A DNA stretch of 64,000 bases, taken from the IMG/VR virus record IMGVR_UViG_3300042885_001472; one strand, written 5' to 3'. The position numbers were made by a program, and so were the translations under genes. Below, piece by piece: positions 1 to 64,000 of this stretch. Below the pieces are notes generated by a model, which was given only the letters and a program-made list of their open reading frames with translations, had not been told where the DNA came from and ran no database searches. This DNA comes from a virus (Duplodnaviria > Caudoviricetes). Numbering within the stretch: position 1 is the first letter of the stretch; every line of letters starts with the position of its first letter.

Positions 1-86
1 ATGATTATTACTTCCAGGATCTATATGTTGAAAATAATGAAGTATATTGTGAGATACACTTGAACTAAACCCCCTTTTAAACAGAT

Positions 87-392
87 ATGAAAAAACTTAA
101 AATTACCATAGAACCAAATAACTCTAATAAATTATTGGAACGTACACATAACATCTCCGATAAGATGTTTTATCTTGTTACATTACCCCTACAAGAATGG
201 GGACCTGAAATGGATGATGTAAGTGAAAAAAATGTAGTAAGACTTCATGATCCAATGTTCCAAGTTAGTGATATTGTTATGGAATTATGGATTGAAGAAA
301 CCTATGGTATTGAAAGAAAGGAATACTCTTTGGTGGATCTTGATGTTGACCCCACCAACGGGATAATAGAATACGATATAAAGATGAAATAA
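87..392 (+). CDS. hypothetical protein
   Basis: ORF track; C-terminus (DLDVDPTNGIIEY) resembles the next ORF. Confidence 0.6.
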   Translation: MKKLKITIEPNNSNKLLERTHNISDKMFYLVTLPLQEWGPEMDDVSEKNVVRLHDPMFQVSDIVMELWIEETYGIERKEYSLVDLDVDPTNGIIEYDIKMK

Positions 393-697
393 TGAAGGGG
401 TTAAGATTAATAGTAGTTAAAGGTGATAAGAGTGTTATGAATATTCCAATCCGGATAGAGGATCAGGTATTTACTTTATTAACATTAGATTGGGGTGTAC
501 CCAGTGTTGTGAGTGTTAAAGATTATGATAAGATTGAAGATTGTTTATATAGTATAAGAGATACTATAAGCCAATCTTATATTAAACACCACTTAGATTT
601 AGATTACCCCACAGATTATAAACACATTGATGTGGATATAAATAACGGAATGACCGAGGTTATGATAGAAATATTTATAAATGAAACAATTAATTAA
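392..697 (+). CDS. hypothetical protein, probable tandem paralog of 87..392
   Basis: Same length (101 aa); similar C-terminus HIDVDINNGMTEV; stop/start overlap. Confidence 0.6.
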   Translation: MKGLRLIVVKGDKSVMNIPIRIEDQVFTLLTLDWGVPSVVSVKDYDKIEDCLYSIRDTISQSYIKHHLDLDYPTDYKHIDVDINNGMTEVMIEIFINETIN

Positions 698-708
698 AAT
701 AGTTTATT

Positions 709-1437
709 ATGGCGGGAATAGTAAGAGAAAACATTGATAGGTGGTACGACCTTAATTTGGATGTGGATAATAGAACATTGTTTATGGGATCAGTAGGTTC
801 TGATAGTGAGGGTTCTGAAACCGGAGTGGATAACTTTATGGCTGAATACTTCATCAAGGGTATTCACGTATTGGAATCAAAGAATGATAAACCCATCACC
901 ATCATTATGAATAATCCTGGGGGTGACTGGTATCACGGAATGGCCATCTATGATTCGATCAATACATCCAAGTGTCATTGTACCATTAAGGTATATGGTC
1001 ACGCGATGTCAATGGGATCAATAATCTTACAGGCCGCGGATAAAAGAATAATGTTACCCAGTTCAAGGTTCATGATCCACTATGGTTATGATGGGAAGTA
1101 TGGTCACGCCAAGATGGTGGAGAAGTGGGCGGAGGAATGTAAAAGACTTAACCATAGTATGGAAAACATATACCTGGATAAACTAATGAAGAAGGAACTG
1201 GAACAAGGTATACCTTATATGGTTAATACATTTCAATCCATAATGAATAAACAAAAGGAATTTGATTACCCCACCAATAAGATCGGGGGAGTTAAGTATA
1301 CATTCTCCAGGAAGAATGATATTAGGAGAGAAGAATATAGAACCATACTAAAAGAAATGTTAAACTTTGATACCATACTCTCACCGGAAGAAACTATCTC
1401 ATTGGGATTCGCTGATGAAATATATCTACCCCTATAA
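709..1437 (+). CDS. clpP: ClpP-like protease (S14 family)
   Basis: INNPGG-like motif (MNNPGGDW), catalytic Ser context AMSMGSIIL, His motif RFMIH, C-terminal LSPEETISLGFADEI. Confidence 0.9.
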   Translation: MAGIVRENIDRWYDLNLDVDNRTLFMGSVGSDSEGSETGVDNFMAEYFIKGIHVLESKNDKPITIIMNNPGGDWYHGMAIYDSINTSKCHCTIKVYGHAMSMGSIILQAADKRIMLPSSRFMIHYGYDGKYGHAKMVEKWAEECKRLNHSMENIYLDKLMKKELEQGIPYMVNTFQSIMNKQKEFDYPTNKIGGVKYTFSRKNDIRREEYRTILKEMLNFDTILSPEETISLGFADEIYLPL

Positions 1438-1466
1438 AAAATAATTAATTATTTAACAAATAAAAG

Positions 1467-1497
1467 TTGTTTTTTAATTTTATTATATATATATTTG
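1467..1497 (+). promoter_or_regulatory. Bacteroidota-type housekeeping promoter
   Basis: TTG at 1467, TATATTTG at 1490-1497 (TAnnTTTG consensus), 22 nt before the ATG at 1520. Confidence 0.6.
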
Positions 1498-1519
1498 TAA
1501 CTTAAAACAATATAACTAT

Positions 1520-1699
1520 ATGAAAAAAATGATCATGATCTTGTCAATCGCCTTAGTAGGTTTGACATCATGTGGGTCTGGACCGGAAGGAACTGTTACA
1601 GCTGTAGATTCTACAGTAGTAGTAGTTGATACTCTTACAGTAGACACCACAGCGGTATCAACAACCACAACAACGGGCGTAGATACCACAAAGAAGTAG
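1520..1699 (+). CDS. small lipoprotein (59 aa), Thr/Val-rich
   Basis: Manual translation MKKMIMILSIALVGLTSCGSGPEGTVTAVDSTVVVVDTLTVDTTAVSTTTTTGVDTTKK; lipobox LTSC; below the ORF-track length cutoff. Confidence 0.8.
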   Translation: MKKMIMILSIALVGLTSCGSGPEGTVTAVDSTVVVVDTLTVDTTAVSTTTTTGVDTTKK

Positions 1700-2040
1700 T
1701 AGGGACACTTGTGGGGAGGGAAAGGGCTTAAACCCCTCCCTCCCCCCCTAAGCGCTCTCCTCCTATGGGGGTCCCCCCAGTATCCCCTCTCCTGGTGGGC
1801 GGGTTTTTAGGGGTAGTATGTGGGGGGTGATGGTGTGAGAAAATTTTCTGGGAATTTTTCATTTTACATTTTAGGACCTTTTCATTTTACAAATTATAAA
1901 ACAAATCTTGTTCAATATTATTCCGCGTTCGTGATTATTGAACAAACTAAAGATATTAAGATTTTATAAAGTCGACCCCCTTCTAAAAGGTGAGGGGATT
2001 TTTTAAAAATTTTTTTGGAAAATTTTAAGTTTCAAAAGTT
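1700..2040. other. non-coding island of G/C homopolymer tracts, a hairpin and AAAATTTT tracts
   Basis: GGGGAGGG..CTTAAA..CCCTCCCC hairpin, several C/G runs and GAAAATTTT elements, in an otherwise very AT-rich genome. Confidence 0.7.
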
Positions 2041-2069
2041 TGGAGTATTAATTAATAAAATATATAATA

Positions 2070-2297
2070 ATGACACAAATTAAAAAAGAACACTTAGTTT
2101 ATATGGATGATTACATCTATACACCAATATATTATAAAGGGGTACAGATAAAAGAGCCATTCTTTGAGGGTAAGGGTAATCATTCAGTTCATCAACTGGA
2201 GGAGTTATGTGAACAATTTAAAGATTATTGTCACCAACAAGCCATCATCAAACAAAATTGTATGAAACATATTATTGAGTTAAAGTTTGGGGGTTGA
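2070..2297 (+). CDS. hypothetical protein
   Basis: ORF track. Confidence 0.55.
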   Translation: MTQIKKEHLVYMDDYIYTPIYYKGVQIKEPFFEGKGNHSVHQLEELCEQFKDYCHQQAIIKQNCMKHIIELKFGG

Positions 2298-2314
2298 ATT
2301 TAAAGATTAGTATA

Positions 2315-2351
2315 CCCCCCCCCCCATCCACAAGAATTAAACTACCCCCCC
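2315..2351. repeat. poly-C tracts (C11 and C7)
   Basis: C run at 2315-2325 and at 2345-2351. Confidence 0.85.
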
Positions 2352-2439
2352 TTCCATCACCAGTTAATCAATCCACCTATCCCAGGATAAAATAATTTTT
2401 TAACCTCCCTAGACCATATTTATATAAAAACATAATAGT

Positions 2440-2757
2440 ATGAAAAACGTAATTAGGGAACAAATAAATAAAGTTAAGAATTTTGAAAAACTTATTAATG
2501 AGAATGTTGGGGATAAAAATAGTAAGTCAATTATTAATTTGATTTTTTCAGAAAATGAAATTGAAGAAATATATAGGATAAAAGATGATATAGCGTCAAA
2601 TTATTTAGATTCCCTAGATGTTGATCCCTTCACAAATGAAGATGATAGTGAGTTAGTAAATTTTGTTAAAAACACGATGACTAACAAAGGGGTTGAAGTA
2701 AGTGATGAAGAATTAAAAATTGTATTAGATTTAATTAATAGAAATATTTTAATTTAA
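2440..2757 (+). CDS. hypothetical late protein with a leader ending in LINE
   Basis: ATATTTAT at 2416-2423; N-terminus MKNVIREQINKVKNFEKLINE. Confidence 0.65.
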   Translation: MKNVIREQINKVKNFEKLINENVGDKNSKSIINLIFSENEIEEIYRIKDDIASNYLDSLDVDPFTNEDDSELVNFVKNTMTNKGVEVSDEELKIVLDLINRNILI

Positions 2758-2790
2758 AACTCCCCCTATCTCCAGATATATTTATACCAT

Positions 2791-3162
2791 ATGAAAGATT
2801 TAATTAAGAAGATACTAAAGGAAGAATTTAACCCCATTAATTACTACACAACATCAGGTCCAATGACAATGGATGATTTTATAGATATTGAGGTTGAGGA
2901 ACGGGAGAATTATGATCTTGATGATGTTAATGAGTGGATTGAAAAATATGACATTAAATCAAATGACGATATCATATGGGTGGCGTTAGAACCACACATC
3001 GCGGCGCGATATCAAATGAACAGTGGGGATTGGGATAACGCGAAAGAAGTTTATGATAGTAACCCCCATGATTTTGATGTTAAGGTTATAAATTCAAGTA
3101 AGGGATTTTTAATACCTGAAACGGATGATGGGGATGAGGGTTTCATATTTGTTTTTAGATAG
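2791..3162 (+). CDS. hypothetical late protein with an MKDLIKKILKE leader
   Basis: ATATTTAT at 2778-2785; acidic body. Confidence 0.7.
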   Translation: MKDLIKKILKEEFNPINYYTTSGPMTMDDFIDIEVEERENYDLDDVNEWIEKYDIKSNDDIIWVALEPHIAARYQMNSGDWDNAKEVYDSNPHDFDVKVINSSKGFLIPETDDGDEGFIFVFR

Positions 3163-3172
3163 TATTATTTAC

Positions 3173-3204
3173 TCCCCTATCCTTTATTGTGTAGGGGGCT
3201 TTTT
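3173..3204 (+). terminator. probable intrinsic terminator
   Basis: CCCCTA..TAGGGG stem followed by a T run after the 2791..3162 stop. Confidence 0.55.
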
Positions 3205-3276
3205 ATTGTCCATTAGAAACATACCAACTTTTTTTCTTTTTCAACCCCAAACCCCTTTATTCACATATTTATTGTT

Positions 3277-4455
3277 ATGAAAACCTTAAACGAACAAATT
3301 GAAAGAATTAATCAATTATCCAACTATGAGGTTGGTGTATTACTATCTGAACAAGATGTGGTTAATGATAAAGAAATGGTAATTAAAGGTGAAAGTTTTT
3401 TTGGTGATGGTAAATGGAAGAATTTATCAAAAGAAGGGTTAAATCATTTATTCAACGAATTAAAAAAAATGAGAACTTTTATTATTAACAATAAAAGTGG
3501 TGTTGTTTATATTAAAATTATCGCTGGTGAATCTCAAGTGACAAATTATGATTCTGAGGTAACCCCAAAAATCCCTGTAGAACCACGTTATTTATCATTA
3601 CATAGAGCGGATACGGTAAAAAAAGTTTTAACTAAATGGTTTAAAGATAGAAAAGATGAAGGTTTAATTAATGAAGTACCAATTTTTGAAGCTCCTGAAG
3701 TGGTTATAGGTAACAACTCTTATGTTAAAGGTGTAGATAACCCAGATGATAAAAAATATGTTCCAGAACGTTTTGTTAAAGTTGAGGTTAAAATTAAATC
3801 CCCATATGAATGTATTGTTGGATTAACGGTTGAGGTTATGTATAATAAAACTTATGACCCTAAATTTCCTTGTCGTGGTGGACATACTTGTAATGAGGCC
3901 AAATTTCAAGTAAATCTTAATGGTGTGTCAATTGGTATCGCTGATTTAAATAATGGTAGTTCACCAGATAGTGGTGGTAATAGAACTAGTGGTAAACTTA
4001 TTGTGGATGATTCAAAAGCCAAATCAATTATTGGTAATAAGAGTAAAAATATAATTATAAGTTTAAAATGTCTTTCTGGGGGTAATTGTCATTCTAGTAC
4101 ACCGGAAGTTAGAATATCTAAAGGAAATACAATCATTTATCATCAATGTTCACCATCAATAAATGATAGAGGTGAAACCCAGGAAAAAACTATTTTAGTT
4201 TTAGATAATTGTGGTAATTTATTACAAAAATCTAACCTACCGGCTGAAGAACAAAAAAAGGGGGATGATAAAAAAGATGTGAGTACCGTACCCCAAAAAA
4301 CATTAAAATCGTTAGATAATGATATTAAATTAATTACTGATTTAGTCACTAATAAAACTATAACTGGTAAGGGTAATTATTTTATTGTGAATAAAATGTT
4401 TAATCATAAAGGAACTCAATTTAATGTGAATGATACAATTTTGAATAAACCTTAG
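3277..4455 (+). CDS. hypothetical late protein with an MKTLNEQIERINQLS leader
   Basis: ATATTTAT at 3265-3272; 26-aa leader shared with 6399..7337; several Cys. Confidence 0.75.
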   Translation: MKTLNEQIERINQLSNYEVGVLLSEQDVVNDKEMVIKGESFFGDGKWKNLSKEGLNHLFNELKKMRTFIINNKSGVVYIKIIAGESQVTNYDSEVTPKIPVEPRYLSLHRADTVKKVLTKWFKDRKDEGLINEVPIFEAPEVVIGNNSYVKGVDNPDDKKYVPERFVKVEVKIKSPYECIVGLTVEVMYNKTYDPKFPCRGGHTCNEAKFQVNLNGVSIGIADLNNGSSPDSGGNRTSGKLIVDDSKAKSIIGNKSKNIIISLKCLSGGNCHSSTPEVRISKGNTIIYHQCSPSINDRGETQEKTILVLDNCGNLLQKSNLPAEEQKKGDDKKDVSTVPQKTLKSLDNDIKLITDLVTNKTITGKGNYFIVNKMFNHKGTQFNVNDTILNKP

Positions 4456-4670
4456 TTACCAATAACATTTGTAGTGTCAACAGACATTCCCATAATTATA
4501 TCCCTATCGTCTTTTGAAAGTTCTTTAAGACACTTTTTAAGTCCTCTCATCATCATACGATCAGCCTTTCTTTCTGTAATTTTTTTACCATTAGTTAATG
4601 TTATAGTTTTTTTACTAACACAAGATGTTATTAAAAGGATTGATACGAGTACTAAGATTAATTTTTTCAT
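4452..4670 (-). CDS. small lipoprotein
   Basis: Signal peptide MKKLILVLVSILLITSC with lipobox. Confidence 0.75.
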   Translation of the reverse strand: MKKLILVLVSILLITSCVSKKTITLTNGKKITERKADRMMMRGLKKCLKELSKDDRDIIMGMSVDTTNVIGN

Positions 4671-4863
4671 AACTTTAAATTTTAATTGTTAATAATAGTT
4701 TAATTACTGTAAAGATATGGTTTTATTTTCATATAAACAAATTATTTTAATATTTTTACATAAAATATTGATAATCAATTAAATAAAATATAAATTTTAT
4801 GAACTAAAATACCCATACCGATTATTTAAATCCAAAAACCCCTTCATTAAGATATTTATCCTT

Positions 4864-5451
4864 ATGATAAAAATATTATATATATTCCTAATACTTTACC
4901 CCACCATATTATTTTCTCAATTAAGAGATTCCGTTAAAATTAAAACCCCTATCTTTGAGATTATATATAGTGAAATTAAAGAAAGTCCCCTATTGGTGAA
5001 ATACCATGTTGAATGTCCTATGGGAACTATTCCAAGAACTGGTATGAATTTCTATGGTAATGATTCAATCCATACATCTGACGATTTAGATTACATTAAT
5101 AATGTTTACGATAAAGGACATATGGCCCCAGCGGCTGATTTTAATTGTACCAAGGAACTATTAAAACAAACATTTACCTATTTAAATTGTGTACTACAAA
5201 ACCAGTATTTAAATCGAGGTGTTTGGAAAATGTTGGAGATACAAGAAAGATTGTGGGCGAAGAATGATGATGTTGATGTAACTATTGAAATTAAATTTAA
5301 TAAAACTTGTAAAAAATTGGTCTCCGGAGCTGCAATCCCATTAGGATTTTATAAAACAATTAAATTAAAGAAAAAAAATAAAGTTTATAAGTACTATTTC
5401 CCAAATATAAAACCGGTAAAGGATAAATTTTTATATTATCAAATTAAATAG
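4864..5451 (+). CDS. secreted DNA/RNA non-specific endonuclease (NucA-like)
   Basis: YDKGHMAPAADF (DRGH-type) motif, QNQYLNRGVWKMLE, N-terminal signal peptide. Confidence 0.9.
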   Translation: MIKILYIFLILYPTILFSQLRDSVKIKTPIFEIIYSEIKESPLLVKYHVECPMGTIPRTGMNFYGNDSIHTSDDLDYINNVYDKGHMAPAADFNCTKELLKQTFTYLNCVLQNQYLNRGVWKMLEIQERLWAKNDDVDVTIEIKFNKTCKKLVSGAAIPLGFYKTIKLKKKNKVYKYYFPNIKPVKDKFLYYQIK

Positions 5452-5463
5452 ATATTTATTGTT

Positions 5464-6366
5464 ATGAAAATTATCATTACAGAATCTCAATATGAATTAC
5501 TAAACGAACAATTAGCTAAATACATTGGTAAAGGTATTGGTAAATTATTTAAATCAACACCAAAGGTTATTAAGTCAATTACACCGGAAATTAAAACATT
5601 AAATAGTGAATTATATAGAGTAATTCCACCTCAATATTTAAAAAACGAAAAAGAAGTTTCTTTATATATTTCCAGATTAAAAAGTCTTAATCAAGATTTA
5701 AATAAAATAAATGTGGATTACATAAAAAAATATGGACAAAAAGCGTATGATGATATTTTAATAAATTTTATTCTTGGTGGTTCTAACGAGAAAACTTTTT
5801 TAAATACATTAAAGAATGTGAAAAACCCAAATATAAGATTAAAACCCATTTTAGGTTTAGGTCGAGAACATTATGTATTTGAATCGGTATTATACCCTAA
5901 TAAAATTATTAAAGTTGAATCATCTCCTGGTACTATTAATAAATGGTATAGTATTTTTAAAAGTAGACCTGATATTTTTCCAGTAATGTTTAAAACTTTA
6001 AAAGTAACTGGTAAGGAAGGTGAAAAATTAATGGGTGTTGTTTTGGAAAGATTAGATACTTCAAAATTCATAAAATTATGGGGTGAAATTGAATCTGAAA
6101 TGTATCCACTTTTTAAAAATTTACCAATATCAGAAAGAGAAGTTTCATTGGAAGGTATTGTCAAATATATTAAAACCCCTAAAGTGAGAAAACAATGGGT
6201 AGAACTTTTAAATTTTACAAAAAAAGAAAAGCCTAATTTAACTCGAAGTATTGATGAGTTTTCAAAGATGGTGAATGAATTATATAAAATAACACCAAAT
6301 CCTGACATTAGAAAATTTAATTTTGGTTATGATGATAAAGGTGTTTTAAAATGTTTAGATATTTAA
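5464..6366 (+). CDS. protein kinase-like protein with an MKIIITESQ leader
   Basis: Gly-loop ILGLGREHYVF, IIKV lysine, GVVLERL hinge, catalytic loop PDIRKFN, terminal LDI. Confidence 0.65.
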   Translation: MKIIITESQYELLNEQLAKYIGKGIGKLFKSTPKVIKSITPEIKTLNSELYRVIPPQYLKNEKEVSLYISRLKSLNQDLNKINVDYIKKYGQKAYDDILINFILGGSNEKTFLNTLKNVKNPNIRLKPILGLGREHYVFESVLYPNKIIKVESSPGTINKWYSIFKSRPDIFPVMFKTLKVTGKEGEKLMGVVLERLDTSKFIKLWGEIESEMYPLFKNLPISEREVSLEGIVKYIKTPKVRKQWVELLNFTKKEKPNLTRSIDEFSKMVNELYKITPNPDIRKFNFGYDDKGVLKCLDI

Positions 6367-6398
6367 GTTATTAACCCTTCATCAATATATTTATTATT

Positions 6399-7337
6399 AT
6401 GAAAAACTTAAATGAACAAATAGAAAGGATTAATCAATTATCCGAATATAAGGTTGGTGTTGTTATTAATGAACAATCATCAACTGGGTGTAATTATTCT
6501 GATTATCAAAATGGTGATGGTATTAAAAAACCAAAAATTACGGTCACTAAATCACCGACTGGTGTTGATTTAACATATGAGGGTCCGGAAACTGGTTTTT
6601 GTATACAACATTCAAAAGGTTCTACCGGTGATAGTATTCACCAATTAGCTGGTGTGACTCGTGTAATTGTTTCACAATATCTAAAAGAATTATATAAACA
6701 AGGAACATTTGTTTATCCAGATTTAAAAAATATTGGTATGACTAAAAAAGATAAATTTTTTAGTATTAATGTACCATTTGTTAAAACTACTGAAAGTAAG
6801 GCTATCACAAATTTCAATGAACGTGGTGGTTGGGGACATACCGGTAACGATTCATTTAACGATTTTCTATCCACAATATCTGATACCACAAAATATGGTT
6901 TAGTTACTAAAGAAACTAAAGTGGCTTCTGGTGGTAATTCACCTGACATTACTGAAAATTGGGTATCATTTAGAGATCTTGAAAAATTTCCTATTATGAC
7001 ATCAACTGAAGGTGTGGATGAGTCTAATGAAAAAATTGAAAAAATTGAACATAATAATAATCCAAATATTTTAAGAGAAAGGTTAAAAAAGTTGGGTGTT
7101 ATAATCAATCCAAGTGTCAAATATGTGGGTACTAATAATGGGTATGTTGAAGTAAAATACTTAACAAATTGTCCTAATGAAGGAAAATGTGATAAAGTAA
7201 ATTTAAGTTATGTTTTTTCTGATAGTGGTGAAGAAGATACTGTATTAGAAAAAGTTAAAATTAAAAATACTATTGTAGATGAAATTGATTATTCTATGAA
7301 AGGTGTTAAAGGATATATTATTACTATCCAACAATAA
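6399..7337 (+). CDS. hypothetical late protein with an MKNLNEQIERINQLS leader
   Basis: ATATTTAT at 6387-6394; leader shared with 3277..4455. Confidence 0.75.
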   Translation: MKNLNEQIERINQLSEYKVGVVINEQSSTGCNYSDYQNGDGIKKPKITVTKSPTGVDLTYEGPETGFCIQHSKGSTGDSIHQLAGVTRVIVSQYLKELYKQGTFVYPDLKNIGMTKKDKFFSINVPFVKTTESKAITNFNERGGWGHTGNDSFNDFLSTISDTTKYGLVTKETKVASGGNSPDITENWVSFRDLEKFPIMTSTEGVDESNEKIEKIEHNNNPNILRERLKKLGVIINPSVKYVGTNNGYVEVKYLTNCPNEGKCDKVNLSYVFSDSGEEDTVLEKVKIKNTIVDEIDYSMKGVKGYIITIQQ

Positions 7338-7343
7338 TTAAAT

Positions 7344-7814
7344 ATGAAACTATTAATTAAAAAAATCTTAAAGGAAAATATTGATGATAAAATATTTGAT
7401 TTTGTTTTAACTAACATTGAAAGGGGAATTATTAAACCACCCTACGTTAAAACTTTGTCTGAAGATTTTGATTTACCTAATGATCAAATTAAAAGTATAT
7501 TGAAAAAAATTATTGGTGGTAAAGTTACTATGTATAAAAATGGTGATACACTGGTTATTGATCGTAGGGAAAACCGTTTATATGAAGAACATAAAGATGG
7601 TTGGTGGATTAAACAACTTTTTGATGAAAGGGATAATTTAATTTATAGTGAAACTCACGATGGTTGGGCTAAATGGGAATATGATGGGAATCGGAATCTG
7701 ACATACTATGAAAATGATGAAGGTACTTGGGAAAAGATAATGTATGATAAGTGGTCTAATAAAATAATTTATAATGAAACATCTGATGAAGGTGTAGTTA
7801 AAGATCTTAGATGA
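7344..7814 (+). CDS. hypothetical protein with an MKLLIKKILKE leader and short beta-repeat C-terminus
   Basis: Repeats of the type WAKWEYDGNRNLTYYENDEG. Confidence 0.7.
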   Translation: MKLLIKKILKENIDDKIFDFVLTNIERGIIKPPYVKTLSEDFDLPNDQIKSILKKIIGGKVTMYKNGDTLVIDRRENRLYEEHKDGWWIKQLFDERDNLIYSETHDGWAKWEYDGNRNLTYYENDEGTWEKIMYDKWSNKIIYNETSDEGVVKDLR

Positions 7815-8308
7815 AAAATTTAATTAGGAAAATATTAAAAGAATCAGTTGATAATAGAGTTATAGGTCTTATCAATAAAATGAATTTATCAACTTTTAGT
7901 GAAATTGATAACTTTTTAGAAGAGGTTGGGTATAGTGATGATGAAATTATTGAAATTTATCACAATTACTTTAAAACTATTAGTGGTTTAGAATTAAATC
8001 CTACAAACTGGATGGACTTTTACTTTAGTCCTGATCAATTGGAAATTTTTGAAGATAATAATTATCCCAATACATTATTTATCAAAAAAAATGGTAAGGT
8101 TGTAATGGAAAAAGATAAAAATTTTGAGGAAAATAAATATAAGATTATTTTTATAGATTATCGTTTAATTTGGTCTGTACTTAATAACTTATTTTTTATG
8201 AAAGATACGGAAGTAACTAATTTTTTAAATGAATGGTTGGAAGAAAATTTTAAAATAAAAAACTACAAACCTGTTTATCAATCGTTATCAACATACGGAA
8301 GTAACTAA
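7811..8308 (+). CDS. hypothetical protein with an MKNLIRKILKE leader
   Basis: ORF track; ATGA overlap with the upstream gene. Confidence 0.7.
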   Translation: MKNLIRKILKESVDNRVIGLINKMNLSTFSEIDNFLEEVGYSDDEIIEIYHNYFKTISGLELNPTNWMDFYFSPDQLEIFEDNNYPNTLFIKKNGKVVMEKDKNFEENKYKIIFIDYRLIWSVLNNLFFMKDTEVTNFLNEWLEENFKIKNYKPVYQSLSTYGSN

Positions 8309-8378
8309 TTTTTTAACTGGTTGGTTAAAAGAAAATTTTAATATAGAGGGTTATAGACCTATTTATCAATCGTTATAA
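8205..8378 (+). repeat. diverged tandem duplication (88-nt period) of a gene 3' end
   Basis: ATACGGAAGTAACTAATTTTTTAA at 8205 and 8293; 14 mismatches over 81 aligned nt. Confidence 0.85.
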
Positions 8379-8429
8379 ATTATATAAAGTTAAAAATTAC
8401 TTTTTAAACTTTAATTGATATTTATACAT

Positions 8430-9713
8430 ATGAAATTGTATATGAATTTAAGTAAAATAATTAAAGAAGTTATTAATGAGTCGATTTTAACTGAAGCTTT
8501 TACTATTGAAGATTTAAAGGATAAATTCGTTAATAAAGGAACTATTGATGAAGAAACTTTTGAAGAAATAATTGGGTTTAATTTAAAAATAAATTACACT
8601 AGTTGGTTACTAAAAATGGTAAACACTAATTTAATCCCCTCAGAAGATGTCTATCAATTTATCCATTATTTAGAAGTTTTTAATAAATTTAAAAATCTTT
8701 ACCCTATTAAAGATATTAATCGTATCAATAAAAATGAGGAAATTGAAGAATTCATCAAAACATCAATTAAAATAATTGAACAAAGTAGTACTAGTGGTCA
8801 AGAAACGAAGGGTGATAAGAATTATGTTACACCAACAGAAATTTCAAGGTTAGATAGGGTTGGTATAAGTTTTTTAGGTACGATTAGTAGATACCAAGTC
8901 TTTAAAATACCTTACACCATTAATCCTGAAGCGACCTGGAAAGAATATAGAGAAATATTAGGTAGATGTTCTGGTAGAGGTAGTGGTTTATTAGACCCTG
9001 ATGGTGAACCAGTGGCTGTTAAATTTTGTACTATAGCTACACTACCACGTTTTAAACAATACACAGAAGATGGTCCAATGTATGTATTTTTTAATACAGC
9101 TGATCATTTAAGTCCTTATCAATTTCACTATGAAAGTAGTCAGTATAAAGACAGAAGAAATCTAAACATATTTACGGGTGTAAAAATAGGTAGTAAAGAA
9201 TTTAAAATTTATAATTCATTTTTTAACTTTTTATTTGAAAAAGAAGGGAGGGTTATACCTAAAGATGTGTTTGATATTTATATGAAACCAGAATCCAATG
9301 GAATAATAAGTCCTAAAAATATAAAATTATTTGCCCAAGAATTTGGTATAAATACGATACCAACAGAATATTTAGATTCATTACGTGAAAGTTATATTAG
9401 AACAATTAATAATAGTTTAAAAAAATCAAAAATTAATACCATTCCTTTAGAATTTTATGTAAACATACAAAATATATTTAACCCAAAAAATTCAAAATAT
9501 GTTTTAGATTTTTTAAAAAGTAATAGTATTAAAGCACCACAAGAATTGATTGATTTGTCTGAACGTAAGATTAATAAATTTTCAACTATGAGTGACACTG
9601 AATTAAAACAATACCCTAAAGGAATTGGGGGGAGTAAAAATGTTGACTGGTATGAAAGTACTGAATTTGATGAGTGGGAAAAAGAGATAGAACTTAGAAA
9701 TTTTTTTAAATAA
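8430..9713 (+). CDS. hypothetical late protein (FCT..YQFHYESSQ domain)
   Basis: ATATTTAT at 8418-8425 favors the ATG at 8430 or 8442; domain shared with 16584..18074. Confidence 0.7.
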   Translation: MKLYMNLSKIIKEVINESILTEAFTIEDLKDKFVNKGTIDEETFEEIIGFNLKINYTSWLLKMVNTNLIPSEDVYQFIHYLEVFNKFKNLYPIKDINRINKNEEIEEFIKTSIKIIEQSSTSGQETKGDKNYVTPTEISRLDRVGISFLGTISRYQVFKIPYTINPEATWKEYREILGRCSGRGSGLLDPDGEPVAVKFCTIATLPRFKQYTEDGPMYVFFNTADHLSPYQFHYESSQYKDRRNLNIFTGVKIGSKEFKIYNSFFNFLFEKEGRVIPKDVFDIYMKPESNGIISPKNIKLFAQEFGINTIPTEYLDSLRESYIRTINNSLKKSKINTIPLEFYVNIQNIFNPKNSKYVLDFLKSNSIKAPQELIDLSERKINKFSTMSDTELKQYPKGIGGSKNVDWYESTEFDEWEKEIELRNFFK

Positions 9714-9715
9714 AT

Positions 9716-10396
9716 ATGAGAAAAAAAATTATACAATTAACGGAATCAGATCTTAGAGAATTAGTCCGTAAAATAATGGTTGAGGTTGAGTTACCTACGG
9801 AAGAAGTATCTGATCCGGTAATAGATTCAATAAGAGATAGGGTTATTGATCATGAGGGTAAACGAAATACGGTTTATAAAGATTCTCGTGGAATACCCAC
9901 AATAGGTGTTGGTTTTAATTTAAATAGACAAGATTCAAACGCTTTATTAACACAAGTTGGGGCTAATCCTGGACAAATAAAACGAGGACAAAGTAAACTT
10001 AGTAATAAACAAATTAATACATTATTAAATAAAGACCTTAAAAAATCTAAAGAAGACGCTAAACAATTAGTTAAAAACTTTACAGGATTACCATCAGAAA
10101 TACAAGGTGTACTTATTGAAATGGTATTTAATTTAGGTAAGTTTGGTTTAGCTAAATTTAAGAAATTTTTAGATTACATTAATAAAAAAGATTGGAAAAA
10201 AGCTTCAATTGAAATGTTAGATTCTGATTGGTCTAAACAAGTTGGTAGACGTTCTAAAACACTTTCAAATATAATCGCGTTACAAGGTTCATATGGTGAT
10301 TTATCTAACGCTAAAAATGTTTATGATAAACTTAACCAAACTGATGTTTTTATGGGTAAACAATTTGATAAAAATACTGGTTTAAAGATTAATTAA
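9716..10396 (+). CDS. T4-lysozyme-like muramidase (GH24-like) with an N-terminal leader
   Basis: HEGKRNTVYKDSRGIPTIGVGFNL gives the T4L Glu/Asp/Thr triad spacing; MVFNLG; SDWSKQVGRR. Confidence 0.9.
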   Translation: MRKKIIQLTESDLRELVRKIMVEVELPTEEVSDPVIDSIRDRVIDHEGKRNTVYKDSRGIPTIGVGFNLNRQDSNALLTQVGANPGQIKRGQSKLSNKQINTLLNKDLKKSKEDAKQLVKNFTGLPSEIQGVLIEMVFNLGKFGLAKFKKFLDYINKKDWKKASIEMLDSDWSKQVGRRSKTLSNIIALQGSYGDLSNAKNVYDKLNQTDVFMGKQFDKNTGLKIN

Positions 10397-10428
10397 TTAT
10401 CCTTAATGGAAAAAATTCTCCAATTATC

Positions 10429-10501
10429 TTGTTTTAGTGGAAAATATTTGTAGATTATACCATTTTTTATTGTTTTAGTGGAAAATATTCCTTAAATTTA
10501 C
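10429..10501 (+). promoter_or_regulatory. tandem duplicated promoter-like elements
   Basis: 20-nt direct repeat TTGTTTTAGTGGAAAATATT at 10429-10448 and 10470-10489, each followed by a TA-rich -7-like box. Confidence 0.55.
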
Positions 10502-10540
10502 CACACAATAACCCCAGTTATAAAAAAAATAAATTAAAAA

Positions 10541-10909
10541 ATGGAAACAACTATGTATTTTATTTTAGGTATCCTCACGATTATTGTACCAATATTCATT
10601 GGTATGATTATTATGGGTTTAGTTAAGATTAACAGACAACAAAAACAAATAAAAGATCTTATTGAACAAATTAATTTTCAAGGGAGAGATTTTAATAACA
10701 CATTCTTAGACATTCGTAGGTCAAAAGAAAATGATACTCGTAATATGTATGAAGAATTACGAGAGTTAGAAAAAAGAGTACAAAATCATTTAGATGATTT
10801 TAAAAGAGAAACAAAATCGTATACCGATTCTAGGGTTGATAAATTAATTGACACCTATTTTGAATATAAAAAAATAAGTAAAGATAGTAAGGAACTATTA
10901 AAGGACTAA
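10541..10909 (+). CDS. membrane-anchored coiled-coil protein
   Basis: N-terminal hydrophobic helix followed by a charged helical region. Confidence 0.7.
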   Translation: METTMYFILGILTIIVPIFIGMIIMGLVKINRQQKQIKDLIEQINFQGRDFNNTFLDIRRSKENDTRNMYEELRELEKRVQNHLDDFKRETKSYTDSRVDKLIDTYFEYKKISKDSKELLKD

Positions 10910-10959
10910 AATAAAAACTGGGGTTATTTTAAACTAAAATTAATTTAATTATAAAGAAT

Positions 10960-11220
10960 ATGCCAAGATTTTCAGAAGAAGTAGATTTCAACATTAGTGT
11001 TGAGGAATTTTTATCAAAATGTTCACCAAAAAATATTAAAGACTTAATACAATTATTAGAAGATGATAATCACATCAACCAATATAATAATAGAGTGTTA
11101 AACTTTATGGAGGAGAAGTATGTTAATCATTGTAATCATTTAAAAAATTCTTACTTACAGATTAGTAAAGAAGATTATGAGATAATAGAAAATTTATCTA
11201 AAAAATATGGTGGTTACTAA
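10960..11220 (+). CDS. hypothetical protein
   Basis: ORF track. Confidence 0.6.
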   Translation: MPRFSEEVDFNISVEEFLSKCSPKNIKDLIQLLEDDNHINQYNNRVLNFMEEKYVNHCNHLKNSYLQISKEDYEIIENLSKKYGGY

Positions 11221-11242
11221 TATTTATTAGTAAAAAAACCCA

Positions 11243-12346
11243 ATGAAAAATTATTTTAAATCTTTATTTCTATTTTTTTCAATAATTTGTACTTTACATA
11301 GTAATTCTCAGACAATATGTCCAACGACAATTCTTTATGATTATATGGAAACATATACCTGGTTTGGTAATTGGAGTACACCCACTAATACTGGATTTTA
11401 TTTAAACGCTTCGGTAACACCCTCAGTTAGTGGAGTAATATTTGGATCAGGTAATGGTTCATCGGGGATTGAAACGGCTATATACACTTTACCAAATGTA
11501 ACTGGTTTAAATAGTCTTTATAATTATAAATTTAGATTTAGACTAGCTTCATATAGATTTTCTAATCCAACCACTGCGACAGCTGGTGTTGATAACCCTG
11601 ATTACATTGATGTAAGATATTCAATAAACAATGGAACTTCATACACAACTGAAATGAGGATTACTGGTAACGCTAACGCTTATTGGGATTACAACATTTT
11701 AGGTGTGATCACTAAAACAGCTACTGGTATTATGACAACATATTCACCATTAGGTGGGGGTAATCGAACAACCACCGGAGATGGGTATTCAGTACTTGAA
11801 TTAACATTACCAGTTGGTATTACACAATTAATGTTTCAAATAAGTTGTAGAGTTAATTCTGCTGGAGAAGAGTGGTGGTTAGATAATGTTGAATTGATTG
11901 AAATGACTCCTTGTTCAATATTACCAATAGAATTAGTTAGTTTTGATGGTTTTAACCATATAAATTATAATTATTTAACTTGGGTATCAGCTACTGAGGT
12001 AAATAATGATTATTATTTGTTAGAACGAAGTGTTGATGGTATTAATTGGGTTGAAATAACTAAAAAATATAGTATTGGTACATTAAATACACCCACTTTT
12101 TATGATTATTCTGATCATACCTATATAAATGGTGAAATTAACTATTATCGTCTATCACAAGTAGATTATGATGGTAAAAAAGTATATTTTAACATAATTA
12201 GTTTAGAATCAAAAAATTCCTTAAATAACTGTCTTTATGAGTATTTTAACTTAAATGGACAAGAAATTGATATCCAAAATGTAAGTTCTGGACTTTATTT
12301 AAGGAAATGTGGTAATAAATTTGAAAAAATTCTTAAAATTGAATAA
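11243..12346 (+). CDS. secreted protein resembling Bacteroidota T9SS cargo
   Basis: Signal peptide; LPIELVSF..WVSATEVNNDYYLLERSVDG module; C-terminal YFNLNGQ..GLYL..KILK like a type A CTD. Confidence 0.7.
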   Translation: MKNYFKSLFLFFSIICTLHSNSQTICPTTILYDYMETYTWFGNWSTPTNTGFYLNASVTPSVSGVIFGSGNGSSGIETAIYTLPNVTGLNSLYNYKFRFRLASYRFSNPTTATAGVDNPDYIDVRYSINNGTSYTTEMRITGNANAYWDYNILGVITKTATGIMTTYSPLGGGNRTTTGDGYSVLELTLPVGITQLMFQISCRVNSAGEEWWLDNVELIEMTPCSILPIELVSFDGFNHINYNYLTWVSATEVNNDYYLLERSVDGINWVEITKKYSIGTLNTPTFYDYSDHTYINGEINYYRLSQVDYDGKKVYFNIISLESKNSLNNCLYEYFNLNGQEIDIQNVSSGLYLRKCGNKFEKILKIE

Positions 12347-12384
12347 TTTTCATAAAAAAATTAGGTTAATTAAAATTAAATTTT

Positions 12385-12392
12385 TACATTTG
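12385..12392 (+). promoter_or_regulatory. TAnnTTTG -7 element
   Basis: TACATTTG 33 nt upstream of 12426. Confidence 0.55.
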
Positions 12393-12425
12393 TATTAGAT
12401 AATTAACTATAAAAAAATTAAAGTT

Positions 12426-12680
12426 ATGGAAACTACTAAAACATATACAAAAAACGAAAATGGGTTCTACACTAATTACACTACAGAAGATGTGGTTAGA
12501 GAAATGAATGAACTTAAAGATAGTAATACTTGTCCTATGACTAACCCAGAATTTTATGAGTTATGGAAATGGGATAACCCAACTAAAGTTGATGATGAAG
12601 AAACTAAAAGACTTAAGAGAGAAAGATATTTAAAAGTTAGGGAACAAGTTAGAAATAATTTGTATAAACATAGAAGATAA
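12426..12680 (+). CDS. hypothetical protein
   Basis: ORF track; bounded by a promoter and a terminator. Confidence 0.7.
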   Translation: METTKTYTKNENGFYTNYTTEDVVREMNELKDSNTCPMTNPEFYELWKWDNPTKVDDEETKRLKRERYLKVREQVRNNLYKHRR

Positions 12681-12681
12681 T

Positions 12682-12710
12682 AAAAAAGACCATAGTATGG
12701 TCTTTTTTTT
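12682..12710 (+). terminator. intrinsic terminator
   Basis: AAAAAAGACCA-TAGTA-TGGTCTTTTTTTTT. Confidence 0.85.
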
Positions 12711-12730
12711 TATACCTAATATTTATAATT

Positions 12731-13408
12731 ATGAAATATTTAATAAAAAAAATACTAAACGAAATTGTATTCAATCCTGATAGAGAAAAATTTAAATGGA
12801 GAGATATTGGTTCATTAAATGTTAATGGTAAAAAAATACATACTAGTACTTTTAGGACTCCAACTTATAAATATATAGTAAACGCTGAGGAATATCCAAA
12901 TCATTTTTATTTAATTTCATTTTATCCTTCACTAAATACTGATTTTTTTGTGAAACAATTTTTGAAACAAGAAAGGGGTCGTACTTATTATGATAAGTAT
13001 AGTTATAGAACAAATGAAAAAGTTATATCACCAGAAGATCAGGTGAGATTATCTAAAATGGGTGGTAAAGAAAGAAGGGAAGAACTTAATAAATTACCTT
13101 CAATGGCCTATAAAGTTTTTGCCTTAATAATGGAATATATGGATGAAATATTAAAAAAAGATCCATTAGCTTCATTCGGATATTTTGGTGCTGCGGATTC
13201 AAAAGGATCTGAAAATCCTGATGATGATATAATTGACACTAAAAGATTTAGAGTTTATAGATTAATGTTAGATGATCGTTTTAAAAATACACATACACCA
13301 TACCATAAAGAATCATTTAGTGGATCACTATATATTAATAATGAAGCTGAGAATAATTTCCCTAATATTATTGAGTTTGCCAATAAAATTTTACAGAGTC
13401 ACCTATAA
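12731..13408 (+). CDS. hypothetical late protein with an MKYLIKKILNE leader
   Basis: ATATTTAT at 12719-12726. Confidence 0.7.
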   Translation: MKYLIKKILNEIVFNPDREKFKWRDIGSLNVNGKKIHTSTFRTPTYKYIVNAEEYPNHFYLISFYPSLNTDFFVKQFLKQERGRTYYDKYSYRTNEKVISPEDQVRLSKMGGKERREELNKLPSMAYKVFALIMEYMDEILKKDPLASFGYFGAADSKGSENPDDDIIDTKRFRVYRLMLDDRFKNTHTPYHKESFSGSLYINNEAENNFPNIIEFANKILQSHL

Positions 13409-13512
13409 TTTTGTTAAAATTTACTTTTTTTACCTTCACCTATTGTTTTATTGAAAATAATTAATTAACTTAGCGTTATAATTCAATTAGTAATAATTTA
13501 AAAAAACAAAAA

Positions 13513-13812
13513 ATGAAAAACAGTAAAAAAAAGGAAAACTTGAAAGACATTAAAAATGTGTCAACAAAAAATGTTAAATCAAATTTAAATGAGACTAAAA
13601 AAGTTTCAACAAAAAATGTTGTATCAAACACAACAAAAAACGTTAAATCAAATTCAGTTCCCACTTACACACCAGTAAGTAAACACATTTATAATACCGG
13701 TGTTAGTTACCGTGTACGTGTATATGTTAAAGGTAAAATGGTTTCTATCACAACTCCAACCAAAAAAGAAGCGTTTCGTGTTAGAAAAGAATTGTTAGGT
13801 TTACGAGGTTAA
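13513..13812 (+). CDS. basic protein, putative DNA-binding (AP2-like beta-sheet C-terminus)
   Basis: Lys-rich repeats, then HIYNTGVSYRVRVYVKGK..KKEAFRVRKEL. Confidence 0.55.
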   Translation: MKNSKKKENLKDIKNVSTKNVKSNLNETKKVSTKNVVSNTTKNVKSNSVPTYTPVSKHIYNTGVSYRVRVYVKGKMVSITTPTKKEAFRVRKELLGLRG

Positions 13813-13834
13813 TAAACTTCAACGAATAAAAGTG

Positions 13835-13863
13835 AAAAGGAGGTGTTAAAATCTCCTTTTTTT
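13835..13863 (+). terminator. intrinsic terminator
   Basis: AAAAGGAG..CTCCTTTTTTT. Confidence 0.75.
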
Positions 13864-13880
13864 ATTAAAAAAAATAAGAT

Positions 13881-14153
13881 ATGAAATATACAAAAATTAA
13901 AGAATTTTTATTATTCTTTTTAATACAATTAGTTTTATACCTTTTACTGGTAGTTAATTATAGGTGTGTTGTTAACATCAATTATGTTGGAACTACATTA
14001 ACTGACTTCATAATAGGATCATTTAATTTCTTTATAGTTAGGAAAATAGCCAAAAGTGAGGATTCATTACACCAGTGGGCTGGTTATTCAATTGGAGGAG
14101 CTATTGGGGATGTTTTGGGATTATATATATCTAAAATACTTTTAGAGGTTTAA
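13881..14153 (+). CDS. small multi-pass membrane protein
   Basis: Three hydrophobic segments; GYSIGGAIGDVLG. Confidence 0.7.
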   Translation: MKYTKIKEFLLFFLIQLVLYLLLVVNYRCVVNINYVGTTLTDFIIGSFNFFIVRKIAKSEDSLHQWAGYSIGGAIGDVLGLYISKILLEV

Positions 14154-14194
14154 ATTAAACCTAATACTTTCTATTATTTAAGATATTTATCACT

Positions 14195-14740
14195 ATGGAA
14201 CATATAATTAAAAAATTATTAGTGGAAATGATTTCAAATGAAGAATTACCATTAAATAAACTTGAAATACTTGCGTTAAAATTTTTAACAAAAACCAATT
14301 TAACTCCAAAAACAAATCAAAATATTATAATTAAAAAATTGATGTCTGAGTTAGATTTTACGCGTGAAGAAGCCGTTAAAATTTACTTTTTATTTCTGAG
14401 TAATTACCGAAAAGATTCTGATTATGAGAGTATTATTACTCCAAATAGATCTTCATTCACTAAAAGTACTAGTACATCCAATAAAAGAGGTAGAGATTTT
14501 GTGATAAATAGAATTCCGTTTACCGGTTCAAATACAATGGGAAAATATGTTGGTGGGGTTTATGTTGTAACTTCATATAATTGGTACCCAATCTTTGTTT
14601 TTAAAAATGGTCAATGGTATGAAAATGAAAGTGGTTATAGTATGAGTACTAAAAAACAAATTAGTCAATTAAGACCTAATGGTGAGAATATTATAAAATT
14701 AAAAGTGGATGAGTTGAAGGATTTGTATTCTTCTTACTAA
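14195..14740 (+). CDS. hypothetical late protein with an MEHIIKKLLVE leader
   Basis: ATATTTAT at 14183-14190. Confidence 0.7.
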   Translation: MEHIIKKLLVEMISNEELPLNKLEILALKFLTKTNLTPKTNQNIIIKKLMSELDFTREEAVKIYFLFLSNYRKDSDYESIITPNRSSFTKSTSTSNKRGRDFVINRIPFTGSNTMGKYVGGVYVVTSYNWYPIFVFKNGQWYENESGYSMSTKKQISQLRPNGENIIKLKVDELKDLYSSY

Positions 14741-15193
14741 TTACTTTAAATGGTTGATCAGATCTGAGAGATTACTCTCATTTTCTCTCATTATTTCTTC
14801 TTCCATTTTACTAGTCACCCTTTTTAATTCCTTATATAATTTAGATACTAATATCTTACCAACAGTGTCTGGTATTATAACATCATGGATATTTTTACCA
14901 TTGATTACTAAATCAGGTGAAAAATTTTTACTGATAATCACCAATCTATATCCTTCTCTACTCTTATTAATAGTAATAAATATGGTTACATTACCATCCT
15001 CAAATTTTTTGATATAATGTTTATCATCCAGAGGACTGGTATAAAGTTTAGTGTTAGGATCTTTCAATATTTTAGAAAAAATATCTATAACTTTTTTTTG
15101 TGAGATAGTTAATTCAGTGCTATTGGAACGTTCTAACCAAAGTGCCAACTTCTTGTACTTATAAGATAAACTATTTTTTATTTTTCTTATCAT
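14741..15193 (-). CDS. hypothetical protein
   Basis: ORF track; convergent with 14195..14740. Confidence 0.6.
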   Translation of the reverse strand: MIRKIKNSLSYKYKKLALWLERSNSTELTISQKKVIDIFSKILKDPNTKLYTSPLDDKHYIKKFEDGNVTIFITINKSREGYRLVIISKNFSPDLVINGKNIHDVIIPDTVGKILVSKLYKELKRVTSKMEEEIMRENESNLSDLINHLK

Positions 15194-15377
15194 TTTTTTG
15201 TATTAACTTGTTTAATTCAACTAATTTACCATGTTTTAGTAATGTGAAATATTTAGAAGATTTTGAATCTAAAAATATTATGGAATCAGTTCTTAATAAT
15301 TTATTAATATCATCATTATGATACATTTCTAAAAATACTTCTTCATCCAGATATAGTTTATTGAAAGACATATTCAA
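15171..15377 (-). CDS. hypothetical protein
   Basis: ORF track. Confidence 0.5.
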   Translation of the reverse strand: MNMSFNKLYLDEEVFLEMYHNDDINKLLRTDSIIFLDSKSSKYFTLLKHGKLVELNKLIQKNDKKNKK

Positions 15378-15421
15378 ATATCGTTTATTTTATTCAATAA
15401 ATCAATATATAAAGGTATATT

Positions 15422-15811
15422 TTATAAAATATTTTTTAAATAATTTTCATCCACTTTACAACCTTTCTTATAATTCTCTTCCCAGGGTATAAATTGTAAG
15501 TTTTTAATATTACCCATTTTTTCCGGTGAAATTTTATTCTTCCAACCATAAGAAATCGGTATAATATGGTCTAAATGGTTTCCTCTAAAAGATCTCAATT
15601 CAAACCCCTCTAACATATGGATTGGTTGTGATTCTGTTATAAACCAAACCTTAGCGTAATATAGTTTTTTATCAACATCCTTAAGATTTTTTATCTTTTT
15701 AGTTATTTTAGGTGTCTTCTTACAAATTTCCCTAATCAACTTTAATTTTTTTAATCTATTAGAGGTAGGATTTTTTGTAACTTTTTTACGTGATGGTAGT
15801 TTTCTTAACAT
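15422..15811 (-). CDS. HNH-motif protein
   Basis: HLDHIIPIS..NLQFIPWEENYKKG. Confidence 0.65.
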   Translation of the reverse strand: MLRKLPSRKKVTKNPTSNRLKKLKLIREICKKTPKITKKIKNLKDVDKKLYYAKVWFITESQPIHMLEGFELRSFRGNHLDHIIPISYGWKNKISPEKMGNIKNLQFIPWEENYKKGCKVDENYLKNIL

Positions 15812-15831
15812 ATTGATAAGTATTTATAGAT

Positions 15832-16176
15832 ATGAATATATTAATAAATGGTAGAGAATATCCGTTAGAAGTTAAATTAACACAAAAATCTAAATCCAAG
15901 GGGATGATGGGTAGAAATAATCTAAATGGTGGAATGATATTTATATTTGATAAACCACAAACACACTCTTTCTGGATGAAAGATTGTTTAATACCCTTAG
16001 ATATCATTTTTTTAAGGGGTAATACGATTACAACCATACATCATTCATGTAAACCTTGTGATAAAGATGAATGTGAACGTTATGAAGGTATTGGTGACTC
16101 AGTATTAGAGTTTTTAGGGGGTTTTTGTAAAGATAATGAACTTAGTGTGGGTGACCATGTTGAATTTGTTCATTAA
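15832..16176 (+). CDS. DUF192 family protein
   Basis: KGMMGR..GGMIFIF..SFWMKDCLIPLDIIF..SVLEF. Confidence 0.85.
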   Translation: MNILINGREYPLEVKLTQKSKSKGMMGRNNLNGGMIFIFDKPQTHSFWMKDCLIPLDIIFLRGNTITTIHHSCKPCDKDECERYEGIGDSVLEFLGGFCKDNELSVGDHVEFVH

Positions 16177-16477
16177 TAGTTAAATTAAGTTGATTTAGTA
16201 TCTTTATCTCAATAATTCTGAGTTCTTTATTCTTTTTTTTAATTTTATTTAACACTTCAGTCACTACTTTTATTGGTACTTCATTATCACTAACCCTATA
16301 TCTAATTTCATCAATATGTTTATCATCACTTAATCTTCTCAATTCATTCACTAATGAATCATATAAATTCCATTCATCCTTACTTTCATTAAACAATGAT
16401 CTACCATAAATCATTCTTTTACGGTAATCTGTTTTCAACAAAGATTCTTTTAATATCTTTTTTAATTTTTTTCTCAT
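16142..16477 (-). CDS. hypothetical late protein with an MRKKLKKILKE leader
   Basis: ATATTTAT on the minus strand at 16483-16490. Confidence 0.65.
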   Translation of the reverse strand: MRKKLKKILKESLLKTDYRKRMIYGRSLFNESKDEWNLYDSLVNELRRLSDDKHIDEIRYRVSDNEVPIKVVTEVLNKIKKKNKELRIIEIKILNQLNLTINEQIQHGHPH

Positions 16478-16583
16478 TTATAATAAATATTTTATTATAT
16501 TTGTAACCACTAAATAAATTATAACTTTTTTTAGTAAAAGTAGATATTTAATAATAGGTTAAAATCATTAATAACGTTAAACT

Positions 16584-18074
16584 ATGGGTAAAGTAAAAGT
16601 TAAAATAACAGAATCTCAAATGAATTATTTATTTGAGAATAGTAGAATTGATTATTTAAAAAATCAATTTGGTGTAATAAGTAATACGGAATTTGAAGAA
16701 CTTTCAAAAGCTGAAAGAACAAAAGGAAGGGGTAGAAAACCAAAAGACGTAACACCTTCAGATGTTGAAGGTACTGAGACACCAAAAGAAAAGAATTATA
16801 CATTAACTCCAATTAAAACACCAGAAGGTGGGTTAATCGCTTTAATCTTAACGGATGAGAAGGGTAAAAGTAAAGTTAGAATTTCAGAAGAAACTTTTAA
16901 TAATATAGTTAACGCTGATCCAACAAATAATAAAATTTATGTTCAATGGTTATTAAAAATTTTAATTGAGTTCATCAAACATAAAGATTTTGAAGAAGCG
17001 GCCAGATTTGTTGATGAAGATTTACCACAATTAAGTCAAACATTAGTGGTTTTTGATGAAGTCAAAAATCTTAATAAGTTTAAAACTTACGCGGCAAATG
17101 AACCTGGATTACCTAGTAACCCTTCAAATATTTTAAGTTATACTTCAATAACACAACTTTATTTGGCTATTGAACCTTATATTGAAAAATCTGATGCTAG
17201 TGATTTAGAAAAAGCGTTAAATAAATTTATTAAATTAAAGGAAGCTAAAATTGTTTATGAAGATAGTAAATGGTTAGTTTATGAACCATTAACAAGAGAA
17301 GCTAACTGTGCTTTACCAAATCCTGGTTTAGTTAAATTTTGTACTGCTAACCCTGGAAATAGTTACTTTCAAAGATACACCTCAGAAGGTGGTAACTTAG
17401 GTCCTGGTGGAGAAAAATCAAGAATTTACGATATTATAAATAAAAAAGTGTTGACTGGTGAAAGTGGAGAAGTTTATCAATTCCATTTTGAAAGTGAACA
17501 ATGGAAGGACGCTAGTAATGGACCTAATATAAATCTTGTAAATTTTTTTAGTGCTAATCCAGGATTAGGTCAATTTTTTAGTGACATCTTAAAAGACTTA
17601 GCTAAAAGACTTAACGTTAATGACTTAGAAAGAAATAAATATTTAAGAATTTTATCACAAATTGGTGAAATTGATAATATTTTAGAATATTTTGATGTTG
17701 ATTCTGAATCAATAGATCTTAAAAGTTATAGACTTAAAAATTTATCTTCTGATATTAGTAATTTTAAAAATTTATACTCTTTATCACTTAATAATGCTGG
17801 TTTAAAATCATTCCCAAATGAGATAACTAAACTTAGTAATTTAGCGATATTATTTGCACCAAATAATAATATTAAAGAACTACCTAAAGATTTTGGGGAT
17901 TTAAAAGAGTTACACGTACTTAATCTTGAAGGTAACCCACTTAAAGAATTGCCGGAATCTATTTCTAAATTGAATGGTAATTTCTTAAAAATTAAACTTC
18001 CTAAAGAGATGTCTGAGGAGGCTAAAAGTAGAGCCACAAAATTATTATCAAAAACGACAATTACTTGGGTATAA
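16584..18074 (+). CDS. leucine-rich repeat protein with a KITESQ leader
   Basis: C-terminal LRRs (LYSLSLNNAGLKSFP, LHVLNLEGNPLKELP); central FCTA..YQFHFESEQ domain. Confidence 0.8.
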   Translation: MGKVKVKITESQMNYLFENSRIDYLKNQFGVISNTEFEELSKAERTKGRGRKPKDVTPSDVEGTETPKEKNYTLTPIKTPEGGLIALILTDEKGKSKVRISEETFNNIVNADPTNNKIYVQWLLKILIEFIKHKDFEEAARFVDEDLPQLSQTLVVFDEVKNLNKFKTYAANEPGLPSNPSNILSYTSITQLYLAIEPYIEKSDASDLEKALNKFIKLKEAKIVYEDSKWLVYEPLTREANCALPNPGLVKFCTANPGNSYFQRYTSEGGNLGPGGEKSRIYDIINKKVLTGESGEVYQFHFESEQWKDASNGPNINLVNFFSANPGLGQFFSDILKDLAKRLNVNDLERNKYLRILSQIGEIDNILEYFDVDSESIDLKSYRLKNLSSDISNFKNLYSLSLNNAGLKSFPNEITKLSNLAILFAPNNNIKELPKDFGDLKELHVLNLEGNPLKELPESISKLNGNFLKIKLPKEMSEEAKSRATKLLSKTTITWV

Positions 18075-18162
18075 ATAATTTTAGATAAAGATTAACTTTT
18101 CATTTATCAACCATATTTATAGTTATAATACTAGTATAACAATTTAATAAAAAAACTAAAAA

Positions 18163-18306
18163 ATGGGTAAAAAAATTAGATTAACTGAATCAGAATTAAT
18201 CAATCTTCTTGAAAGAATCGTAACAGAACATAAAAAAGAAGAAAAGATGAATAAAATTAATGAAAGTAGAAGAGAAAAACTTCAAAATCGTAGAAGATTA
18301 AAATAA
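18163..18306 (+). CDS. 47-aa protein that is mostly leader peptide plus a basic tail
   Basis: Manual translation MGKKIRLTESELINLLERIVTEHKKEEKMNKINESRREKLQNRRRLK; ATATTTAT at 18113-18120. Confidence 0.7.
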   Translation: MGKKIRLTESELINLLERIVTEHKKEEKMNKINESRREKLQNRRRLK

Positions 18307-18334
18307 AAAAAGGGGATTTAATCCCCTTTTTTTT
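18305..18334. terminator. bidirectional intrinsic terminator
   Basis: AAAAAAGGGGA-TTTAA-TCCCCTTTTTTT between convergent genes. Confidence 0.85.
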
Positions 18335-18336
18335 TG

Positions 18337-19596
18337 TTACTTACCTATTTTTATTACAATCTTATCTTTAACCTTATCAAATGTTATTTTAATAACAGTA
18401 TTTTCTTTATCTTCATTCCTTAAAATCTCTTCTGAAATAGGATCTTCAATAAACTTTTGAATAGCTCTATTTAAAGGTCTAGCCCCAAATTTCTCATCAT
18501 ATCCTTCTTTACCTAAATATTCTTTAACTGAAGAATTAATTTTTAACGTATAACCAATTTCTTTACTACGTTTTTCTAGTTTTTTAAGTTCAATTTCCAC
18601 AATTTTATGAATATCTTCTTGTCTAAGTGAATTAAAGATAATGATATCATCTAACCTATTAATAAACTCTGGCGCGAATTTCTTTTTTAACTCCTTATCA
18701 ATAATTGATTTTTTTTCTTCCTCAATAACCACACTTTTACTTTGTGTTGAGAATCCAATACCAGTACCAAAATCTTCTAAATGTCTAACACCAATATTAG
18801 ATGTCATAATGATCAAACAATTTTTAAAATTAATTTTTCTACCTAAACCATCAGTCATTTGACCATCATCTAACATTTGTAATAAAATGTTAAAGGTATC
18901 TGGATGAGCTTTTTCAATTTCATCAAAAAGGATAACACTATATGGTTTTCTTCTAACCTTTTCAGTTAATTGTCCACCATCTTCATGTCCCACATATCCC
19001 GGAGGGGCTCCGACTAATCTTGATATCGCGTGTTTCTCCATATATTCACTCATATCAATTCTAATTAAAGAATCTTCTGAATCAAACATATATTCAGCCA
19101 ATAATTTCGCTAAATAAGTGTTGTGTGATAAAATACCATTAGTATAATATCTACGATTAGAACCTTCTTTTAATTCAAGGTCATACATTACTTCTTCATA
19201 ACCTAAATTGGTTAATTGTGTAACCATTGAATTTAGAGGTTCACCATTATCATTATATTGTGTTATAATTATATCACCTAATTTTAAATCTTTAACAAAA
19301 ACTTCATCAAAATTAATTGGATTAACTTCATTGTGTTTAAACACAATATGATTATCAGCACATTTAAGCTCTTTTCCATCACTTAATTTAAGATGATATA
19401 CTTCATAGGGTATTGTTTTATGTAAAGCTTCTATGTCAACAAAACCATCATCAGTTAATACTTCGTAATCATTAATTTTGGTTGTTTTAGTAATCTTTTT
19501 TAAAGATTCTAATTCATGTTTATCAAATAATAAAACATTATCTAATTTCTCAAGTCTTTTTTGTATTTCCTCTACCCTACTCATTTTATTTTCCAT
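18337..19596 (-). CDS. clpC: ClpC fragment 3: IntC of split intein 2 fused to NBD2 from the Walker A Thr onward
   Basis: ..YYTNGILSHN|TYLAKLLAE..RIDMSEYMEKH..GAPPGYVG..LFDEIEKAHPD..GIGF..GARPL. Confidence 0.93.
   Translation of the reverse strand: MENKMSRVEEIQKRLEKLDNVLLFDKHELESLKKITKTTKINDYEVLTDDGFVDIEALHKTIPYEVYHLKLSDGKELKCADNHIVFKHNEVNPINFDEVFVKDLKLGDIIITQYNDNGEPLNSMVTQLTNLGYEEVMYDLELKEGSNRRYYTNGILSHNTYLAKLLAEYMFDSEDSLIRIDMSEYMEKHAISRLVGAPPGYVGHEDGGQLTEKVRRKPYSVILFDEIEKAHPDTFNILLQMLDDGQMTDGLGRKINFKNCLIIMTSNIGVRHLEDFGTGIGFSTQSKSVVIEEEKKSIIDKELKKKFAPEFINRLDDIIIFNSLRQEDIHKIVEIELKKLEKRSKEIGYTLKINSSVKEYLGKEGYDEKFGARPLNRAIQKFIEDPISEEILRNEDKENTVIKITFDKVKDKIVIKIGK
19120..19596 (-). mobile_element. 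split intein 2, C-half (159 aa)
   Basis: Block B CADNH; block F VMYDLEL; block G ILSHN followed by Thr+1. Confidence 0.9.
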
Positions 19597-19608
19597 ATTT
19601 TATTTTTA

Positions 19609-19640
19609 CAAATATACTATTTTTCATTTAGAAAAACAAT
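19609..19640 (-). promoter_or_regulatory. Bacteroidota-type promoter for ClpC fragment 3
   Basis: Minus-strand TTG at 19637-19639, 20 nt spacer, TATATTTG at 19609-19616, 12 nt before the ATG. Confidence 0.6.
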
Positions 19641-21098
19641 GCATTTATTTATTATTTCTTGTTTATTATTTTTATAATCATATTCACTAATATGTAATAC
19701 TTGATAACCAGATTCTAATATCATTTTATCTCTTTTTTCTTCTCTTAATGAATTTTCTGGTGTTGACCTATGATAGTAAGTACCATCAAACTCAATAATT
19801 TTTCCCTTAACTAAATCAATAAAATCTGGTAATATTACACCATTTAACAATGATAATCGATATTCATTATTTTTACCACTATCATCAATGTCACCTTTAT
19901 TAAATGTCGCAAAGAATATATTATCGTTTTTAATACTTGGTTCTGTTTCTAATATACCCCAAAATAACTGTTGTGATATTTTACTAAAATTAGTTCTTTT
20001 ATAATTAGTTAACCACTTATTTTGTCTTTCATTAAATCTTTTTAATCCGTCTTTTTCACCATATTTCTGGAGACAAATTTCTAAACTAAATGTTGTTTGT
20101 CTTTCAGTTACTTTTTCTTTAGATTGTTGATACGTGAATCCTCTATTAACCCAATAACTTATATTAGATGGTAATAACCTACTTTCATAATCAATATGTT
20201 TTAAAGCATTTAATTGATTGTTTACTACCATAATTTTAGCATCTTCTTCAGAGTATCCTTTATCCACCCAAAACTTAACCTGGGATGGTGTTTGACATAT
20301 TTTATTAATCTCTTCTTCAGAATAACCCAATTTTTGTAAATTATCTTTAGAAACTACAAACCTATCTTTAACCATCATAGAATTTTTACTTTGTATTTTT
20401 GAAATATTACTTTTAGCTTCTTCTTCAGAGTAACCTTTACTAACCCAACTATCAACACATAATCTATTAGACTTGACTATAACATCACTCAATTCTTTTA
20501 GTTTAACTTCAGCTATGTCTTTAGGTAGATACGCATTATATAAATTAGATTTAGAATATCCTTTAGTTTCACAAAATTTATTTGAACACCCAGTAATTTT
20601 ATAATAAAATAAATCTGATATATTTTTTATATTCTTTTTAGTTAATATTAAGTCTTCACCACAAATATTACATTTTGGGCGTCTGTTAGATATAAATTCA
20701 CCACCTTTAAATATTATTTTAATACTTTCATTAAATTCAATTTTATTTTTTTCATTAAGTTTGGTTTTTACACCAATATTAGACCTTTCTTTAGTTATGT
20801 TTGAAATCTTGTTTTTACCATATTCTTTAGACCAACCGCGTTCTAACCAAAAATCAAGTGTTAATAGATTAGATTTTTTAAACCCAAACTTACTCGGTAA
20901 CCATCTATTAAATCTAACCCATTTTATAAGACCATCTTGTGTCAACATATCTTGATAAATTAAATTTATTTTTTCAGTTATTAATTGACTTTCAAAATTA
21001 ATTTTATTGTTAATATTGACCAAATATTCTGTGAACTCATTAGATGTTTTAAAAACTTCTTTAACTTCTTGCCTTTTTCTATCTTTTAAAAATTGCAT
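19617..21098 (-). CDS. free-standing homing endonuclease, Vsr/DUF559-like C-terminal nuclease
   Basis: LPDF..KIIEFDGTYYH..KRD..GYQVLHISE; N-terminal W..kGySeeea repeats; lies between IntN2 and IntC2. Confidence 0.8.
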   Translation of the reverse strand: MQFLKDRKRQEVKEVFKTSNEFTEYLVNINNKINFESQLITEKINLIYQDMLTQDGLIKWVRFNRWLPSKFGFKKSNLLTLDFWLERGWSKEYGKNKISNITKERSNIGVKTKLNEKNKIEFNESIKIIFKGGEFISNRRPKCNICGEDLILTKKNIKNISDLFYYKITGCSNKFCETKGYSKSNLYNAYLPKDIAEVKLKELSDVIVKSNRLCVDSWVSKGYSEEEAKSNISKIQSKNSMMVKDRFVVSKDNLQKLGYSEEEINKICQTPSQVKFWVDKGYSEEDAKIMVVNNQLNALKHIDYESRLLPSNISYWVNRGFTYQQSKEKVTERQTTFSLEICLQKYGEKDGLKRFNERQNKWLTNYKRTNFSKISQQLFWGILETEPSIKNDNIFFATFNKGDIDDSGKNNEYRLSLLNGVILPDFIDLVKGKIIEFDGTYYHRSTPENSLREEKRDKMILESGYQVLHISEYDYKNNKQEIINKCIVFLNEK

Positions 21099-21183
21099 AT
21101 TTATTATGTTTAATAATAAATATCACGAAGTTTTGAAAAAGACCTATTTGTTGGAAAATATTTTTAGGGTGAAGTGGGATGAG

Positions 21184-21282
21184 TTAGTGTTTTATCCTAT
21201 CTATTAATTCATTAATATCAATTTTTTCAACTAAATTAGTACTTTTATTTCTTATAACTATCTGAGTATGAGATGTAAAACA
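21184..21282 (-). mobile_element. split intein 2, N-half (32 aa)
   Basis: Block A CFTSHTQIVIR directly after the Walker A Lys, then a stop codon. Confidence 0.88.
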
Positions 21283-22662
21283 TTTACCAACTCCTGTTGG
21301 ACCAAGGAAGATGAAGCTTCCTATAGGCCTTTTTGGGTTCTTAATACCCACCCTATTCCTTCTAAGAGCTTTCGCAATTTTCTCTACCGCTTCGTTTTGA
21401 CCGATAACTTTATCACCCAATTCTTTTCCCATATCTAAAAGTCTTAACCCCTCTTTAGTTGAAACTTTATTAAGTGGGATACCGGTCATCATAGAAACAA
21501 CTTCCGTTATTGATGATTCATCAACAAGACTTCTTTTATGGTTTAATTGTACCTCCCATAATTTTTTAGTTTTTTCTAAATCTTCATTTAGGATTCTTTC
21601 CTGATCTCTCAGTAAAGCGGCCTTTTCAAATTCTTGTGTCTTAACAACTGTGAGTTTTTTCTCCTTTAATTCAACAAGTTTCTTTTCTAATTCAACAATT
21701 TCTTTTGGTGGTTTAACAACAACTTGAGCTCTAGCTCCAGCTTCATCCAAAATATCAATCGCTTTATCTGGGAATTCTCGATCTGTAATATACCTTTCAG
21801 CTAACTTAACACATTCTTCAATAGCTTCTTTAGAATACTCAACTTTATGGTAATCTTCATACTTACCCTTAATATTATTTAAAATTGTTATAGTATCTTC
21901 TGGGGATGTTGGGTTAACCATAACTTGTTGAAATCTTCTAGTTAAAGCCCCATCTTTTTCAATGTTCTCTCTAAATTCATCTAATGTAGTCGCCCCAATA
22001 ATTTGGAGATCTCCTCTAGCCATCGCTGGTTTAAAAATATTTGACGCGTCAAGTGATCCGGAACTATTTCCAGCTCCAACAATTGTATGTAATTCATCAA
22101 TGAATAAAATTACATCTCTATTACCAACTAATTCGTCAAGAATACTTTTCATTCGTTCTTCAAACTGACCACGATATTTTGTACCGGCCACTAATGAAGA
22201 AAGATCTAAAGAAACAATTCTTTTACCTATTAATGTTCTTGGGGCTTTACCCTCTTTAATTTTTAACGCTAAACCCTCAATAATTGATGTATTGTGTGAT
22301 AAAATACCATTAGTGTAGTAACGTCTATTTGAATTTTCTGTTAATTCAAAGTCATACATAACTTCTTCATAACGTAAATCATTGATTTCAGAAATAACGC
22401 TAACAATAATTTGACCATTACCATCATCGGTTAAAATTTCATCACCAATATTTAAATCCTTAACAAAAACTTCCACAAAATCTTTATAGAAAACAATATG
22501 GTTATCAGCACATTTTAATTCTTTACCATCAGATAATTTAAGATGATACACTTGATATGGAATTGTTTTATGTAACTTTTCCAATTTTTTAAACCCATTA
22601 TCAGTTAAGATACTGAAGTTACTCATATCAAATGATTTTGTAAATTTTTTTAATTCTTTCAT
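21184..22662 (-). CDS. clpC: ClpC fragment 2: IntC1 + NBD1/M-domain/start of NBD2 + IntN2
   Basis: ILSHN|TSIIEG..AGTKYRGQFEER..FIDELH..GATT..RRFQ..FPDKAID..UVR-like M domain..GPTGVGK|CFTSHT. Confidence 0.93.
   Translation of the reverse strand: MKELKKFTKSFDMSNFSILTDNGFKKLEKLHKTIPYQVYHLKLSDGKELKCADNHIVFYKDFVEVFVKDLNIGDEILTDDGNGQIIVSVISEINDLRYEEVMYDFELTENSNRRYYTNGILSHNTSIIEGLALKIKEGKAPRTLIGKRIVSLDLSSLVAGTKYRGQFEERMKSILDELVGNRDVILFIDELHTIVGAGNSSGSLDASNIFKPAMARGDLQIIGATTLDEFRENIEKDGALTRRFQQVMVNPTSPEDTITILNNIKGKYEDYHKVEYSKEAIEECVKLAERYITDREFPDKAIDILDEAGARAQVVVKPPKEIVELEKKLVELKEKKLTVVKTQEFEKAALLRDQERILNEDLEKTKKLWEVQLNHKRSLVDESSITEVVSMMTGIPLNKVSTKEGLRLLDMGKELGDKVIGQNEAVEKIAKALRRNRVGIKNPKRPIGSFIFLGPTGVGKCFTSHTQIVIRNKSTNLVEKIDINELIDRIKH
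22291..22662 (-). mobile_element. split intein 1, C-half (124 aa)
   Basis: CADNH, VMYDFEL, ILSHN followed by Thr+1. Confidence 0.9.
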
Positions 22663-22719
22663 ATATTTTATTTTTTAGATTCGTTTTTTCCCTTTTATTA
22701 TAAATGGTAACGTATTTAA

Positions 22720-22821
22720 TTAGGGATTAGATAATGTTTTCAATAATTCTTCAATAGTAGTTTTTATCACTTCACCTGTTAAATCATTTCTCATAACAAC
22801 CTCAGTATCAGAACAAATACA
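22720..22821 (-). mobile_element. split intein 1, N-half (33 aa)
   Basis: Block [12 protein letters not shown] after the Walker A Lys, then a stop codon. Confidence 0.88.
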
Positions 22822-23544
22822 CTTACCAACACCCGGGTCGCCTATCAAAACGGGATTATTTTTCTTACGTCTACTCAAAATTTGAGCAACTCTTTGAATC
22901 TCATCATCTCTACCAATAACTGGATCAATTTTACCTTCTTCAGCTGATACCGTAATATCTTTAGAAAAATTATCTAAAATTGGTGTTTTACTACTAGTTT
23001 TAGTGTACTTCTTTTTTTCTGGTTCAATTGGACTACTTTCTTGTTCGTCACCTTCATAACTCGCCATAATACTTAATTCTTTAATTTTTTGTTTAAAACT
23101 ATTATAATCAACCTCAAAATCATTTAATAAAGAAGCTATGTCAGATTTAGAATTTAACATAGACAAAATCAAATGATTTAAATCAATAAACTCTGACTTT
23201 AGACTTACCGCCTCATTATCTGAATTATTAATTATTTCTGTACTATCCTTATTTAGGGGTAATATGTTATACTTTTTTTGTACTCTAGGTACGATATTTT
23301 GTTGACAATTAAATTGTAACTTAACTATCAATTTTTTAGTATCAACATTCATACTCACTAATGTTTTAACCCCCATATTATTATTATCTCTAAGTATTGA
23401 TAATAAGATATGTTCAGGTCTCACATTCACATCATTAAATTCTTTCGCGGTATCAAACGAAGAGTTCATAATTTGTTTCACTTTAGGTATTACTCTTTTC
23501 ATATTGATTAAGTTTAGTATTTTTTTTCTTAAAAGTCCAATCAT
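22720..23544 (-). CDS. clpC: ClpC fragment 1: Clp N-domain + start of NBD1 + IntN1
   Basis: [35 protein letters not shown]|CICSDT; real start may be the ATG at 23502. Confidence 0.93.
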
Positions 23545-23629
23545 TATATAAATATCTTCATAAAATTGTTACTTTTTTTAAAATGAAAAAAAATATGTTA
23601 AAAAACTTTTTTTATTAGAAAATAAGTTA

Positions 23630-23637
23630 TACATTTG
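23630..23637 (+). promoter_or_regulatory. TAnnTTTG -7 element opening the small-gene region
   Basis: TACATTTG; divergent from clpC fragment 1. Confidence 0.55.
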
Positions 23638-23642
23638 TGATT

Positions 23643-23960
23643 ATGTATAATACAGCTCCAAAATATAGAAAAATTGAGATTCTACTAAACAAATCTGGTG
23701 AATCAAAATATAATACCCCCATTCAAGGTGAGAAAAAAGATAAACCAAATAGTATTGGTATTAATAAAGTAACAGATACATCTTTTTCTACAAGAGAGAA
23801 ATGTGTTTTTGAAGATGTGGCTTTAGTAGTAACCGGTGGTTATATTTTAATAACCCAAGAAAATGGTGGTGATGATCTGGGTTCTGAAAGAAGTACTATT
23901 GGTAGGATTTTTGATTTAAAGGATGTATATTCTTATAAAGCGTATTTTGAAGAACGATAA
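23643..23960 (+). CDS. hypothetical protein
   Basis: ORF track (start moved to the ATG downstream of the promoter). Confidence 0.6.
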   Translation: MYNTAPKYRKIEILLNKSGESKYNTPIQGEKKDKPNSIGINKVTDTSFSTREKCVFEDVALVVTGGYILITQENGGDDLGSERSTIGRIFDLKDVYSYKAYFEER

Positions 23961-23983
23961 AAATAATAAATAAATAAAGTAAT

Positions 23984-24283
23984 ATGGTAATATCAAAACA
24001 AATGGAAGGATCAGTAGTTCAGTCACTATATGATTCAAGTAATGTGATAGCTTCACAATTTAATACTGACACTAAAAATTTAGTGATTATATTCAGTAAA
24101 GGTAATCAATATCTTTACGAGAATGTTGAATACTCTGATTACACAAAATTTGAAGTCTCTAAAAGTCAGGGTAAGTCATTTAATGAATTCATTAAAAAGT
24201 ATTCCGGTAAAAAATTAGGTGAAGTGGATGTTACTTCAATAAAAGAAGATATACGATTAATTAAAGAAAGTCATGGAAAATAA
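23984..24283 (+). CDS. KTSC domain protein
   Basis: SSNVIASQFN..LVIIF..YLYENV..SQGKSFNEFIK. Confidence 0.85.
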   Translation: MVISKQMEGSVVQSLYDSSNVIASQFNTDTKNLVIIFSKGNQYLYENVEYSDYTKFEVSKSQGKSFNEFIKKYSGKKLGEVDVTSIKEDIRLIKESHGK

Positions 24284-24548
24284 TTTAGACAGTGAATATA
24301 CGGCCACACACATAGGTGAAGGTAAATTTGAAGTTAAAATGTCTAATGGTGATATTAAGAATAGTGGTCCTAATATGGAAGGTATGATACGATACACATA
24401 TTTTGAAGATTATGAATTACCACCAATAGGTTGGAATATTACTAGAGATCAATTAATAAAAGATTATTTTCCAAAGTTAATGAAAGATGTACAAGAAGGT
24501 AAAATTGATTTAAATAAACTAAAACCAGATGAAAAAACTAACAAGTAA
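24273..24548 (+). CDS. hypothetical protein
   Basis: ORF track; overlapping operon. Confidence 0.6.
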   Translation: MENNLDSEYTATHIGEGKFEVKMSNGDIKNSGPNMEGMIRYTYFEDYELPPIGWNITRDQLIKDYFPKLMKDVQEGKIDLNKLKPDEKTNK

Positions 24549-24786
24549 AAATATAACGAATATAGTTAATCAGTTTCCGGTAAAATATGAATATGGTTTT
24601 ATGGCTTCTGAAATAAATTCTTTGTTAACTGAATATGATATTAATGAAGATTCTTTTTATAAGTCTCTTGGTGTTAACACTTGTATGGTTATTGAAGGTC
24701 AAACCATCACATATCATTGTGATATTGAGAAGGCTTTATTTTGTGTGGTAGAAAATAGGGGTGAAGATCTTTGGGAATGGGATTAA
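24529..24786 (+). CDS. hypothetical protein
   Basis: ORF track. Confidence 0.6.
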   Translation: MKKLTSKNITNIVNQFPVKYEYGFMASEINSLLTEYDINEDSFYKSLGVNTCMVIEGQTITYHCDIEKALFCVVENRGEDLWEWD

Positions 24787-24804
24787 TATTAAATAAACAG
24801 TATA

Positions 24805-25041
24805 ATGGGTAAAGAAGAATTTTATAAATATGGAGAATCATTAGGTATTAGTATCAATGATTTACAAAGACTTAGAATGTTGAATAATCAAGATGTGTCA
24901 GACATTTCAAAAGTAACAAGGTTTGAAGTTATAGATGAAAGTGGTAGAAGTTATACTAGACATAATTCTAATGTAGAACTATCTTATCAAGATGATGGGA
25001 GAACATTAAAAGTATTCATAAACAAAGAAGAAAATGGGTAA
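24805..25041 (+). CDS. hypothetical protein
   Basis: ORF track. Confidence 0.6.
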   Translation: MGKEEFYKYGESLGISINDLQRLRMLNNQDVSDISKVTRFEVIDESGRSYTRHNSNVELSYQDDGRTLKVFINKEENG

Positions 25042-25171
25042 AATAGTATACTACACTTGGATAGGAATTGGAATTATTATAGGTTTACCCATAGTTCTAG
25101 TTCTTCTATTAGGGTTATGGGTACATGATAAGTATCATAAATTAACATGTAAAATGTGTAAAATAAAATAA
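25034..25171 (+). CDS. small single-pass membrane protein (45 aa)
   Basis: Manual translation MGKIVYYTWIGIGIIIGLPIVLVLLLGLWVHDKYHKLTCKMCKIK. Confidence 0.55.
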   Translation: MGKIVYYTWIGIGIIIGLPIVLVLLLGLWVHDKYHKLTCKMCKIK

Positions 25172-25172
25172 A

Positions 25173-25493
25173 ATGACAAAATACAAAAAACCAAAATGGA
25201 CTTTCCAGTTCTACAAACCATTCTACTTTGAATGGAAACCAATTTACAGAAGTTTACCAGAACTAATGTGGAAAGATAAATTTGATTCACCACGTTGTGA
25301 ACTAGAACCATATTATAAATTTGAATGGTTATGGTTTGGGGTCAGAGCTCAACAAGGAACTGATGATGAATGGTGTCAGTGGTTGTGGGTATATGAATAC
25401 AATGATGGTGATGTAGAGAAAGCGAAAAATAGTTGGGGATGGATAGATTATAATACTAAAAAATCAACTTGGAACGATGGATATGGAAAATAA
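25173..25493 (+). CDS. hypothetical Trp-rich protein
   Basis: ORF track. Confidence 0.65.
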   Translation: MTKYKKPKWTFQFYKPFYFEWKPIYRSLPELMWKDKFDSPRCELEPYYKFEWLWFGVRAQQGTDDEWCQWLWVYEYNDGDVEKAKNSWGWIDYNTKKSTWNDGYGK

Positions 25494-26025
25494 AAAAAGA
25501 GAAGAAGGTATCATTGGTAGTGTAGTAACTACTTTATTATTTTTAATTTGGAATTTAAGTTTCTTATTTATTTTAATAGACTTTGGATTTGATCCGGTAG
25601 GATTTGTTCTTTACTCTGTAGTTACATTTATTTTAGGTTTAATGTCTTTTGAATATTGTTTTGGTCTTGAAAAAATAAGAACTTTAGGTTTTACCATTTT
25701 TGAATTTGAGATGTGGGATAAAGATAATAGAGAATATGTTAAAAGATATGATTGGGGTATTGAGGAGTTACACGCTAAATATTTTTTCCATAAACAAACA
25801 TCTACAATGTTAACATCAACAAAAATTGAAGATATTAAAGAACGAGCTTTAAGTTGTAGTTATTCACCAACAAAAGATAAAACAATGGTTATGAAAGTAA
25901 TATTAGGTTATGTTGAATCAATAATTAAAAATCGTGAATCAATTGAAAATGTTAAAATAAAAAATATTGTGACTTTAGAAAGTCATTCATTAGATGAATT
26001 AATTAAACTTGTAAATGGAAAATAA
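25483..26025 (+). CDS. membrane protein (two N-terminal TM helices)
   Basis: Hydrophobic segments; MENK start. Confidence 0.65.
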   Translation: MENKKREEGIIGSVVTTLLFLIWNLSFLFILIDFGFDPVGFVLYSVVTFILGLMSFEYCFGLEKIRTLGFTIFEFEMWDKDNREYVKRYDWGIEELHAKYFFHKQTSTMLTSTKIEDIKERALSCSYSPTKDKTMVMKVILGYVESIIKNRESIENVKIKNIVTLESHSLDELIKLVNGK

Positions 26026-26239
26026 AATACCAACAACAGAGGATGTTATGATTCCTTATTTTTTATATGATAATGAAGATAAGGATCTAATTAAATCGGC
26101 GATGATTGAATTCGCTAAACTACATGTTGAAGCCGCTTTGAAAGGTTGTTTAAATAAATATCATCACGCTTCAGAAGAAAACTATGTTTTTGGAAGTAGT
26201 GAAATTATGAACGCTTACTCACTAACTAATATAAAATAA
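26015..26239 (+). CDS. hypothetical protein
   Basis: ORF track. Confidence 0.6.
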   Translation: MENKIPTTEDVMIPYFLYDNEDKDLIKSAMIEFAKLHVEAALKGCLNKYHHASEENYVFGSSEIMNAYSLTNIK

Positions 26240-27361
26240 ATGGAAAATAATAACTCAGTATCTTATGTAGCTCGTATTAACGAGATTAAAGAAATCCCTG
26301 GTGCGGATAATATCGAACAAGGTATTATTGGTGGGTGGAATTGTATTATAAAAAAGGGTGACTATAAAGTAGATGATTTAGTCGTAGTGACAACTACAGA
26401 CGCTGTCATACCTGAAGAATTATCTGAAAAATTAGGTGTAACTAATTACTTACGTAAAGGTAATCGTGTTAGAACTGTTAAATTAAGAGGTGTATACTCT
26501 GAATGTTTAATTATTCCAATCACTTACATCCAAGGTGTTAAACGTGTTGAGGGTGTTGATTGTATGGAATTACTGGGGATATTCAAATACGAACCACCGG
26601 TTAAACAAATTCAATTAGCGTCTGGTAAAAAGATTAAGTATAAAGATAATCCTAACTTCCAAGTTTATTATAAATTCCCTAACTTAAAAAATGTTAAAGG
26701 AATGTTTACTGAAGAAGATGTTGTTGAAATTACTAGAAAAATCCATGGTACAAATGCCCGTTATGGTATTGTTAAGAAAACTAAATTAAAGTTTTTAGAT
26801 AAAGTTAAAAAGTTTTTTGGTTTGGTTGATAAATGGGTTGATTATGAATTTGTTTATGGATCACATAATGTAGAGAAGGGTTCTGATTCACAAGGATACT
26901 ATAGTACAGACGTATGGTCAACTATCATTGAAAAATATGATATTAAAAATAAACTTTGGAAATTCTTTAAAGAAAATAATCAATTAATGGGATGGGAAAA
27001 CCTTATCATTTATGGGGAAATATATGGTCCAGGTATTCAAAAGAATTATGATTATAAATTAGATGAAATTAAATTTGCTGGGTTTGATTCAACAATAAAT
27101 GGAGTATATGAAAGTACTGAAGGATCGTGTCTCACATTTGGATTTTTAGATATACCTTATGTACCTACATTATATCGAGGAAATTGGTCTCAAGAAGTAC
27201 AAGACAAATATACATTTAATAACTTTATTGAAGGGACTAAAGTACCACACGAAGGTATTGTAATTAAACATGAGTCCGGTAATAGACATAAGGTTGCTAA
27301 GGTTATAAATCCCGAATATTTAATTTATGGAGAAAAATATGATGTAGGAGATTCACACTAA
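26240..27361 (+). CDS. ATP-dependent RNA ligase (DRB0094-like)
   Basis: N-terminal EIPGADNIE..RVRTVKLRGVYSE; motif I TRKIHGTN; YGEIYGPGIQ; EGIVIK; KVINPEYL. Confidence 0.9.
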   Translation: MENNNSVSYVARINEIKEIPGADNIEQGIIGGWNCIIKKGDYKVDDLVVVTTTDAVIPEELSEKLGVTNYLRKGNRVRTVKLRGVYSECLIIPITYIQGVKRVEGVDCMELLGIFKYEPPVKQIQLASGKKIKYKDNPNFQVYYKFPNLKNVKGMFTEEDVVEITRKIHGTNARYGIVKKTKLKFLDKVKKFFGLVDKWVDYEFVYGSHNVEKGSDSQGYYSTDVWSTIIEKYDIKNKLWKFFKENNQLMGWENLIIYGEIYGPGIQKNYDYKLDEIKFAGFDSTINGVYESTEGSCLTFGFLDIPYVPTLYRGNWSQEVQDKYTFNNFIEGTKVPHEGIVIKHESGNRHKVAKVINPEYLIYGEKYDVGDSH

Positions 27362-27371
27362 AAATAAAGAT

Positions 27372-27815
27372 ATGGAAAATAACAAACTAATAGCTGAGTT
27401 TATGGAAACCGTAGGAAATGTAGATTTCCATGATGGTAAAGGATTCGTTCCAATTTATTGGTATGAAGGAATAAATGGTGGTAAAACACCATACAAAGAA
27501 GATGAACTAGAATACCATAAATCATGGGACTGGTTAATACCAGTAGTAGAAAAGATTGAATCGCTAGATTTAAAGGAGTATGGATATAAGTGGGAAGGAA
27601 TAGATGGAGAAACTGAATATAACAATGGTTCTATTTGTGTTGAGATAGAACAAAATAGATGTTGGATTTATATGAATTTACAATTAGATCCATTTCATAC
27701 ATTTAATGAAAAAACACATAGACAAAAATTTGATACCAAAATAGAAGCAGTATATGCTGCTGTAGTAGAGTTTATTGAATACTATAACATACTAATAAAA
27801 AACCAAGACAAATGA
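27372..27815 (+). CDS. hypothetical phage protein
   Basis: NKLIAEFM..YHKSWDWLIPVVEKIE..AVYAAVVEFI pattern. Confidence 0.7.
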   Translation: MENNKLIAEFMETVGNVDFHDGKGFVPIYWYEGINGGKTPYKEDELEYHKSWDWLIPVVEKIESLDLKEYGYKWEGIDGETEYNNGSICVEIEQNRCWIYMNLQLDPFHTFNEKTHRQKFDTKIEAVYAAVVEFIEYYNILIKNQDK

Positions 27816-28228
27816 GAAAAATATACTTAGATGATGTAAGAACTCCAGAAGATCCTACCTGGACAGTAGTCCGAAATTATAACGAATTTACTGATGTAAT
27901 AGAAGAATTTGGTTTAGATACAATCGATCAAATCTCTTTAGATCACGATTTAGGTGATAGCGCAATGAAAGAGTACTTCAATAACGTACATCCTAATTAT
28001 TGTTTGAATTATGACAACATCACCGAAAAGACTGGTATGGATTGTGTTAAATGGTTGGTTGAGCTGTGTTTAGATAACAACCTCACTCTACCTTTAATAA
28101 CTGTACATTCAGCAAATCCTATAGGAAGTGCTAATATGATGGGTTACATCAATAACTTCTTTATGAATACAAAACGTCCTCAAAACTGCGTAAGAGTTAA
28201 AATTCCACATACAATAAAAAGAGACTAA
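27812..28228 (+). CDS. cyclic-phosphate-processing receiver (REC) domain protein
   Basis: IYLDDVRTP, ISLDHDLG, TGMD, VHSANPIG. Confidence 0.85.
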   Translation: MRKIYLDDVRTPEDPTWTVVRNYNEFTDVIEEFGLDTIDQISLDHDLGDSAMKEYFNNVHPNYCLNYDNITEKTGMDCVKWLVELCLDNNLTLPLITVHSANPIGSANMMGYINNFFMNTKRPQNCVRVKIPHTIKRD

Positions 28229-28229
28229 T

Positions 28230-28559
28230 ATGGAAGAAATAATTTTAGGGGGAGGTTACACTTGTAGCGTATGTGGTCAATACCAAAGAACCTCCGCTTT
28301 ATGTTATCATAATAATAATTTAATACCGGAAGATGTGGACATTGATAATACTAATACGGAACAAACAGCGATAGAATGGTTTACTGAAATAACAACACAA
28401 CTTGGTTACGTATCAACAGATATACTTGAACAAGCCAAAGAAATGGAAAAACAACATCTTTGTAAAATGTACATTCAAGGGAGAAAAGACAATCACTTAG
28501 ATTACTATCCAGAAAAACACGCTAACGAAACCTATAACGAAATGTTTAAAAAAGACTAA
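28230..28559 (+). CDS. hypothetical protein
   Basis: ORF track; N-terminal CxxC. Confidence 0.6.
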   Translation: MEEIILGGGYTCSVCGQYQRTSALCYHNNNLIPEDVDIDNTNTEQTAIEWFTEITTQLGYVSTDILEQAKEMEKQHLCKMYIQGRKDNHLDYYPEKHANETYNEMFKKD

Positions 28560-28560
28560 T

Positions 28561-28896
28561 ATGAAAACATACATATTAAATATGACACTCTCATCACCAA
28601 AAAACATTGAGGAAAGTGAAATCTTAGACAAATTAGTTCAATTTGCGGAAGATAATAATTACCTATTAGGAGGAGGACTTCAATTGGTGGATGAGATTAA
28701 TCCCAAAGACCATTGTAATTATAGTGGTTTACCTTCACCATCAGCTTACGATAAGACTAATATGGAAGAAGAAGTAATTTGTCCAAATTGTGATAATAAA
28801 GAAAATTTTCATTTTAATTATGATTATAATGATGTTAACTTACCAATTATAGATATATTATGTAATACATGTGGGACTTTTTTTAAAATAAATTAA
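28561..28896 (+). CDS. hypothetical protein, apparent fusion with a C-terminal Zn ribbon
   Basis: Internal MEEEVICPNC..CNTC after a repeated AGACTAATATG junction. Confidence 0.6.
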   Translation: MKTYILNMTLSSPKNIEESEILDKLVQFAEDNNYLLGGGLQLVDEINPKDHCNYSGLPSPSAYDKTNMEEEVICPNCDNKENFHFNYDYNDVNLPIIDILCNTCGTFFKIN

Positions 28897-28897
28897 T

Positions 28898-29104
28898 ATG
28901 GAAACAACGATGAAAAATCATTTAGAATGGTTAAAGGGTAGAATGGTGGTAACCCCACAAATGGAAGAGGAACTACTTGAACAAGAAAAACGACAGATTA
29001 TTGACGCTTATAGTCAAGGTTTAAATGATTGGATTACTACAGATATGAGTATCAAAACAATTAATAAAGTGTCAGAACAATATTATAACGAAACATTTAA
29101 ATAA
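28898..29104 (+). CDS. hypothetical protein
   Basis: ORF track. Confidence 0.6.
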   Translation: METTMKNHLEWLKGRMVVTPQMEEELLEQEKRQIIDAYSQGLNDWITTDMSIKTINKVSEQYYNETFK

Positions 29105-29111
29105 GATTAGT

Positions 29112-29357
29112 ATGGAAGATAAACCAAAATTAGAATCCGCGTCATTTGATTTTTCTCAAGGTGGTAATTGTGTATCAAGTAGTGATGAGGCTGAATTTTT
29201 AACTATACAATGTGAATCATCTTTAGGTATAGATCGGGATGGTGGGTGTTTTTTTATTTTAAAAACAGAAAAATGGTCAGTTGATTGTGAACAAGATTTA
29301 AAAGAACTATTTGATAGGATTAATACAATTGTTAAAAAAAATGAAAATGAAATATGA
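29112..29357 (+). CDS. hypothetical protein
   Basis: ORF track. Confidence 0.6.
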   Translation: MEDKPKLESASFDFSQGGNCVSSSDEAEFLTIQCESSLGIDRDGGCFFILKTEKWSVDCEQDLKELFDRINTIVKKNENEI

Positions 29358-29602
29358 AAAAAACTAAATTATCTTTAATCAATCACGAAGGAGATTGTCT
29401 TTGGGCGATACGTTCCGGTGATGATGTGGTTGTTTATGATCAATGGGAAGATCTTGTTGAGATTTTAAATGTAGAAAAATTCTGTTTATGGTTGGATGGT
29501 GAAACCGGCCTTACCGATTCACACGGAAAAACCTGGTACTGGACAAAAGAAAGTAGAGAGGCTAAACCAAGTATGTGGAAATTGATTAATTTTTTGAAAT
29601 AA
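29354..29602 (+). CDS. hypothetical protein
   Basis: ORF track. Confidence 0.6.
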   Translation: MKKTKLSLINHEGDCLWAIRSGDDVVVYDQWEDLVEILNVEKFCLWLDGETGLTDSHGKTWYWTKESREAKPSMWKLINFLK

Positions 29603-29604
29603 TT

Positions 29605-29635
29605 TTTGTTTTATAATTAATAATTCTTATATTTG
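29605..29635 (+). promoter_or_regulatory. consensus Bacteroidota housekeeping promoter
   Basis: TTTG (29605-29608)-N19-TATATTTG (29628-29635). Confidence 0.75.
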
Positions 29636-29639
29636 TAAA

Positions 29640-29813
29640 ATGAATAAAGAAAAAGAGTTTGAAGTTATGTATGATAAAATTGTTGAGGAATCTAAAGGAA
29701 ACTTAACAAATCAAGAATATAGGGAATTAATTACATTAGAATATGTTGTCAGTCAAGGTTATGATAAACCAGGTGATACTGAACGATATATGGAGTTAAG
29801 TAAAAGAAGATAA
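29640..29813 (+). CDS. hypothetical protein (57 aa)
   Basis: Manual translation MNKEKEFEVMYDKI.. Confidence 0.55.
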   Translation: MNKEKEFEVMYDKIVEESKGNLTNQEYRELITLEYVVSQGYDKPGDTERYMELSKRR

Positions 29814-29814
29814 G

Positions 29815-30240
29815 ATGAATAAAGACCAAGAAGAATTATTGGATGAGGTTTATGAATCTTTTATGTTACAAAATGGATTCAAATACGAAAATGGACTATT
29901 GGTGGGTAAAATTGGTGGATTAAATCAACTAAATGTCACTTATTGGTTAACAAAGGAAGTGTTCATCAATAAATGTAAAACTAACCCAGAGTTCTCTGAA
30001 ACGTTGGATCTAAAGATTGAAGAACGAGAGTTAACTTTTGAAGAGAGATGGGAATTATCAAAAAAATATGGATACATAAAAAGCGATTGTGAAATACCTT
30101 CACCAGATTCGGTTTATATGGGGATTAATGAGAGAGAAACAATGATTGGTATCTGGAATGATCCAATAGTAAATAGTAATATCCCAACAAAATTAATCAC
30201 AATAACATATAACGATAAAACAATAGAAAGTTGTGAATAA
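29815..30240 (+). CDS. hypothetical protein
   Basis: ORF track. Confidence 0.65.
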   Translation: MNKDQEELLDEVYESFMLQNGFKYENGLLVGKIGGLNQLNVTYWLTKEVFINKCKTNPEFSETLDLKIEERELTFEERWELSKKYGYIKSDCEIPSPDSVYMGINERETMIGIWNDPIVNSNIPTKLITITYNDKTIESCE

Positions 30241-30409
30241 AGAATTAATATCTAAATTATTAAGGGCGTCTCAAGAGATTGATAGAACACCTAAAGCTGA
30301 ATATATTCATCTTTCCGAAGACTTTATACAAAAACAAGCTGACGAAAAGAACATATCATTTGATGAAATGGTAAAGATTATTGAAAACGAACTAAACCCA
30401 AAAAAATAG
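30233..30409 (+). CDS. hypothetical protein (58 aa)
   Basis: Manual translation from GTG: (M)NKELISKLLRASQEI.. Confidence 0.5.
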   Translation: MNKELISKLLRASQEIDRTPKAEYIHLSEDFIQKQADEKNISFDEMVKIIENELNPKK

Positions 30410-30415
30410 AAAGTT

Positions 30416-30562
30416 ATGAATAAAGAAGAAGCAAAAGACGAGCTAATCAAAGTATTAGAATCTCAAGTAATGGACTTATCAATGATGTCTAAAATTGAAT
30501 TAGGTGATGATGTAATCGCTGAACTTAAACGATTAAAAGAGATTATAAATGAAAAGGTTTAA
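30416..30562 (+). CDS. hypothetical protein (48 aa)
   Basis: Manual translation MNKEEAKDELIKVLESQ.. Confidence 0.55.
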   Translation: MNKEEAKDELIKVLESQVMDLSMMSKIELGDDVIAELKRLKEIINEKV

Positions 30563-30692
30563 TGACTTGGATGTGAGAATTCAAATGTTAATCATAGTAG
30601 GGCCTTTGATTGCTCTTTTAATATTTTCACACTACCAACATAGAAATTACCCTTATTGGATGGAAACAAGATATGTAAAAGTTATAAAATGA
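30549..30692 (+). CDS. small membrane protein, copy 1 (47 aa)
   Basis: MKRFNDLDVRIQMLIIVGPLIALLIFSHYQHRNYPYWMETRYVKVIK; duplicated at 31836. Confidence 0.65.
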   Translation: MKRFNDLDVRIQMLIIVGPLIALLIFSHYQHRNYPYWMETRYVKVIK

Positions 30693-30886
30693 ACAGACTC
30701 ATTAAAACACAAGAAGAACTTGAAGTATATCAAAAAGAAGTTCGAAACAGACAATATGAAACAAATCCTGTAACGGTTAGTTTTAGTGATGATTGGGATA
30801 ATATGGAACCTTATAATTTTGATATTGAGTATATAAAAGTTACAAGAACCGATAATCACGAAATTATAGAACGAGTAAAATATTAA
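30689..30886 (+). CDS. hypothetical protein
   Basis: ORF-track frame; start moved to the ATGA overlap at 30689. Confidence 0.55.
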   Translation: MNRLIKTQEELEVYQKEVRNRQYETNPVTVSFSDDWDNMEPYNFDIEYIKVTRTDNHEIIERVKY

Positions 30887-30887
30887 A

Positions 30888-31292
30888 ATGAAAGTAATAC
30901 AAGTATATAAGCCATTACAAGATAGTAATACCGAGTTAGAAAAATTGGAACTTGTTGAGTATATTACAAAGACAGAGGATGATTTTAAAAATCCCGGTAC
31001 TATAACAACAAGTGTACATAAAAGAATCCCTTACTGGTGTGTTAAATCAGAAATGTTAAAACCAAATGAAACTTATCAAGAATGGTTAAAAAGAAAAAAA
31101 GAAGCTATTGAATACGCAAAAGAACATTCAACCTCAATTAAAGATGTTGAAGGAATTTATTTCTATGATATACAAGCAATAGGTCTAATAGTAGATGGAT
31201 GGGATGAAAATAATGAAATAAAAATATCTAAGGATAAATTTGGTATGATGGTTAGATATGATTACATTTATAGAGATAATTTAAAAAAATGA
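30888..31292 (+). CDS. hypothetical protein
   Basis: ORF track. Confidence 0.6.
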   Translation: MKVIQVYKPLQDSNTELEKLELVEYITKTEDDFKNPGTITTSVHKRIPYWCVKSEMLKPNETYQEWLKRKKEAIEYAKEHSTSIKDVEGIYFYDIQAIGLIVDGWDENNEIKISKDKFGMMVRYDYIYRDNLKK

Positions 31293-31453
31293 ACAAACTA
31301 GATAACACATATTCAATACCACTATATGAAAATGGTATTAAAACTGAATGGACTATAGATGGTATAGTTGGAGATGAAAAATATCAAAAATTAATATCAA
31401 CAGAAGGTAATCTACCTGTGTTAGTTAATGTTACTACAAAACAAGCAAAATGA
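31289..31453 (+). CDS. hypothetical protein (54 aa) with a thyA-like start MNKLDN
   Basis: Manual translation; ATGA overlaps at both ends. Confidence 0.6.
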   Translation: MNKLDNTYSIPLYENGIKTEWTIDGIVGDEKYQKLISTEGNLPVLVNVTTKQAK

Positions 31454-31596
31454 ACAACCTAGATAAACTGACAATAGATAAAGTGGATAAATTTCTTAAA
31501 GAATTGTCTGAGGCGAATGTTGGTATAAGAAGAAAGTTATTAGCTATGAAAAAATTTTTAGAGAAAGAAACTATATTATTAGATAAAAAATTGTAA
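31450..31596 (+). CDS. hypothetical protein (48 aa) with a thyA-like start MNNLDK
   Basis: Manual translation. Confidence 0.6.
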   Translation: MNNLDKLTIDKVDKFLKELSEANVGIRRKLLAMKKFLEKETILLDKKL

Positions 31597-31618
31597 TAAT
31601 GAACAACCTATATAAACA

Positions 31619-31849
31619 ATGAAAATCACATACGATAAAAGAACTTATAATATTGAAGATGGTGATAAGAAATATGAAGTTGTTCATATTGTAAAACACC
31701 CAAACAAAGAGTATGATACAGACACTTATTATTTCTATGAATATAGAGAAAGTGATATCCCAGATGCTTCTGGTACTTGGCATTTTGAACCATCTGAAGA
31801 ATTAGTAAATAAAATAAAAGATTATATTAGAGAATATGAAAAGGTTTAA
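31619..31849 (+). CDS. hypothetical protein
   Basis: ORF track; preceded by the 7-codon minigene MNNLYKQ (31599..31622). Confidence 0.6.
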   Translation: MKITYDKRTYNIEDGDKKYEVVHIVKHPNKEYDTDTYYFYEYRESDIPDASGTWHFEPSEELVNKIKDYIREYEKV

Positions 31850-31979
31850 TGACTTAGATGTGAGAATTCAAATGGTAATTATAGTACTACCTTTGATTGC
31901 TCTTTTTATATTTGCACACTACCAACATAGAAATGAACCTTATTGGATGGAAACAAGATACGTAAAAATTATAAAATGA
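31836..31979 (+). CDS. small membrane protein, copy 2 (47 aa)
   Basis: 12 mismatches in 144 nt versus 30549..30692. Confidence 0.65.
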   Translation: MKRFNDLDVRIQMVIIVLPLIALFIFAHYQHRNEPYWMETRYVKIIK

Positions 31980-32122
31980 ACAACCTAGATAAACACCTAT
32001 TACCAAAAGACATTGAACCTTTATTTGGACTTTAGGTGATATTTGAACTTAAAAAAATGTCAAAGAGTTATCAATCCAAAGTACTTAATGAAATTAAAAA
32101 CGGAATATATCCAAAAAAATGA
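31976..32122 (+). pseudogene. small ORF with an MNNLDK start, interrupted by an in-frame TAG
   Basis: TAG at 32033-32035; the frame then stays open to a TGA overlapping the next ATG. Confidence 0.45.
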
Positions 32123-32328
32123 ACAAACTAAATAAAGAACTAATAACACTAACAAAAAGTGATGTAATGTTTCTTATAGCAAGTGCTATGGGTTATGGAT
32201 GGAACGCGTCTGGTGGATATCGAGATGGAGAATTTGAAAAAATTCAAAAACGAAAAGAATTAGAAAAAGAAAATTTACTTAAATGGGCAACAACTATAAG
32301 TCAAAACAAATATGAACAACCTAGATAA
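32119..32328 (+). CDS. hypothetical protein with an MNKLNK start
   Basis: ORF track. Confidence 0.6.
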   Translation: MNKLNKELITLTKSDVMFLIASAMGYGWNASGGYRDGEFEKIQKRKELEKENLLKWATTISQNKYEQPR

Positions 32329-33523
32329 AAGTTACACAGACCTACTCCAAGACATCTTAGATAATGGAGTAACAAAAGATGACCGTACAGGTACAGGAAC
32401 AATCTCAGTATTCGGAAGACAAATACGTCATAAAATGAGTGATGGGTTTCCATTGATTACTACGAAACGAATTCCTTTTAGATTAGTGGTTACTGAACTT
32501 TTATGGTTCTTACGTGGTGATACTTCAATAGAGTATCTTTTAAAGAATGACTGCAATATATGGACAGGAGACGCTTATAAGAATTATATATTTAATTCAG
32601 AGTGGTTTCCAATTTCAAGTGTAACTGGTGGATTTATTGGAACTAAATCTGATAGTGATGAAATAATGACTCAAGATTTATTCATCAACAAAATCAAAAC
32701 AGATGATGAGTTTGCTAAGAAGTGGGGCGATTTAGGTCCTGTGTATGGTAAGCAATGGAGAAGTTGGGGTCCTATGATGAGAGATATTATTCCGTTAGAG
32801 ACTGGAGGATACGTCTATAAAGGACCAATAGACCAAATAGCAAACCTAATCAACGACCTTAAAACAAATCCTGATTCAAGACGCTTAATGGTTAACGCTT
32901 GGAATGTTGGCGAATTAGACCAAATGGTTCTTCCACCTTGTCATTATGGGTTCCAGCTTTACACAAGAGAGTTAACTGAACGTGAAAGAAATTCACATTC
33001 AATAGCATGTGATGTTAGAGGACAATTTCGTACAATGTTTTCCGAAGAAGAATTAAATGAATTTAATGTACCCAAAAGAGTAATCTCCCTAATGTTTAAT
33101 ATGAGAAGTACCGATGTTGGACTTGGCCTTGGATTCAATTTGGCCTCATACGGATTATTATTGATGATGATTGCTAAACAAGTTAATATGGTTCCTAACG
33201 AACTGATTTATAATGGAGGTGATGTACATTTATATTCAAATCATATTGAACAAGCAAAGGAACAGATTGGTAGAGAAATGAATCACGATGAAAAAGTTAA
33301 ATACGCTCGTTCATTGTATGGGGATAAAGATTGGTGGAATATCAATGATGATAGAGTTTTAGAGATATTACATTCTAACAAAAGAACAAGAGAACCATAT
33401 CCGTTACCAACAGTAAAATTATCTGATAGAGTTGTGAATGATATTTCAGAATATACTTTGGATGATATTGTTTTAGAAAATTATCAATCACATCCATCCA
33501 TAAAAATGCCGTTATCTAATTAA
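32312..33523 (+). CDS. thyA: thymidylate synthase ThyA with insertions
   Basis: DRTGTGT, ELLWFLRG, LGPVYGKQWR, PDSRR, LPPCH, RSTDVGLGLGFN, GDVHLYSNH. Confidence 0.97.
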   Translation: MNNLDKSYTDLLQDILDNGVTKDDRTGTGTISVFGRQIRHKMSDGFPLITTKRIPFRLVVTELLWFLRGDTSIEYLLKNDCNIWTGDAYKNYIFNSEWFPISSVTGGFIGTKSDSDEIMTQDLFINKIKTDDEFAKKWGDLGPVYGKQWRSWGPMMRDIIPLETGGYVYKGPIDQIANLINDLKTNPDSRRLMVNAWNVGELDQMVLPPCHYGFQLYTRELTERERNSHSIACDVRGQFRTMFSEEELNEFNVPKRVISLMFNMRSTDVGLGLGFNLASYGLLLMMIAKQVNMVPNELIYNGGDVHLYSNHIEQAKEQIGREMNHDEKVKYARSLYGDKDWWNINDDRVLEILHSNKRTREPYPLPTVKLSDRVVNDISEYTLDDIVLENYQSHPSIKMPLSN

Positions 33524-33578
33524 TTTTTTCAAAATTTCCGATACTTATATTAAAGGATAAACCTTAAAGTAAATCAAT

Positions 33579-34412
33579 ATGAAGAAGTTTTTAGTGTATG
33601 AAATCAAAAACAATATAAACGGTAAATCTTATATCGGGCAATATAGTGGATTATCATTTGAGAAATATTTTGGGAGTGGAAAGTTGATTAAGTTAGCAAT
33701 AAAAAAATACGGATTAGAAAATTTCTCTAAAACTATTTTAGAGGAGTGTTCTAATAAAGACGAGTTGAATGAAAAAGAAATTTTTTGGATTGATAAACTC
33801 AAAACAATTGAGAACGGTTATAATTTAACAGAAGGTGGCACTGGTGGAGACCTATCTGAATTTATTAAGTATGATGAGAGTTGGGTTGAAAACCAAAGAC
33901 TCTCAACAAAAAAGTATTGGGACAATATAAATGATGATGAAAGAAAAATAAGAAGTGAAAATGTGTTTGGTGAGAAAAATGGGATGTATGGTAAAGACGG
34001 ATTTTGGAAGGGTAAAAAAATACCTAAAGAAATCGTTAAAAAGTCATTAGATAATAGAAGAAGTTATAAAAAAGAACTGAACCCAAATTGGAAAGGGGGT
34101 TTAACTTACGTCTATTGTGAATGTGGTAAAAGAATAGGTTACGGACACACTCATTGTAATAAGTGTAGACACCGAAGTGAAAATAATAATCCATTCTTTG
34201 GTAAAAAACATACTGAAACATATAAGAAAAAATCGTCAGATAGAATGATGGGTGTTTATAATGGAAAAAAAAACATACCAATAATAATTGATGGTGTTGA
34301 GTTCAGGTCGGCAGGAGAGGCGTCAAAAGTTCTAAATATTCCTATGGTAACTATAAGGTGGAGAGTTAAAAGTAAAAATAAAAAATTTGACAATTACAAA
34401 TATAAAGATTAA
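33579..34412 (+). CDS. free-standing GIY-YIG homing endonuclease (Seg-like) with NUMOD3-type motifs
   Basis: VYEIKN..KSYIGQ..YFGSG..E..WI..GYNL; NGMYGK, NPFFGKKHTE; ATACTTAT late-motif variant at 33541. Confidence 0.9.
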   Translation: MKKFLVYEIKNNINGKSYIGQYSGLSFEKYFGSGKLIKLAIKKYGLENFSKTILEECSNKDELNEKEIFWIDKLKTIENGYNLTEGGTGGDLSEFIKYDESWVENQRLSTKKYWDNINDDERKIRSENVFGEKNGMYGKDGFWKGKKIPKEIVKKSLDNRRSYKKELNPNWKGGLTYVYCECGKRIGYGHTHCNKCRHRSENNNPFFGKKHTETYKKKSSDRMMGVYNGKKNIPIIIDGVEFRSAGEASKVLNIPMVTIRWRVKSKNKKFDNYKYKD

Positions 34413-34420
34413 ATTAATAT

Positions 34421-34630
34421 ATGATTAGATTAAAATTAGTAAATCCAGTTGGTGACATCATTAAAGATATTGAATTGTTAGAATGGACAGATATTGAAAG
34501 TTTCATAGCGAGTCATAGATTTATATTAGAATCTAATGATGGTTCAATATTTAATTATTCATCAAAAGAATGGATGGAATTACCCCCCTCTGAATCTCAC
34601 CCCACCATTAAACCCCCCCTATCTAATTAA
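34421..34630 (+). CDS. hypothetical protein ending in a copy of the ThyA C-terminus
   Basis: Ends ESHPTIKPPLSN versus ThyA QSHPSIKMPLSN. Confidence 0.65.
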   Translation: MIRLKLVNPVGDIIKDIELLEWTDIESFIASHRFILESNDGSIFNYSSKEWMELPPSESHPTIKPPLSN

Positions 34631-34642
34631 AAATATAAAATT

Positions 34643-34792
34643 ATGTGGAATATTGAAATGATAAAACAAGTAGATAACTATTATATAGTTATGACACCGG
34701 ATGGGGAAACTCATTGTATTGATAACACAACTTTTGAACTATTTAAAAAACAAAATAGAATTATTGGGGTTATTAATGAAGTTGACATTTAA
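34643..34792 (+). CDS. hypothetical protein (49 aa)
   Basis: Manual translation MWNIEMIKQVDNYYIVM.. Confidence 0.5.
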   Translation: MWNIEMIKQVDNYYIVMTPDGETHCIDNTTFELFKKQNRIIGVINEVDI

Positions 34793-34816
34793 AAATATTT
34801 TAACTATATTTATTTT

Positions 34817-35017
34817 ATGAAAGAAAGGATATTTGAATGGTTAAAAATTATATTATTTTTTATGGTCGCCATTTTAGTGATTGGATTTTTACAAAGTTTA
34901 GGTACTGAAGATCCCCACGAAATAACCATAGATGGTAAAAAATATATTCGATCAAAAGAATATGTTGGTGATGGTCATTATCAAATAATAATTACACCCA
35001 AAGATTCCACAAAATGA
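34817..35017 (+). CDS. small membrane-anchored protein
   Basis: N-terminal TM helix. Confidence 0.6.
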   Translation: MKERIFEWLKIILFFMVAILVIGFLQSLGTEDPHEITIDGKKYIRSKEYVGDGHYQIIITPKDSTK

Positions 35018-35322
35018 TAGAAGTTAAAATACAGTCTGATGTTGAATTATATTCATACTACGTTGTAAGGGATAACACTTTATTTAAGACAAAGAATTTA
35101 AATGATGTTAATGTGAATGAAGAGTTTTGTCATACATTCACCACACCATCAACACCCCCAGATGTAGCCTTATTAGTTGAAAGAAAAACTAATGAGACTA
35201 TTAAGTGGCTTAATTCTTATATTAAAGAAGTTATTAATATGGATTATTTAACTCCGGAAGGGATTAAAAATTTCTTATTGGGTATTGGTGAATTTAAAAA
35301 TTGGTGGGAAATAAAAAATTAA
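35014..35322 (+). CDS. hypothetical protein
   Basis: ORF track. Confidence 0.6.
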   Translation: MIEVKIQSDVELYSYYVVRDNTLFKTKNLNDVNVNEEFCHTFTTPSTPPDVALLVERKTNETIKWLNSYIKEVINMDYLTPEGIKNFLLGIGEFKNWWEIKN

Positions 35323-35333
35323 AAAATTAAATT

Positions 35334-35933
35334 ATGGAAGTAACATTTACAGATGGTTTTAGTAAATCATTAAAAAGATTGATTTGGCACGAAAGCCGAT
35401 TATATAAAACATATTCTTTATTTAGATATGATTTACCAAGATTTTTTGGTAATATTTGGAGATTTAGAAAAGGTCTATGGAATCATTACTGGTGGGATCA
35501 TCATGGTGTATTAAAATTTATGGACGCTGGTTTAACCCATATGGCGGATAATCTTGAAAAGAAAGGTCTTGAAATTGAGGGACCCAGAGAGAAGAAAGTT
35601 AAATCAATACGTAGAGCTGTTGAATTAATTAGAAATTATGATCAGGATCTTTATACCGATATGGCCGAAAAAGAACTTGGGGAACTAATTCACCATCCAT
35701 TTGAATTTGAAGATGTACCGGATAAACCTGGATTTAGTAGATTGGTTGATAATGATAATGAAGAAGAACGTGAACACAATAGTAAGGTCTATGAAAGAAG
35801 TCGTGATATCCAGGAGTCTGAATGGAATGAACTTTGGGATACATTAAAAGGTCAAGACTATAGAAAATTTGATTATGATAAAGAATGGTATGACCAATTT
35901 GATGGTACTGGGTTAAGAGGTTGGTGGGATTAA
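35334..35933 (+). CDS. hypothetical protein
   Basis: ORF track; ends GLRGWWD. Confidence 0.7.
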   Translation: MEVTFTDGFSKSLKRLIWHESRLYKTYSLFRYDLPRFFGNIWRFRKGLWNHYWWDHHGVLKFMDAGLTHMADNLEKKGLEIEGPREKKVKSIRRAVELIRNYDQDLYTDMAEKELGELIHHPFEFEDVPDKPGFSRLVDNDNEEEREHNSKVYERSRDIQESEWNELWDTLKGQDYRKFDYDKEWYDQFDGTGLRGWWD

Positions 35934-36011
35934 TATACCAACTTATTGTATAATAATAAATTATTTTAGTATCCTCATAGAAAAATCAATCTATGGGGAT
36001 ATTTATTTTAG

Positions 36012-36785
36012 ATGAACAATTTTAAAATGAAAAAAATTAACGAATTAGTTAAACCAGATGATATCAATTTATCATCTTTTAAAGTTAGAGACGAATTAAA
36101 CCCTAAGTTTTGGGTTAAGTTAGAAAATGGTGATTATAAATTAAAATCTAAGATAAAAAATAGACTTTTAATGATTTCTGATGATTTTTTTGAAACATTG
36201 GATATCCCTTGGGTTGACGTTGAGGATATTATTTTAACCGGTAGTATTTCTAATTTTAACTGGTCTAAGTTTTCTGATGTTGATTTACATGTCGTTATAC
36301 CTTATACTGAGGTAGATGATAATATGGACTTAGTTAAGGAATATCTTACAGCTAAAAAAACTGTATGGAATAATAAACATAATATTAAAATATATGGTCA
36401 CGATGTTGAATTATACGCTCAGGATACTGAAGAACCTCATTACTCTACTGGTGTTTATTCACTAATGTTAGATAAATGGATCATTAAACCTGAAACTGGA
36501 AAACCTAAGATTAATCATGAAAAGATAAAAGATAAATCATCTAACATAATGAACATTACTGATAGTATTGAATCAATGTATAAAGATGGTGAATACGATA
36601 AGGTTATTAGAAGAGTGAATGGGTTGATTGAAAAAATAAAAAATATGAGATCCGCTGGGTTAGAGAAGGATGGTGAATATTCATCAGAAAATTTAACGTT
36701 CAAAGTTTTACGTAGAAATGGTTACATTGAAAAATTAATGAACTTAAAAGATATTTCTTATGATAAATCTTTAACTTTAAATTAA
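36012..36785 (+). CDS. Pol-beta-superfamily nucleotidyltransferase-like protein
   Basis: LTGSISNFNWSKFSDVDLH (GS..DxD), third acidic residue in VELY; ATATTTAT at 35999-36006. Confidence 0.75.
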   Translation: MNNFKMKKINELVKPDDINLSSFKVRDELNPKFWVKLENGDYKLKSKIKNRLLMISDDFFETLDIPWVDVEDIILTGSISNFNWSKFSDVDLHVVIPYTEVDDNMDLVKEYLTAKKTVWNNKHNIKIYGHDVELYAQDTEEPHYSTGVYSLMLDKWIIKPETGKPKINHEKIKDKSSNIMNITDSIESMYKDGEYDKVIRRVNGLIEKIKNMRSAGLEKDGEYSSENLTFKVLRRNGYIEKLMNLKDISYDKSLTLN

Positions 36786-36828
36786 TTTTACATATTTAGA
36801 TTATATTTATTAAGAAATACATAATAAA

Positions 36829-36993
36829 ATGACTGGTACAACTGAACAATTATTAATACAACTAATAAACCTATCTGGACCTTGTCCTAGCGTTTGTGAT
36901 GGAACAAAACAAATTGGTGGACCTGAAGGAACTAGTGACATTAATATTATCACTGGATGGCCTATAGATAATTCACCTTCTGGTGGTAGATAA
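36829..36993 (+). CDS. small late protein (54 aa)
   Basis: Manual translation MTGTTEQLLIQLINLSGPCPSVCDG..; ATATTTAT at 36803-36810. Confidence 0.55.
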   Translation: MTGTTEQLLIQLINLSGPCPSVCDGTKQIGGPEGTSDINIITGWPIDNSPSGGR

Positions 36994-37024
36994 GATAAAA
37001 TAAAAATAAAATAAATCAATTAAT

Positions 37025-38725
37025 ATGAATATAAAACCAACAGGATTAAAGGGTGGAGATAAAATCCAAAGAATCCAAAATTTAATGACTAAATTAAGTC
37101 CATTAAATGAATCAACAACTAATTCTTCTTTAGAACATATAAAATATGGTCCGGATGAGACTGTTTATGGTATCATTAGAGAAAACCATACATATTTTAT
37201 TAAAACCGCTAACAAAACAAATGATAAATTAACATCAGGAGATTTTGAATATATTGGTGGACTTCAAAATAAAATGGATGAATCATATAGATCATATGAA
37301 GACGCACTTAGACATTTAAATATGAAGTTTAAAGATTTAAATGAATCTTATGGTATTAGAGAAAATATTAATTTATTTAAATCAGATTTCTTATTAGAAA
37401 CTACTAAAAAGAAAACTATTAAAAATGAACAAGATGAAGAAACAACTTTTAAATTAAAAGTTGACGCACCAGAAGCTACTCCTACACCAATGGATACTAC
37501 AACACCGGATATGGGTGAAGTACCAACTGATGATATGTCAACTGATGTACCAACAGATTTACCAACTGATGATATGGAAATGGGTGATGAAACAGATGTA
37601 CCTGATGATACTGAAGGAGATGAAGATACTGGTGATCTTGAAAAAGATATTCAAAGATTGACTGGTAAAATTGGTCAAAAAATGAGAGAATTAGATGAAC
37701 CTGACGCTGAGTTAGAAAAGTATGTATTAAACTCTATTATGTCTGCGTTAAATCTTGATGATATGGATGAAGATTTTAAAGAAGATTTAATTTCTAAATT
37801 AGAGGGTGAAACTGAAGAAACTTCTGACGAAACTGATACTGAAGAAGTTCCAGAAGAACCTATTGATGATGAAGAAGTTCCAATGGAAGAACCTACTGAT
37901 ACTGAAGAAGTTCCAGAAGAAACTCCAATGAAAGCTGAAGGTAGAGTAATTTCTAAAAAAACTTTACTTGAAAATCTTAAAAATAAAAAATCATTAGAGA
38001 TTAAATTAAAGAAAACTGTTAAGGAATCTGATGAATTTGATTACAGAAGAGACTTTTTAGGTAATAAGGAAAAACCTGAATTTGATTACAGAAGAGACTT
38101 TTTAGGTAATAAGGAAAAAGATGAATTTGATTACAGAAGAGACTTTTTAGGTAATAAGGAAGAAGAAAAATTCGTTAGAGGTGGAAGACCTAGTAAATTT
38201 TTAAAAAATCCTAATTTACCAGATGATGATGATTTTTTAGAAGAAGAAGAAACTATAACCAATTATAAGGATGTAAATGATTTTAAAACTAATAATCCTA
38301 AATTAGCACCTAAATCAAAATTTAGTGTTACTGGTGTTGAAGGTAATTTTATGAAGGAAATGAATGAAGATGAAACTATCTATGAAATTGAATTAGATGA
38401 AGATTCAATGGAAGAAGGTAACGCTTTCACTCGTATGTTATCTAAAACTAAAAAAGGTGAAAAATTTAACTTAGGTGGTAGAAGTTATACTGATAAATCA
38501 GATTATGATGAATTAGATGAGTCAGATATAGAAGAATATTATTCACCTGATGAAGATAAAGAATATCCTAAGAGTTATTATGAACCTGGAACTAGATATA
38601 AAAGTCCAAATTATGATAAAGGTATTGATATTGAGTTTAATGATGAAAAGGCGACTGATGAAAAAGAAGTTACTGAAACTAGACAAAGAAGATTTAAACC
38701 TTTTCAACCAAAAAGAAGTAGATAG
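37025..38725 (+). CDS. acidic head-associated/scaffold-like protein
   Basis: Long D/E-rich low-complexity tracts; YEIELDE motif shared with the scaffold; many L/I-x-E sites. Confidence 0.6.
   Translation: MNIKPTGLKGGDKIQRIQNLMTKLSPLNESTTNSSLEHIKYGPDETVYGIIRENHTYFIKTANKTNDKLTSGDFEYIGGLQNKMDESYRSYEDALRHLNMKFKDLNESYGIRENINLFKSDFLLETTKKKTIKNEQDEETTFKLKVDAPEATPTPMDTTTPDMGEVPTDDMSTDVPTDLPTDDMEMGDETDVPDDTEGDEDTGDLEKDIQRLTGKIGQKMRELDEPDAELEKYVLNSIMSALNLDDMDEDFKEDLISKLEGETEETSDETDTEEVPEEPIDDEEVPMEEPTDTEEVPEETPMKAEGRVISKKTLLENLKNKKSLEIKLKKTVKESDEFDYRRDFLGNKEKPEFDYRRDFLGNKEKDEFDYRRDFLGNKEEEKFVRGGRPSKFLKNPNLPDDDDFLEEEETITNYKDVNDFKTNNPKLAPKSKFSVTGVEGNFMKEMNEDETIYEIELDEDSMEEGNAFTRMLSKTKKGEKFNLGGRSYTDKSDYDELDESDIEEYYSPDEDKEYPKSYYEPGTRYKSPNYDKGIDIEFNDEKATDEKEVTETRQRRFKPFQPKRSR
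38033..38161 (+). repeat. 3 x 45-nt in-frame tandem repeat (EFDYRRDFLGNKE)
   Basis: GAATTTGATTACAGAAGAGACTTTTTAGGTAATAAGGAA at 38033, 38078 and 38123. Confidence 0.95.
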
Positions 38726-38727
38726 TA

Positions 38728-39153
38728 ATGGAATTATTTATAATCTATATAAATAAAATAGGTAAAAATTGGAAAGATGAATTTATGTATGAATTCATCT
38801 TTTCAAATTCTATAGAAAATATTGATGGTGATGAGTGGGATAGTTATCCAGCTTCTGGAAACCCAGGACCACCAAATCACGAATTCATAAAAAAAGTTGG
38901 TACATTAACCACTAACATCAATTTAGATGTTATCCAAAATAGTGAGTCTTTTGCGATTTGGGATGCGGTGGATGGTGTAATTTCAATGGCTTGGGAAAAT
39001 TTAGATGGGTATGAAGAATACCCTGAAACTAGATTATTTTTTAAGTTTGGTGAACAAATAAACTCTGTCGAAGATAAATTATATGAGAGAGATATGGTAT
39101 TAAAATACGATGAAAAAAATGAAAAGAAAAGTAATAAAACTGAAAGAGTCTGA
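38728..39153 (+). CDS. hypothetical protein
   Basis: ORF track. Confidence 0.7.
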   Translation: MELFIIYINKIGKNWKDEFMYEFIFSNSIENIDGDEWDSYPASGNPGPPNHEFIKKVGTLTTNINLDVIQNSESFAIWDAVDGVISMAWENLDGYEEYPETRLFFKFGEQINSVEDKLYERDMVLKYDEKNEKKSNKTERV

Positions 39154-39610
39154 TTTAGAAAAATTAGTTAAGAAAATTTTAAAAGAAGATATGGGTGGTA
39201 TGGATGATACACATCCAACATTTGGTAATTTAAATTTATCAAGAATTAGTGACGAAGAAATTATGTCTTTATTAAATAGAAATATGGGTGAAATTAAAAC
39301 TGATGGTGATGATGATTTAGAACACGGAACTTTTGATGATGAAGCTATTCATAATTATGTTTCATATAACTTAACTAATAATATGGTCCATATATTTGAT
39401 ACGATTGGACATAATATGCCTAGAGAGTTAGAAGGTAATGAATATGAAGAAACTATGGATAATGCTTATGATGACGCTTTCAAACATTTTAAAAAATTTC
39501 CAGAAACTATGACTAATAGATTTGATAGAAAATTTAATCGTTTTGATGAATCAAGTAAAAAATCTATGAGTTATAAACAAATATTATCAAATAAAAGATT
39601 AAGAAAATAA
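39110..39610 (+). CDS. hypothetical protein with a KLKESDLEKLVKKILKE leader
   Basis: Leader motif. Confidence 0.7.
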   Translation: MKKMKRKVIKLKESDLEKLVKKILKEDMGGMDDTHPTFGNLNLSRISDEEIMSLLNRNMGEIKTDGDDDLEHGTFDDEAIHNYVSYNLTNNMVHIFDTIGHNMPRELEGNEYEETMDNAYDDAFKHFKKFPETMTNRFDRKFNRFDESSKKSMSYKQILSNKRLRK

Positions 39611-39623
39611 ATCATTAACGATA

Positions 39624-39989
39624 ATGGCGAAAAAAATGAAATTGTTATACGATGAATATTCACAAATGATGGATGAATTGTATAGTGCGGTTAAAGAAAA
39701 ACCAATAGAAGAAAAATTTGTCTCTAAAGACCAACAAAAATATTTTTATTGGAAAGCTGGTCAAAAGGGTAAAAAGGGTGAGGAATGGAAAAAAATGGCT
39801 GATGAATTTTCTAATACTATGACTAAAAAAGATTGGGAAAAATTACCAAAAAAGGTAACTAATGAATCGGTTAAGAATTTAAACCCTAAAATTAATAAAA
39901 AGTCTTTAATTGAATATGTTATAAAACAAAATGTACCGGTTAAGGTTACTAAAAAAGAAATTGTTAAACAAATAAAAAGAAATGACTAA
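39624..39989 (+). CDS. hypothetical protein
   Basis: ORF track. Confidence 0.65.
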   Translation: MAKKMKLLYDEYSQMMDELYSAVKEKPIEEKFVSKDQQKYFYWKAGQKGKKGEEWKKMADEFSNTMTKKDWEKLPKKVTNESVKNLNPKINKKSLIEYVIKQNVPVKVTKKEIVKQIKRND

Positions 39990-41199
39990 AATTCGTAGAA
40001 ATATCTCACTTAAACTTTTTGAACAGTATAAACGAGATTTAGGTGTTGTTGATGGGATTGAATATGATTTAAACCATTCAGAAATGATACATCCAGATAT
40101 TGAGAAAAAACTTAAAAATGGTAACCATCATTTAGGTACTCATCCATCATTCCCAGAACTTGATTCAAACCAAAATTTTGGTGAAAAATTAGCTTCAAAA
40201 AGTTTTAAAGATATTGTTAAAAAAGTTAAGAAATATTCTGGAGTTAAAGATATTACCGAAAAACAAGTTATGGAGATGAGAGATCTTTTAGAAGAAATTA
40301 TCTCAATTGAAAAAAATGAAAGAAACCTTTTAGAAAAATTAGCTATAGATATCGTAAAAAAAGAATTTGGTATTACCGATCAATTATTATTTGACGCTAA
40401 ATTAGTTGATGCTGGTAACATTAATTTTGATGAAAATGTAAGTAAAAATGATGAAATTTTTATTGATTTTGATAATGCCGCGGAGGAAGAAACTATAGTT
40501 TCTGAAGTTGAAAAACAAAAATTACTTAATGGTTTAGCTCAAGGAGCTGCCAAAAAAGGACATTATATGTTTCATAGAATTGAAGATGAATTAGATAAGA
40601 TTGACACATCTTTGAGTAATCTTTATGGTAAATTAATGTCAATTAGTGATTTCACTTACTGGATTACACCAGATGAAGCTATGATGATTATGGTTGGTGG
40701 TGATGAAAATTTAGTTGGTGGTGAAAATATTGATTTAAATACGACACCCCCTACAATAAAGGCTAAAGCTTTAACTTTTCCAATATTAGTACAAGAATTA
40801 ATTACCGGTATAATGAAAATTATGTCTATGGACGCTTTACCAGGTGATGAAAACATTAAAAAATATGTTGATAATAAATGTAAATTTGTAACTTCAGAAT
40901 TTTGGGATGTACGTTTAGGTCCAGGTTTATGGGATAGATTTAAAGAAGTTATTGGAACTAATGATCAAGATTTAAAATATTATCTTTACAATGAGATATC
41001 ATTAATACCGGCCAAAGAGTTCAATTCATTTATGAATGACTTATTTAAGGGTGATGAAACAGCTAAACAAAAATTAGTTGATATGGCGAATAACATTAGA
41101 GAGGAAATGAAAGAAGATAATTATACAGAATTAATTGGTTATTATGATAACGATAATAAAGTTGAAGATGATATTGACATCATAGACCTTTTTAGATAG
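39982..41199 (+). CDS. hypothetical protein, probably virion-associated
   Basis: 405-aa ORF in the late operon upstream of terminase. Confidence 0.65.
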   Translation: MTKIRRNISLKLFEQYKRDLGVVDGIEYDLNHSEMIHPDIEKKLKNGNHHLGTHPSFPELDSNQNFGEKLASKSFKDIVKKVKKYSGVKDITEKQVMEMRDLLEEIISIEKNERNLLEKLAIDIVKKEFGITDQLLFDAKLVDAGNINFDENVSKNDEIFIDFDNAAEEETIVSEVEKQKLLNGLAQGAAKKGHYMFHRIEDELDKIDTSLSNLYGKLMSISDFTYWITPDEAMMIMVGGDENLVGGENIDLNTTPPTIKAKALTFPILVQELITGIMKIMSMDALPGDENIKKYVDNKCKFVTSEFWDVRLGPGLWDRFKEVIGTNDQDLKYYLYNEISLIPAKEFNSFMNDLFKGDETAKQKLVDMANNIREEMKEDNYTELIGYYDNDNKVEDDIDIIDLFR

Positions 41200-41216
41200 T
41201 AGGGATATTTATCAAT

Positions 41217-42260
41217 ATGTTGAAGAAAATTACCCATAAATTATTAAAAGAAGAAATTACTGATAGGGAAATAAAATTTGTTAATAATTTCGCCACTAAA
41301 AGACCAGAACTTGATTGGGAAGGTGTTAGAGATGAGTTAATTGAGATGGGTTATACTAATGAGGAATCTATGTTATTAATTTTAAAGACGATTTCTTCTG
41401 AAGATACTGAATGGGTTGAAGATCCTTTAGAATTATTTGATCTTGGTCATTGGTTTTCGGCTTTTGGTAAAGATACACTAGAAATACTTAAAGAATATGG
41501 ACATGAAGTAGAATTTGATTTCAGTGATACATATAAAGTCGGTGATAAAGTATATTTAAGTACTGATGGTTGGTGTGATTTTAAACCATTTTTTGATCGT
41601 CATGATGGGAGTATTTTTGAATCATATTTTTGTGATGAAGACCATTTTAGGATGTACGATTTGAATAGATCATTTGATGAGGCTTGGGATTCATTAAATA
41701 AAAAATGTATTGACTATATTAAAGATTATTTAAAAGAAAAATTTTTAAACACAAAAGTTACTTTAAGTAATGATGGAAGTCTTGAAGATTATTTAGATTC
41801 TGATGTAGATTCTACTATCACATTATCTTCAGATCTTATTAATAAATTAACTGATGATGAGTTAAAAGATTTGATTAAAAATTCACCAGAACTTGATGAT
41901 TTGGAACATGAAATTGAAATGTCTTTAGAGGGAGCTTATAATACCGTTTCAGAAAGAGAGATCAGTGAAAAATTTATGGATGAAATAACTGATTTATTTG
42001 GTAAAGGTAAATGGGATTCAGTAGTCAGAAAAGATGGGATTCGTAAAGATAAGTTAATTTTTGAAATTACTGATCTATTTAATGGAACTACTGAAAATTA
42101 TATCTTAGATAGTGGTGATAACCCTAGTGATGTTTATAATTACTTTCTTACTTTGATACAAGATCGTATGGATAGTTCATTAAACCCTGGTAACCTTAGT
42201 TATTATGAACCATATATTACCGGTTATGATATGTATGAAGAATTAACAAATAGATTTTAA
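41217..42260 (+). CDS. acidic hypothetical late protein with an MLKKITHKLLKE leader
   Basis: ATATTTAT at 41205-41212. Confidence 0.7.
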   Translation: MLKKITHKLLKEEITDREIKFVNNFATKRPELDWEGVRDELIEMGYTNEESMLLILKTISSEDTEWVEDPLELFDLGHWFSAFGKDTLEILKEYGHEVEFDFSDTYKVGDKVYLSTDGWCDFKPFFDRHDGSIFESYFCDEDHFRMYDLNRSFDEAWDSLNKKCIDYIKDYLKEKFLNTKVTLSNDGSLEDYLDSDVDSTITLSSDLINKLTDDELKDLIKNSPELDDLEHEIEMSLEGAYNTVSEREISEKFMDEITDLFGKGKWDSVVRKDGIRKDKLIFEITDLFNGTTENYILDSGDNPSDVYNYFLTLIQDRMDSSLNPGNLSYYEPYITGYDMYEELTNRF

Positions 42261-42319
42261 AAAGAAATTACTGTTTTTAAATCGTTTACATACTATTTAA
42301 ATGAATAGAACTAATAATT

Positions 42320-44053
42320 ATGAATCGTTCAGAACAGTTACAAGAATACGCCAAATGTTTGGCTGATCCCGTTTACGCGGTAGAAACATATTTAGAAACA
42401 TTTGATCAAACCCAGAGTGGGTATGTACCATTTCAATTATTTCCAAAACAAAAGGAATTAGTACATAGTATTTTTGATAATCGATTCACAATCGTTACAA
42501 AACCAAGACAAGCTGGTATTACCACTACAACAGCCGCTTGTATGGCGATAAAGGTTTCTTTCTATGGTGACGCGAGTATTCCAGATAAGATTCTTATATT
42601 AGCGAATAGACAAGAGATAGCTCAAGAATTTTTAAAAAAAATTAAAGAATTTTTAGAACAAATACCAAGATGGGTATGGGGTATTGAATATGTTGAAGAC
42701 CCTAAAAAATCTATCTTCTTAACTGATTCTAAAAAACATATTATATTACCAACTAAATGTGAAGTTAAAGCTTTAGCGACATCAAAAGACGCGTTAAGGG
42801 GTTTTACCCCAACCACATTAGTAATGGATGAGGCGGCCTATATTGAGAATGGTTCTGATGTTTATGGAGCGGCCTTACCTTCTTTAGGTACAGGTGGAAA
42901 ATCAATTTTAATTTCAACACCAAATGGATATGACGATTTATATTATAAAATTTATGATGGGGCGGTAAATAAACGGAATAAATATAATGTGGTTGAAATG
43001 AGATGGTATCAAGATTTACGCTACAATAAAGGGTTACGCTGGCTTAAAGGTGAAGAAGTTGTTATAGAAGAAATGTATAACCTTGAAAGTTATAATAAAA
43101 TGGTTAGTGAAGGTTATAAACCAACATCTCAATGGTATGAAGATATGTGTGCGGAATACAATGGTGATACGAGAAAAATCGCCCAAGAGTTAGATGTTTC
43201 GTTTTTAGGTTCTGGTGGTAATGTGATTGATGATGAATATGTTGAAGCTCAAAATAAAGAGAATGTGATGTTACCCATTAGAACTGAAGGACATGATAAT
43301 GGTGTTTGGATTTGGAAAGATCCGGAATTAAACCATCAATATATTATGGGCTCGGATGTCAGCCGCGGAGACAGTGAAGATTTTTCTAGTATAGAGATTA
43401 TTGATTTTGAGACTAAAGAACAAGTATTAGAATATCAAGGTAAAATACCCCCAGATGTATTAGCGGAATTGGTACAACATTATGGTGACTTATATAAAGC
43501 CTACACTGTAGTTGATATCACTGGTGGTATGGGTGTTACTACCGTATTAAAATTGGAGGAGATGGAATATAAACGACTTCATTATGATGACGCTAAAAGT
43601 AAAATATTATCCGCTAGAAAAGATATTAGTAAGTATAAAAAATACGATAATAAAATACCTGGGTTTAATGTTGGAGCTAATAGATTACCTATGGTGGCTG
43701 AATTTGAAAGGTCTGTTAGACAAAATGATTTAATTGTAAGATCTAGTAGATTAATTTCTGAGATGAAAACTTTTGTTTATAAAAATGGTAGACCTGATCA
43801 TATGGATGGTTACCATGATGATTTATTAATGGCCGTAGCGATGTGTTTATGGGTATTACAAACATCATTTAAAAATCTTGAAAAAGTTAATGAACAAACT
43901 AAAGCGATATTAAATAGTTGGGTTACCAGTACTAATTTAAACACCGTAACCAATGTAAATGTAACTACAACCACCACTACAGTGACACAAACACCAGTGC
44001 CATCTAATATACCCAATGGTGAACATATGTGGTTATTAGGGGGTATGAGATAA
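42320..44053 (+). CDS. gp17: terminase large subunit (T4 gp17-like)
   Basis: KPRQAGITT Walker A, VMDEAAYI Walker B, ISTPNG, nuclease motifs GSDVSRG and HDDLLMA. Confidence 0.95.
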   Translation: MNRSEQLQEYAKCLADPVYAVETYLETFDQTQSGYVPFQLFPKQKELVHSIFDNRFTIVTKPRQAGITTTTAACMAIKVSFYGDASIPDKILILANRQEIAQEFLKKIKEFLEQIPRWVWGIEYVEDPKKSIFLTDSKKHIILPTKCEVKALATSKDALRGFTPTTLVMDEAAYIENGSDVYGAALPSLGTGGKSILISTPNGYDDLYYKIYDGAVNKRNKYNVVEMRWYQDLRYNKGLRWLKGEEVVIEEMYNLESYNKMVSEGYKPTSQWYEDMCAEYNGDTRKIAQELDVSFLGSGGNVIDDEYVEAQNKENVMLPIRTEGHDNGVWIWKDPELNHQYIMGSDVSRGDSEDFSSIEIIDFETKEQVLEYQGKIPPDVLAELVQHYGDLYKAYTVVDITGGMGVTTVLKLEEMEYKRLHYDDAKSKILSARKDISKYKKYDNKIPGFNVGANRLPMVAEFERSVRQNDLIVRSSRLISEMKTFVYKNGRPDHMDGYHDDLLMAVAMCLWVLQTSFKNLEKVNEQTKAILNSWVTSTNLNTVTNVNVTTTTTTVTQTPVPSNIPNGEHMWLLGGMR

Positions 44054-44055
44054 AT

Positions 44056-44547
44056 TTAATTTATATTACTGAAATAAAGTTTTAAATCATCTCCCAAATA
44101 TAAATCAACACCTTTTAATTGTTTTCCACTATTGGTTAACTGATTTTCAAATTGATATGAATGATCAAAAAATCCAGCACCATGACCATTCCTTGTTAAC
44201 CAAATATCCATACCTAACTGGAATGTCCCATTATCATCTAAAGCTTCAGAAATCGCTTGTTCTCCGGCCATATTAATAAATTTTTTAATATCAATATAAG
44301 CTTGAATTTTAGAATTATCATCCAAATCATCAACACCTAAAGAACCTAAATCAATATCTTCAGAATAATCAAACATACTTTCATACTCAGCGGTTAATTG
44401 TTCTTCCTCAGTCCATAGGGCGGATTCTAAATAACCTTTTAATATTTCAAGTAATTCCTCATCACTTACATAAAAATCATTAGATGGGGATTCCTTTATC
44501 AGTTTTAATTGATTTACCGAGTTTTTAATATGTTGTTTAATATTCAT
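44056..44547 (-). CDS. hypothetical late protein
   Basis: DIWLTRNGHGAGFFD motif; minus-strand ATATTTAT at 44560-44567. Confidence 0.7.
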   Translation of the reverse strand: MNIKQHIKNSVNQLKLIKESPSNDFYVSDEELLEILKGYLESALWTEEEQLTAEYESMFDYSEDIDLGSLGVDDLDDNSKIQAYIDIKKFINMAGEQAISEALDDNGTFQLGMDIWLTRNGHGAGFFDHSYQFENQLTNSGKQLKGVDLYLGDDLKLYFSNIN

Positions 44548-44575
44548 ATATTTTTATTTATAAATATCATATTGT

Positions 44576-44794
44576 TTAAAAAACTTGATTTTGTTGGAAA
44601 CCTTTCCAATGAGATAAAACCCTTTCATCAGCGAATGGTCTACAATATTTACCTTCATTACTAACCATATGATTACCTGTTTTATTACTTAACATCCACC
44701 ATTCATAGTTAGATTCATTAAGAACCACATACATTTCACATCCATTACTTTTTGACCAAAGAAGACCTTTTTGTTTAATTTCTTGATTCATCAT
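44576..44794 (-). CDS. hypothetical protein
   Basis: ORF-track frame; minus-strand TTTG-N19-TATATTTG promoter at 44819-44849 favors the downstream ATG. Confidence 0.55.
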   Translation of the reverse strand: MMNQEIKQKGLLWSKSNGCEMYVVLNESNYEWWMLSNKTGNHMVSNEGKYCRPFADERVLSHWKGFQQNQVF

Positions 44795-44879
44795 AATTTT
44801 ATGTTTAAGTTTATTCCACAAATATATAAATTTATTTTTGATTTACAAACATTACTTTAAAATTTATTATAATAATATG

Positions 44880-44887
44880 ATATTTAT
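44880..44887 (+). promoter_or_regulatory. putative late promoter ATATTTAT (representative copy)
   Basis: 12 nt upstream of 44900; same motif precedes about 20 late genes. Confidence 0.6.
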
Positions 44888-44899
44888 AGGTAAACTAAT

Positions 44900-45148
44900 A
44901 TGGCTTTAGGAAGTAAAAAGGGACCTTTTTATAGGTTACCAAATGAAAAATTCATATATAAATGGTCACCACAACCTTATGATGTAAAAACAAAAACTAA
45001 AAGTGGTAGTAATAAAAAAGTACTTTGTGACGCACCTCCGGGATCACAAGGGGAGGATTTTAATACAACTTATGTATATAAATTAAGTTATATACCTAAT
45101 AATGTTGAACATAGATACGCTTATGTTGAGTGTGATTATGTGATATAA
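44900..45148 (+). CDS. hypothetical late protein
   Basis: ORF track. Confidence 0.65.
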   Translation: MALGSKKGPFYRLPNEKFIYKWSPQPYDVKTKTKSGSNKKVLCDAPPGSQGEDFNTTYVYKLSYIPNNVEHRYAYVECDYVI

Positions 45149-45198
45149 CATATTTACTTTTAATAAAAGTTTATTAACTTAAAATAAATAATTAAAAA

Positions 45199-48100
45199 AT
45201 GGCTGATAATAAAAATTTAACGGTTTGGCAGAAACTGGGGGTTCTATTTGGACCTGATAAAAAACCTATAATAGGACCAACCAAATCATATTCAATTGAT
45301 TCAAAAGAACTATTAAGAACAAAGTCTAAAGAAGAGTTTAGTACTGAGAAATTACAAAAACAACAAAATTTATATTTAAATAATCAATGGGAGAAGGTTG
45401 ATAATACATTGTACCAACAAGCGATGTTTTATGAAACAACTAGAATTTCATCTTATACCGATTTTGAGTCTATGGAATTTTTCCCAGAGATTTCAGCGGC
45501 TTTAGATATTCTAATGGAAGAATCTACAACACAAGATAGTAAGGGTAATATTTTACAAATCCATTCCGAATCTGATAGGGTTAAAAAAGTTTTAACTGAT
45601 TTATTTCATAATAGATTAGATATCCATACAACATTACCAATGTGGACAAGGAACGTTTGTAAATATGGCGATAATTTCATATATTTAGATATTGATGATG
45701 AAAATGGTATTACTAATTGTAAACAATTACCCAATATTGAGATTGAAAGACATGAAGGTGATGTTTATAATTCAATAAATGGTGTCATTGATATTAACAG
45801 AAATAAGAAAAAGGGTGATGATCTAAAATTTGTTTGGAAAAACAGAGAGTTTGAATTTAATTCTTGGCAAATAGGTCATTTTAGATTACTTGGTGATGAT
45901 AGAAGATTACCATATGGTACTTCAGTATTAGAAAAAGCTAGAAGGATTTATAAACAATTAATGTTATCTGAAGATGCTATGTTAATTTATAGAATTACCA
46001 GAGCTCCAGAACGAAGAATATTTAAAATATTCGTGGGTAATATTGATGACAAAGATGTTGAACCATATGTACAACAAATTGCGAATAAATTTAAAAGGTC
46101 ACCGGTAGTTGATCCTAAGACTGGACAAATTGATTTAAGATATAATCAAATGGCCAATGATCAGGATTTTTTCATCCCGGTTAGAGATCAAGCAGCGACA
46201 AATCCAATTGAAACATTAGCTGGTGCGTGTATATCGTTAGATAGTAGAATTCCATTATTGGATGGTAGAACACTTACATTAAATGAAATTATTAATGAAT
46301 GGGATAATGGTAATAGAAATTTATGGGTATACTCTTGTGATCCCAAAACTGGTGAATTTACCCCTGGAATAATTACTTGGGCTGGTGTTACTAGAAAAAA
46401 TACTGAAGTAATGAAAATTACATTGGATAACGGTGAAGAGATTACCGCAACGCCTGATCATAAATTTGTTCACAGAACTAATGGCTTTGTGGCGGCTAAT
46501 GAATTAAATGTTGGTGATTCGTTAATGCCTTTTTATAGTAAAAAATCAATTTATTATAAACATTATGATTATCAACAAATATTTGATAATAAAACTCAAA
46601 AATGGGTTTGGGTACATAAAGAAGTTACTAAGTTCCATAAAAATAATTTAGTGAATGAGACAACATTTTTAGAGGAATATAAAGACCAAAATCATTCTAC
46701 TATACATCATATTAATTTTAATAGGTTTGACAATTCACCAACTAATTTAACATTTATGAATAGTAAAGACCACTTTAAATTACATTGTAAAAATCAACAA
46801 ATAGGGAGTAAAGCTTTTTCCGAGAAGTATAAAAATAACCCTAATTTCGCTAAAAGAGTAAGAAAACATTTAAATGAGTGTAATAAAATATTTCACGATA
46901 AAAGAAATTCTGATCCAGAATATAAAGAATTCATTAGAAGTAAACAAAAAGAATCTATTAATAAATTTTTTAATGAATTATCGGTAGAAGAATTAAAAAA
47001 ATGGTGTGAAAGGATTAATAACCCAATAACTAAAGCTAAAACCACAAAAAAATTATTAAAATGGTGTGAGAACCCAGACAATTTAAAATTAAAAGGTCAG
47101 ATAATTAGTACCGTTAAATCAACCCCAGAAGCTAAAGAAAAAATGAGTAAGATGTCTAAAAGTATTTGGGTGAGAGAAGGATATAAAGAGTCAGTATTTA
47201 GTAAAAAACAAACTTTAATTTTCAATGATAAACTTTACAATATGTTTATTAATGAATTTGAAAAACATTTACGTTCAGATTTAACTTTACAAGTTTTAAA
47301 TAGAAGTTCTAACTTTATGTTTGAGTTTAATTCTATTAATAAAGATATTAGGAGTTCATTAACTAATTTAAATACATTCACCCATAATCATTTAGAAAAA
47401 ATGATTAAAGAAAAAGGATTTAAAAATTTTAGGGAGTGGAAAAAAGAGGAAATTATTAAAAGAGGTTTCATCAATTTACGTCAATGGCAATATTATCTCG
47501 ATAAAGAGAATGGTAAATATGGTAGTAAAGAAAGGGGTAAGTCAATTAATCAATTCTATAATCATAAAATTGTAAAAATAGAATATCTAGAACAGAGAAT
47601 TGATACGGGCACTATCACAGTAGATGGTAATGAAATGTATCATAATCATCACACATTCGCCTTAGAATCAGGTATTTATATCAAAAATTCTAATTTGTCT
47701 GAAATTGCAGATATTGAATATCTTCAAAAGAAATTATTCGCAGCACTTAGAGTTCCTAAACCATTTTTAGGTTTTGAATCAGCTGTAGGTGATGGTAAAA
47801 ATTTAGCATTACAAGACATACGTTTCACAAGAACTGTTAATAGAATTCAACAATCTATGTTACAAGAATTAAATAAAATCGCTATTATTCATTTATTCAT
47901 ATTGGGGTTAGATGAAGAATTAAGTAATTTTACTTTAACTTTAAATAACCCTTCTACACAAGCAGAAATGTTACGCACAGAACAAATGCAGGTGAAGATG
48001 CAATTATATAAAGATTCTGTTTCTGATGCCGGTAATGGGTTTGCTGCGATGTCTATGACTAGAGCTAAGAAAGAAATATTAAACTTTTCTAATGATGAAA

Positions 48101-48609
48101 TACGTCTTGATATTGAACAACAAAGACTTGAAAAAGCAGCCGCAGCTGAATTAGCTAATACATCCGCGGTAATTAAAAAGACTGGTTTATTTGATAAGAT
48201 AGATAACATTTATGGTGATACTACTGGTGAAGCTGTCACTGAAGGTGGTGGTGATGTAACACCTCCAGCTGGTGGGCCTGAAATGGGTGGTGAAGAAATG
48301 GGTGGTGCACCTCCAGAACCAACAACACCAGAAACAACAGAACCAACACCGCCTACAATGGAGTCTGGGGTTAAAAATTTAGATAAGTTATTATTAGAAA
48401 GAAAAGAATTTTTAATGAAATCGTATGATAGTAAACAAAAAAAACATAAGGCTAATTATATTAACAAATTGATTGAAAGTATTGAAATACGAGAAGAATA
48501 CAAGGTAAATATTAATGAGAGTAAAAATAATGTTTCGGATAGTAACAATAGACACAATAATGATATAACAAATATGGTTGATAATATTAATAATTTATTA
48601 AATAAATAA
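45199..48609 (+). CDS. gp20: portal protein (T4 gp20-like) containing a cis intein
   Basis: MLSEDAMLIYRITRAPERRIFKI..DFFIPVR..ETLAGA|intein|SNLSEIADIEY..ALRVPK. Confidence 0.93.
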   Translation: MADNKNLTVWQKLGVLFGPDKKPIIGPTKSYSIDSKELLRTKSKEEFSTEKLQKQQNLYLNNQWEKVDNTLYQQAMFYETTRISSYTDFESMEFFPEISAALDILMEESTTQDSKGNILQIHSESDRVKKVLTDLFHNRLDIHTTLPMWTRNVCKYGDNFIYLDIDDENGITNCKQLPNIEIERHEGDVYNSINGVIDINRNKKKGDDLKFVWKNREFEFNSWQIGHFRLLGDDRRLPYGTSVLEKARRIYKQLMLSEDAMLIYRITRAPERRIFKIFVGNIDDKDVEPYVQQIANKFKRSPVVDPKTGQIDLRYNQMANDQDFFIPVRDQAATNPIETLAGACISLDSRIPLLDGRTLTLNEIINEWDNGNRNLWVYSCDPKTGEFTPGIITWAGVTRKNTEVMKITLDNGEEITATPDHKFVHRTNGFVAANELNVGDSLMPFYSKKSIYYKHYDYQQIFDNKTQKWVWVHKEVTKFHKNNLVNETTFLEEYKDQNHSTIHHINFNRFDNSPTNLTFMNSKDHFKLHCKNQQIGSKAFSEKYKNNPNFAKRVRKHLNECNKIFHDKRNSDPEYKEFIRSKQKESINKFFNELSVEELKKWCERINNPITKAKTTKKLLKWCENPDNLKLKGQIISTVKSTPEAKEKMSKMSKSIWVREGYKESVFSKKQTLIFNDKLYNMFINEFEKHLRSDLTLQVLNRSSNFMFEFNSINKDIRSSLTNLNTFTHNHLEKMIKEKGFKNFREWKKEEIIKRGFINLRQWQYYLDKENGKYGSKERGKSINQFYNHKIVKIEYLEQRIDTGTITVDGNEMYHNHHTFALESGIYIKNSNLSEIADIEYLQKKLFAALRVPKPFLGFESAVGDGKNLALQDIRFTRTVNRIQQSMLQELNKIAIIHLFILGLDEELSNFTLTLNNPSTQAEMLRTEQMQVKMQLYKDSVSDAGNGFAAMSMTRAKKEILNFSNDEIRLDIEQQRLEKAAAAELANTSAVIKKTGLFDKIDNIYGDTTGEAVTEGGGDVTPPAGGPEMGGEEMGGAPPEPTTPETTEPTPPTMESGVKNLDKLLLERKEFLMKSYDSKQKKHKANYINKLIESIEIREEYKVNINESKNNVSDSNNRHNNDITNMVDNINNLLNK
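46228..47688 (+). mobile_element. cis intein (487 aa) with an HNH endonuclease
   Basis: Starts CISLDSRI; TPDHKF block B; IHHINFNRFDNSPTNL HNH; ends GIYIKN followed by Ser+1. Confidence 0.92.
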
Positions 48610-48648
48610 TTTTTTTTAAAATTCAACATATTTATAAATTATACTAAT

Positions 48649-49422
48649 ATGCACAATTTCGGTAACATAAAAAATACATTCAATAAAGTCCTATCTGAAT
48701 CCATTATACAAAAGGATAGAGGTAGAAAAACTATCTTTAAAGAGTACTTAAAAACATTAAGAGAGAGTACAATTTTAAAATCTCAATTCATTGTTTTAAC
48801 TAATATTGAATCTAAATTTATTGAAGATCCATATTTAGCTGGAGAATATGTTAAAGAAAATATTGATTCTCTAAGAAAATTTGGTCAAAAAAAGATTCTT
48901 ATAGAAAACTCTAAATTGATTAGTTTAGTTGAAAAAAATAAATTAACTCTTTCCACTGATGTTAACAAATTATATGAATCTTTAAATGATTTAATCATTT
49001 TAAAAAGAGATAGTAAAAATATTGATAGAATACAAGAATCTTTTGAATATGTTCGTACATTTGTTATGAAACCAAAGATAAATGAAAGTTCTACAACGCC
49101 TACCATATCATTACCCCCTAGTATCCTTACAAGTTTAATGACTTCTAAATTTAACGCTAAGTATGAGAATGTATCTGAATCAGAAAAAAAAGTTATTAGA
49201 GTATCATTAAATGGTGATGATAAAGAAAAAGAATCTTTATTTACTGAAATGATCCGTGAAACCATAGACATCCTTAATGTTAAATTAGAAACTAGTAATG
49301 TAGATTTAAAAGATAAATTATTAAAAACAAAAGATAAGTTACTTAGAACAGAATATAAAAGTGAAACGTTTACGAAAGATATTACTAAAATATTTTCACT
49401 TAAAGATGATTTAACTAAATAA
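48649..49422 (+). CDS. hypothetical head-module protein
   Basis: ATATTTAT at 48628-48635. Confidence 0.7.
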   Translation: MHNFGNIKNTFNKVLSESIIQKDRGRKTIFKEYLKTLRESTILKSQFIVLTNIESKFIEDPYLAGEYVKENIDSLRKFGQKKILIENSKLISLVEKNKLTLSTDVNKLYESLNDLIILKRDSKNIDRIQESFEYVRTFVMKPKINESSTTPTISLPPSILTSLMTSKFNAKYENVSESEKKVIRVSLNGDDKEKESLFTEMIRETIDILNVKLETSNVDLKDKLLKTKDKLLRTEYKSETFTKDITKIFSLKDDLTK

Positions 49423-49943
49423 TGAAAAATTTCTTCAATTACATTGTTACTAATTTTGGGTTTACAAATAGTTCTGACTTCATTTGTTCCTTCTTACATA
49501 TCAATTTATTGACAATAACATTACCATTAACCGGAATCTCAGTGGGATTAGAAAAATATTTTGGGTTAGGGTATCTAACTATCATATCATTTGGTTTATT
49601 AATTTTCTTAGAATTAGTGACTGGATTACTATCCTCAAAGGTGAGAAAAGTAAAAATTGAATCCAAAAAATTTAGTAGGTTTGGTTTAAAAGTATTAATA
49701 TGGTTTTCACTAATATTCATAACAAAATCATTAATGATGGAATATAAACAATATACTGATACCGCTGGAGTATTAGCTTATTCAATGTTTAATTGGTTAC
49801 ATACATTCATATTCATTTATATTAATATGGAATATCTAATATCAGTACTTGAAAACTTAGGTGTTATTACTGGTAATAAGAAAGGTAGTGATACTTTAAT
49901 AAAAGTTATTAAAGATAAATTAATTTCTTTTTTAAAAAAATAG
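49422..49943 (+). CDS. holin-like membrane protein
   Basis: Three TM segments; LELVTG..IESKK..E..SVLENL pattern. Confidence 0.75.
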   Translation: MKNFFNYIVTNFGFTNSSDFICSFLHINLLTITLPLTGISVGLEKYFGLGYLTIISFGLLIFLELVTGLLSSKVRKVKIESKKFSRFGLKVLIWFSLIFITKSLMMEYKQYTDTAGVLAYSMFNWLHTFIFIYINMEYLISVLENLGVITGNKKGSDTLIKVIKDKLISFLKK

Positions 49944-50029
49944 TATTATTCCTTCCACCCTATTGTTATCTCATTTTATTTTTACTATATTTTAGTATAA
50001 ATAACAAGATTACATTATGAAACACTTTA

Positions 50030-50461
50030 ATGAAAAGAGGTAAGGAAATAACCATTGAATCAAATTCTAACTATACAGTTTATTCTGGTACTATAGATAA
50101 TAAAAAGGCTAAAACCATTTATCTTAACATATCTTCTTGGGGGAATCCAATAAAAGAAACTGGATTGAACTATGAGAGAATAATTAAAAATTTACGTAAA
50201 AGTGTATTACAATACACATACAACATACTTTGTGAAAGTAATTTTAAGGAAGGAAACACTATTGTTGATTTAGATATGAGATCATCCGGAGTTCATTACG
50301 GTAAAAAAAGTTTTATGTCTTGTGAGTTAACTCTATTCCAAAAAGAATATAATCAAGTTAATTCAGATATAGTAGTAGAATCAATGAAAGATATTTCAAA
50401 ATCTATTATAGAGAATGTATTAGATACAAACGAATACTTTATATTCAGTAAAACAAAATAA
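50030..50461 (+). CDS. hypothetical protein
   Basis: ORF track. Confidence 0.7.
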   Translation: MKRGKEITIESNSNYTVYSGTIDNKKAKTIYLNISSWGNPIKETGLNYERIIKNLRKSVLQYTYNILCESNFKEGNTIVDLDMRSSGVHYGKKSFMSCELTLFQKEYNQVNSDIVVESMKDISKSIIENVLDTNEYFIFSKTK

Positions 50462-50507
50462 ATATTTTTTTCTTTAATTCCTCAATATTTATATTGAAAG
50501 GATTAAT

Positions 50508-51191
50508 ATGATTAAAATATTGAAACCAGGTGAGATTGGTCATGGTGTACTAATTGAAACCGATTCAGGATATATTTCACCAAAAGATAATCAAAAATTC
50601 ATAAACGAAATTAAAAAACTTGATTCCGGACAAAGAATTATTGAAGAACCATTAATACTTTACGCTGTATTACAAAAGTGTGGTGTAGAGAATAAAAATG
50701 GTCGTATATACCCAAGAGAAATTCTTGAAAGAGAAGCGAGGAATTATCAAAAAGTTATTCAAGAAGGTAGAGCTCTTGGTGAAGCCGATCACCCAGAGTC
50801 TTCTATTATATCAGTTGATAGAGTATCTCATAATATAACTGAGATATGGTGGGAAGGTAATACCTTATTAGGTAAACTAGAAGTCCTAATGTCACCAGGG
50901 TTTGTTAATCAAGGAATTATTTCATGTAAAGGTGATCAAGTAGCCAATCTAATTAGAAAGGGTATTATGATTGGTGTATCATCAAGGGGTGTAGGTTCTT
51001 TAGATAAGAAGGAGGGTAAAAATTATGTACAAGAAGATTTTGAATTAATTTGTTGGGATGTTGTTACATCACCTTCAACACCGGGTTCTTGGATATTTAA
51101 TAGAAAAGAAGAATCAGCTCCATTTGTGGAATCAACACAAAGTAAAAAACCATTAATAATAGACACATTAGATAATTATTTAAACGACTAA
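50508..51191 (+). CDS. gp21: prohead core protease (T4 gp21-like)
   Basis: NKNGRIYP, GEADHP, VSHNI, GVSSRGVGS, DVVTSPS. Confidence 0.95.
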   Translation: MIKILKPGEIGHGVLIETDSGYISPKDNQKFINEIKKLDSGQRIIEEPLILYAVLQKCGVENKNGRIYPREILEREARNYQKVIQEGRALGEADHPESSIISVDRVSHNITEIWWEGNTLLGKLEVLMSPGFVNQGIISCKGDQVANLIRKGIMIGVSSRGVGSLDKKEGKNYVQEDFELICWDVVTSPSTPGSWIFNRKEESAPFVESTQSKKPLIIDTLDNYLND

Positions 51192-51194
51192 ATT

Positions 51195-51482
51195 ATGAAA
51201 TTAAAAGTAAAAATTACTGAATCTCAACTAGAAGAATTGAGAAGTAAATATTCAACACTTAAATCAATTGACTCTAATAAAAATCCATACATTAAAAAAG
51301 GATTTTTATTTATAAAATTAGATTCAACAAAATCAGTACCTGAAGACTCGTACAACTTTTCAGACGAGGAAGCTAAAGAACTTAATAAAATGGGTCACGA
51401 GTTAGAGGCTTTAAAAGCTTCTTATGAAGAAAAATTAAAATCACTAACTGGTGGTAATAAAGTTAAAAAAGAAAAAGAATAA
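51195..51482 (+). CDS. hypothetical protein with an MKLKVKITESQL leader
   Basis: Leader motif; lies between protease and scaffold. Confidence 0.65.
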   Translation: MKLKVKITESQLEELRSKYSTLKSIDSNKNPYIKKGFLFIKLDSTKSVPEDSYNFSDEEAKELNKMGHELEALKASYEEKLKSLTGGNKVKKEKE

Positions 51483-51596
51483 AAAAATTATTTTTATTAA
51501 AAAAGTAACTTTTTATAAAGTATAGATACTTATTGAATAATAAACAATATTGTTACAATATTTTTATAACATCACAATAAAAAAAAATAACAAAAA

Positions 51597-52805
51597 ATGA
51601 CAAAATCAATAATTGAAGAAGCTCTTCTTGAAGCTGAAAAGATTCAAGAGTCCCTTAAGAAAAACACAAAAGAAATACTTGCCGCTACTATGAGACAAGA
51701 AATTGATAACATCGTTAAAGAGTCATTCTTATCTGAACAAGATGAAGACATGGATGTAACAGATGTTGTGGGCAACGAAGAGCTTGAAAATGTAGAAGTT
51801 CCCGAAGATGAATCTGGGGAAGAAACTAGTGATGATGAATTTGAAGAAACTTCTGAAGAAGGATCTGAAGATGACGCTAGTATGGATATGGATGTTCCTG
51901 AAATGGAAGATGAAATTTCTGATGACGAAGTATCTGATATGGATATGGATATGGGTGATGATGAATCACACGAAATCGATTTAACTAATGGTCCAATCCA
52001 AAATGTTATAAAAGTTTTCAAAAACATGAGTGACGAAGACGAAATTGAAATCGTTAAGGACGGTAAAAATGTTAATTTGAAAGATAATAAAACTGGTGCT
52101 GAATACCAAATCCAACTTGATGAATCTACTGAACCTATGTATGAAATCGAATTAGATGAAGAAGAAGGTGTATGTAATGAGTGTGACTCAAATATGTATG
52201 GCGAATCTGATGAACCTATGTATGAAATCGAATTAGATGAAGAAGATACTATGGTTGATGGTGAAGAAGACGAAGAGGAATCTGAGGTTCGTGAGAATAA
52301 ACAACACATCAGATATAATCGTAGTTCTACTTTTGGTAATAATATGAAAACTGGTGGTAAAATGGAAGAATCTTATAAAACCAAAATGAATCAATTGATT
52401 GGTGAAAACAAGAATCTTAAAGTTTTAGTGAAAGAGTATGAAAGTAAACAAGGTGAATATAAAAACGCTTTAAAAATTTTCAGAGATAAATTAAATGAAA
52501 TCGCTCTATTCAATACTAACTTAACATACGCCACTAAATTGTTTACTGAACATTCAACTACTAAACAAGAAAAGGCTAACATTTTGAAGAGATTTGATTC
52601 TGTAGTAGATCTTAAAGAATCTAAAAATCTTCATAAGTCAATTTCAGATGAATTAGTTACTAAAACTCCAATTAACGAATCTATAGATAAAAAAGTTAAT
52701 AAAACTGTTTCTAAAGGTTCTGTGATTAAAGAATCTACTGTTTATGTAGATCCTCAAATCAAAAACATTCAAAATTTAATGGATAAGTTAGATAATAGAG
52801 TGTAA
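51597..52805 (+). CDS. prohead scaffolding protein (gp22-like)
   Basis: Acidic middle, coiled-coil C-terminus, position upstream of the capsid gene; 35-nt internal repeat at 52131 and 52212. Confidence 0.8.
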   Translation: MTKSIIEEALLEAEKIQESLKKNTKEILAATMRQEIDNIVKESFLSEQDEDMDVTDVVGNEELENVEVPEDESGEETSDDEFEETSEEGSEDDASMDMDVPEMEDEISDDEVSDMDMDMGDDESHEIDLTNGPIQNVIKVFKNMSDEDEIEIVKDGKNVNLKDNKTGAEYQIQLDESTEPMYEIELDEEEGVCNECDSNMYGESDEPMYEIELDEEDTMVDGEEDEEESEVRENKQHIRYNRSSTFGNNMKTGGKMEESYKTKMNQLIGENKNLKVLVKEYESKQGEYKNALKIFRDKLNEIALFNTNLTYATKLFTEHSTTKQEKANILKRFDSVVDLKESKNLHKSISDELVTKTPINESIDKKVNKTVSKGSVIKESTVYVDPQIKNIQNLMDKLDNRV

Positions 52806-52849
52806 TAAAATAATAATAACAAAAAAAACAAAAACAAAAAGATAAAAAA

Positions 52850-54664
52850 ATGGGACATCTTTTAAATTCAGGCGAGGTTGGTAACATAGGGTTAGAACAC
52901 CTTAAACAAATCCGCGTAAAAACAATCAATAAATGGGACGAATTAGGCTTCTTAAAAGGTCTTAAAGGTCACGTTAGAGAAAACATCGCTCAGTTATATG
53001 AGAATCAAGCTTCTCACTTATTAAATGAGTCTACAACTGCAGGTGACGCATCAGGTTCTTTTGAAACTGTTGTATTTCCAATCGTAAGACGTGTATTCTC
53101 TAAATTATTAGCAAATGATATCGTTTCAGTTCAAGCGATGAATATGCCAATCGGTAAATTATTCTTCTTCGTACCAGTTACGTCTGACAGAAATAACTCT
53201 GGTGAATGGCAAGACATCCCTACAAGCTCAACGGCTCAAGGTGCTACATCTAAAAACCCGATCATTAGTGGTCAATTACCTGAGTGTGTAACAGGATTTA
53301 ACTGTTCAGTTGCAACTTTCTCAGTATGTGCTAAGTCATTATATGACCGATTTTATAATGATGGTTTATTCGATCATTCTAAAGGTACAGCAACAATTAA
53401 CATTGCAACTGGTACTCCGGTAGTATGGACAGCTTGTACAACTGGTAGTGAATTTACTCCTGGTACTACAGCAACTGCTTTTGATAGTTCAGTTAGAAAA
53501 CAAATTCTTGAAGTTGAAGGTTTCAACGGTGCTAATGCTGGAAGAATGGGTAACAATTCACCTGGTTCTGATTCTCCTAACGGAAACGAAATGGATTCTG
53601 AAGAATTTTTAGCTTCTTTATCTGTAGTAGCAGCTACTGCTATTTATGATAATGATGGTAAAATGGTTCTTAACTCTGGTGATGAAGTTCCATTCCGTGT
53701 GGTAACTCAAAAATACGGTAAAGGTATCGTAGCATATAACGACATTTGTGATGCTGTAGGTAAATTATACATTGAGGTTGATTTAACTCACCCTGCTTGT
53801 GTATCTTGTGGTACAAACACAATTGATGGTTATACTGGTGCTGAATCTGGTTGGACAGCGTCTACTGATTCATTCGTAGTTGGATGGAGACAATACAGTT
53901 CATTAGAACTTTCTACTGAAATGGGTGAGGTTTCTTTCCGTTTAGATGAGGTTGTAGTTTCTGTAACTGAAAGAAAGTTAAGAGCTAGCTGGTCTCCAGA
54001 ATTAGCACAAGACGTTTCAGCGTTCCATAACATTGATGCTGAAGCTGAATTAACAGCTTTATTATCTGAGCAAGTTGCTGCTGAAATTGATCGTGAGATT
54101 TTACGTGATTTACGTAAAGGTGCTGCTTGGCAATTACGTTGGGATTATAATGGTTGGAAACGTGTTGCAACTGTTGCGACTCCATATACTCAAAAAGAAT
54201 GGAATCAAACATTAATCACTAAATTAAATCAATTATCTGCTCAGATTCACAAATCTACTTTAAGAGGTGGTGCTAACTTTATCGTTGTATCTTCTGAAGT
54301 ATCTGCGATTTTTGATGATTTAGAATATTTCCACGTATCTAATGCTAATCCTGAACAAGATCAGTATAACATGGGTATTGAGAGAATTGGTAGTTTAGGT
54401 GGTCGTTACACAGTGTATCGTGATCCTTATGCTCCAGCTAACTCAATCATCATTGGTCACAAAGGTAAATCATTGTTAGACACTGGTTATATCTACGCAC
54501 CATATGTACCATTACAATTAACTCCAACGATGTATAATCCATTTAACTTCGCGCCAGTGAAGGGTATTATGACTCGTTACGCTAAGAAAATGGTAAATAA
54601 CCGTTTCTACGGACATGTTAGAGTTGACGGTATCCAAACATTTGATACAAGAGAATTACGATAG
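52850..54664 (+). CDS. gp23: major capsid protein (T4 gp23-like)
   Basis: VFPIVRRVF, VQAMNMPIG, RKLRASWSPELAQD, EIDREI, YAPYVPL, GIMTRYA. Confidence 0.97.
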   Translation: MGHLLNSGEVGNIGLEHLKQIRVKTINKWDELGFLKGLKGHVRENIAQLYENQASHLLNESTTAGDASGSFETVVFPIVRRVFSKLLANDIVSVQAMNMPIGKLFFFVPVTSDRNNSGEWQDIPTSSTAQGATSKNPIISGQLPECVTGFNCSVATFSVCAKSLYDRFYNDGLFDHSKGTATINIATGTPVVWTACTTGSEFTPGTTATAFDSSVRKQILEVEGFNGANAGRMGNNSPGSDSPNGNEMDSEEFLASLSVVAATAIYDNDGKMVLNSGDEVPFRVVTQKYGKGIVAYNDICDAVGKLYIEVDLTHPACVSCGTNTIDGYTGAESGWTASTDSFVVGWRQYSSLELSTEMGEVSFRLDEVVVSVTERKLRASWSPELAQDVSAFHNIDAEAELTALLSEQVAAEIDREILRDLRKGAAWQLRWDYNGWKRVATVATPYTQKEWNQTLITKLNQLSAQIHKSTLRGGANFIVVSSEVSAIFDDLEYFHVSNANPEQDQYNMGIERIGSLGGRYTVYRDPYAPANSIIIGHKGKSLLDTGYIYAPYVPLQLTPTMYNPFNFAPVKGIMTRYAKKMVNNRFYGHVRVDGIQTFDTRELR

Positions 54665-54687
54665 TCGTAATTAACAATAACAAATAT

Positions 54688-54717
54688 AAAAAGGGTGATT
54701 AATAGTCACCCTTTTTT
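54688..54717 (+). terminator. intrinsic terminator after the capsid gene
   Basis: AAAAAGGGTGA-TTAATAG-TCACCCTTTTTT. Confidence 0.9.
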
Positions 54718-54739
54718 ATTTTAACGAATATTTATTCAT

Positions 54740-55489
54740 ATGGGAAAATATCAAAAATTTATATTAGAAGCTTTAGTAATTGACACTATTTCTAACATAT
54801 CGGAAGAAGATAAAAAATTGTTAAATTTACTACATAAATTATATGGTAAAAAAAGTTCTTGGATGTTAGATGTAAATGAAATTGTCAATTTTATTGAAGA
54901 AATTGGTTTTAGTTACACTAAATCTTTAAAATTAACTACTTACTACATTAAAAATAGAGATTTATTATTTACAGAATATTCCGATGTAAGTGGTAGTATT
55001 CACACATCAAAAATTTTATATAAATTTTTAGAAAAATATTTAGCGGATGATAGAATTAATAAATGGGGTGATTTGGTCAAAGAAAAAGTTGATAATAGTG
55101 AAGAATTTAAAAAATATGAAGATAAAGTAAAAATTAGTACCACATTATGGCAACATTATGGTGATCAAATTAGTTTCTTTATTTTTAATTATATAGACTA
55201 CCAAAATCCTTTAAATTGGAGTTGTTTAATAACGTATAGTTTTAAAGATTTAGAAAAAATGGATACGAATATTGATAGAATACCATTAAAAGTAAGTATA
55301 AAAAATATTGAAGGTAATTTTCCAGTTCCAGAATTGGAAGGGTCTTTTGATATGATTGACATACCAATAGATTTTGATGTTGAAGATATAAGTAAAAAAG
55401 ATATTCATAAAATCTTATTAGGTGATAAGAATTCTATAACATCAGATTTAGAAGAAAGATTAGGTCAAATAATGTCTTTTATTGACTAA
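54740..55489 (+). CDS. hypothetical late protein
   Basis: ATATTTAT at 54728-54735; leader ending in FILE. Confidence 0.7.
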   Translation: MGKYQKFILEALVIDTISNISEEDKKLLNLLHKLYGKKSSWMLDVNEIVNFIEEIGFSYTKSLKLTTYYIKNRDLLFTEYSDVSGSIHTSKILYKFLEKYLADDRINKWGDLVKEKVDNSEEFKKYEDKVKISTTLWQHYGDQISFFIFNYIDYQNPLNWSCLITYSFKDLEKMDTNIDRIPLKVSIKNIEGNFPVPELEGSFDMIDIPIDFDVEDISKKDIHKILLGDKNSITSDLEERLGQIMSFID

Positions 55490-56891
55490 CAACTTCTTCA
55501 TTAACTATTAAAAATTTCATAGTATCCTTTAATACAGACACTTCTCTATTATTAACTAATTTAATATCTAAATAATATGTATTAGGTATCATCCAGGATG
55601 TATCTAACATAAAGAAATTGTGGTTAAACGCCTTATTAACGTTATCCCAATCAATCACAGTTACTTCAGCTGTACCCTCTTTAATGTATAACCTATAGTA
55701 TAACCCATTGATAATATCTGTTTGAGATATATCGTATGGTACTTTAGATGTTACCATTACTTTCCTAATATCCCCACGTAAAATTCTTTCATCTCGTTTA
55801 ATACCATAAATGGCGAATGAGTAGTTAATTGGAAGGTATTCGTTAGTACCTAAATTATACCAAGAATCATCATTAACTAAAGCGAATTCTAATTCAACAT
55901 CCGGTCTATTAATACCATTTATTGAAATATTTTTCCATACATCAGTGAATGTAACACAATCAGTATAACCACTGGATGGTACTATAGTTTTAACACAATA
56001 TACACCTTCCATCACTTGATTAACATCTGATGGTGATATGATAGTGAATAAATTATCATTATTATCGTATATCTCCACCGTAGGGACATTATCTAAGTTT
56101 GTTGGTCTATTACCTAGGTTAACATATAAACAAAGGTCGTTGACCTTATCTAAGTAAAATTTAGATCTATCATCGTTTATAATCCCATTATATTTAGTTT
56201 CAAGGAATGGTTCAAAATATGTTTGTGTCTGTTTAGTAAAAAACCCTACATAATTGTAATTTGGTGTTTGTAATAATTCAACATTAGAAGGAAAAGCTAA
56301 ACCAAAACCATAATTAATTGTAGTACCGGTAATCAAATCATTAATTGTACTAGTAATATCCATACATAAATTTTCATTACCAAAATCAAAATGTTGTGTT
56401 ACTATTGTTAACCCACTACTACTACCAGAATATACTCCAGGTATATTCCAATTATCTATACCTTGACTATAATACCAATTACTTGGGGTTATGTTATCCC
56501 CACCACAATCTGGTGAACAATTAACACAATTCTCACAATTATATGTGAATCCACAACCCTCATCCCAATCTTGTGGTATTGGGAATAGTATTAAATCAAA
56601 TGAACAAGCTCTTTGTTTTCCATCGGAAGTTTGTTTCCCAATTAGATCAGTATTTAACGCTGATGTATTAGTCATTTTAAGTGTGTGAACAACCTCACTT
56701 AAATTACCTAAATTCCCTAAACTATATTGTTCTTTTAATTTTTGAACATCAAAATACAATAAATGTCTACTAAATTTATTACTTTTACCCTCACCACCGT
56801 AAAATAATTCGGCCACAGGGTTTCTACCAGTGTTAATTTCACTACCACCAATGATAGTATTATCCTTTTCTATGTATGTCCTTATAATCAT
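55479..56891 (-). CDS. putative virion structural protein
   Basis: Beta-rich, SRHLLYF motif; minus-strand ATATTTAT at 56906-56913. Confidence 0.6.
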   Translation of the reverse strand: MIIRTYIEKDNTIIGGSEINTGRNPVAELFYGGEGKSNKFSRHLLYFDVQKLKEQYSLGNLGNLSEVVHTLKMTNTSALNTDLIGKQTSDGKQRACSFDLILFPIPQDWDEGCGFTYNCENCVNCSPDCGGDNITPSNWYYSQGIDNWNIPGVYSGSSSGLTIVTQHFDFGNENLCMDITSTINDLITGTTINYGFGLAFPSNVELLQTPNYNYVGFFTKQTQTYFEPFLETKYNGIINDDRSKFYLDKVNDLCLYVNLGNRPTNLDNVPTVEIYDNNDNLFTIISPSDVNQVMEGVYCVKTIVPSSGYTDCVTFTDVWKNISINGINRPDVELEFALVNDDSWYNLGTNEYLPINYSFAIYGIKRDERILRGDIRKVMVTSKVPYDISQTDIINGLYYRLYIKEGTAEVTVIDWDNVNKAFNHNFFMLDTSWMIPNTYYLDIKLVNNREVSVLKDTMKFLIVNEEVVSQ

Positions 56892-56923
56892 TACTAATTT
56901 ATTATATAAATATTAGTAATTAA

Positions 56924-57835
56924 TTAATTAGTCCTTACATTATTGTTTAAAATACTATTTAAATCAAAATTTAATAAGTTATTTAAATTTTCTTCCGGAT
57001 CTGACACCATCGCGTGATAAGGGTGAATATGTGTTGACGCGAAATTTTTAATTAATTGTAAAAAATCAACTAAAATGTCACCAAATGGTATGGGGTGTGT
57101 ATTCATATTGATATATGATTGATCTTTATTGGTAATCATATCTGTACGATTTGTTAAAACAAATTTACTGGATGTATTCCCCCTATGACTTAATAAATTA
57201 ATATAATTACTAACGACATTAATATTACTACCAATCGTATTACTATCCGGTGTGACATCAAGATCTTCGGTGGTTAGATAACGTAGTTGAATGTATGATG
57301 GGTCTTTACCGTTAAATTGTGTGGGTTTATTTGGTATAAACTTACCAGCTCTAAGTATTACCTCTTTATTTTTTAAAGTAATGTCAGTATTATTCCTACC
57401 TTGTATGGAAATAAACTCTTTACTAGGATAAATACCGGTAGCGTCAGCTTTAGCGTCAATACTGGTATCTAAAGCGATATAACCTGTTGGTAAATCTGAA
57501 AATGAACTGGTGTAATCACTACCCTTTAATACTTGTGGTTGTGGTATCCATGGTCCAATCCAAAATCTTGTCGCACTATTAGATGATTGGTTACCATTAG
57601 AAATAGCTGTAACTAATACGGTAACCCGTTCATTAATTTTGGGGTAAATATTTAAATACTTTGGTAATAATGGTAAAGCTATCGGTAATTCCTCATCTGG
57701 GATATTACCATCAATATCTAACCTAACTTTAATTTGACCAGTGTTATAATCATCTTTTAATGATACAACTCTACCATCAAACAATATTTGTGTTTTAAAA
57801 TTTCTTATAGAATTTTCACCAAGACCGTTTATCAT
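56924..57835 (-). CDS. baseplate hub/spike-like protein (gp5 N-terminal OB-fold-like)
   Basis: DDYNTGQIKVR..PLLP..YPKINERV..RFWIGP; C-terminal HIHPYH metal-binding tip motif. Confidence 0.7.
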   Translation of the reverse strand: MINGLGENSIRNFKTQILFDGRVVSLKDDYNTGQIKVRLDIDGNIPDEELPIALPLLPKYLNIYPKINERVTVLVTAISNGNQSSNSATRFWIGPWIPQPQVLKGSDYTSSFSDLPTGYIALDTSIDAKADATGIYPSKEFISIQGRNNTDITLKNKEVILRAGKFIPNKPTQFNGKDPSYIQLRYLTTEDLDVTPDSNTIGSNINVVSNYINLLSHRGNTSSKFVLTNRTDMITNKDQSYINMNTHPIPFGDILVDFLQLIKNFASTHIHPYHAMVSDPEENLNNLLNFDLNSILNNNVRTN

Positions 57836-58044
57836 TCAATACCTCTTTTTTTAAGTTCTTCTTTACCTTTGTTATAAACTTTTTCTAAAATTTCTAATTT
57901 ATCACAAATTTTTATTATTTCTTCTTTTAAGAAATCGTATTCTATTTTTATCTCCTTAATCTTAACATTAATACTAGTGTTAGATAAGTCATTAAAATCA
58001 TTATTGTATAATTCCATAACCTTGTGTATAATTTGTTGTAACAC
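57832..58044 (-). CDS. small coiled-coil protein
   Basis: ORF track. Confidence 0.6.
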   Translation of the reverse strand: MLQQIIHKVMELYNNDFNDLSNTSINVKIKEIKIEYDFLKEEIIKICDKLEILEKVYNKGKEELKKRGIE

Positions 58045-58393
58045 CCTGACTTATAACAGGACCACCGGCATTACCACCAACAGCTGTTATTGGTGTTCCA
58101 GCGGGAATTACTACCGTTATTTTAGCTTCACTTATTAACGCGTTTACAATTTCTTCAATTCGTACTCGTTCCATTTTCTCATCAACACTTTCAGCGCCAG
58201 ATGGTAAATTACCAATAGGAGCACCAGCTTCACTTTTTCTTGTGATAATTCTGGTTGTAATCATCCTAGCGTTCATACCAGGTCGTTGACCTCCACCCAC
58301 TAAAATTAATGGTGGTGGTATTGTTGGTACAATAGTAATACTTGTTTTCAACAACGCACCAATTACGTCTAATACTGATGTTAAATTTTTCAT
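58001..58393 (-). CDS. hypothetical protein, probably baseplate-associated
   Basis: Gly/Pro-rich beta C-terminus; in operon with the gp5-like gene. Confidence 0.55.
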   Translation of the reverse strand: MKNLTSVLDVIGALLKTSITIVPTIPPPLILVGGGQRPGMNARMITTRIITRKSEAGAPIGNLPSGAESVDEKMERVRIEEIVNALISEAKITVVIPAGTPITAVGGNAGGPVISQGVTTNYTQGYGIIQ

Positions 58394-59817
58394 ATCCCTA
58401 TACCTAAAGAAGCTATTTTATTTATCAATTCTATTTGATCAAATTTAGCTTTACCAGATAATCCGGCTAAACTAAGTTGATATTGTTTTTGTGTTTGTTT
58501 AAGATTTTTAGTGAAGTTACAAATTATCAATTCTTTTAACACATTGAATAAAAAAGATAATAATGTTTTTTGTATAGTATCAATAATAATCTTTTTAACC
58601 ATATCAAGATAAAACTTTAAATTAGTTTTAATGAATTCTTTTAAATCGTTAAAGTTTAATGTATTATAAGCCAACTTCAAATAGATACAAAATATTAATA
58701 TCATAGCTGGCCCTGCGATTGATTTTAAAATAACTAAAACTAACCCTTTAATTAAATTTAAGAAAAATGTTAACTCACCAAGTTTTTTATTTTCATCACC
58801 AACATTTTCAGTTGATTCATCAGCTAATATTTTTAAATGTTTTGTTAGTATAGTTTTTCTTTCACCTGAAGTAGTAGCGCCACTAAGAGAAACTAATAAA
58901 TCTTGAATAGAACTAAGGTTAACTTTAGATGGGGCGTATTCACATTCTTTTAAAATAACAGTCCCATTCTGTAACTCTAAAGCTCTTTCTTCTATTTTAA
59001 AACGTTCTTCATTTGAAAACTCTATGAATGTATTATCTAACTCAACTTGAGTATCATCATAATTTGATAAAATTTTATTCATTAATGTTTCAAATTCAGC
59101 ATCTTGTTTTAATGTAATGAAATTTTTTCCAGCCACACTTGATATTGTACCGAACACAGTGTTAATAATATTTGGGACTGTATTTGCTTCCGGTAAAAAT
59201 CTTATTGAATCAATAAATTTATTTAAAAATGTGAATACACTTTTATTAGTATACGATGGATCTATTTTAATATTAATTACATCATTTTTTACCTCACCAT
59301 CAACAATACCTGTTGGTGAATAAGTCACAATTAATAAATTTTTCCAATTATTTGGTGTACCTAATTCTACCGTATCACTTAAAAAATAATTAAAATCTTT
59401 ATTTGGATCACCGAATAAAATTGATCCTTCAACGGAATCCGGATTAACCTTAAGTATGTTGAAAAAATCAATTCTACTTAAATCAACATCAATACCAGTA
59501 GTGATTAAATCCATTGGTATTGTTGGACTAATACTACAAGAAAAAACTTCTTTAATTAAAGTTTTTAATACTTTTTTAATAGCTAATTCAAACCCCTCCA
59601 TTTCATAACTTAACATATTAATTAACTTATCTTTTAAAGCTTCTAAACCAACTACACTCTTAATTAAATCCATTAAAAAAGCGATAACATCTAAAAGTTT
59701 ATTTATTGATGGTAATGAATTGGATAATTTTAAATTAGGGAATCCATCACAACTAGCTTTAAAGGCCAATATCTCCTGTACAACTTTTAGTTTACCTTTT
59801 ACCGCGTCTTTTTTCAT
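58390..59817 (-). CDS. hypothetical protein
   Basis: 475-aa ORF with hydrophobic C-terminal helices. Confidence 0.7.
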   Translation of the reverse strand: MKKDAVKGKLKVVQEILAFKASCDGFPNLKLSNSLPSINKLLDVIAFLMDLIKSVVGLEALKDKLINMLSYEMEGFELAIKKVLKTLIKEVFSCSISPTIPMDLITTGIDVDLSRIDFFNILKVNPDSVEGSILFGDPNKDFNYFLSDTVELGTPNNWKNLLIVTYSPTGIVDGEVKNDVINIKIDPSYTNKSVFTFLNKFIDSIRFLPEANTVPNIINTVFGTISSVAGKNFITLKQDAEFETLMNKILSNYDDTQVELDNTFIEFSNEERFKIEERALELQNGTVILKECEYAPSKVNLSSIQDLLVSLSGATTSGERKTILTKHLKILADESTENVGDENKKLGELTFFLNLIKGLVLVILKSIAGPAMILIFCIYLKLAYNTLNFNDLKEFIKTNLKFYLDMVKKIIIDTIQKTLLSFLFNVLKELIICNFTKNLKQTQKQYQLSLAGLSGKAKFDQIELINKIASLGIGI

Positions 59818-59821
59818 GGGT

Positions 59822-60205
59822 TTATTCTAATTCAAAATCAACATCTTTTTTTATTTTTTGTTCCTTCATCATATCTCTAAGTAATTTTTTATCATCATCT
59901 GTTAAAGCTTTTGGTGAATTAACTTTTTCTTCACTTTGATTATTATTCATTAATATTTGAGCCTGTAATTTAGCCAATGTTAATTTTTTATCAATAGCTG
60001 AGTCAATAATTTTCAAAGATTCATTATTCACTTTACCAAGTTGATACATATCATTTGAATCTTCAATTTTGAGTTGAGTTTTTCGTTCAGTAATATCCCC
60101 TTGGGCTTTTCTTTGTACGGAGACACAGTCATTATAAATTTCCTGCATCAAACCAGACATACTATCTACATCTAATTTTATTTTGGTTTTTTTAGGTCTT
60201 GGCAT
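59822..60205 (-). CDS. hypothetical late protein
   Basis: Minus-strand ATATTTAT at 60222-60229. Confidence 0.7.
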   Translation of the reverse strand: MPRPKKTKIKLDVDSMSGLMQEIYNDCVSVQRKAQGDITERKTQLKIEDSNDMYQLGKVNNESLKIIDSAIDKKLTLAKLQAQILMNNNQSEEKVNSPKALTDDDKKLLRDMMKEQKIKKDVDFELE

Positions 60206-60241
60206 ATCATTTCTATTTATAATAAATATATAATTAATGAT

Positions 60242-60973
60242 TTATAATAAACCTTTTTCTAATCTATCGTTTTTTATGAATTTATATAACTCTTTATATT
60301 TTTTCATAGCTATTCTGATATCTTTCGTATTCAATAATGTATATTCCCGGATATGTGATAAAATACGATTTTTATTGAATTTAGAACTACCTGAGATGTT
60401 ATCATCCAGTATGTTTTCCCAACTATTCAATAATTCAAGTAAGGCTTCCCCCACTTTTATCTCATTTTCAGACATCTTCTTATCACCATTAATCCTACCT
60501 CTAATTTTATTAGATATTTCCTTAAAAAATTCCTCAATACTACCATTAGGGTTATCTATAGTATAACTATAACTTTCATTCTCATCTATATTAGTATGTA
60601 AATCTTCATAGGATGAAAATTGTCGAATATCTTTATCATACTTAATAATTTTACCTAATAAATAGTTTTTAACGATAGTTCCATAGTAAGAATAAGCTTT
60701 CTTATTCTCACCTGGATCAAATTTATCGAATTTAGTCATTAAGAAAGATAAGGTATCACTATGTAAATCCTCAAAAGACATATCTTTTGAATATAATTTA
60801 TATCTTCTGATAATACTTTCAATCATCGTATTTAATGGTTTCCTTAAATAGGAATCATAAATCTTTGATTTTTTAACCTGATCTGTTTCTTCTATGAATT
60901 TAACTACCGCTTTTTCTTGTTCAACACCAAAATATGGAGTTCCAGAAGATACTTTTTTTTGGGGTTCTAACAT
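60242..60973 (-). CDS. sigma-factor-like protein (gp55-type late sigma candidate)
   Basis: Sigma region-2-like EDL..KFDKFDP..KAYSYYGTIVKNYL. Confidence 0.65.
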   Translation of the reverse strand: MLEPQKKVSSGTPYFGVEQEKAVVKFIEETDQVKKSKIYDSYLRKPLNTMIESIIRRYKLYSKDMSFEDLHSDTLSFLMTKFDKFDPGENKKAYSYYGTIVKNYLLGKIIKYDKDIRQFSSYEDLHTNIDENESYSYTIDNPNGSIEEFFKEISNKIRGRINGDKKMSENEIKVGEALLELLNSWENILDDNISGSSKFNKNRILSHIREYTLLNTKDIRIAMKKYKELYKFIKNDRLEKGLL

Positions 60974-60982
60974 CTTTCACCA

Positions 60983-61774
60983 TTAAATTAGGGGACTATA
61001 TGTTATGTTTCTATCTTGATTAAAGAAATATTCTTTTTTGGCTAAATTCATCCAAAATCTGGCTTCATCTGGGTTAATAAAATCTTTATAACCTTTAAAT
61101 AATGAACCATCTCTTTGGTTAGTATGTTTATAACCTAATTTAGGAATAACCATAGTGCCACAACTATTATGTGTCATTCTTAATAAGAATTCATAAATAA
61201 AACTTAATTTCATTGAAGCTTTATAACCACCACATTCTTTATATTTTTCTGTTTTAATAACCATACCACTAGTATTGAAATTAGGGTAAGCTTGAATTGT
61301 ATTCTCATCTAAGAAACCAATTTCTTCAGAGAAATCTTTAGCCCAAACCGGTTCATTGGTGAAGGATAAGAAATTACCATTAGGATCTGTCTCAACAACT
61401 AACGGTAAGAAAAGATCATTATTAGGATAAGCTCCAATGTATTCTTGGACATTCTTAAACCAAATTTTAGAATATTCATCATCAGCTTCTAAAACACTGA
61501 AAAATTCAGTATCAATATTTTCAACACCAAAATTAACTTGTGATGCGAAATCTTCTTTACCAGTTGTATTTTCAACAACTTTAACCATATCTTTAATAGT
61601 TCCAAAATCAATAGATTCTATTTGAGTTTTTAACTCTTCATTTGGTGTTCTAACAATTAATACCATGTCAGGTTTTACAACCTGATTTTCTACACTCTTA
61701 ATTGCGTTTTTTAACCAATTAACCAAATTATTTTCGGTTGTATGGATTGGGATTATTACACTTACTTTACTCAT
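60983..61774 (-). CDS. glycosyltransferase family 2
   Basis: KVSVIIP, SVENQ, EADD (DxD-like). Confidence 0.8.
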   Translation of the reverse strand: MSKVSVIIPIHTTENNLVNWLKNAIKSVENQVVKPDMVLIVRTPNEELKTQIESIDFGTIKDMVKVVENTTGKEDFASQVNFGVENIDTEFFSVLEADDEYSKIWFKNVQEYIGAYPNNDLFLPLVVETDPNGNFLSFTNEPVWAKDFSEEIGFLDENTIQAYPNFNTSGMVIKTEKYKECGGYKASMKLSFIYEFLLRMTHNSCGTMVIPKLGYKHTNQRDGSLFKGYKDFINPDEARFWMNLAKKEYFFNQDRNITYSPLI

Positions 61775-61775
61775 C

Positions 61776-62870
61776 TTAGTTTACGTTTGTTACATTATTA
61801 TTTGTCATTAATGAAATTAGTTCCATTTTTCTTTTTTGAATTAAATTACCATAGGTGGCTTCAATACCTTTAACTTGTTCTTCAGTTGTATATTTACCTT
61901 CAATAGAAGCGTCAATTTTTTCATACAATTCAGCTGGGATATTATCTTCTAACCATAATCTAATATATGTTGCGATTAGGTCTGAAATCTTTAAGAAGTC
62001 ATTTGTCCAAATACCATTATCTTTAATAACTAAATTATTTTCACCATCATTTTCTTCCATCCATTCTGGTAACATATTAGGTATTTTACCAATAACTGGT
62101 ACACCACATTTCATAGATTCAATTGGGAAAGTACCAAATGAAGAAATATCGTCAACCCATACAGAAACACAAGATTCTGATAATGTCTTAGCGAAATTCT
62201 TTTTAGGGATTCCTCTTAAATCTCTAAATGTAACCCATTTAAATAAAGGATTTTTTAAGTAAAAAGTTTTAACAATTTTTAACATATCCTCTTGTTTACG
62301 AGTACTAATCGCAACAATTGGTTTTTGTGGTTTACTTGATTTAGCGAAATATTCTGGGATACTCACCGGGACTACATCAATATTCATTGATGGGAATAAA
62401 GACGCGATATATGATTTTTGTTTTTCAGTTGTAGTAATAACATCTGTAATACCATAATCACTCCAACTAGAACCTAAGTTAAGTATTTCTAAAATATAGT
62501 CATAACATTGTGACAATACAATTCGTTTACAAGGCATCTTAGATGTTTGTTCCATCATATTAGCGAAAATTTCTGGTATGATTAAAAAATCAGCTGGTGA
62601 AACTTTTAATTCTTGTGATTCAATTGAGATGTGTGGTAATGACGCGTATTCTTCACCTAACCAAGTACCTACACTTGAATATTCATTTTTTTCATGTAAG
62701 ATATAAGATTTATATCCTAAATCATTTAATACTTTAGCGTGTTCATAAACATTCGCTACCCATCCAACTGGATTATTTTTTGTGTCCATTACAAAAAAGT
62801 AAAAACCGAAGTTTTTATCGTCTAACTTTTTTAAGTTTTCTTGTGCTTGTTGATTTACTGTGTTTTCCAT
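61776..62870 (-). CDS. glycosyltransferase, GT-B fold
   Basis: LIIPEIF; FGTFPIESMKCGVPVIG nucleotide-sugar binding motif. Confidence 0.75.
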   Translation of the reverse strand: MENTVNQQAQENLKKLDDKNFGFYFFVMDTKNNPVGWVANVYEHAKVLNDLGYKSYILHEKNEYSSVGTWLGEEYASLPHISIESQELKVSPADFLIIPEIFANMMEQTSKMPCKRIVLSQCYDYILEILNLGSSWSDYGITDVITTTEKQKSYIASLFPSMNIDVVPVSIPEYFAKSSKPQKPIVAISTRKQEDMLKIVKTFYLKNPLFKWVTFRDLRGIPKKNFAKTLSESCVSVWVDDISSFGTFPIESMKCGVPVIGKIPNMLPEWMEENDGENNLVIKDNGIWTNDFLKISDLIATYIRLWLEDNIPAELYEKIDASIEGKYTTEEQVKGIEATYGNLIQKRKMELISLMTNNNVTNVN

Positions 62871-62890
62871 ATTATTATTTATTTTTATTA

Positions 62891-63301
62891 TTATTCTTCT
62901 TCTTGTAATATATCGTATTTTAATAATGTATTAAAAGCGATTTTAAATGGTATTGTTGTGTTATTATTTAAACCCGCTAATCCTAACTTATCATCAATTT
63001 CAGTGTGAGTATTCATAATAGTTTCAATCATCATCCTTAACACTTCCCATTTAGAAATGTCCACTTGGATACTTGAACCCGTGTCTGGTAAGAATAACAT
63101 ATCCTCACCCATTAGTATTTCTGGTTCTACAACCTTTTTACTTTTACTCTTTTTTACAGGAACCGGTGGTGGTAAGACTTCCATCATAGGTATCTCATTT
63201 TCGATTGGATCAATTCTAATCACTTCAATAATTGAAGCCATATTGACGTAAAATACATTACCACCAAACTCTAAATATGGTTTATCTTTCTTTCTATTCA
63301 T
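62891..63301 (-). CDS. hypothetical protein
   Basis: ORF track. Confidence 0.65.
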   Translation of the reverse strand: MNRKKDKPYLEFGGNVFYVNMASIIEVIRIDPIENEIPMMEVLPPPVPVKKSKSKKVVEPEILMGEDMLFLPDTGSSIQVDISKWEVLRMMIETIMNTHTEIDDKLGLAGLNNNTTIPFKIAFNTLLKYDILQEEE

Positions 63302-63893
63302 CTATATCGGTATATTCTATTGTTATACTTGTTGTTAATTTTTCAATAAGATTTTGATCAATAATATCTTTAATTTTTTCAATACTATAATCAGATTTAA
63401 TTTCAGTATTATATTGACAATCCACTTTAATACTTACTTTATCATTTGGTTTTGAATTTAATACACTTGGGTTGGCTGTAATAATGATATCACTTTCAGA
63501 CCACATATCACTTGGTTTTGAAACAAATCTAATACGATCTACTTTACAACCAGTTTTACTTAAGAAAAATAGTGTGGCTGGTTTACTATTACCCATTTCA
63601 ACGCTAACGATTTCTAATTTATGACCTAAGTCTTTAATGGTATCATTTAAATTATTTAAATGAGAAATGGTATTAACTCTTAATTCATCCGCGTGACCAA
63701 ATATTTCTAAAGACGCTTCATCATATAAAAAACTTTCTATTGTTTCACCATCTTCTTCAAAAATAAAATAACGTTCTAATTCTAAACTATCTATTGGTTC
63801 AATAGGATCTAGTTCTGTATATTTAGTATACGTTTTTTTAAGTTTATTTAAGAAATCCCTTAAGACTTCATTTATATCTACTGAAATTGTCAT
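63294..63893 (-). CDS. HAD-superfamily 5'(3')-deoxyribonucleotidase-like protein
   Basis: ISVDINEVLRDF HAD motif I variant; K..TLFFL. Confidence 0.65.
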   Translation of the reverse strand: MTISVDINEVLRDFLNKLKKTYTKYTELDPIEPIDSLELERYFIFEEDGETIESFLYDEASLEIFGHADELRVNTISHLNNLNDTIKDLGHKLEIVSVEMGNSKPATLFFLSKTGCKVDRIRFVSKPSDMWSESDIIITANPSVLNSKPNDKVSIKVDCQYNTEIKSDYSIEKIKDIIDQNLIEKLTTSITIEYTDIDE

Positions 63894-64000
63894 AAATAAT
63901 TTTATGAAATAATCTGTTATTGTAAATGGTAAATAATTATTTTTTTACATTATTATTTTTAACTTCTTCTAATCCGTCAAAAATATCTTCTATAATTTTA

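Follow-up and report, generated by a model that had tools for sequence, protein, structure and literature searches.

A candidate capsid-targeting tag shared by unrelated proteins of an uncultured T4-like phage

Why should about 19 proteins with unrelated bodies, encoded within one stretch of phage DNA, begin with a few recurrent short leaders that end in [ILV]-x-E? The stretch analysed here (64,000 nucleotides, hereafter the window) belongs to an uncultured, distant T4-like phage with a genome of ~295 kb, for which no cultured close relative was found. The phage is described as a giant T4-like phage of lake bacteria. The original prediction sorted the leaders into three families and read them as tags that load cargo into the capsid. 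We consider it reasonably probable that they are N-terminal capsid-targeting propeptides of an expanded T4-type system. The modularity of the tag, its [ILV]-x-E end, an intact S77 protease, the capsid motif, a shared late-type box and the co-occurrence of tag and S77 all support that reading, although the division into three families needs revision.

All the predicted start codons exist, and 16 of the proteins carry a clear leader and three a loose one (Table 1; genes are named by their first coordinate). Clear class A leaders head 2791, 7344, 7811, 12731, 14195, 41217 and 16142, and the first four of these take the form MKxLI(K/R)KIL(K/N)E, with x and alternatives at single positions. The class A leader of 8430 is looser, while 44056 and 54740 can be kept in the class only as loose members. 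The class B pattern, (I/L)(T/K)ES(Q/D/E)(L/M/Y), is present in all six proposed proteins (5464, 9716, 16584, 18163, 39110 and 51195). In class C, 3277 and 6399 are alike at 20 of 26 N-terminal residues (BLASTP E 1e-7), whereas 2440 is only loosely related to them. One gene, 39982, is additional to the earlier list; its own leader is degenerate, and its homologs in the related loci L064 and L035 have a clean class A leader. Gene 8430 truly begins with the ATG at that position; the TTG at 8415 is not its start.

Table 1. Leader-bearing genes, head genes and late-type boxes in the window. Arrows mark predicted cleavage points.
Feature	Position	Strand	Remarks
105-aa protein, weak class-C-like leader MKNVIRE↓QINKV..KLINE↓N	2440..2757	+	Late-type box 16 nt upstream
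123-aa acidic protein, class A leader MKDLIKKILKE↓E	2791..3162	+	Late-type box 5 nt from ATG
392-aa ORFan, class C 26-aa leader (LNE↓Q .. LLSE↓Q)	3277..4455	+	Late-type box 4 nt from ATG
300-aa basic protein, class B leader MKIIITE↓SQYELLNE↓Q, disordered basic linker, protein-kinase-like body	5464..6366	+	
312-aa ORFan, class C leader; body unrelated to 3277 body	6399..7337	+	
156-aa protein, class A leader MKLLIKKILKE↓N	7344..7814	+	
165-aa protein, class A leader MKNLIRKILKE↓S	7811..8308	+	
427-aa protein, looser class A leader ..SKIIKE↓VINE↓SILTE↓A	8430..9713	+	
226-aa phage lysozyme, composite leader ..IIQLTE↓SDLRELVRKIMVE↓V	9716..10396	+	PF00959
225-aa protein, class A leader MKYLIKKILNE↓I	12731..13408	+	
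181-aa protein, class A leader MEHIIKKLLVE↓M	14195..14740	+	
111-aa basic protein, class A leader MRKKLKKILKE↓S at 16477 end	16142..16477	-	
496-aa protein, class B leader ..VKITE↓SQMNYLFE↓N, C-terminal leucine-rich repeats	16584..18074	+	
47-aa ORF, composite leader and little else	18163..18306	+	
166-aa protein, composite leader ..VIKLKE↓SDLEKLVKKILKE↓D	39110..39610	+	
405-aa acidic protein, degenerate leader ..ISLKLFE↓Q	39982..41199	+	Additional to earlier list
347-aa very acidic protein (net charge -43), class A variant MLKKITHKLLKE↓E (..HKLLKE)	41217..42260	+	Just upstream of terminase gene
163-aa protein, only loose leader ..NQLKLIKE↓S (LKLIKE within residues 12-19)	44056..44547	-	
T4 gp20-type portal protein, interrupted by intein with HNH endonuclease	45199..48609	+	
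257-aa core-like protein, position of T4 gp67/68; N-terminus ..FNKVLSE↓S	48649..49422	+	Ten [ILVM]xE sites, Ser mostly next
gp21-type prohead protease (Peptidase_S77)	50508..51191	+	PF03420, E 2.4e-25
95-aa protein, class B leader ..VKITE↓SQLEE↓L	51195..51482	+	Between protease and scaffold genes
402-aa acidic scaffold-like protein, position of T4 gp22	51597..52805	+	21 [ILVM]xE sites
gp23-type major capsid protein; VRE44, LYE51, LNE60↓STT	52850..54664	+	Sites just upstream of part aligning with mature T4 gp23*
249-aa protein, loose leader MGKYQKFILE↓A	54740..55489	+	Late-type box 4 nt from ATG
Late-type box ATATTTAT, example	3265..3272	+	
Late-type box ATATTTAT, further copies	2778, 5452, 6387, 8418, 12719, 14183, 41205, 48628, 50485, 54728		

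The leaders lie at the extreme N-terminus, where an invariant Glu closes the conserved block and a variable, disordered linker follows. Among the window proteins, seven of eight matches to the class A core regex fall within the first 25 residues, as do 6/6 class B and 3/3 class C matches; these residues amount to only 13% of all protein residues in the window. No further leader-motif matches were found in its six frames. An unbiased all-against-all comparison of N-termini gave 22 pairs scoring at least 35 where internal segments gave 1-6, and its best pairs were genes already listed. The leader peptides are kept across synonymous codon differences, so selection acts on the peptide.

What had been taken for three families is better described as two. 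Class A is the C-terminal half and class B the N-terminal half of a single bipartite tag with the consensus MKKIIKLTESDLxRIVKRVIxE↓Q. Its N-terminal module, (K)(I/L)TES(D/Q)L, is optional and corresponds to class B, and its C-terminal module, (I/L)(I/V)K(K/R)(I/V)(L/I)xE, corresponds to class A; proteins are headed by either module alone or by both. The leaders span 11 residues in class A, 15-16 in class B and 22 in the composite form, in which L7, E9, L12 and E22 are invariant (33 sequences). Class C, with 26 residues, stands apart and is genome-specific, as no copy turned up in 3.2 Mb of related loci or in an exact-pattern search of IMG/VR.

The tag is modular, as had been proposed: it heads dozens of unrelated bodies, and leader types are exchanged between orthologs. 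The 7811 ortholog in the related locus L037, for example, has a class-B-type leader in place of class A. The bodies of the tagged proteins in the window are generally unrelated to one another, except that 8430 and 16584 share a weak relationship (25% identity, E 3e-6). They include, as predicted, a lysozyme (9716, by its Pfam match), a protein in which leucine-rich repeats were found (16584) and a 47-residue product that is indeed nearly all leader (18163). Such leader-only mini-ORFs are present in relatives too.

Throughout a large clade of uncultured jumbo phages the tag is near-invariant. All 81 matches to the composite pattern lie at N-termini, on at least 34 unrelated body clusters, and the exact class A leader gave 98 matches on at least 31. 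Complete genomes hold 6-13 composite-leader ORFs each, and the complete genome of the cultured Flavobacterium phage immuto has analogous leaders together with S77. The S77 protease was found in 14/15 long leader-bearing contigs and in 6/6 of those at least 90% complete, a linkage that any trait specific to a T4-like clade would be expected to show.

The window also encodes a T4-type head module in T4 gene order, comprising a gp20-type portal protein, core-like proteins, the S77 protease, a scaffold-like protein and a gp23-type capsid protein. Aligned with T4 gp21 (5jbl), the protease has conserved His and Ser at the positions of the catalytic residues H85 and S140 (numbering from PMC12991175). 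The LLNE motif noted earlier in the capsid protein is present at residues 57-60. The segment matched to residue 15 of mature gp23* comes 2-11 residues after LYE51 and LNE60; these L-x-E sites occupy the expected maturation position, where cleavage is predicted. Ser follows [ILVM]xE as the P1' residue at 19/58 sites in head and core proteins, compared with 39/435 elsewhere, in agreement with ITE↓S in 6/6 class B leaders. In the scaffold-like proteins, [ILVM]xE sites are only a little denser than composition would predict (z 1.3-2.7).

Leader genes and head genes share an upstream motif. The ATATTTAT box is found on the sense strand ahead of start codons 25 times, in 14 cases at 3-6 nt from the ATG, and it precedes the protease and core genes as well as 13/19 leader genes (odds ratio 13.7, p 3.6e-6). 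The leaders are absent from the early-type block, with 0/36 genes there and 19/71 elsewhere (p 2.6e-4). Going by the promoter-like motif, the leader genes may be expressed late, with the head proteins.

The kinase-like protein of the original prediction is 5464, and both its fold and its motifs support that assignment. The Gly-rich loop, beta3 Lys, catalytic D-x4-N and DFG-type Asp are all present, along with the kinase fold, and across 38 homologs of the body G131, G133, K150, D281 and D299 are invariant and N286 nearly so. The AlphaFold model (pLDDT 85.5) places a leader helix at residues 7-25 and shows the body folded from residue 41 onward, beyond a disordered linker. In a structure search with this model the top 50 PDB matches were all protein kinases (E 2e-4 to 2e-3), with TM-scores of only 0.23-0.32; no Pfam match was found for 5464. 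Every leader type is seen among homologs of this body, and four proteins resemble 5464 in the first ~45 residues only.

Taken as capsid-targeting propeptides, the leaders would act as follows. The tagged proteins would be made late in infection together with the head proteins, and the short amphipathic leader helix would dock each of them on the scaffolding core of the assembling prohead. The gp21-type S77 protease would then cut after [I/L/V]-x-Glu, at ..KILKE↓x, ..ITE↓S or ..V(I/L)xE↓Q, freeing the mature protein inside the head, from which it would presumably exit with the DNA at the next infection. The cargo encoded in the window would comprise the lysozyme, the protein-kinase-like enzyme, the LRR protein and many ORFans.

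It is unlikely, though the most serious of the alternatives, that the leaders are prohead-targeting propeptides cut by S77 on proteins which are mostly assembly-time parts (core, size-determining or inner-body components, degraded or kept in the head) and not effectors for the next host. The T4 proteins gp67, gp68 and gp22 are cleaved by the same protease (PMC9026906). Several tagged proteins are, like scaffold proteins, strongly acidic (net charge -43 for 41217, -26 for 39982, -19 for 44056 and -18 for 2791), 51195 lies inside the head operon, and 48649 resembles a core protein; some very acidic tagged proteins could be assembly factors rather than ejected cargo. However, an assembly role is not obvious for the lysozyme or for a kinase-like enzyme with intact catalytic motifs, and the fast turnover of bodies between related phages (31-34 unrelated clusters) is a better fit to accessory cargo.

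Somewhat less likely again is a leader that serves as a docking helix for another shared partner (a chaperone, assembly factory, membrane complex, or tail or ejection apparatus), its terminal [ILV]xE being incidental. The tag is near-invariant over 16-22 residues, with its four fixed positions, and this is far beyond the need of the loose ten-residue T4 capsid-targeting sequence (CTS), which hints at a partner more specific than the scaffold core. Against such a partner stand the invariant Glu at the point where the conserved block gives way to linker, the same motif and P1' preference in the capsid and core proteins, and the promoter box common to leader and head genes.

Two further explanations are each very improbable. 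Degradation tags for a phage ClpC/ClpP protease, limiting protein lifetime, are suggested by a ClpP-like protein encoded at 709-1437 and by an AAA+ protease/chaperone split over three ORFs (18337-23544), yet two complete genomes, G003 with 13 composite-leader ORFs and immuto with its analogous leaders, have S77 and lack ClpP. The other would reduce the shared N-termini to a translation-initiation constraint of leaderless late mRNAs, with no function at the protein level: in 14 genes only 3-6 nt separate the end of the late-type box from the ATG, so that transcription would begin at the start codon or close to it, and many of the transcripts would open with AUG AAA. This is countered by the synonymous differences among leader codons, by conservation that runs 16-22 residues deep to an invariant Glu, by the operon-internal genes 7344 and 7811, which have class A leaders and no box, and by 4864 and 36012, which have the box and no leader. 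A RiPP-like recognition sequence for a modifying enzyme is scarcely credible, since no radical-SAM or other candidate modifying enzyme was found by Pfam among the window proteins scanned and PF04055 is missing from 2/3 complete leader-bearing genomes; neither ClpP nor radical-SAM enzymes are linked to the tag.

Capsid targeting of the T4 type is the reading we prefer, and T4 itself is among the closest known systems. T4 gp21 cuts after L/I-x-E, and the ten-residue CTS leaders on gp24, the internal proteins (IPs) and Alt are enough for packaging (PMC9026906; PMC5694885). The CTS of IPI, IPII, IPIII and Alt and the propeptide of gp24 are all removed by gp21 (Mullaney and Black, 1996; PMC9026906; PMC3012670; PMC5694885). 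The present phage resembles T4 in having short (10-20 residues) N-terminal leaders with an L/I-x-Glu end on otherwise unrelated proteins, a gp21-type S77 protease, gp20/gp22/gp23-type head genes in the same order, the same motif at the predicted capsid maturation site and, as with Alt, enzymes among the presumed cargo. Unlike T4, which has ~4-5 tagged genes, it has ~20 in 64 kb, dispersed among several clusters that each have a late-type box of their own immediately before the ATG. Its tag also differs from the T4 CTS in being bipartite, 11-22 residues long and near-invariant clade-wide, with no evident sequence similarity to the T4 sequence.

In the giant phages phiKZ, 201phi2-1 and SPN3US, a gp21 homolog trims many head proteins (8-19), ejection proteins among them, by cutting after Glu (Thomas et al.; PMC5694885; PMC9026906), and the SPN3US paralogs gp53 and gp54 have conserved N-termini in common (PMC5694885; PMC9026906). 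In one giant-phage ejection protein a membrane segment follows the propeptide, an arrangement also seen in some homologs of the 5464 body. Processing of the phiKZ/SPN3US type uses S/A-x-E motifs and propeptides mostly >100 residues long, in contrast to I/L/V-x-E and leaders of 11-26 residues here (PMC5694885; PMC9026906), and it lacks a single portable tag common to dozens of unrelated proteins. [quoted passage not shown] There too, bodies vary greatly and are replaced rapidly from one relative to the next behind a conserved leader, a pattern read as arms-race cargo. For the T-even phages only a few genes at a single locus are known, whereas each leader type here is spread over at least 31-34 body families across the clade.

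We propose more tentatively, with slightly less than even confidence, that the uncultured T4-like phages of a widespread clade (270-380 kb, probably infecting freshwater Flavobacteriia) rely on a single near-invariant bipartite tag of 11-22 residues. In this reading each genome would use the tag to package into the capsid dozens of proteins that are exchanged rapidly, among them a protein kinase, a lysozyme and many ORFans, and to have them injected along with the DNA. The two modules of the tag could then also correspond to two cleavage steps or two docking grades. If the tag acts like the T4 CTS, every tagged protein is predicted to enter the host with the DNA, which would amount to hundreds of body families clade-wide. 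Anti-defence and host-takeover functions are expected among proteins that enter with the DNA, as exemplified in T4 by IPI* and Alt, and under the same condition metagenomes could be screened cheaply for such functions by searching their sequences for the tag. A kinase-like enzyme packaged in this way, for instance, would represent a pre-made effector of a new kind. The T4 CTS has already served as a packaging handle in T4 engineering, and the short conserved tag could be one for engineering Bacteroidota phages. If the proposal is true, the proteins that uncultured phages inject could be catalogued from sequence by means of the tag.

The short N-terminal leaders ending in (I/L/V)xE in the window comprise 16 clear cases, three loose ones (in the genes starting at 2440, 44056 and 54740) and two further candidates (39982 and 48649). 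The gene starts listed by the original prediction all exist and read as it described; its list needed correction in the strand of 16142 and 44056, which lie on the minus strand and so have their leaders at the high-coordinate ends, and in the start of 8430, which is an ATG and not the upstream TTG. Seven of the eight matches to the class A core pattern (MKxLIKKILKE-like) in the window proteins, all six to class B ((I/L)TES-like) and all three to class C (26 residues) fall inside the first 25 residues, which make up 13% of all residues in these proteins, and none of the six frames of the window holds a further leader-motif match. Scored all against all and without bias, the N-terminal 25-residue segments gave 22 pairs of at least 35, versus 1-6 for random internal segments, and the top-scoring pairs are genes already on that list. 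The bodies behind the leaders had been described as unrelated, and BLASTP relates only 8430 and 16584, and these weakly. Codon choice in the class A leaders varies synonymously (AAA/AAG, ATA/ATC/ATT and CTA/TTA), which indicates that the peptide is conserved and not that the DNA was copied recently.

Three leader families had been proposed. Class C remains separate, but profile and ortholog comparisons identify classes A and B as two halves of one bipartite tag. Many proteins in relatives carry a composite leader with the consensus MKKIIKLTESDLxRIVKRVIxEQ, in which L7, E9, L12 and E22 are invariant (n = 33 sequences); it is also present on window genes 9716, 39110 and 18163. The first half of the composite profile matches the class B leaders and the second half the class A leaders, and in an ortholog pair with 72% identity a short class A leader aligns to the second half of a composite one. 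The body of 7811, which has a class A leader, is homologous to a protein of the fetched locus L037 with a class-B-type leader (E 5e-9). The N-terminus of 39982 itself is degenerate; proteins homologous to it begin with a clean class A leader (E 2e-12). The class C leader is common to 3277 and 6399 over 20 of 26 residues; its standing is weaker because it was found in no other place searched: neither an exact pattern in IMG/VR nor a looser one across fetched loci totalling 3.2 Mb gave a match. Mini-ORFs of 25-47 aa with little beyond the composite leader occur in three IMG/VR loci (L088, L096 and L133) and once in the window. Cassette exchange could have left them behind, or they could act in their own right as free leader peptides.

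A strict DNA pattern recovered the composite leader from at least 120 IMG/VR stretches, and 112 stretches hold the class A leader in its exact form, MKxLIKKILKE. Among the 80 loci listed for the composite leader, all 81 matches sit 3-11 residues after a Met (74 of them at 4-6), all full-length examples extend to V(I/L)xE, with Gln next in 52 of 78, and the bodies that follow form at least 34 unrelated clusters. Among the 80 loci listed for the exact class A leader, 87 of 98 matches are at the first Met of the ORF, and the bodies form at least 31 unrelated clusters, with tandem arrays frequent. The same genomes hold both leader types. Complete genomes (269-321 kb) contain 6, 13 and 13 composite-leader ORFs, all of which align from profile position 1 and many of which are clustered. 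The composite leader sequence is clade-specific. Its profile did not match the cultured Flavobacterium phage vB_FspM_immuto_2-6A (immuto), whose leaders are a different sequence family, and it gave one weak match in the 484-kb record LR756508. Residues 1-40 of 39110 retrieved only orthologs from a collection of 5.8 billion proteins, the leader alone being too short for significance, and a tblastn search with a 28-residue leader gave no match among GenBank phages. No published description of the leader motif, or of such an expansion, was found in the literature searched.

The window is densely coding, has a G+C content of 27-30% and shows no near DNA match among GenBank phages. It contains a T4-type head module with the gene order of T4. 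The capsid proteins of the closest cultured relatives, such as immuto, share only ~40% identity with that of the window; capsid proteins 59-91% identical to it are found on at least 592 IMG/VR contigs, some of them longer than 300 kb, and a contig of 294,686 bases is on record for one window protein.

Coordinates of features in the window, with strand and basis or remark where given
Feature	Coordinates	Strand	Basis or remark
Large terminase	42320-44053		
gp20-type portal with intein and HNH endonuclease	45199-48609	+	Pfam Portal_T4 in two stretches and Intein_splicing; PHROGs HNH matches at residues 448-534
Core-like protein	48649-49422		
Peptidase_S77 prohead protease	50508-51191		PF03420, E 2.4e-25
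Acidic scaffold-like protein	51597-52805		
gp23-type capsid protein	52850-54664		PF07068, E 2.6e-71
Very acidic protein	37025-38725	+	566 aa
Leader-only mini-ORF	18163-18306		
ClpP-like protein	709-1437		
AAA+ ATP-dependent protease/chaperone, split in three ORFs	22720-23544, 21184-22662, 18337-19596	-	phrog_4871
Unrelated ORF between the last two AAA+ ORFs	19617-21098		493 aa
DNA/RNA non-specific endonuclease	4864-5451	+	PF01223
Thymidylate synthase	32312-34412 region	+	403 aa
GIY-YIG / I-TevI-like homing endonuclease	33579-34412	+	next after thymidylate synthase
Two predicted membrane proteins	30549-30692, 31836-31979	+	47 aa each
ATATTTAT sites, 10 of the 14 close-spaced	2778-2785, 3265-3272, 4852-4859, 5452-5459, 6387-6394, 8418-8425, 12719-12726, 14183-14190, 41205-41212, 54728-54735		

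In an alignment to T4 gp21 (PDB 5jbl, an inactive mutant), both catalytic positions of the window protease are His and Ser; the catalytic residues of gp21 are numbered H85 and S140 (PMC12991175). The capsid protein has VRE44, LYE51 and LNE60/STT (a slash marks the predicted cut after Glu) immediately before the region aligned to residue 15 of mature gp23*. Of the 58 [ILVM]xE sites that the window's head and core proteins contain, 19 have Ser next, versus 39 of 435 elsewhere, a preference that agrees with the ITE/S of all six class B leaders. The density of [ILVM]xE sites in scaffold-like proteins is weakly above expectation and a poor marker for such proteins. The very acidic protein at 37025 begins with ..LSPLNE/STT, which resembles the capsid maturation site, and its sequence includes three (E/D)EFDYRRDFLGNKE repeats in tandem. 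This protein may serve as another scaffold or as an internal head protein.

T4 gp21 cleaves after L/I-x-Glu, propeptides of 10-20 residues are found on gp24, the IPs and Alt, and the first 10 residues of IPIII are enough for packaging (PMC9026906, PMC5694885, PMC3012670). Of 15 long contigs that bear the leader, 14 encode PF03420, including all six of those at least 90% complete, and the only one without it is a 71%-complete record. The complete relative genome G003 (the IMG/VR record of L122; 268,739 bases) has two S77 paralogs, at ~31.3 kb and 233.5 kb. This linkage is necessary but not sufficient for a capsid-targeting reading, since the same linkage is expected of any trait specific to a T4-like clade. 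We infer, entirely from sequence, that capsid targeting is the best-supported mechanism for the leaders and probably the true one. The leader system reads as an expanded, structurally elaborated variant of the T4 capsid targeting sequence and not as a system of a new kind. That the tag is conserved so unusually strongly speaks somewhat for a docking helix that binds another partner, which we consider improbable. Some of the tagged proteins may also be assembly factors and not ejected effectors.

The octamer ATATTTAT, a late-type box, has 38 copies in the window, 25 of which are sense-oriented with a start codon no more than 60 nt downstream. Of these, 14 end 3-6 nt from the ATG and place ATATTT at -12 to -7, counted from the A of that codon; others form a second spacing class, 12-17 nt from the ATG. 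Permuted versions of the octamer never exceeded 4 copies at the 3-6 nt spacing. With the box ending so close to the ATG, the close-spaced late-type genes are probably transcribed as leaderless mRNAs. Structural genes with the box upstream include those for the protease and the core-like protein. Of the 19 leader genes, 13 have it too (odds ratio 13.7, p 3.6e-6), and those that lack it are mostly downstream of a box in the same orientation. The box is almost absent from an early-type block at 23.6-35.9 kb, which includes an RNA ligase, thymidylate synthase and many small genes. Equal frequency of the motifs in early genes had been named as a point against the original prediction; the comparison is favourable, as leaders occur in none of the 36 genes of the early-type block versus 19 of 71 elsewhere (p 2.6e-4), with timing read here from a promoter-like motif. 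A translation-level constraint on leaderless mRNAs could account for the Met-Lys starts, but leaves unexplained why 16-22 residues are conserved up to an invariant Glu, why the codons vary synonymously and why operon-internal genes carry leaders, and is very unlikely to be the source of the shared N-termini.

The endonuclease gene at 4864 has a late-type box 4 nt from its ATG and encodes a signal-peptide-like hydrophobic N-terminus with no leader. The early-type block also holds two predicted membrane proteins, 87% identical and encoded ~1.3 kb apart. The Pfam match of thymidylate synthase is broken into two stretches, suggesting an insertion, and a homing endonuclease gene comes next.

That the leaders are degrons for ClpCP would fit the ClpP-like protein and split AAA+ chaperone encoded in the window. 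ClpP, however, is missing from G003, the complete genome richest in leader ORFs, as well as from immuto, and is not linked to the tag, so that a degron function has very little probability. Least credible of all is a recognition tag for a radical-SAM enzyme, as a linkage test found no such enzyme linked to the leader.

The functions originally proposed for individual cargo bodies were borne out: PF00959 identifies 9716 as a phage lysozyme, 16584 has leucine-rich repeats at its C-terminus, and for 5464 invariant motif residues, an AlphaFold model and PDB matches agree on a kinase-like protein. A single-sequence AlphaFold model of the tagged lysozyme (pLDDT 47) was too poor for use. The 5464 protein has no Pfam match and 95 homologs; its viral clusters in Atlas are partly annotated T7-type or Pkinase (score 0.94). 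G131, G133, K150, D281 and D299 are invariant among 38 homologs compared, and N286 is nearly so. The top 50 PDB matches to its alignment-based model (pLDDT 85.5) are all protein-kinase domains, with E 2e-4 to 2e-3 and low TM-scores of 0.23-0.32. The model predicts a leader helix at residues 7-25, a disordered linker and, from residue 41 on, a folded body, as would be expected if the tag is detachable. Homologs of this body have class B, composite or other leaders, and many of the longer ones have a hydrophobic, Gly-rich, membrane-like segment between leader and kinase. Four proteins (P0099, P0102, P0104 and P0105) have only the first ~45 residues in common with 5464, comprising the class B leader and a basic Lys/Gly-rich linker, beyond which their bodies are unrelated. 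Most cargo bodies received no function from Pfam or PHROGs, and the Atlas entries for 3277 and 41217 were uninformative. The remaining cargo proteins are ORFans; some resemble the T4 IPs in being basic, and others are very acidic. A KKILKE/ATSDSGG..SYVAPLQ family beside the capsid gene in relatives was considered as a gp24-type vertex protein and dropped after Pfam gave no match.

At 100-150 kb of the immuto genome (locus L081, NC_055915.1), many hypothetical proteins begin with short leaders that are the phage's own, analogous to those of the window and likewise ending in [ILV]xE. These include MKKSELVKLIKE, MKKSQLRQIIKE and MKKSQIVKAVQE, as well as MENxFDLKKFLVE twice, and they lie around the head module, near the S77 protease of this phage. 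Related TATTTATA boxes are found upstream of its head genes. Immuto, a cultured phage, offers a ready experimental system.

Follow-up and report, generated by a model that had tools for sequence, protein, structure and literature searches.

Two atypically split inteins, one at each Walker A motif, divide a phage clpC gene into three pieces that most likely splice into one protein

We propose that two related split inteins most likely stitch three separately encoded ClpC pieces into one protein in the phage represented by the window, a 64,000-nucleotide stretch of caudoviral DNA (IMG/VR record IMGVR_UViG_3300042885_001472). The two breaks in the ClpC gene directly follow the Walker A lysines of NBD1 and NBD2. 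We put a probability of roughly 0.85 on the model as a whole, which comprises a double Walker A invasion, trans-splicing to an 837-aa ClpC, endonuclease mobility and a specificity module. Anatomy, homology, fold, allelic series, purifying selection and covariation are shown by the sequence comparisons; splicing, operon structure, homing and orthogonality are the parts of the model that we infer.

Organization of the locus

The clpC locus consists of four consecutive minus-strand ORFs: F1, F2, an endonuclease gene and F3 (Table 1). A preliminary description, made from the letters alone, had counted three ORFs. The ORF list confirms its three ClpC fragments, with the ends and IntC lengths (124 and 159 aa) that it gave, but the count leaves out the endonuclease ORF even though its text mentions an endonuclease. 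The spacer at the first break has another stop in frame, and read-through would therefore leave the intein halves unfused. Among relatives this spacer varies in frame and length, IntN, spacer and IntC together measuring 515, 531 or 535 nt. The promoter candidate ahead of F1 is weak evidence, as the promoter scan overall was not enriched relative to shuffles, and the hairpin ahead of the endonuclease gene (MFE -7 kcal/mol, z -2.06) is weak evidence too. Apart from the hairpin that closes the putative operon, the scan lists just one terminator-like site, a 5-bp stem within the coding part of F2 (21287-21300). The ClpP encoded elsewhere in the window is the likely partner of the IGF-loop ClpC. 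The source phage is freshwater and T4-like.

Table 1. Features of the clpC locus and the phage ClpP gene in window coordinates (a slash marks a splice point)
Feature	Coordinates	Strand	Description
F1	22720-23544	-	274 aa; ends GDPGVGK/C + 32 aa + stop, giving a 33-aa IntN
F2	21184-22662	-	492 aa; first 124 aa end GILSHN/T; C-terminus GPTGVGK/C + 31 aa + stop, giving a 32-aa IntN
Endonuclease ORF	19617-21098	-	493 aa, within the second break
F3	18337-19596	-	419 aa; first 159 aa end GILSHN/T
Sigma-70-like promoter candidate	23543..23572	-	upstream of F1; GTAACA-18-TATAAT; top score on strand (10/12)
Extein 1	22822..23544	-	241 aa; Clp_N, linker, NBD1 first strand and P-loop, up to GDPGVGK
IntN1	22720..22821	-	33 aa; Cys1, residue 13 = Asp, then TAA stop
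IntN1-IntC1 spacer	22663..22719	-	57 nt, without endonuclease gene
IntC1	22291..22662	-	124 aa; block B CADNH, block F YDFEL, block G SHN; then Thr+1
Extein 2	21283..22290	-	336 aa; remaining NBD1 (Walker B, KYRG pore loop), lid, UVR-like M domain, NBD2 start to GPTGVGK
IntN2	21184..21282	-	32 aa; Cys1, residue 13 = Lys, then stop
Spacer ahead of endonuclease gene	21099..21183	-	85 nt; 11-bp A/U hairpin ending 1 base before the start codon
IntC2	19120..19596	-	159 aa (155 from second ATG); ~35-aa extension, then HINT core; then Thr+1
Extein 3	18337..19119	-	260 aa; remaining NBD2 (Walker B, GYVG pore loop, IGF loop, sensor-2 GAR), D2-small, stop
Bidirectional intrinsic-terminator-like hairpin	18305..18333		13 bp; closes the putative clpC operon
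Phage ClpP	709..1437	+	PF00574, E 3.6e-28

The host gene and its constraint

We assign the host gene of both inteins to ClpC, a class I Hsp100/Clp AAA+ unfoldase, on its N-domain, two AAA+ modules, short UVR-like M domain and ClpP-docking IGF loop (GTGIGFS, in F3). A joined product of about 820-840 aa with the domains of a full ClpC had been anticipated, and the exteins do sum to 837 aa (241+336+260) with N-domain, NBD1, M, NBD2 and IGF loop in that order. The Pfam/NCBIfam domains Clp_N, AAA, AAA_lid_9, UVR, AAA_2 and ClpB_D2-small likewise follow in the expected order, and the sequence itself shows Walker B, the pore loops and sensor 2. In a comparison of an intein-free allele with the PDB, the best matches are the ClpC proteins of S. 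aureus and B. subtilis, which align in a single stretch (5-809, E 2e-230), whereas the ClpB match falls in two.

The joined product aligns without gaps across both junctions to the intein-free alleles P0006, P0007 and P0008, at 97.1-97.8% identity; the intact comparison alleles lie in syntenic phage contigs (loci L081 and L082). Removing the inteins in silico restores GDPGVGK-TSIIEGLA and GPTGVGK-TYLAKLLA, identical to the intein-free alleles, and the Thr+1 that follows IntC1 is the Walker A threonine. Between fractured and intact alleles dN/dS is 0.036-0.076, against 0.042 between two intact alleles, these pairwise values taking in evolutionary history from before the fracture. Each extein is individually constrained, with 0.044 for extein 1 (versus L081), 0.031 for extein 2 and 0.039 for extein 3.

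Two inteins of a Walker A family

[quoted passage not shown] The reading is that of the preliminary description, whose boundaries prove exact against intein-free alleles. The two IntN reading frames stop after 33 and 32 intein residues, and both IntC halves start at an ATG of their own. Both inteins carry the class 1 catalytic residue set of C1, (CA)DNH, YD(F/L)EL, SHN and T+1, with Ala (CADNH) in place of the Thr in the canonical block B motif TxxH. Aligned homologues 56-73% identical all retain Cys1, the His of block B, the Asp of block F, the terminal His-Asn and Thr+1; the IntC catalytic residues are invariant in 16/16 homologues, Cys1 is present in all IntN sequences, and 30 columns are invariant across 16 IntC1 homologues. 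IntC1 and IntC2 are 60% identical and share the same splice-junction residues, K/C...HN/T; the HINT core of IntC2 shows GFVDIEALH, CADNH, YDLEL and SHN.

Local profiles match IntC1 at E 4e-62 and IntC2 at E 2.7e-62. The intein HMM search that had been suggested as a check came out negative at curated cut-offs: the window fragments score 24.4 and 23.4 bits with Pfam Intein_splicing PF14890 (cut-off 35.8) and 14.2 and 13.5 bits with TIGR01443 (cut-off 15.6). The halves score low in these models because they were built on typical inteins, and a cis relative reaches 31.4 bits with the Pfam model. This relative, a mini-intein at site 2 (L009:7009-7527), is a contiguous 173 aa collinear with IntN2 plus IntC2 and 74% identical to IntC2. 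The fold test was run on it rather than on the split halves of the window, and with its AF2 model (L009:6994-7542, pLDDT 82) the top 50 Foldseek matches in the PDB consist entirely of inteins or BIL domains (TM as high as 0.73/0.84). The model places the split break beyond strands 12-17 and 23-27, in a helix/disordered insert, and the ~35-aa IntC2 extension is partly helical and partly disordered. By sequence, its best PDB match is the consensus atypical intein CatC (E 3e-5), alongside gp41-1 and VidaL.

The window inteins are members of a large family whose insertion point is the Walker A GK/S or GK/T. The profile search gave 1,297 family representatives (~1,300 clusters at 50% identity), and most of the members found occur in TerL. 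A rough classification by the first C-extein residues recognizes TerL-, DnaB-, Clp-, SbcC- and ClpX-like Walker A continuations. Among the best 150 matches, the C-terminal splice motif could be located in 145; in 120 of these the domain sits at the protein N-terminus, and of the 145, 101 have Thr and 42 have Ser at +1. The cis, single-split and intein-free alleles that the preliminary description recommended looking for in related phages all exist, and the clpC series runs from intein-free through single-split at either site to double-split and cis, with and without endonuclease. More than 100 protein clusters are split at site 2 and 36 at site 1; the 36 clusters of site-1a IntN homologues measure 30-42 aa, with one at 68 aa. 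The arrangement had been called unusual and possibly undescribed, and the literature searched yielded no paper that treats inteins in Clp ATPases or three-piece trans-splicing in nature. In sequence databases, however, at least 23 double-split protein clusters stand among the best 120 matches, which makes the three-piece ClpC layout, as judged from sequence, common in metagenomes and not unique to this phage.

The endonuclease in the second break

At site 2 a free-standing endonuclease gene lies between the split-intein halves of a conserved gene, the arrangement of a fractured gene. The fractured-gene label given earlier holds, but only the second break has the intervening endonuclease, site 1 having the spacer alone. 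The product of 19617-21098, a candidate free-standing homing endonuclease, combines five W..KGYSxEE-type repeats with a putative C-terminal Vsr/DUF559-like nuclease domain (IEFDG..YH ... RD). The motif IEFDGxYYH...RD is invariant in six endonuclease homologues, all six of which match Pfam DUF559 and MTES_1575 below the curated cut-offs; the N-terminal repeats had no match in Pfam or PHROGs. In a PDB profile search 3r3p came first, weakly (E 0.27), and in a Foldseek search with the AF2 model (pLDDT 79) the same entry, the catalytic domain of I-Bth0305I, was again first, as a weak match (probability 0.98, E 0.024), with Vsr 1cw0 at probability 0.95; by the usual standards none of these matches is significant. 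Endonuclease homologues occupy the same breaks in L003, L007, L008, L012 and L034. Sequences of the empty site that would be the endonuclease target are known in L081 and L082.

A covarying charge pair

What is new here, as read from the alignments, is a covarying charge pair that sets the two paralogous inteins apart: residue 13 of IntN and the residue that comes after GFx in IntC. The two residues are complementary in all 18 verified cognate pairs (six D-K, two N-N and ten K-D). Larger, unpaired samples agree with the site: residue 13 is Asp in 32/36 IntN at site 1 and Lys in 38/40 at site 2, and the residue after GFx is Lys in 26/33 IntC at site 1 and Asp in 100/104 at site 2. The N-terminal 35 residues are site-specific (identity 0.58 across sites versus 0.70 and 0.91 within sites). 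The C-terminal two thirds are not differentiated by site, with a cross-site identity of 0.64 versus 0.62 within site 1 and best cross-site pairs at 0.88. That the charge pair is kept while the remaining intein is exchanged between sites suggests natural orthogonality. IntC1 (Lys) and IntN2 (Lys13) bear like charges in 16-17 of ~19 double-split alleles. Site-2-type (Asp/Glu) inteins stand at site 1 in P0037, P0051 and P0066, where site 2 is intact; against the charge reversal, the double-split alleles P0045 and P0048 carry a site-2-like Asp in IntC1.

A model of assembly and its alternatives

We propose that clpC was invaded between the Lys and Thr codons of both GKT motifs by two paralogous atypically split inteins. 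F1, F2, the endonuclease gene and F3 probably form one operon, from which the three ClpC pieces would be translated. IntN1 on F1 would dock with IntC1 on F2, and IntN2 on F2 with IntC2 on F3, each pair completing a HINT fold. Class 1 splicing would then proceed from a Cys1 thioester through transfer to the Thr+1 hydroxyl and cyclisation of the terminal Asn to an O-to-N shift, and loss of the inteins would restore both GKT motifs. The spliced ClpC could hexamerise and dock via its IGF loop onto the phage-encoded ClpP. Before splicing neither ATPase site would exist, so losing an intein imprecisely would destroy the gene, and the inteins would persist. The Vsr/DUF559-like endonuclease would be the engine of mobility, homing into intein-free alleles during co-infection; in the first break it may have been lost or never been present. 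Assembly order is probably secured by a small specificity module, the IntN plus ~35 residues at the start of the IntC core, of which the reversed charge pair (Asp13/Lys at site 1, Lys13/Asp at site 2) is the clearest feature. We give an even chance to the fuller statement that this is natural tandem three-piece trans-splicing in which ~60%-identical inteins are orthogonal through a selected covarying module while gene conversion homogenises the rest.

It is scarcely credible that recent inactivating mutations or misassembly produced the stops and that the gene is dead, a reading whose sole argument is the stop codons themselves and which several observations contradict. Each ClpC piece has its own ATG, dN/dS (0.04-0.08) equals that of intact alleles, and the same architecture recurs in many diverged clusters, dozens of diverged relatives stopping at the same places. 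Assembly errors, named earlier as what could undo the finding, are countered by contigs identical to the window that span every junction in X9, from a different sample and study, and by the exact F2 protein on 13 contigs. The fractured clpC is therefore neither a pseudogene nor an assembly error, because its dN/dS is like that of intact alleles and identical contigs occur in independent lake metagenomes. All or part of the stretch is contained in 24 freshwater/lake metagenome runs from 24 studies (2016-2024); in 21 of them half or more of its sampled words are present, and the DNA itself may derive from eight of the best. The run search found the clpC locus in no RNA run. A purely non-covalent complex, in which the intein halves only associate and the three pieces act without peptide bonds, has a precedent in a fragmented phage NrdA, reported to be assembled by interaction domains without splicing (PMC3045599). 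We consider it highly improbable here: a HINT domain of ~150-190 aa between the Lys and Thr of each Walker A is incompatible with nucleotide binding, and all splicing residues are invariant across the homologues.

A different outcome is that the paralogous inteins cross-react, beside or instead of making full-length ClpC. This combinatorial splicing would join E1 to E3 (a 501-aa single-ring ClpC without the NBD1 body and M domain), cyclise E2 head to tail, or both. Since the two breaks occupy equivalent points of Walker A, the hybrid P-loop of such products would be coherent. Cross-reaction is plausible because the inteins are 60% identical, with the same junction residues, and because swapping of IntN fragments has been reported between the related atypical inteins GOS-TerL and AceL-TerL (PMC11766414). 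F2 moreover has the IntC-extein-IntN layout used in engineered cyclisation, and two double-split alleles lack the charge reversal. We nevertheless regard such products as unlikely. Covariation is complementary in every verified cognate pair, IntC1 and IntN2 bear like charges in most double-split alleles, and the site-specific module is kept although the rest of the intein recombines. Apart from P0045 and P0048, site-2-type inteins occur at site 1 only where site 2 is intact, and all three exteins are equally constrained.

Relation to known systems

The closest solved relative of the window inteins is the Cat/AceL-TerL type (Thiel et al. 2014 and Stevens et al. 2017, as summarised in PMC11766414; PDB 6DSL), with an IntN of 25-37 aa and an IntC of 104-115 aa, Cys1 in AceL-TerL and Cat, and Ser1 listed for GOS-TerL. 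Both types share a short IntN, a long IntC and residence in phage genes of environmental metagenomes, and CatC and the cis relative have the ...YYTNGI(V/L)SHN end and (C/S)xDNH block B in common at ~30% identity. The window inteins are themselves only ~30% identical to characterised members. Their host is ClpC rather than a terminase, their +1 residue is the Walker A Thr rather than Cys, IntC2 has an extra N-terminal extension of ~35 aa, and two paralogues sit in one gene. The GK/T insertion point has been called "classic" for P-loops, as in mycobacteriophage TerL1-a, which likewise uses the Walker A Thr as +1 nucleophile (Kelley et al. 2016, PMC5050341). That paper makes no mention of split inteins; unlike TerL1-a, the window inteins are split and occupy both P-loops of a two-ring AAA+ protein.

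The fractured genes of Dassa et al. (2009, PMC2677866) share with clpC purifying selection on the exteins and a mainly phage occurrence, and their locus gp41-7 has no endonuclease, like site 1 here. Clp or chaperone genes are not mentioned there, and clpC differs in being a proteostasis ATPase with two breaks in one gene and both inteins split at an atypical N-proximal position. I-Bth0305I/Vsr-like EDxHD endonucleases (3R3P) are the top match of the C-terminal domain of the window endonuclease by both profile and fold, and I-Bth0305I too is free-standing inside an intervening element, although the matches are weak and the nearest Pfam families are DUF559/MTES_1575. Engineered tandem trans-splicing (PMC12707363, PMC7090010) also joins three segments with two split inteins around an IntC-extein-IntN middle and needs orthogonality. 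Those systems use unrelated inteins chosen for it, whereas the window holds a natural case with close paralogues.

Implications

Split inteins are core tools of protein ligation, and the short-IntN ("atypical") kind is prized since its IntN can be made synthetically. Few short-IntN inteins have been characterised. A 2025 review calls the atypical split intein that it cites "rare" (PMC11766414); the family of the window inteins holds ~1,300 clusters, mostly split, with Thr/Ser at +1 instead of Cys. If our reading is true, nature has solved many times the problem of orthogonal short-IntN split inteins with a non-cysteine +1. The middle fragment F2, with its two close paralogues, is in effect a natural experiment in orthogonality, and the charge-swap covariation together with the recombination mosaic points to a handful of residues that might be transplanted to make orthogonal pairs.

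The locus is possibly the first natural case of three-piece trans-splicing. The full allelic series (empty, cis, split, and split with endonuclease, at both sites) should be useful for understanding how inteins become split and how they move from one Walker A site to another. Three-piece assembly of an essential ATPase would take the fractured-gene concept from DNA-metabolism enzymes to a chaperone/protease system. More speculatively, a ClpCP activity that needs two splicing events could serve as a post-translational checkpoint.

A ClpC gene in three pieces

The clpC locus comprises four ORFs, namely the three ClpC fragments F1 (274 aa), F2 (492 aa) and F3 (419 aa) and, between the last two, a 493-aa ORF. 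Pfam and NCBIfam models place Clp_N in F1, AAA, AAA_lid_9 and UVR in F2, and AAA_2 and ClpB_D2-small in F3, and matches to the NCBIfam ClpB/ClpA models continue across successive ORFs. F1 ends in GDPGVGK followed by a 33-aa peptide with Cys first (IntN1). F2 opens with 124 aa running up to GILSHN, Thr being next (IntC1), and ends in GPTGVGK plus a 32-aa Cys-peptide (IntN2); F3 opens with 159 aa up to GILSHN, again with Thr next (IntC2). The preliminary description, of a ClpC gene broken into three ORFs by two atypically split inteins, one at each Walker A motif (site 1 in NBD1, site 2 in NBD2), had the anatomy of the fragments right to the residue, in ORF ends, IntN and IntC lengths and SHN/Thr junctions.

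Coordinates of the features discussed here
Feature	Sequence	Coordinates	Strand	Remark
ClpP gene	window	709-1437	+	PF00574, E 3.6e-28
clpC locus	window	23544 to 18337	-	four ORFs
Endonuclease-candidate ORF	window	19617-21098		493 aa
A/U hairpin	window	21099-21130	-	11 bp, z -2.06
ThyA	window	32312-33523	+	403 aa
gp20 portal gene	window	45199-48609	+	1,136 aa
gp23 major capsid protein	window	52850-54664	+	604 aa
X9 contigs, zero differences	window	18000-19075; 19057-21146; 21124-23108
Intein-skipping joint (example)	window	19086 to 21283
Contiguous LAGLIDADG intein	L011	2763-3854		364 aa
Third intein type, cis form	L061	3956-4408
IS605 OrfB/TnpB (Cas12f-like) gene	L084	1-460
Intact clpC	L081	8001-10472
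Intein-free clpC	L082	4019-6532

Joined, the three exteins (the ClpC portions of the fragments) give 837 aa that align to the uninterrupted metagenome proteins P0006, P0007 and P0008 with zero gaps and 97.1-97.8% identity, and the gap-free alignment crosses both junctions (GVGK-TSIIEGLA and GVGK-TYLAKLLA). Two of these intact genes, on loci L081 and L082, lie in the same neighbourhood as in the window (a KTSC gene, a 47-aa ORF and LRR proteins). Synonymous and non-synonymous codon differences number 159 and 24 between the window and L081 (dN/dS 0.036), 69 and 19 between the window and L082 (0.076), and 154 and 27 between the two intact genes (0.042), and dN/dS for single exteins is 0.03-0.04. 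These values, whole and per extein, indicate that the fractured clpC is under the same constraint as the intact genes. Walker B, both pore loops, sensor 2 and the IGF loop can all be read, and the intact allele aligns to ClpC of S. aureus and B. subtilis in one full-length stretch (E 2e-230) but to ClpB in a match broken into two stretches. As predicted from sequence, the product of the interrupted gene is ClpC.

A promoter scan gave 42 sites against 39.9 expected and left separate promoter classes for the ClpC pieces unsupported. The start context common to F2 and F3, AAATAAAATATG, has 12 matches in the window against 6.6 expected, an enrichment that is not clear, 12 being reached in 5 of 100 shuffles. 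No RNA run was found to contain the clpC locus.

Inteins rather than errors

The window's intein halves score under the Pfam and TIGRFAM cut-offs. However, the IMG/VR relative L009 carries at site 2 a contiguous 173-aa element, which is collinear with IntN2 then IntC2 and shares 74% identity with the latter. In a sequence search of PDB it comes closest to the consensus atypical intein CatC (6DSL, E 3e-5), gp41-1 and VidaL, and inteins or BIL domains make up all of the top 50 Foldseek matches to its AlphaFold model (pLDDT 82, pTM 0.73). In this model the window's split point maps to a helix and disordered insert behind the first two strands, which is the modelled equivalent of the "atypical" N-proximal position. 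Aligned homologues show no variation at Cys1, the (CA)DNH of block B, the Asp of block F, the His-Asn end or Thr+1. On this evidence both ClpC interruptions are atypically split inteins.

Some contig joints bypass the inteins. Such joints have short flanks, 21-38 nt matched at 90% likeness, and they fit, suggestively only, intein-free relatives from the same lakes. The exact F2 protein is recorded on 13 contigs. Twenty-four sequencing runs, spread over 24 studies of freshwater and lake water (2016-2024), contain the stretch whole or in part. At least half of its sampled words occur in 21 of them, and eight of the best-matching runs are possible sources of this DNA. X9, a sequencing run from another sample and study than the likely source, yields zero-difference contigs over every stop/start junction, and stop and restart positions are identical in dozens of diverged homologues. 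The fracture is not an assembly artefact. A read-through fusion of IntN1 and IntC1, with the halves in frame, is ruled out by a second in-frame stop and by a frame that is unconserved in relatives.

Alleles of phage clpC

Across 80 IMG/VR loci and protein matches, intein-free clpC is the majority allele. The split at site 1a (GVGK/T, the slash marking the insertion point) occurs without an endonuclease in L001, L002 and L004 and with one in L003 and L008. Site 2 is split with an endonuclease in L007, L012, L015, L023, L027 and L034, with an endonuclease remnant in L059 and without an endonuclease in L071, and is occupied in cis in L009; double-split genes are also present. Another intein at GVGK/T of NBD1 (L011, L012, L014, L045) is contiguous, 364 aa long and of LAGLIDADG type, and its first residue, Ala, suggests a non-class-1 mechanism. 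It starts AQPLD, ends THN/T and is unrelated to the split ClpC inteins. A third type lies three residues upstream (GEPG/C...SHN/[C or T]GKT, with an IntN of 21-24 aa) and has split and cis forms, the latter in L061 and the type as a whole in L005, L006, L007, L038, L040, L047-L049, L051, L053, L054, L066 and L068. It is often found with a different, PD-(D/E)xK-like free-standing endonuclease, and in L007 together with a site-2 split intein.

Among the top 120 matches per search, clustered at 90% identity, there are at least 23 clusters of middle fragments (IntC N-terminal, IntN C-terminal), at least 106 of F3-type fragments and 36 of F1-type fragments bearing the site-1a IntN. The window's architecture is therefore one case of a widespread arrangement for which we found no description in the literature. 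On L084, a related phage contig, the split clpC has an IS605 OrfB/TnpB gene ~1.2 kb upstream.

Possible orthogonality of the two inteins

IntC1 and IntC2 are 60% identical with the same junction residues, and F2 has the layout IntC-extein-IntN. Such a fragment cyclises if its halves are cognate. IntN residue 13 (counted from Cys1) and the IntC residue just after the GFx motif are Asp and Lys in six verified site-1a loci, Asn and Asn in two more (L083, L084), and Lys and Asp in ten site-2 loci, so that the two positions covary in 18 of 18 cognate pairs. Unpaired halves differ by site as well: IntN residue 13 is Asp in 32/36 at site 1a vs Lys in 38/40 at site 2, the GFx residue Lys in 26/33 vs Asp in 100/104, a further residue Lys in 25/33 vs Ala in 102/104, and block F YD-F-E in 36/40 vs YD-L-E in 105/106. 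In TerL and other hosts, the family's contiguous inteins mostly combine Lys13 with Asp; it therefore seems to be the site-1a lineage that reversed.

When the IntC core is cut after about 35 residues, the leading part has identities of 0.58 across sites, 0.70 within site 1 and 0.91 within site 2, and the remainder 0.64, 0.62 and 0.77, with the best cross-site pairs reaching 0.88. The remainder of the intein has thus been swapped between sites, while the N-proximal module keeps its site specificity. In a quick tree, one well-supported site-2 clade (SH-aLRT 99) sits among the site-1 inteins and itself takes in some site-1 rows; this could be read as clean site-to-site transfers, and given the IntC mosaicism we prefer recombination. 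Site-1 inteins of an Asp/Glu type occur where site 2 is intact (P0037, P0051, P0066), and two double-split exceptions carry such an intein (P0045, P0048). Covariation and mosaicism together suggest, at the level of sequence, selection for orthogonality of the two ClpC inteins.

Endonuclease and empty sites

In the endonuclease-candidate ORF, five W..KGYSxEE-like repeats are accompanied by a C-terminal domain whose IEFDGxYYH...RD motif is invariant. DUF559 and MTES_1575 match six of six homologues, each under cut-off; 3R3P, the I-Bth0305I catalytic domain, comes first both for the sequence profile (E 0.27) and for the AlphaFold model (pLDDT 79; probability 0.98), with Vsr next for the model (0.95). 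PHROGs and a single-sequence PDB search gave no match. [quoted passage not shown] Among relatives (ORFs of L003-L068) the same repeat region, [YF]W..KG[YF]SxEE, is joined to nuclease domains of three sorts, one DUF559-like, one truly Vsr-like (GDDYHGNP...WDSEY) and one of a DFYLP...IEY type. The repeats, which match nothing in Pfam or PHROGs, suggest a modular DNA-binding array with swappable nucleases. An A/U hairpin ends one base 5' of the start codon and may act as a translational brake on the endonuclease.

L081 has an identical 18-nt core, CAGGTGTTGGTAAAACTT, at both empty sites, which would explain one element family in both P-loops. In intein-free L082, substitutions fall precisely on the two homing sites, with synonymous changes besides: GK/S replaces GK/T at site 1 and GKSGVGK replaces GPTGVGK at site 2. 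These may confer endonuclease resistance.

A family that targets Walker A

A profile of 16 IntC cores, run against 1.84 billion representative proteins, gave 1,297 matches at E ≤ 1e-3 and 632 at E ≤ 1e-10. Among the best 150, 145 have a locatable C-terminal splice motif; of these 145, 120 carry the domain at the protein N-terminus, the split-IntC layout, 101 have Thr at +1 and 42 have Ser there. Their C-exteins continue Walker A motifs, roughly classed from the first C-extein residues as TerL-like (84), DnaB/gp41-like (14), Clp/Hsp100-like (13), SbcC-like (4), ClpX-like (2) and others. This is therefore a large, mostly split intein family targeting Walker A. For inteins of such a kind, the literature accessible to us characterises just a few atypically split TerL inteins. 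These, AceL-TerL, GOS-TerL and Cat, are reported to have Cys at +1 (PMC11766414) and, since +1 differs, probably sit at another TerL site than the GK/S or GK/T members; the GK/T insertion point has been termed "classic" (PMC5050341).

Singly, P-loop insertion, an atypical split, a fractured gene with a Vsr-like endonuclease and purifying selection on exteins are already known. Our literature search, with most subscription journals outside its reach, found neither Clp-ATPase inteins nor natural tandem trans-splicing. We found no description of a Clp/Hsp100 host, of two split inteins per gene leading to natural three-piece assembly, of a split-intein family with this size and Walker A specificity, or of what appears to be a natural orthogonality code. 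The sequence-level evidence is of high quality, and ClpC trans-splicing and orthogonality are predicted from it.

The phage and its setting

The window comes from a T4-like phage genome, with a G+C of ~27%, genes for gp23, the gp20 portal, TerL and RNA ligase, and metagenome occurrence in freshwater and lake water. In the GenBank phage collection, a DNA search found no close relative, giving short ClpC-like matches only, and protein matches were confined to the exteins. Outside phages, the ClpC N-fragment has its nearest cellular relatives in Bacteroidota (Saprospiraceae, Chitinophagales, Bacteroidia), window genes start without Shine-Dalgarno sequences, and Flavobacterium phages are among the nearest cultured capsid relatives; the host may be one of the freshwater Bacteroidota.

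The gp20 gene contains a large contiguous intein that begins CISLDS after ...TLAGA, near residue 352 (Pfam Intein_splicing, E 1.2e-8), and belongs to another family, as the ClpC IntC profile does not match it. Insertions also seem to be carried by gp23, which matches relatives in two pieces over only ~54% of its length, and by ThyA, which matches its Pfam model in two stretches and in which no intein motif was seen.

The phage also encodes a ClpP. With this and a ClpC bearing an IGF loop, it may possess a complete ClpCP protease of its own.

Follow-up and report, generated by a model that had tools for sequence, protein, structure and literature searches.

A ClpC-type phage gene in three open reading frames, cut by two atypically split inteins with signs of cognate-selective pairing

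The AceL and GOS TerL inteins are the founding examples of atypically split inteins, i.e. inteins with a short IntN that carries block A and a long IntC that carries blocks B, F and G. Split inteins also occur in the 'fractured genes' from phage or metagenomic settings (Dassa, London, Stoddard, Schueler-Furman and Pietrokovski 2009, PMC2677866), in which the IntN lies on the upstream ORF, the IntC on the downstream ORF and the gene of a free-standing Vsr-like homing endonuclease on the same strand between the two. That study names eight types of host enzyme, none of them ClpC, and makes no use of the term 'two split inteins'. Engineered tandem trans-splicing (Pinto 2020, PMC7090010; Humberg 2025, PMC12707363) uses a pair of split inteins, which need to be free of cross-reaction, to link three segments.

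In the window, a stretch of 64,000 nt from a tailed phage (IMG/VR record IMGVR_UViG_3300042885_001472), a ClpC-type double-AAA+ gene on the minus strand consists of three ORFs and is cut by two atypically split inteins. The 'fractured gene' arrangement is already known, and the double fracture is a new form of it: two members of a single intein family interrupt one gene at corresponding P-loop positions in its two paralogous AAA+ modules, the split is atypical (between blocks A and B), and the first gap contains no endonuclease. With three segments and two inteins that would have to avoid cross-reaction, this locus resembles the tandem systems, but those are man-made with unrelated inteins, whereas this one is natural and its IntC halves are 60% identical.

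Fragment 1 (22720-23544; minus strand, as for all features below) comprises N-extein 1 (241 aa, 22822..23544) with a Clp_N domain (Pfam E 2e-15), a linker and the start of D1 up to the Walker A end ...GDPGVGK. It is followed by IntN1 (33 aa, 22723..22821; IntN HMM E 1.6e-16), which starts with Cys1 and holds block A alone, and by a stop codon (22720-22722). Behind gap 1, a 57-nt spacer between the ORF boundaries (22663..22719), fragment 2 (21184-22662) begins with IntC1 (124 aa, 22291..22662; IntC HMM E 6e-61), in which blocks B (CADNH), F and G (ILSHN) were found. The Thr+1 codon (SHN|TSIIEG, 22288-22290) opens the middle extein (336 aa, 21283..22290), which comprises the D1 remainder, the AAA lid, the UVR-type middle domain and the first part of D2 (Pfam AAA_lid_9 E 1e-30, AAA and UVR) and ends with ...GPTGVGK; IntN2 (32 aa, Cys1, 21187..21282; IntN HMM E 2.6e-15) and a stop codon (21184-21186) complete the fragment. 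Gap 2, between IntN2 and IntC2, contains a free-standing predicted endonuclease gene (493 aa, 19617..21098). Fragment 3 (18337-19596) starts with IntC2 (159 aa, 19120..19596; IntC HMM E 1e-63), where a site-2-specific leader (approximately residues 5-28) precedes blocks B, F and G. The C-extein (260 aa, 18340..19119) begins with Thr+1 (SHN|TYLAKL, 19117-19119), contains the D2 remainder (AAA_2, E 2e-58), a GIGF ClpP-type loop read in the translation and D2-small (ClpB_D2-small, E 6e-24), and is terminated at 18337-18339.

Clp_N, AAA, AAA_lid_9, UVR, AAA_2 and ClpB_D2-small all score over the Pfam cut-off and are spread across the three fragments. Judged by this domain content, the joined exteins are a ClpC-type Hsp100 with Clp_N, two AAA+ modules, a middle domain and D2-small. 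Clp_N, D1, AAA lid, UVR-type middle domain, D2 (AAA_2), D2-small and the GIGF loop are shared with the ClpC/ClpE-type class I Hsp100 unfoldases, but here three ORFs together encode the protein, and each Walker A loop is broken by an intein. In intein-less homologues (e.g., L013, L016-L022), the three extein pieces directly adjoin one another in a single frame, which indicates that both insertions are precise, and the predicted removal of the inteins restores GxxGVGKT twice without a gap. Uninterrupted ClpC homologues are present in related phages and in uncultured phages of about 640 kb.

Cys1 directly follows GVGK in IntN1 and IntN2, and a Cys is found in every collected IntN of site 1 or site 2. 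Block B reads CADNH, with the His kept and invariant and an Ala at the usual Thr place of TxxH; this Ala is common to the whole intein family, including the natural contiguous site-2 intein L009. A penultimate His, a terminal Asn and Thr+1 (SHN|T) were found at both sites, and the catalytic residues, among them H174 and N175, are invariant across 100 aligned homologues. With IntN of 33 and 32 aa, inside the range of about 15-40 aa for atypical splits, each ending in a stop codon, and IntC carrying blocks B, F and G, the sequences mark IntN1/IntC1 and IntN2/IntC2 as atypically split inteins of probable class 1 type.

For the family, a HINT fold is predicted from the AF2 model of the contiguous L009 intein (pLDDT 80.6). 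A Foldseek search with this model gave 64 PDB matches with E <=1e-3, of which the top 50 listed are without exception inteins or HINT domains of intein-like type; the highest TM among the matches listed is 0.83. The best match is the atypically split VidaL intein (E 4e-9). In the profile search against solved structures, gp41-1 was first (E 4.6e-8) and CatC second (E 1.5e-7), and the highest identity among the intein matches was that to the Cat atypical intein (29%). By sequence profile, gp41-1 (PDB 6QAZ) thus comes nearest among the solved structures, but its split lies at the canonical position. The AceL/GOS TerL type (consensus 'Cat', PDB 6DSL) and VidaL (PDB 6VGV) share the short block-A IntN and the long IntC; differences are the host protein, Thr at +1, the extra conserved leader of the site-2 IntC and the fact that two family members have to function side by side in one protein.

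The likeness of the two inteins had been described in an earlier note made from the sequence alone, and its particulars were recovered: IntC1 and IntC2 have 28 of the 29 residues of the block LHKTIPY.VYHLKLSDGKELKCADNHIVF in common, with Q/E as the sole difference, their final 14 residues are identical (SNRRYYTNGILSHN), both IntN fit the pattern C..S.T..V.RN..T..V.K..I.EL, and both junctions are GVGK|T, each within a Walker A loop (D1 and D2). The designation as close paralogs needs qualification. The paralogy stands, as the similarity is far above chance: 79 of 131 residues (60%) are identical between IntC1 and IntC2 (BLASTP, E 1e-54) and 17 of 42 between IntN1 and IntN2 with extein flank (E 2e-10). 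The closeness is limited by a dS of about 0.7 within the genome. IntC1 and IntC2 differ with dN 0.29 and dS 0.72 (dN/dS about 0.4), and 23 of the 79 identical residues are encoded by different codons. Since the conserved amino-acid blocks are rich in synonymous differences, they are not a recent copy of each other, and these values point to an old divergence under purifying selection. A conserved leader of about 25 aa is present in the site-2 IntC and absent from the site-1 IntC. The IntN1/IntN2 identity is no lower within genomes (0.42) than for random cross-genome pairs (0.39), which counts against a strong preference for cognate pairing.

We consider it reasonably likely that the locus is best explained as a doubly fractured ClpC gene with two intein lineages, in which a reversed charge patch makes cognate pairing strongly preferred. 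The gene would belong to a T4-like freshwater jumbo phage. Three polypeptides would be made, of which IntN1 would dock on IntC1 and IntN2 on IntC2, each pair completing a HINT fold, and class-1 protein splicing would proceed via Cys1, the block-B His, the penultimate His, the terminal Asn and Thr+1. K would be joined to T, both Walker A loops would be rebuilt and an 837-aa ClpC would result; before splicing, neither ATPase site would exist. Both inteins are assigned to one large, atypically split family with short IntN and long IntC. That one or both inteins are dead and full-length ClpC is never made is hardly probable. An endonuclease is missing from gap 1, as a decaying remnant might show, but every splicing residue is intact in both inteins, dN/dS is about 0.4 between the IntC halves, all extein domains score strongly and the ORFs are all intact in many independent samples.

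The earlier note had also considered combinatorial products, and the sizes given for them agree with the measured exteins: because these have 241, 336 and 260 aa, the hypothetical product of fragments 1 and 3 would have 501 aa, and the cyclised middle extein 336 aa. The extein context would not block cross-splicing, since the junctions are identical (GVGK|T). Partly cross-reactive inteins, with some 501-aa single-ring hybrid and some cyclised or concatenated fragment 2 as tolerated waste, are an unlikely explanation that still carries some weight. Besides the junctions, it is favoured by the IntC halves with 60% identity and identical catalytic blocks and by the hydrophobic and beta-strand pattern common to both IntN. 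Natural homologous DnaE split inteins of similar divergence cross-react (bioRxiv 10.1101/546465), and in a 24 x 24 matrix the residual cross-reaction came chiefly from atypical splits with a short peptide half (Pinto 2020, PMC7090010). Furthermore, the site-2 IntN differ widely among themselves (mean identity 0.49), although the IntC2 with which they all pair are nearly the same, which suggests a tolerant IntC2 binding site. The AF2 model of fragment 2 neither docked IntN2 on IntC1 nor excluded it.

Against cross-reaction stands a charge signature that is reversed between the lineages. IntN1 carries Asp13 (codon 22783-22785) and IntN2 Lys13 (codon 21244-21246), each diagnostic of its lineage. 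Among 35 unique site-1 sequences, residue 13 is Asp in 31, Asn in three and Lys in one; at site 2 it is Lys in 29 and Val in one of 30. The N-terminal patch of the site-1 IntC is Ser/Lys/Lys (Ser17, Lys26 and Lys29 of IntC1, within 22291..22662) and that of the site-2 IntC Glu/Asp/Ala (Glu45, Asp54 and Ala57 of IntC2, within 19120..19596), so that each is opposite in charge to its own IntN13. The site-2 signature, Lys13 with Glu/Asp/Ala, is the consensus of the family. Among 28 unique cognate pairs, the combination of IntN13 and IntC column 99 is K/D in 14, D/K in ten, K/N in two, and N/N and N/D in one each; the like charges D/D and K/K are absent from these natural cognate pairs. The opposite charges at one putative contact patch suggest that each intein half probably prefers its own partner.

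Three exceptions unlink the signature from the insertion site while complementarity is kept. L093 has Lys13 with a site-2-like IntC module at site 1; fragment 3 was not detectable in the contig stretch examined, for which reason its ClpC may be decaying. L094 has Asn/Asn at IntN13 and the IntC patch. L096, for which 'not Asp13' had been forecast before its contig was inspected, has Asn13-Arg14 with Asp, as forecast. In a scan for covariation between fragments, the top four of 486 scores were all located at IntN13, and these scores largely reflect one deep two-clade split with only 3-4 independent transitions. Diagnostic IntC columns were confined to the N-terminal module and two others (39 site-1 and 147 site-2 unique sequences). 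In the tree of the remaining IntC core, 18 changes of the site label were counted versus 31-38 with shuffled labels. The IntC cores thus appear to recombine between sites across phages, with the module predicted to face IntN staying lineage-specific.

On middle fragments, where IntC1 and IntN2 share one chain, the IntC1 patch and residue 13 of IntN2 (K/K) are mismatched in 13 of 13 cases, counting the compensating exception P0397. In the one genome with the reversed site-1 intein, the two positions are Asp99 and Val13-Asp14. The leader specific to the site-2 lineage also speaks against cross-reaction. Intramolecular cyclisation would profit from a very high effective concentration and should face strong counter-selection, yet in about one third of the proteins found with an occupied site 1, site 2 is occupied as well. 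The locus has also lasted over years: at least 21 metagenome runs of 2016-2024 from lakes or fresh water contain half or more of its sampled words, with all ORFs intact in many independent samples. Gene order may further favour cognate pairing, as IntC1 is translated about 370 residues ahead of IntN2 in the same chain.

Taken together, the comparative evidence leans toward cognate-selective over cross-reactive pairs, and exon-skipping (501 aa) or cyclised (336 aa) products would probably be absent or minor by-products. It is plausible, though somewhat less likely than not, that natural orthogonality evolved inside one intein family through charge reversal at IntN13 and at an IntC patch, driven by selection that disfavours a middle fragment able to cyclise itself. 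Charge networks between split-intein halves matter in engineered cases; two charge mutations were enough for orthogonality of NpuDnaB split fragments, and charge swapping alone gave none for NpuDnaE (bioRxiv 10.1101/546465). In contrast to those inteins, the patch proposed here, located at the hairpin turn of IntN and in the N-terminal module of IntC, is derived from covariation alone.

Programmed combinatorial splicing, yielding full-length ClpC together with a ClpX-like single-ring hybrid of N-domain and D2 and/or a circular protein of D1 and middle domain, is very improbable and has no support in the comparative data, although the shared GVGK|T junction makes the alternative products chemically possible. 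Such isoforms might be made at different times. Most relatives have the same ClpC uninterrupted or with one intein alone, so that no conserved need for isoforms is visible. In addition, the inteins behave like mobile elements with a homing endonuclease, no retrieved homologue combines the D1 helix-strand-P-loop with the D2 body as the hybrid would, and the signature analysis points to avoidance of cross-pairing.

Under the favoured reading, the predicted Vsr-like endonuclease in gap 2 would be the homing engine, and a copy in gap 1 would have been lost. A same-strand free-standing endonuclease gene between the intein halves, as in the described fractured genes (PMC2677866), was found in gap 2 and not in the 57 nt of gap 1; the relatives L003, L008 and L081 have one there. 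The C-terminal domain of the gap-2 protein matches Pfam MTES_1575 (E 5e-4) and DUF559 (E 7e-3) weakly and under the cut-off, and no match was obtained in PHROG or, for the single sequence and an 8-sequence profile, among solved structures. The C-terminal domain has a ..PDF..IIEFDG.YYH.. motif with a conserved PDF...EFDG..YH block, and the N-terminal region has repeats of the W..KGYSEEEAK type. The motif type, the weak DUF559/MTES_1575 matches and the position between split-intein halves are reminiscent of the EDxHD/Vsr-like homing endonucleases (I-Bth0305I, PMC3239194); the sub-cut-off Pfam scores and the long N-terminal region with its own repeats set the gene apart.

Homologues of the endonuclease with 34-71% identity fill gap 1 or gap 2 in relatives. 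The arrangement is common among relatives: more than 1000 IntC homologues and at least 591 viral loci were collected, and about a dozen other genomes are double-split. Other members of the intein family occupy TerL-like RQxGK|C Walker A sites.

The ClpC gene of the window lies on the minus strand within four co-directional ORFs, namely three gene fragments and a 493-aa ORF. Fragment 1 (22720-23544, minus strand, 274 aa) carries Clp_N and the first AAA+ module (D1) from its start to GDPGVGK, followed by a C-terminal tail of 33 aa with Cys as its first residue (IntN1). In fragment 2 (21184-22662, minus strand, 492 aa), the first 124 aa (IntC1) end in ILSHN and are followed by TSIIEG; the extein comprises the remaining D1, an AAA lid and a UVR-type middle domain up to GPTGVGK, after which a C-terminal tail of 32 aa, also beginning with Cys, is found (IntN2). 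The 493-aa ORF (19617-21098, minus strand) is located between fragments 2 and 3. Fragment 3 (18337-19596, minus strand, 419 aa) starts with 159 aa ending in ILSHN (IntC2), followed by TYLAKL and an extein containing AAA_2 and D2-small. All extein domains are backed by Pfam, and both IntC parts gave sub-threshold matches to Intein_splicing. The two related split inteins at identical junctions, which the earlier note had described for 19120-22821, were verified in every detail by ORF analysis, translation, BLASTP and inspection of the boundaries. Dozens of related viral loci encode the three extein segments contiguously, in one frame and with zero gap, so that both insertions lie exactly between K and T of the Walker A motif GVGK|T, in D1 (site 1) and in D2 (site 2). 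Splicing at both sites would yield a ClpC protein of 837 aa. Fragments 2 and 3 are preceded by an identical A-rich leader, AAAATAAAATAT, before the ATG (22663-22680 and 19597-19616), and no obvious Shine-Dalgarno sequence was found in these stretches. In fragment 3, another in-frame ATG follows four codons after the first, and the databases contain both a 415-aa and a 419-aa version.

For the intein fold, the site-2 element of a relative (L009) was used, which is a contiguous mini-intein of 173 aa. Its AF2 model (pLDDT 80.6) has a HINT fold; the input alignment consisted of IntC rows only, as the short IntN rows were set on IntC block B by MAFFT with or without an extein anchor and were left out. 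Foldseek placed the atypically split VidaL intein first among the PDB matches of the model (E 4e-9), and the highest identity (29%) was obtained for the "Cat" consensus atypical intein. In a profile search, gp41-1 (4.6e-8) and CatC (1.5e-7) were the nearest solved sequences. Block A alone is present in IntN and blocks B, F and G are present in IntC, which is the atypical split geometry. Both inteins are of this known kind. No description of the IntN/IntC interface is given in a paper on the PolB16 atypical intein. An exhaustive search with the L009 intein revealed 877 representative clusters, in most of which the IntC part is located at the extreme N-terminus of varied host proteins. Many proteins of this family are middle fragments with IntC at the start and IntN at the end, e.g., in terminase-like genes that are interrupted at RQxGK|C and DE|C, so multiply fractured genes are not peculiar to the ClpC locus.

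The second fracture corresponds to the textbook fractured gene, and the position of the 493-aa ORF in gap 2, between the halves of the site-2 intein, is that of the Vsr-like endonucleases in such genes (Dassa 2009, PMC2677866). This ORF has a conserved C-terminal block PDF...IIEFDG.YYH and weak Pfam matches to DUF559 and MTES_1575; no match was found among solved structures (PDB, by sequence and profile) or in PHROG. Pseudomonas jumbo phages of the PA5oct group encode weak homologues (25% identity across 63% of the length) that are listed as hypothetical proteins, and a C-terminal match with 42% identity is encoded by a 462-kb uncultured phage. In the window, the endonuclease gene is restricted to gap 2 and gap 1 is a 57-nt spacer; the relative L081 has endonuclease genes in both gaps. 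Gap 2 of L085 (6539-8471) contains several ORFs, including a PF00145 DNA methylase, and the Vsr-like endonuclease only as a remnant (residues 385-490 of the window ORF). In some relatives (L087:6532-8475, P0023-P0028, P0041, P0055, P0060), fragment 3 has an in-frame extension of ~230-250 aa ahead of IntC2 (about 650-670 aa in total), which may be an endonuclease or another domain joined to the IntC half.

The intein state of ClpC was surveyed in 80 IMG/VR loci and 16 assembly loci, most of which have no intein. Among the occupied loci, split inteins at site 1 or site 2, each with or without an endonuclease gene, and a contiguous site-2 intein were observed. A contiguous 364-aa intein beginning with Ala1 occupies GVGK|T of D1, the position of the site-1 intein, in L011, L012, L014 and L045 (start AQPLDAK, end THN|T), in L012 together with a site-2 split intein. 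A second split-intein family is inserted three residues earlier, at GEPG|[C/T]GKT of the D1 Walker A motif (L005-L007, L038, L040, L047-L054, L061, L066, L068). It is distinct and atypically split, with a 23-aa IntN starting with CVLGDT and a +1 Cys or Thr in place of Val of GVGKT; it is contiguous in L061 and accompanies a site-2 split intein in L007. Between them, the two P-loops of ClpC in this phage group host at least four types of intein and illustrate the colonisation of paralogous P-loops by mobile inteins. Double occupancy like that of the window was found in about a dozen clusters or loci (P0122-P0155, L081-L092, L093). Of the proteins found with site 1 occupied, about one third have site 2 occupied as well; double occupancy is evidently tolerated. 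An IS1595-type transposase gene (L093:8658-8795) and an OrfB_IS605/Cas12f-like TnpB gene (L094:1492-2766) adjoin two ClpC loci.

IntC1 and IntC2 are 60% identical, and the DNA of their conserved protein blocks has plentiful synonymous differences: dS is 0.72 and dN 0.29 (Nei-Gojobori), and 23 of the 79 identical residues are encoded by different codons. For IntN1 and IntN2, dN is 0.61 and dS 0.50, which are noisy values from 32 codons. Recent in-genome duplication or gene conversion is ruled out by the synonymous divergence, and the similarity of the IntC parts reflects purifying selection on two working inteins. Decay of the split ClpC gene is regarded as very improbable. Two cleanly separate old clades, one per site, are excluded as well, because the core mixes between sites: the IntC core tree requires 18 site-label changes, whereas shuffled labels require 31-38 and two clean clades would require 1. 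Together with variable core sub-blocks common to both sites, this indicates that IntC cores exchange between sites. A comparison of 39 unique site-1 with 147 unique site-2 IntC sequences located the site-diagnostic columns in three places only, i.e., a conserved leader of about 25 aa at site 2 only, an N-terminal module (IntC1/IntC2 residues 11/39, 12/40, 17/45, 25-26/53-54 and 29/57) and two later columns (105/140 F/L, 108/143 T/K). The IntN-facing module stays lineage-specific while the cores exchange. The identity of IntN1 and IntN2 from the same genome (0.42) versus random site-1/site-2 pairs (0.39) gives no sign of a general "character displacement" beyond the diagnostic positions.

The lineages are marked by a reversed charge pattern. 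Residue 13 of IntN is Asp in 31 of 35 unique site-1 sequences (Asn in 3, Lys in 1) and Lys in 29 of 30 unique site-2 sequences (Val in 1), and the IntC patch reads Ser/Lys/Lys in site-1 and Glu/Asp/Ala in site-2 inteins. Members of the wider family resemble site 2, with Lys13 accompanied by Glu and usually Asp, so the charge state of site 1 is derived. For IntN residue 13 and IntC column 99, the 28 unique cognate pairs comprise 14 K/D, 10 D/K, 2 K/N, 1 N/N and 1 N/D, and neither D/D nor K/K occurs among them. When 49 family members, paired or contiguous, were scanned for covariation, the top four of 486 inter-fragment scores all involved IntN13, although most of the IntN/IntC covariation is one deep clade split. 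A physical contact between IntN13 and the IntC patch is suggested by these comparisons. Three exceptions uncouple the signature from the insertion site: L093 combines Lys13 at site 1 with a site-2-like module, L094 has Asn13 paired with Asn, and the site-1 patch of P0131 contains Asp. For P0131 a non-Asp residue 13 was predicted beforehand, and its contig L096 indeed encodes Asn13-Arg14.

In the window, the non-cognate combination IntN1/IntC2 would set Asp13 against Asp54, and IntN2/IntC1 would set Lys13 against Lys26. All 13 known middle fragments carry like charges on IntC1 and IntN2 of the same chain, and L093 (P0397), the only genome with the Lys13/Asp type at site 1, uniquely has Val13-Asp14 in its site-2 IntN. 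This is the outcome expected from selection against self-cyclisation; in L093, no fragment 3 is visible in the 2.4 kb downstream of fragment 2. On balance, cognate-selective pairing is the reading we favour, and programmed combinatorial splicing, with a 501-aa skip product (fragments 1 and 3) and a 336-aa circular product (fragment 2), appears highly unlikely. A partial cross-reaction between the two inteins that is tolerated is rather unlikely, but it has parallels: natural DnaE split inteins cross-react and charge swapping left NpuDnaE non-orthogonal (bioRxiv 10.1101/546465), and in a large split-intein matrix cross-talk is concentrated in atypical short-peptide splits (Pinto 2020, PMC7090010). 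Selectivity must also be read with the caveat that near-identical IntC2 parts serve as partners of highly diverse site-2 IntN. An AF2 model of fragment 2 (IntC1 to IntN2 in one chain), used as a proxy for cyclisation, reached pLDDT < 50 for IntC1 block G and 59-74 for IntN2; docking of IntN2 on IntC1 is not confident and speaks neither for nor against orthogonality.

Relative to the literature found, three features are new: ClpC as the host, the lineage-specific reversed charge patch, and the location of two split inteins from the same family at equivalent P-loop positions in paralogous ATPase modules of a single protein. No literature on ClpC split inteins was found, and none on natural tandem trans-splicing of one protein by two split inteins, the latter with a poorly targeted query that is weak evidence of absence. 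Split-intein pairs usable together without cross-talk are wanted by engineers and are now obtained by charge engineering or from screens of unrelated inteins. The window locus and about a dozen relatives provide a natural three-segment assembly via two same-family inteins with identical junctions and short, synthetically convenient IntN parts. If the pair is selective, a few lineage-specific residues (IntN 13; IntC1 17, 26 and 29 versus IntC2 45, 54 and 57; the site-2 leader) would constitute a compact, testable specificity code and a natural example of orthogonality evolving under selection against self-cyclisation. If it is not, skipped or circular splice products would have a natural source in this locus, and we know of no earlier one. 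Whether the two inteins cross-splice is a directly testable question, for which the comparisons point to specific residues to mutate.

The window comes from a T4-like jumbo phage. Among its other genes are those for a large terminase, a gp20-type portal and a gp23-type major capsid protein, and its proteins recur on contigs of up to 295 kb. At least half of the sampled words of the locus are contained in each of 21 or more metagenome runs (lake or freshwater, 2016-2024). The arrangement in three pieces is a stable one in nature. The portal gene (45199-48609, plus strand, 1136 aa) has a contiguous intein of its own; residues 352-600 match Pfam Intein_splicing just below the cut-off, and an HNH endonuclease segment is located at about residues 448-534. 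The thyA product of the window (32312-33523, 403 aa) exceeds the span of the Pfam model, and inteins are present in the thymidylate synthase neighbours of two relatives, L081 (1-1582, 691-aa product with HINT and LAGLIDADG matches) and L089 (332-2077, 581-aa product).
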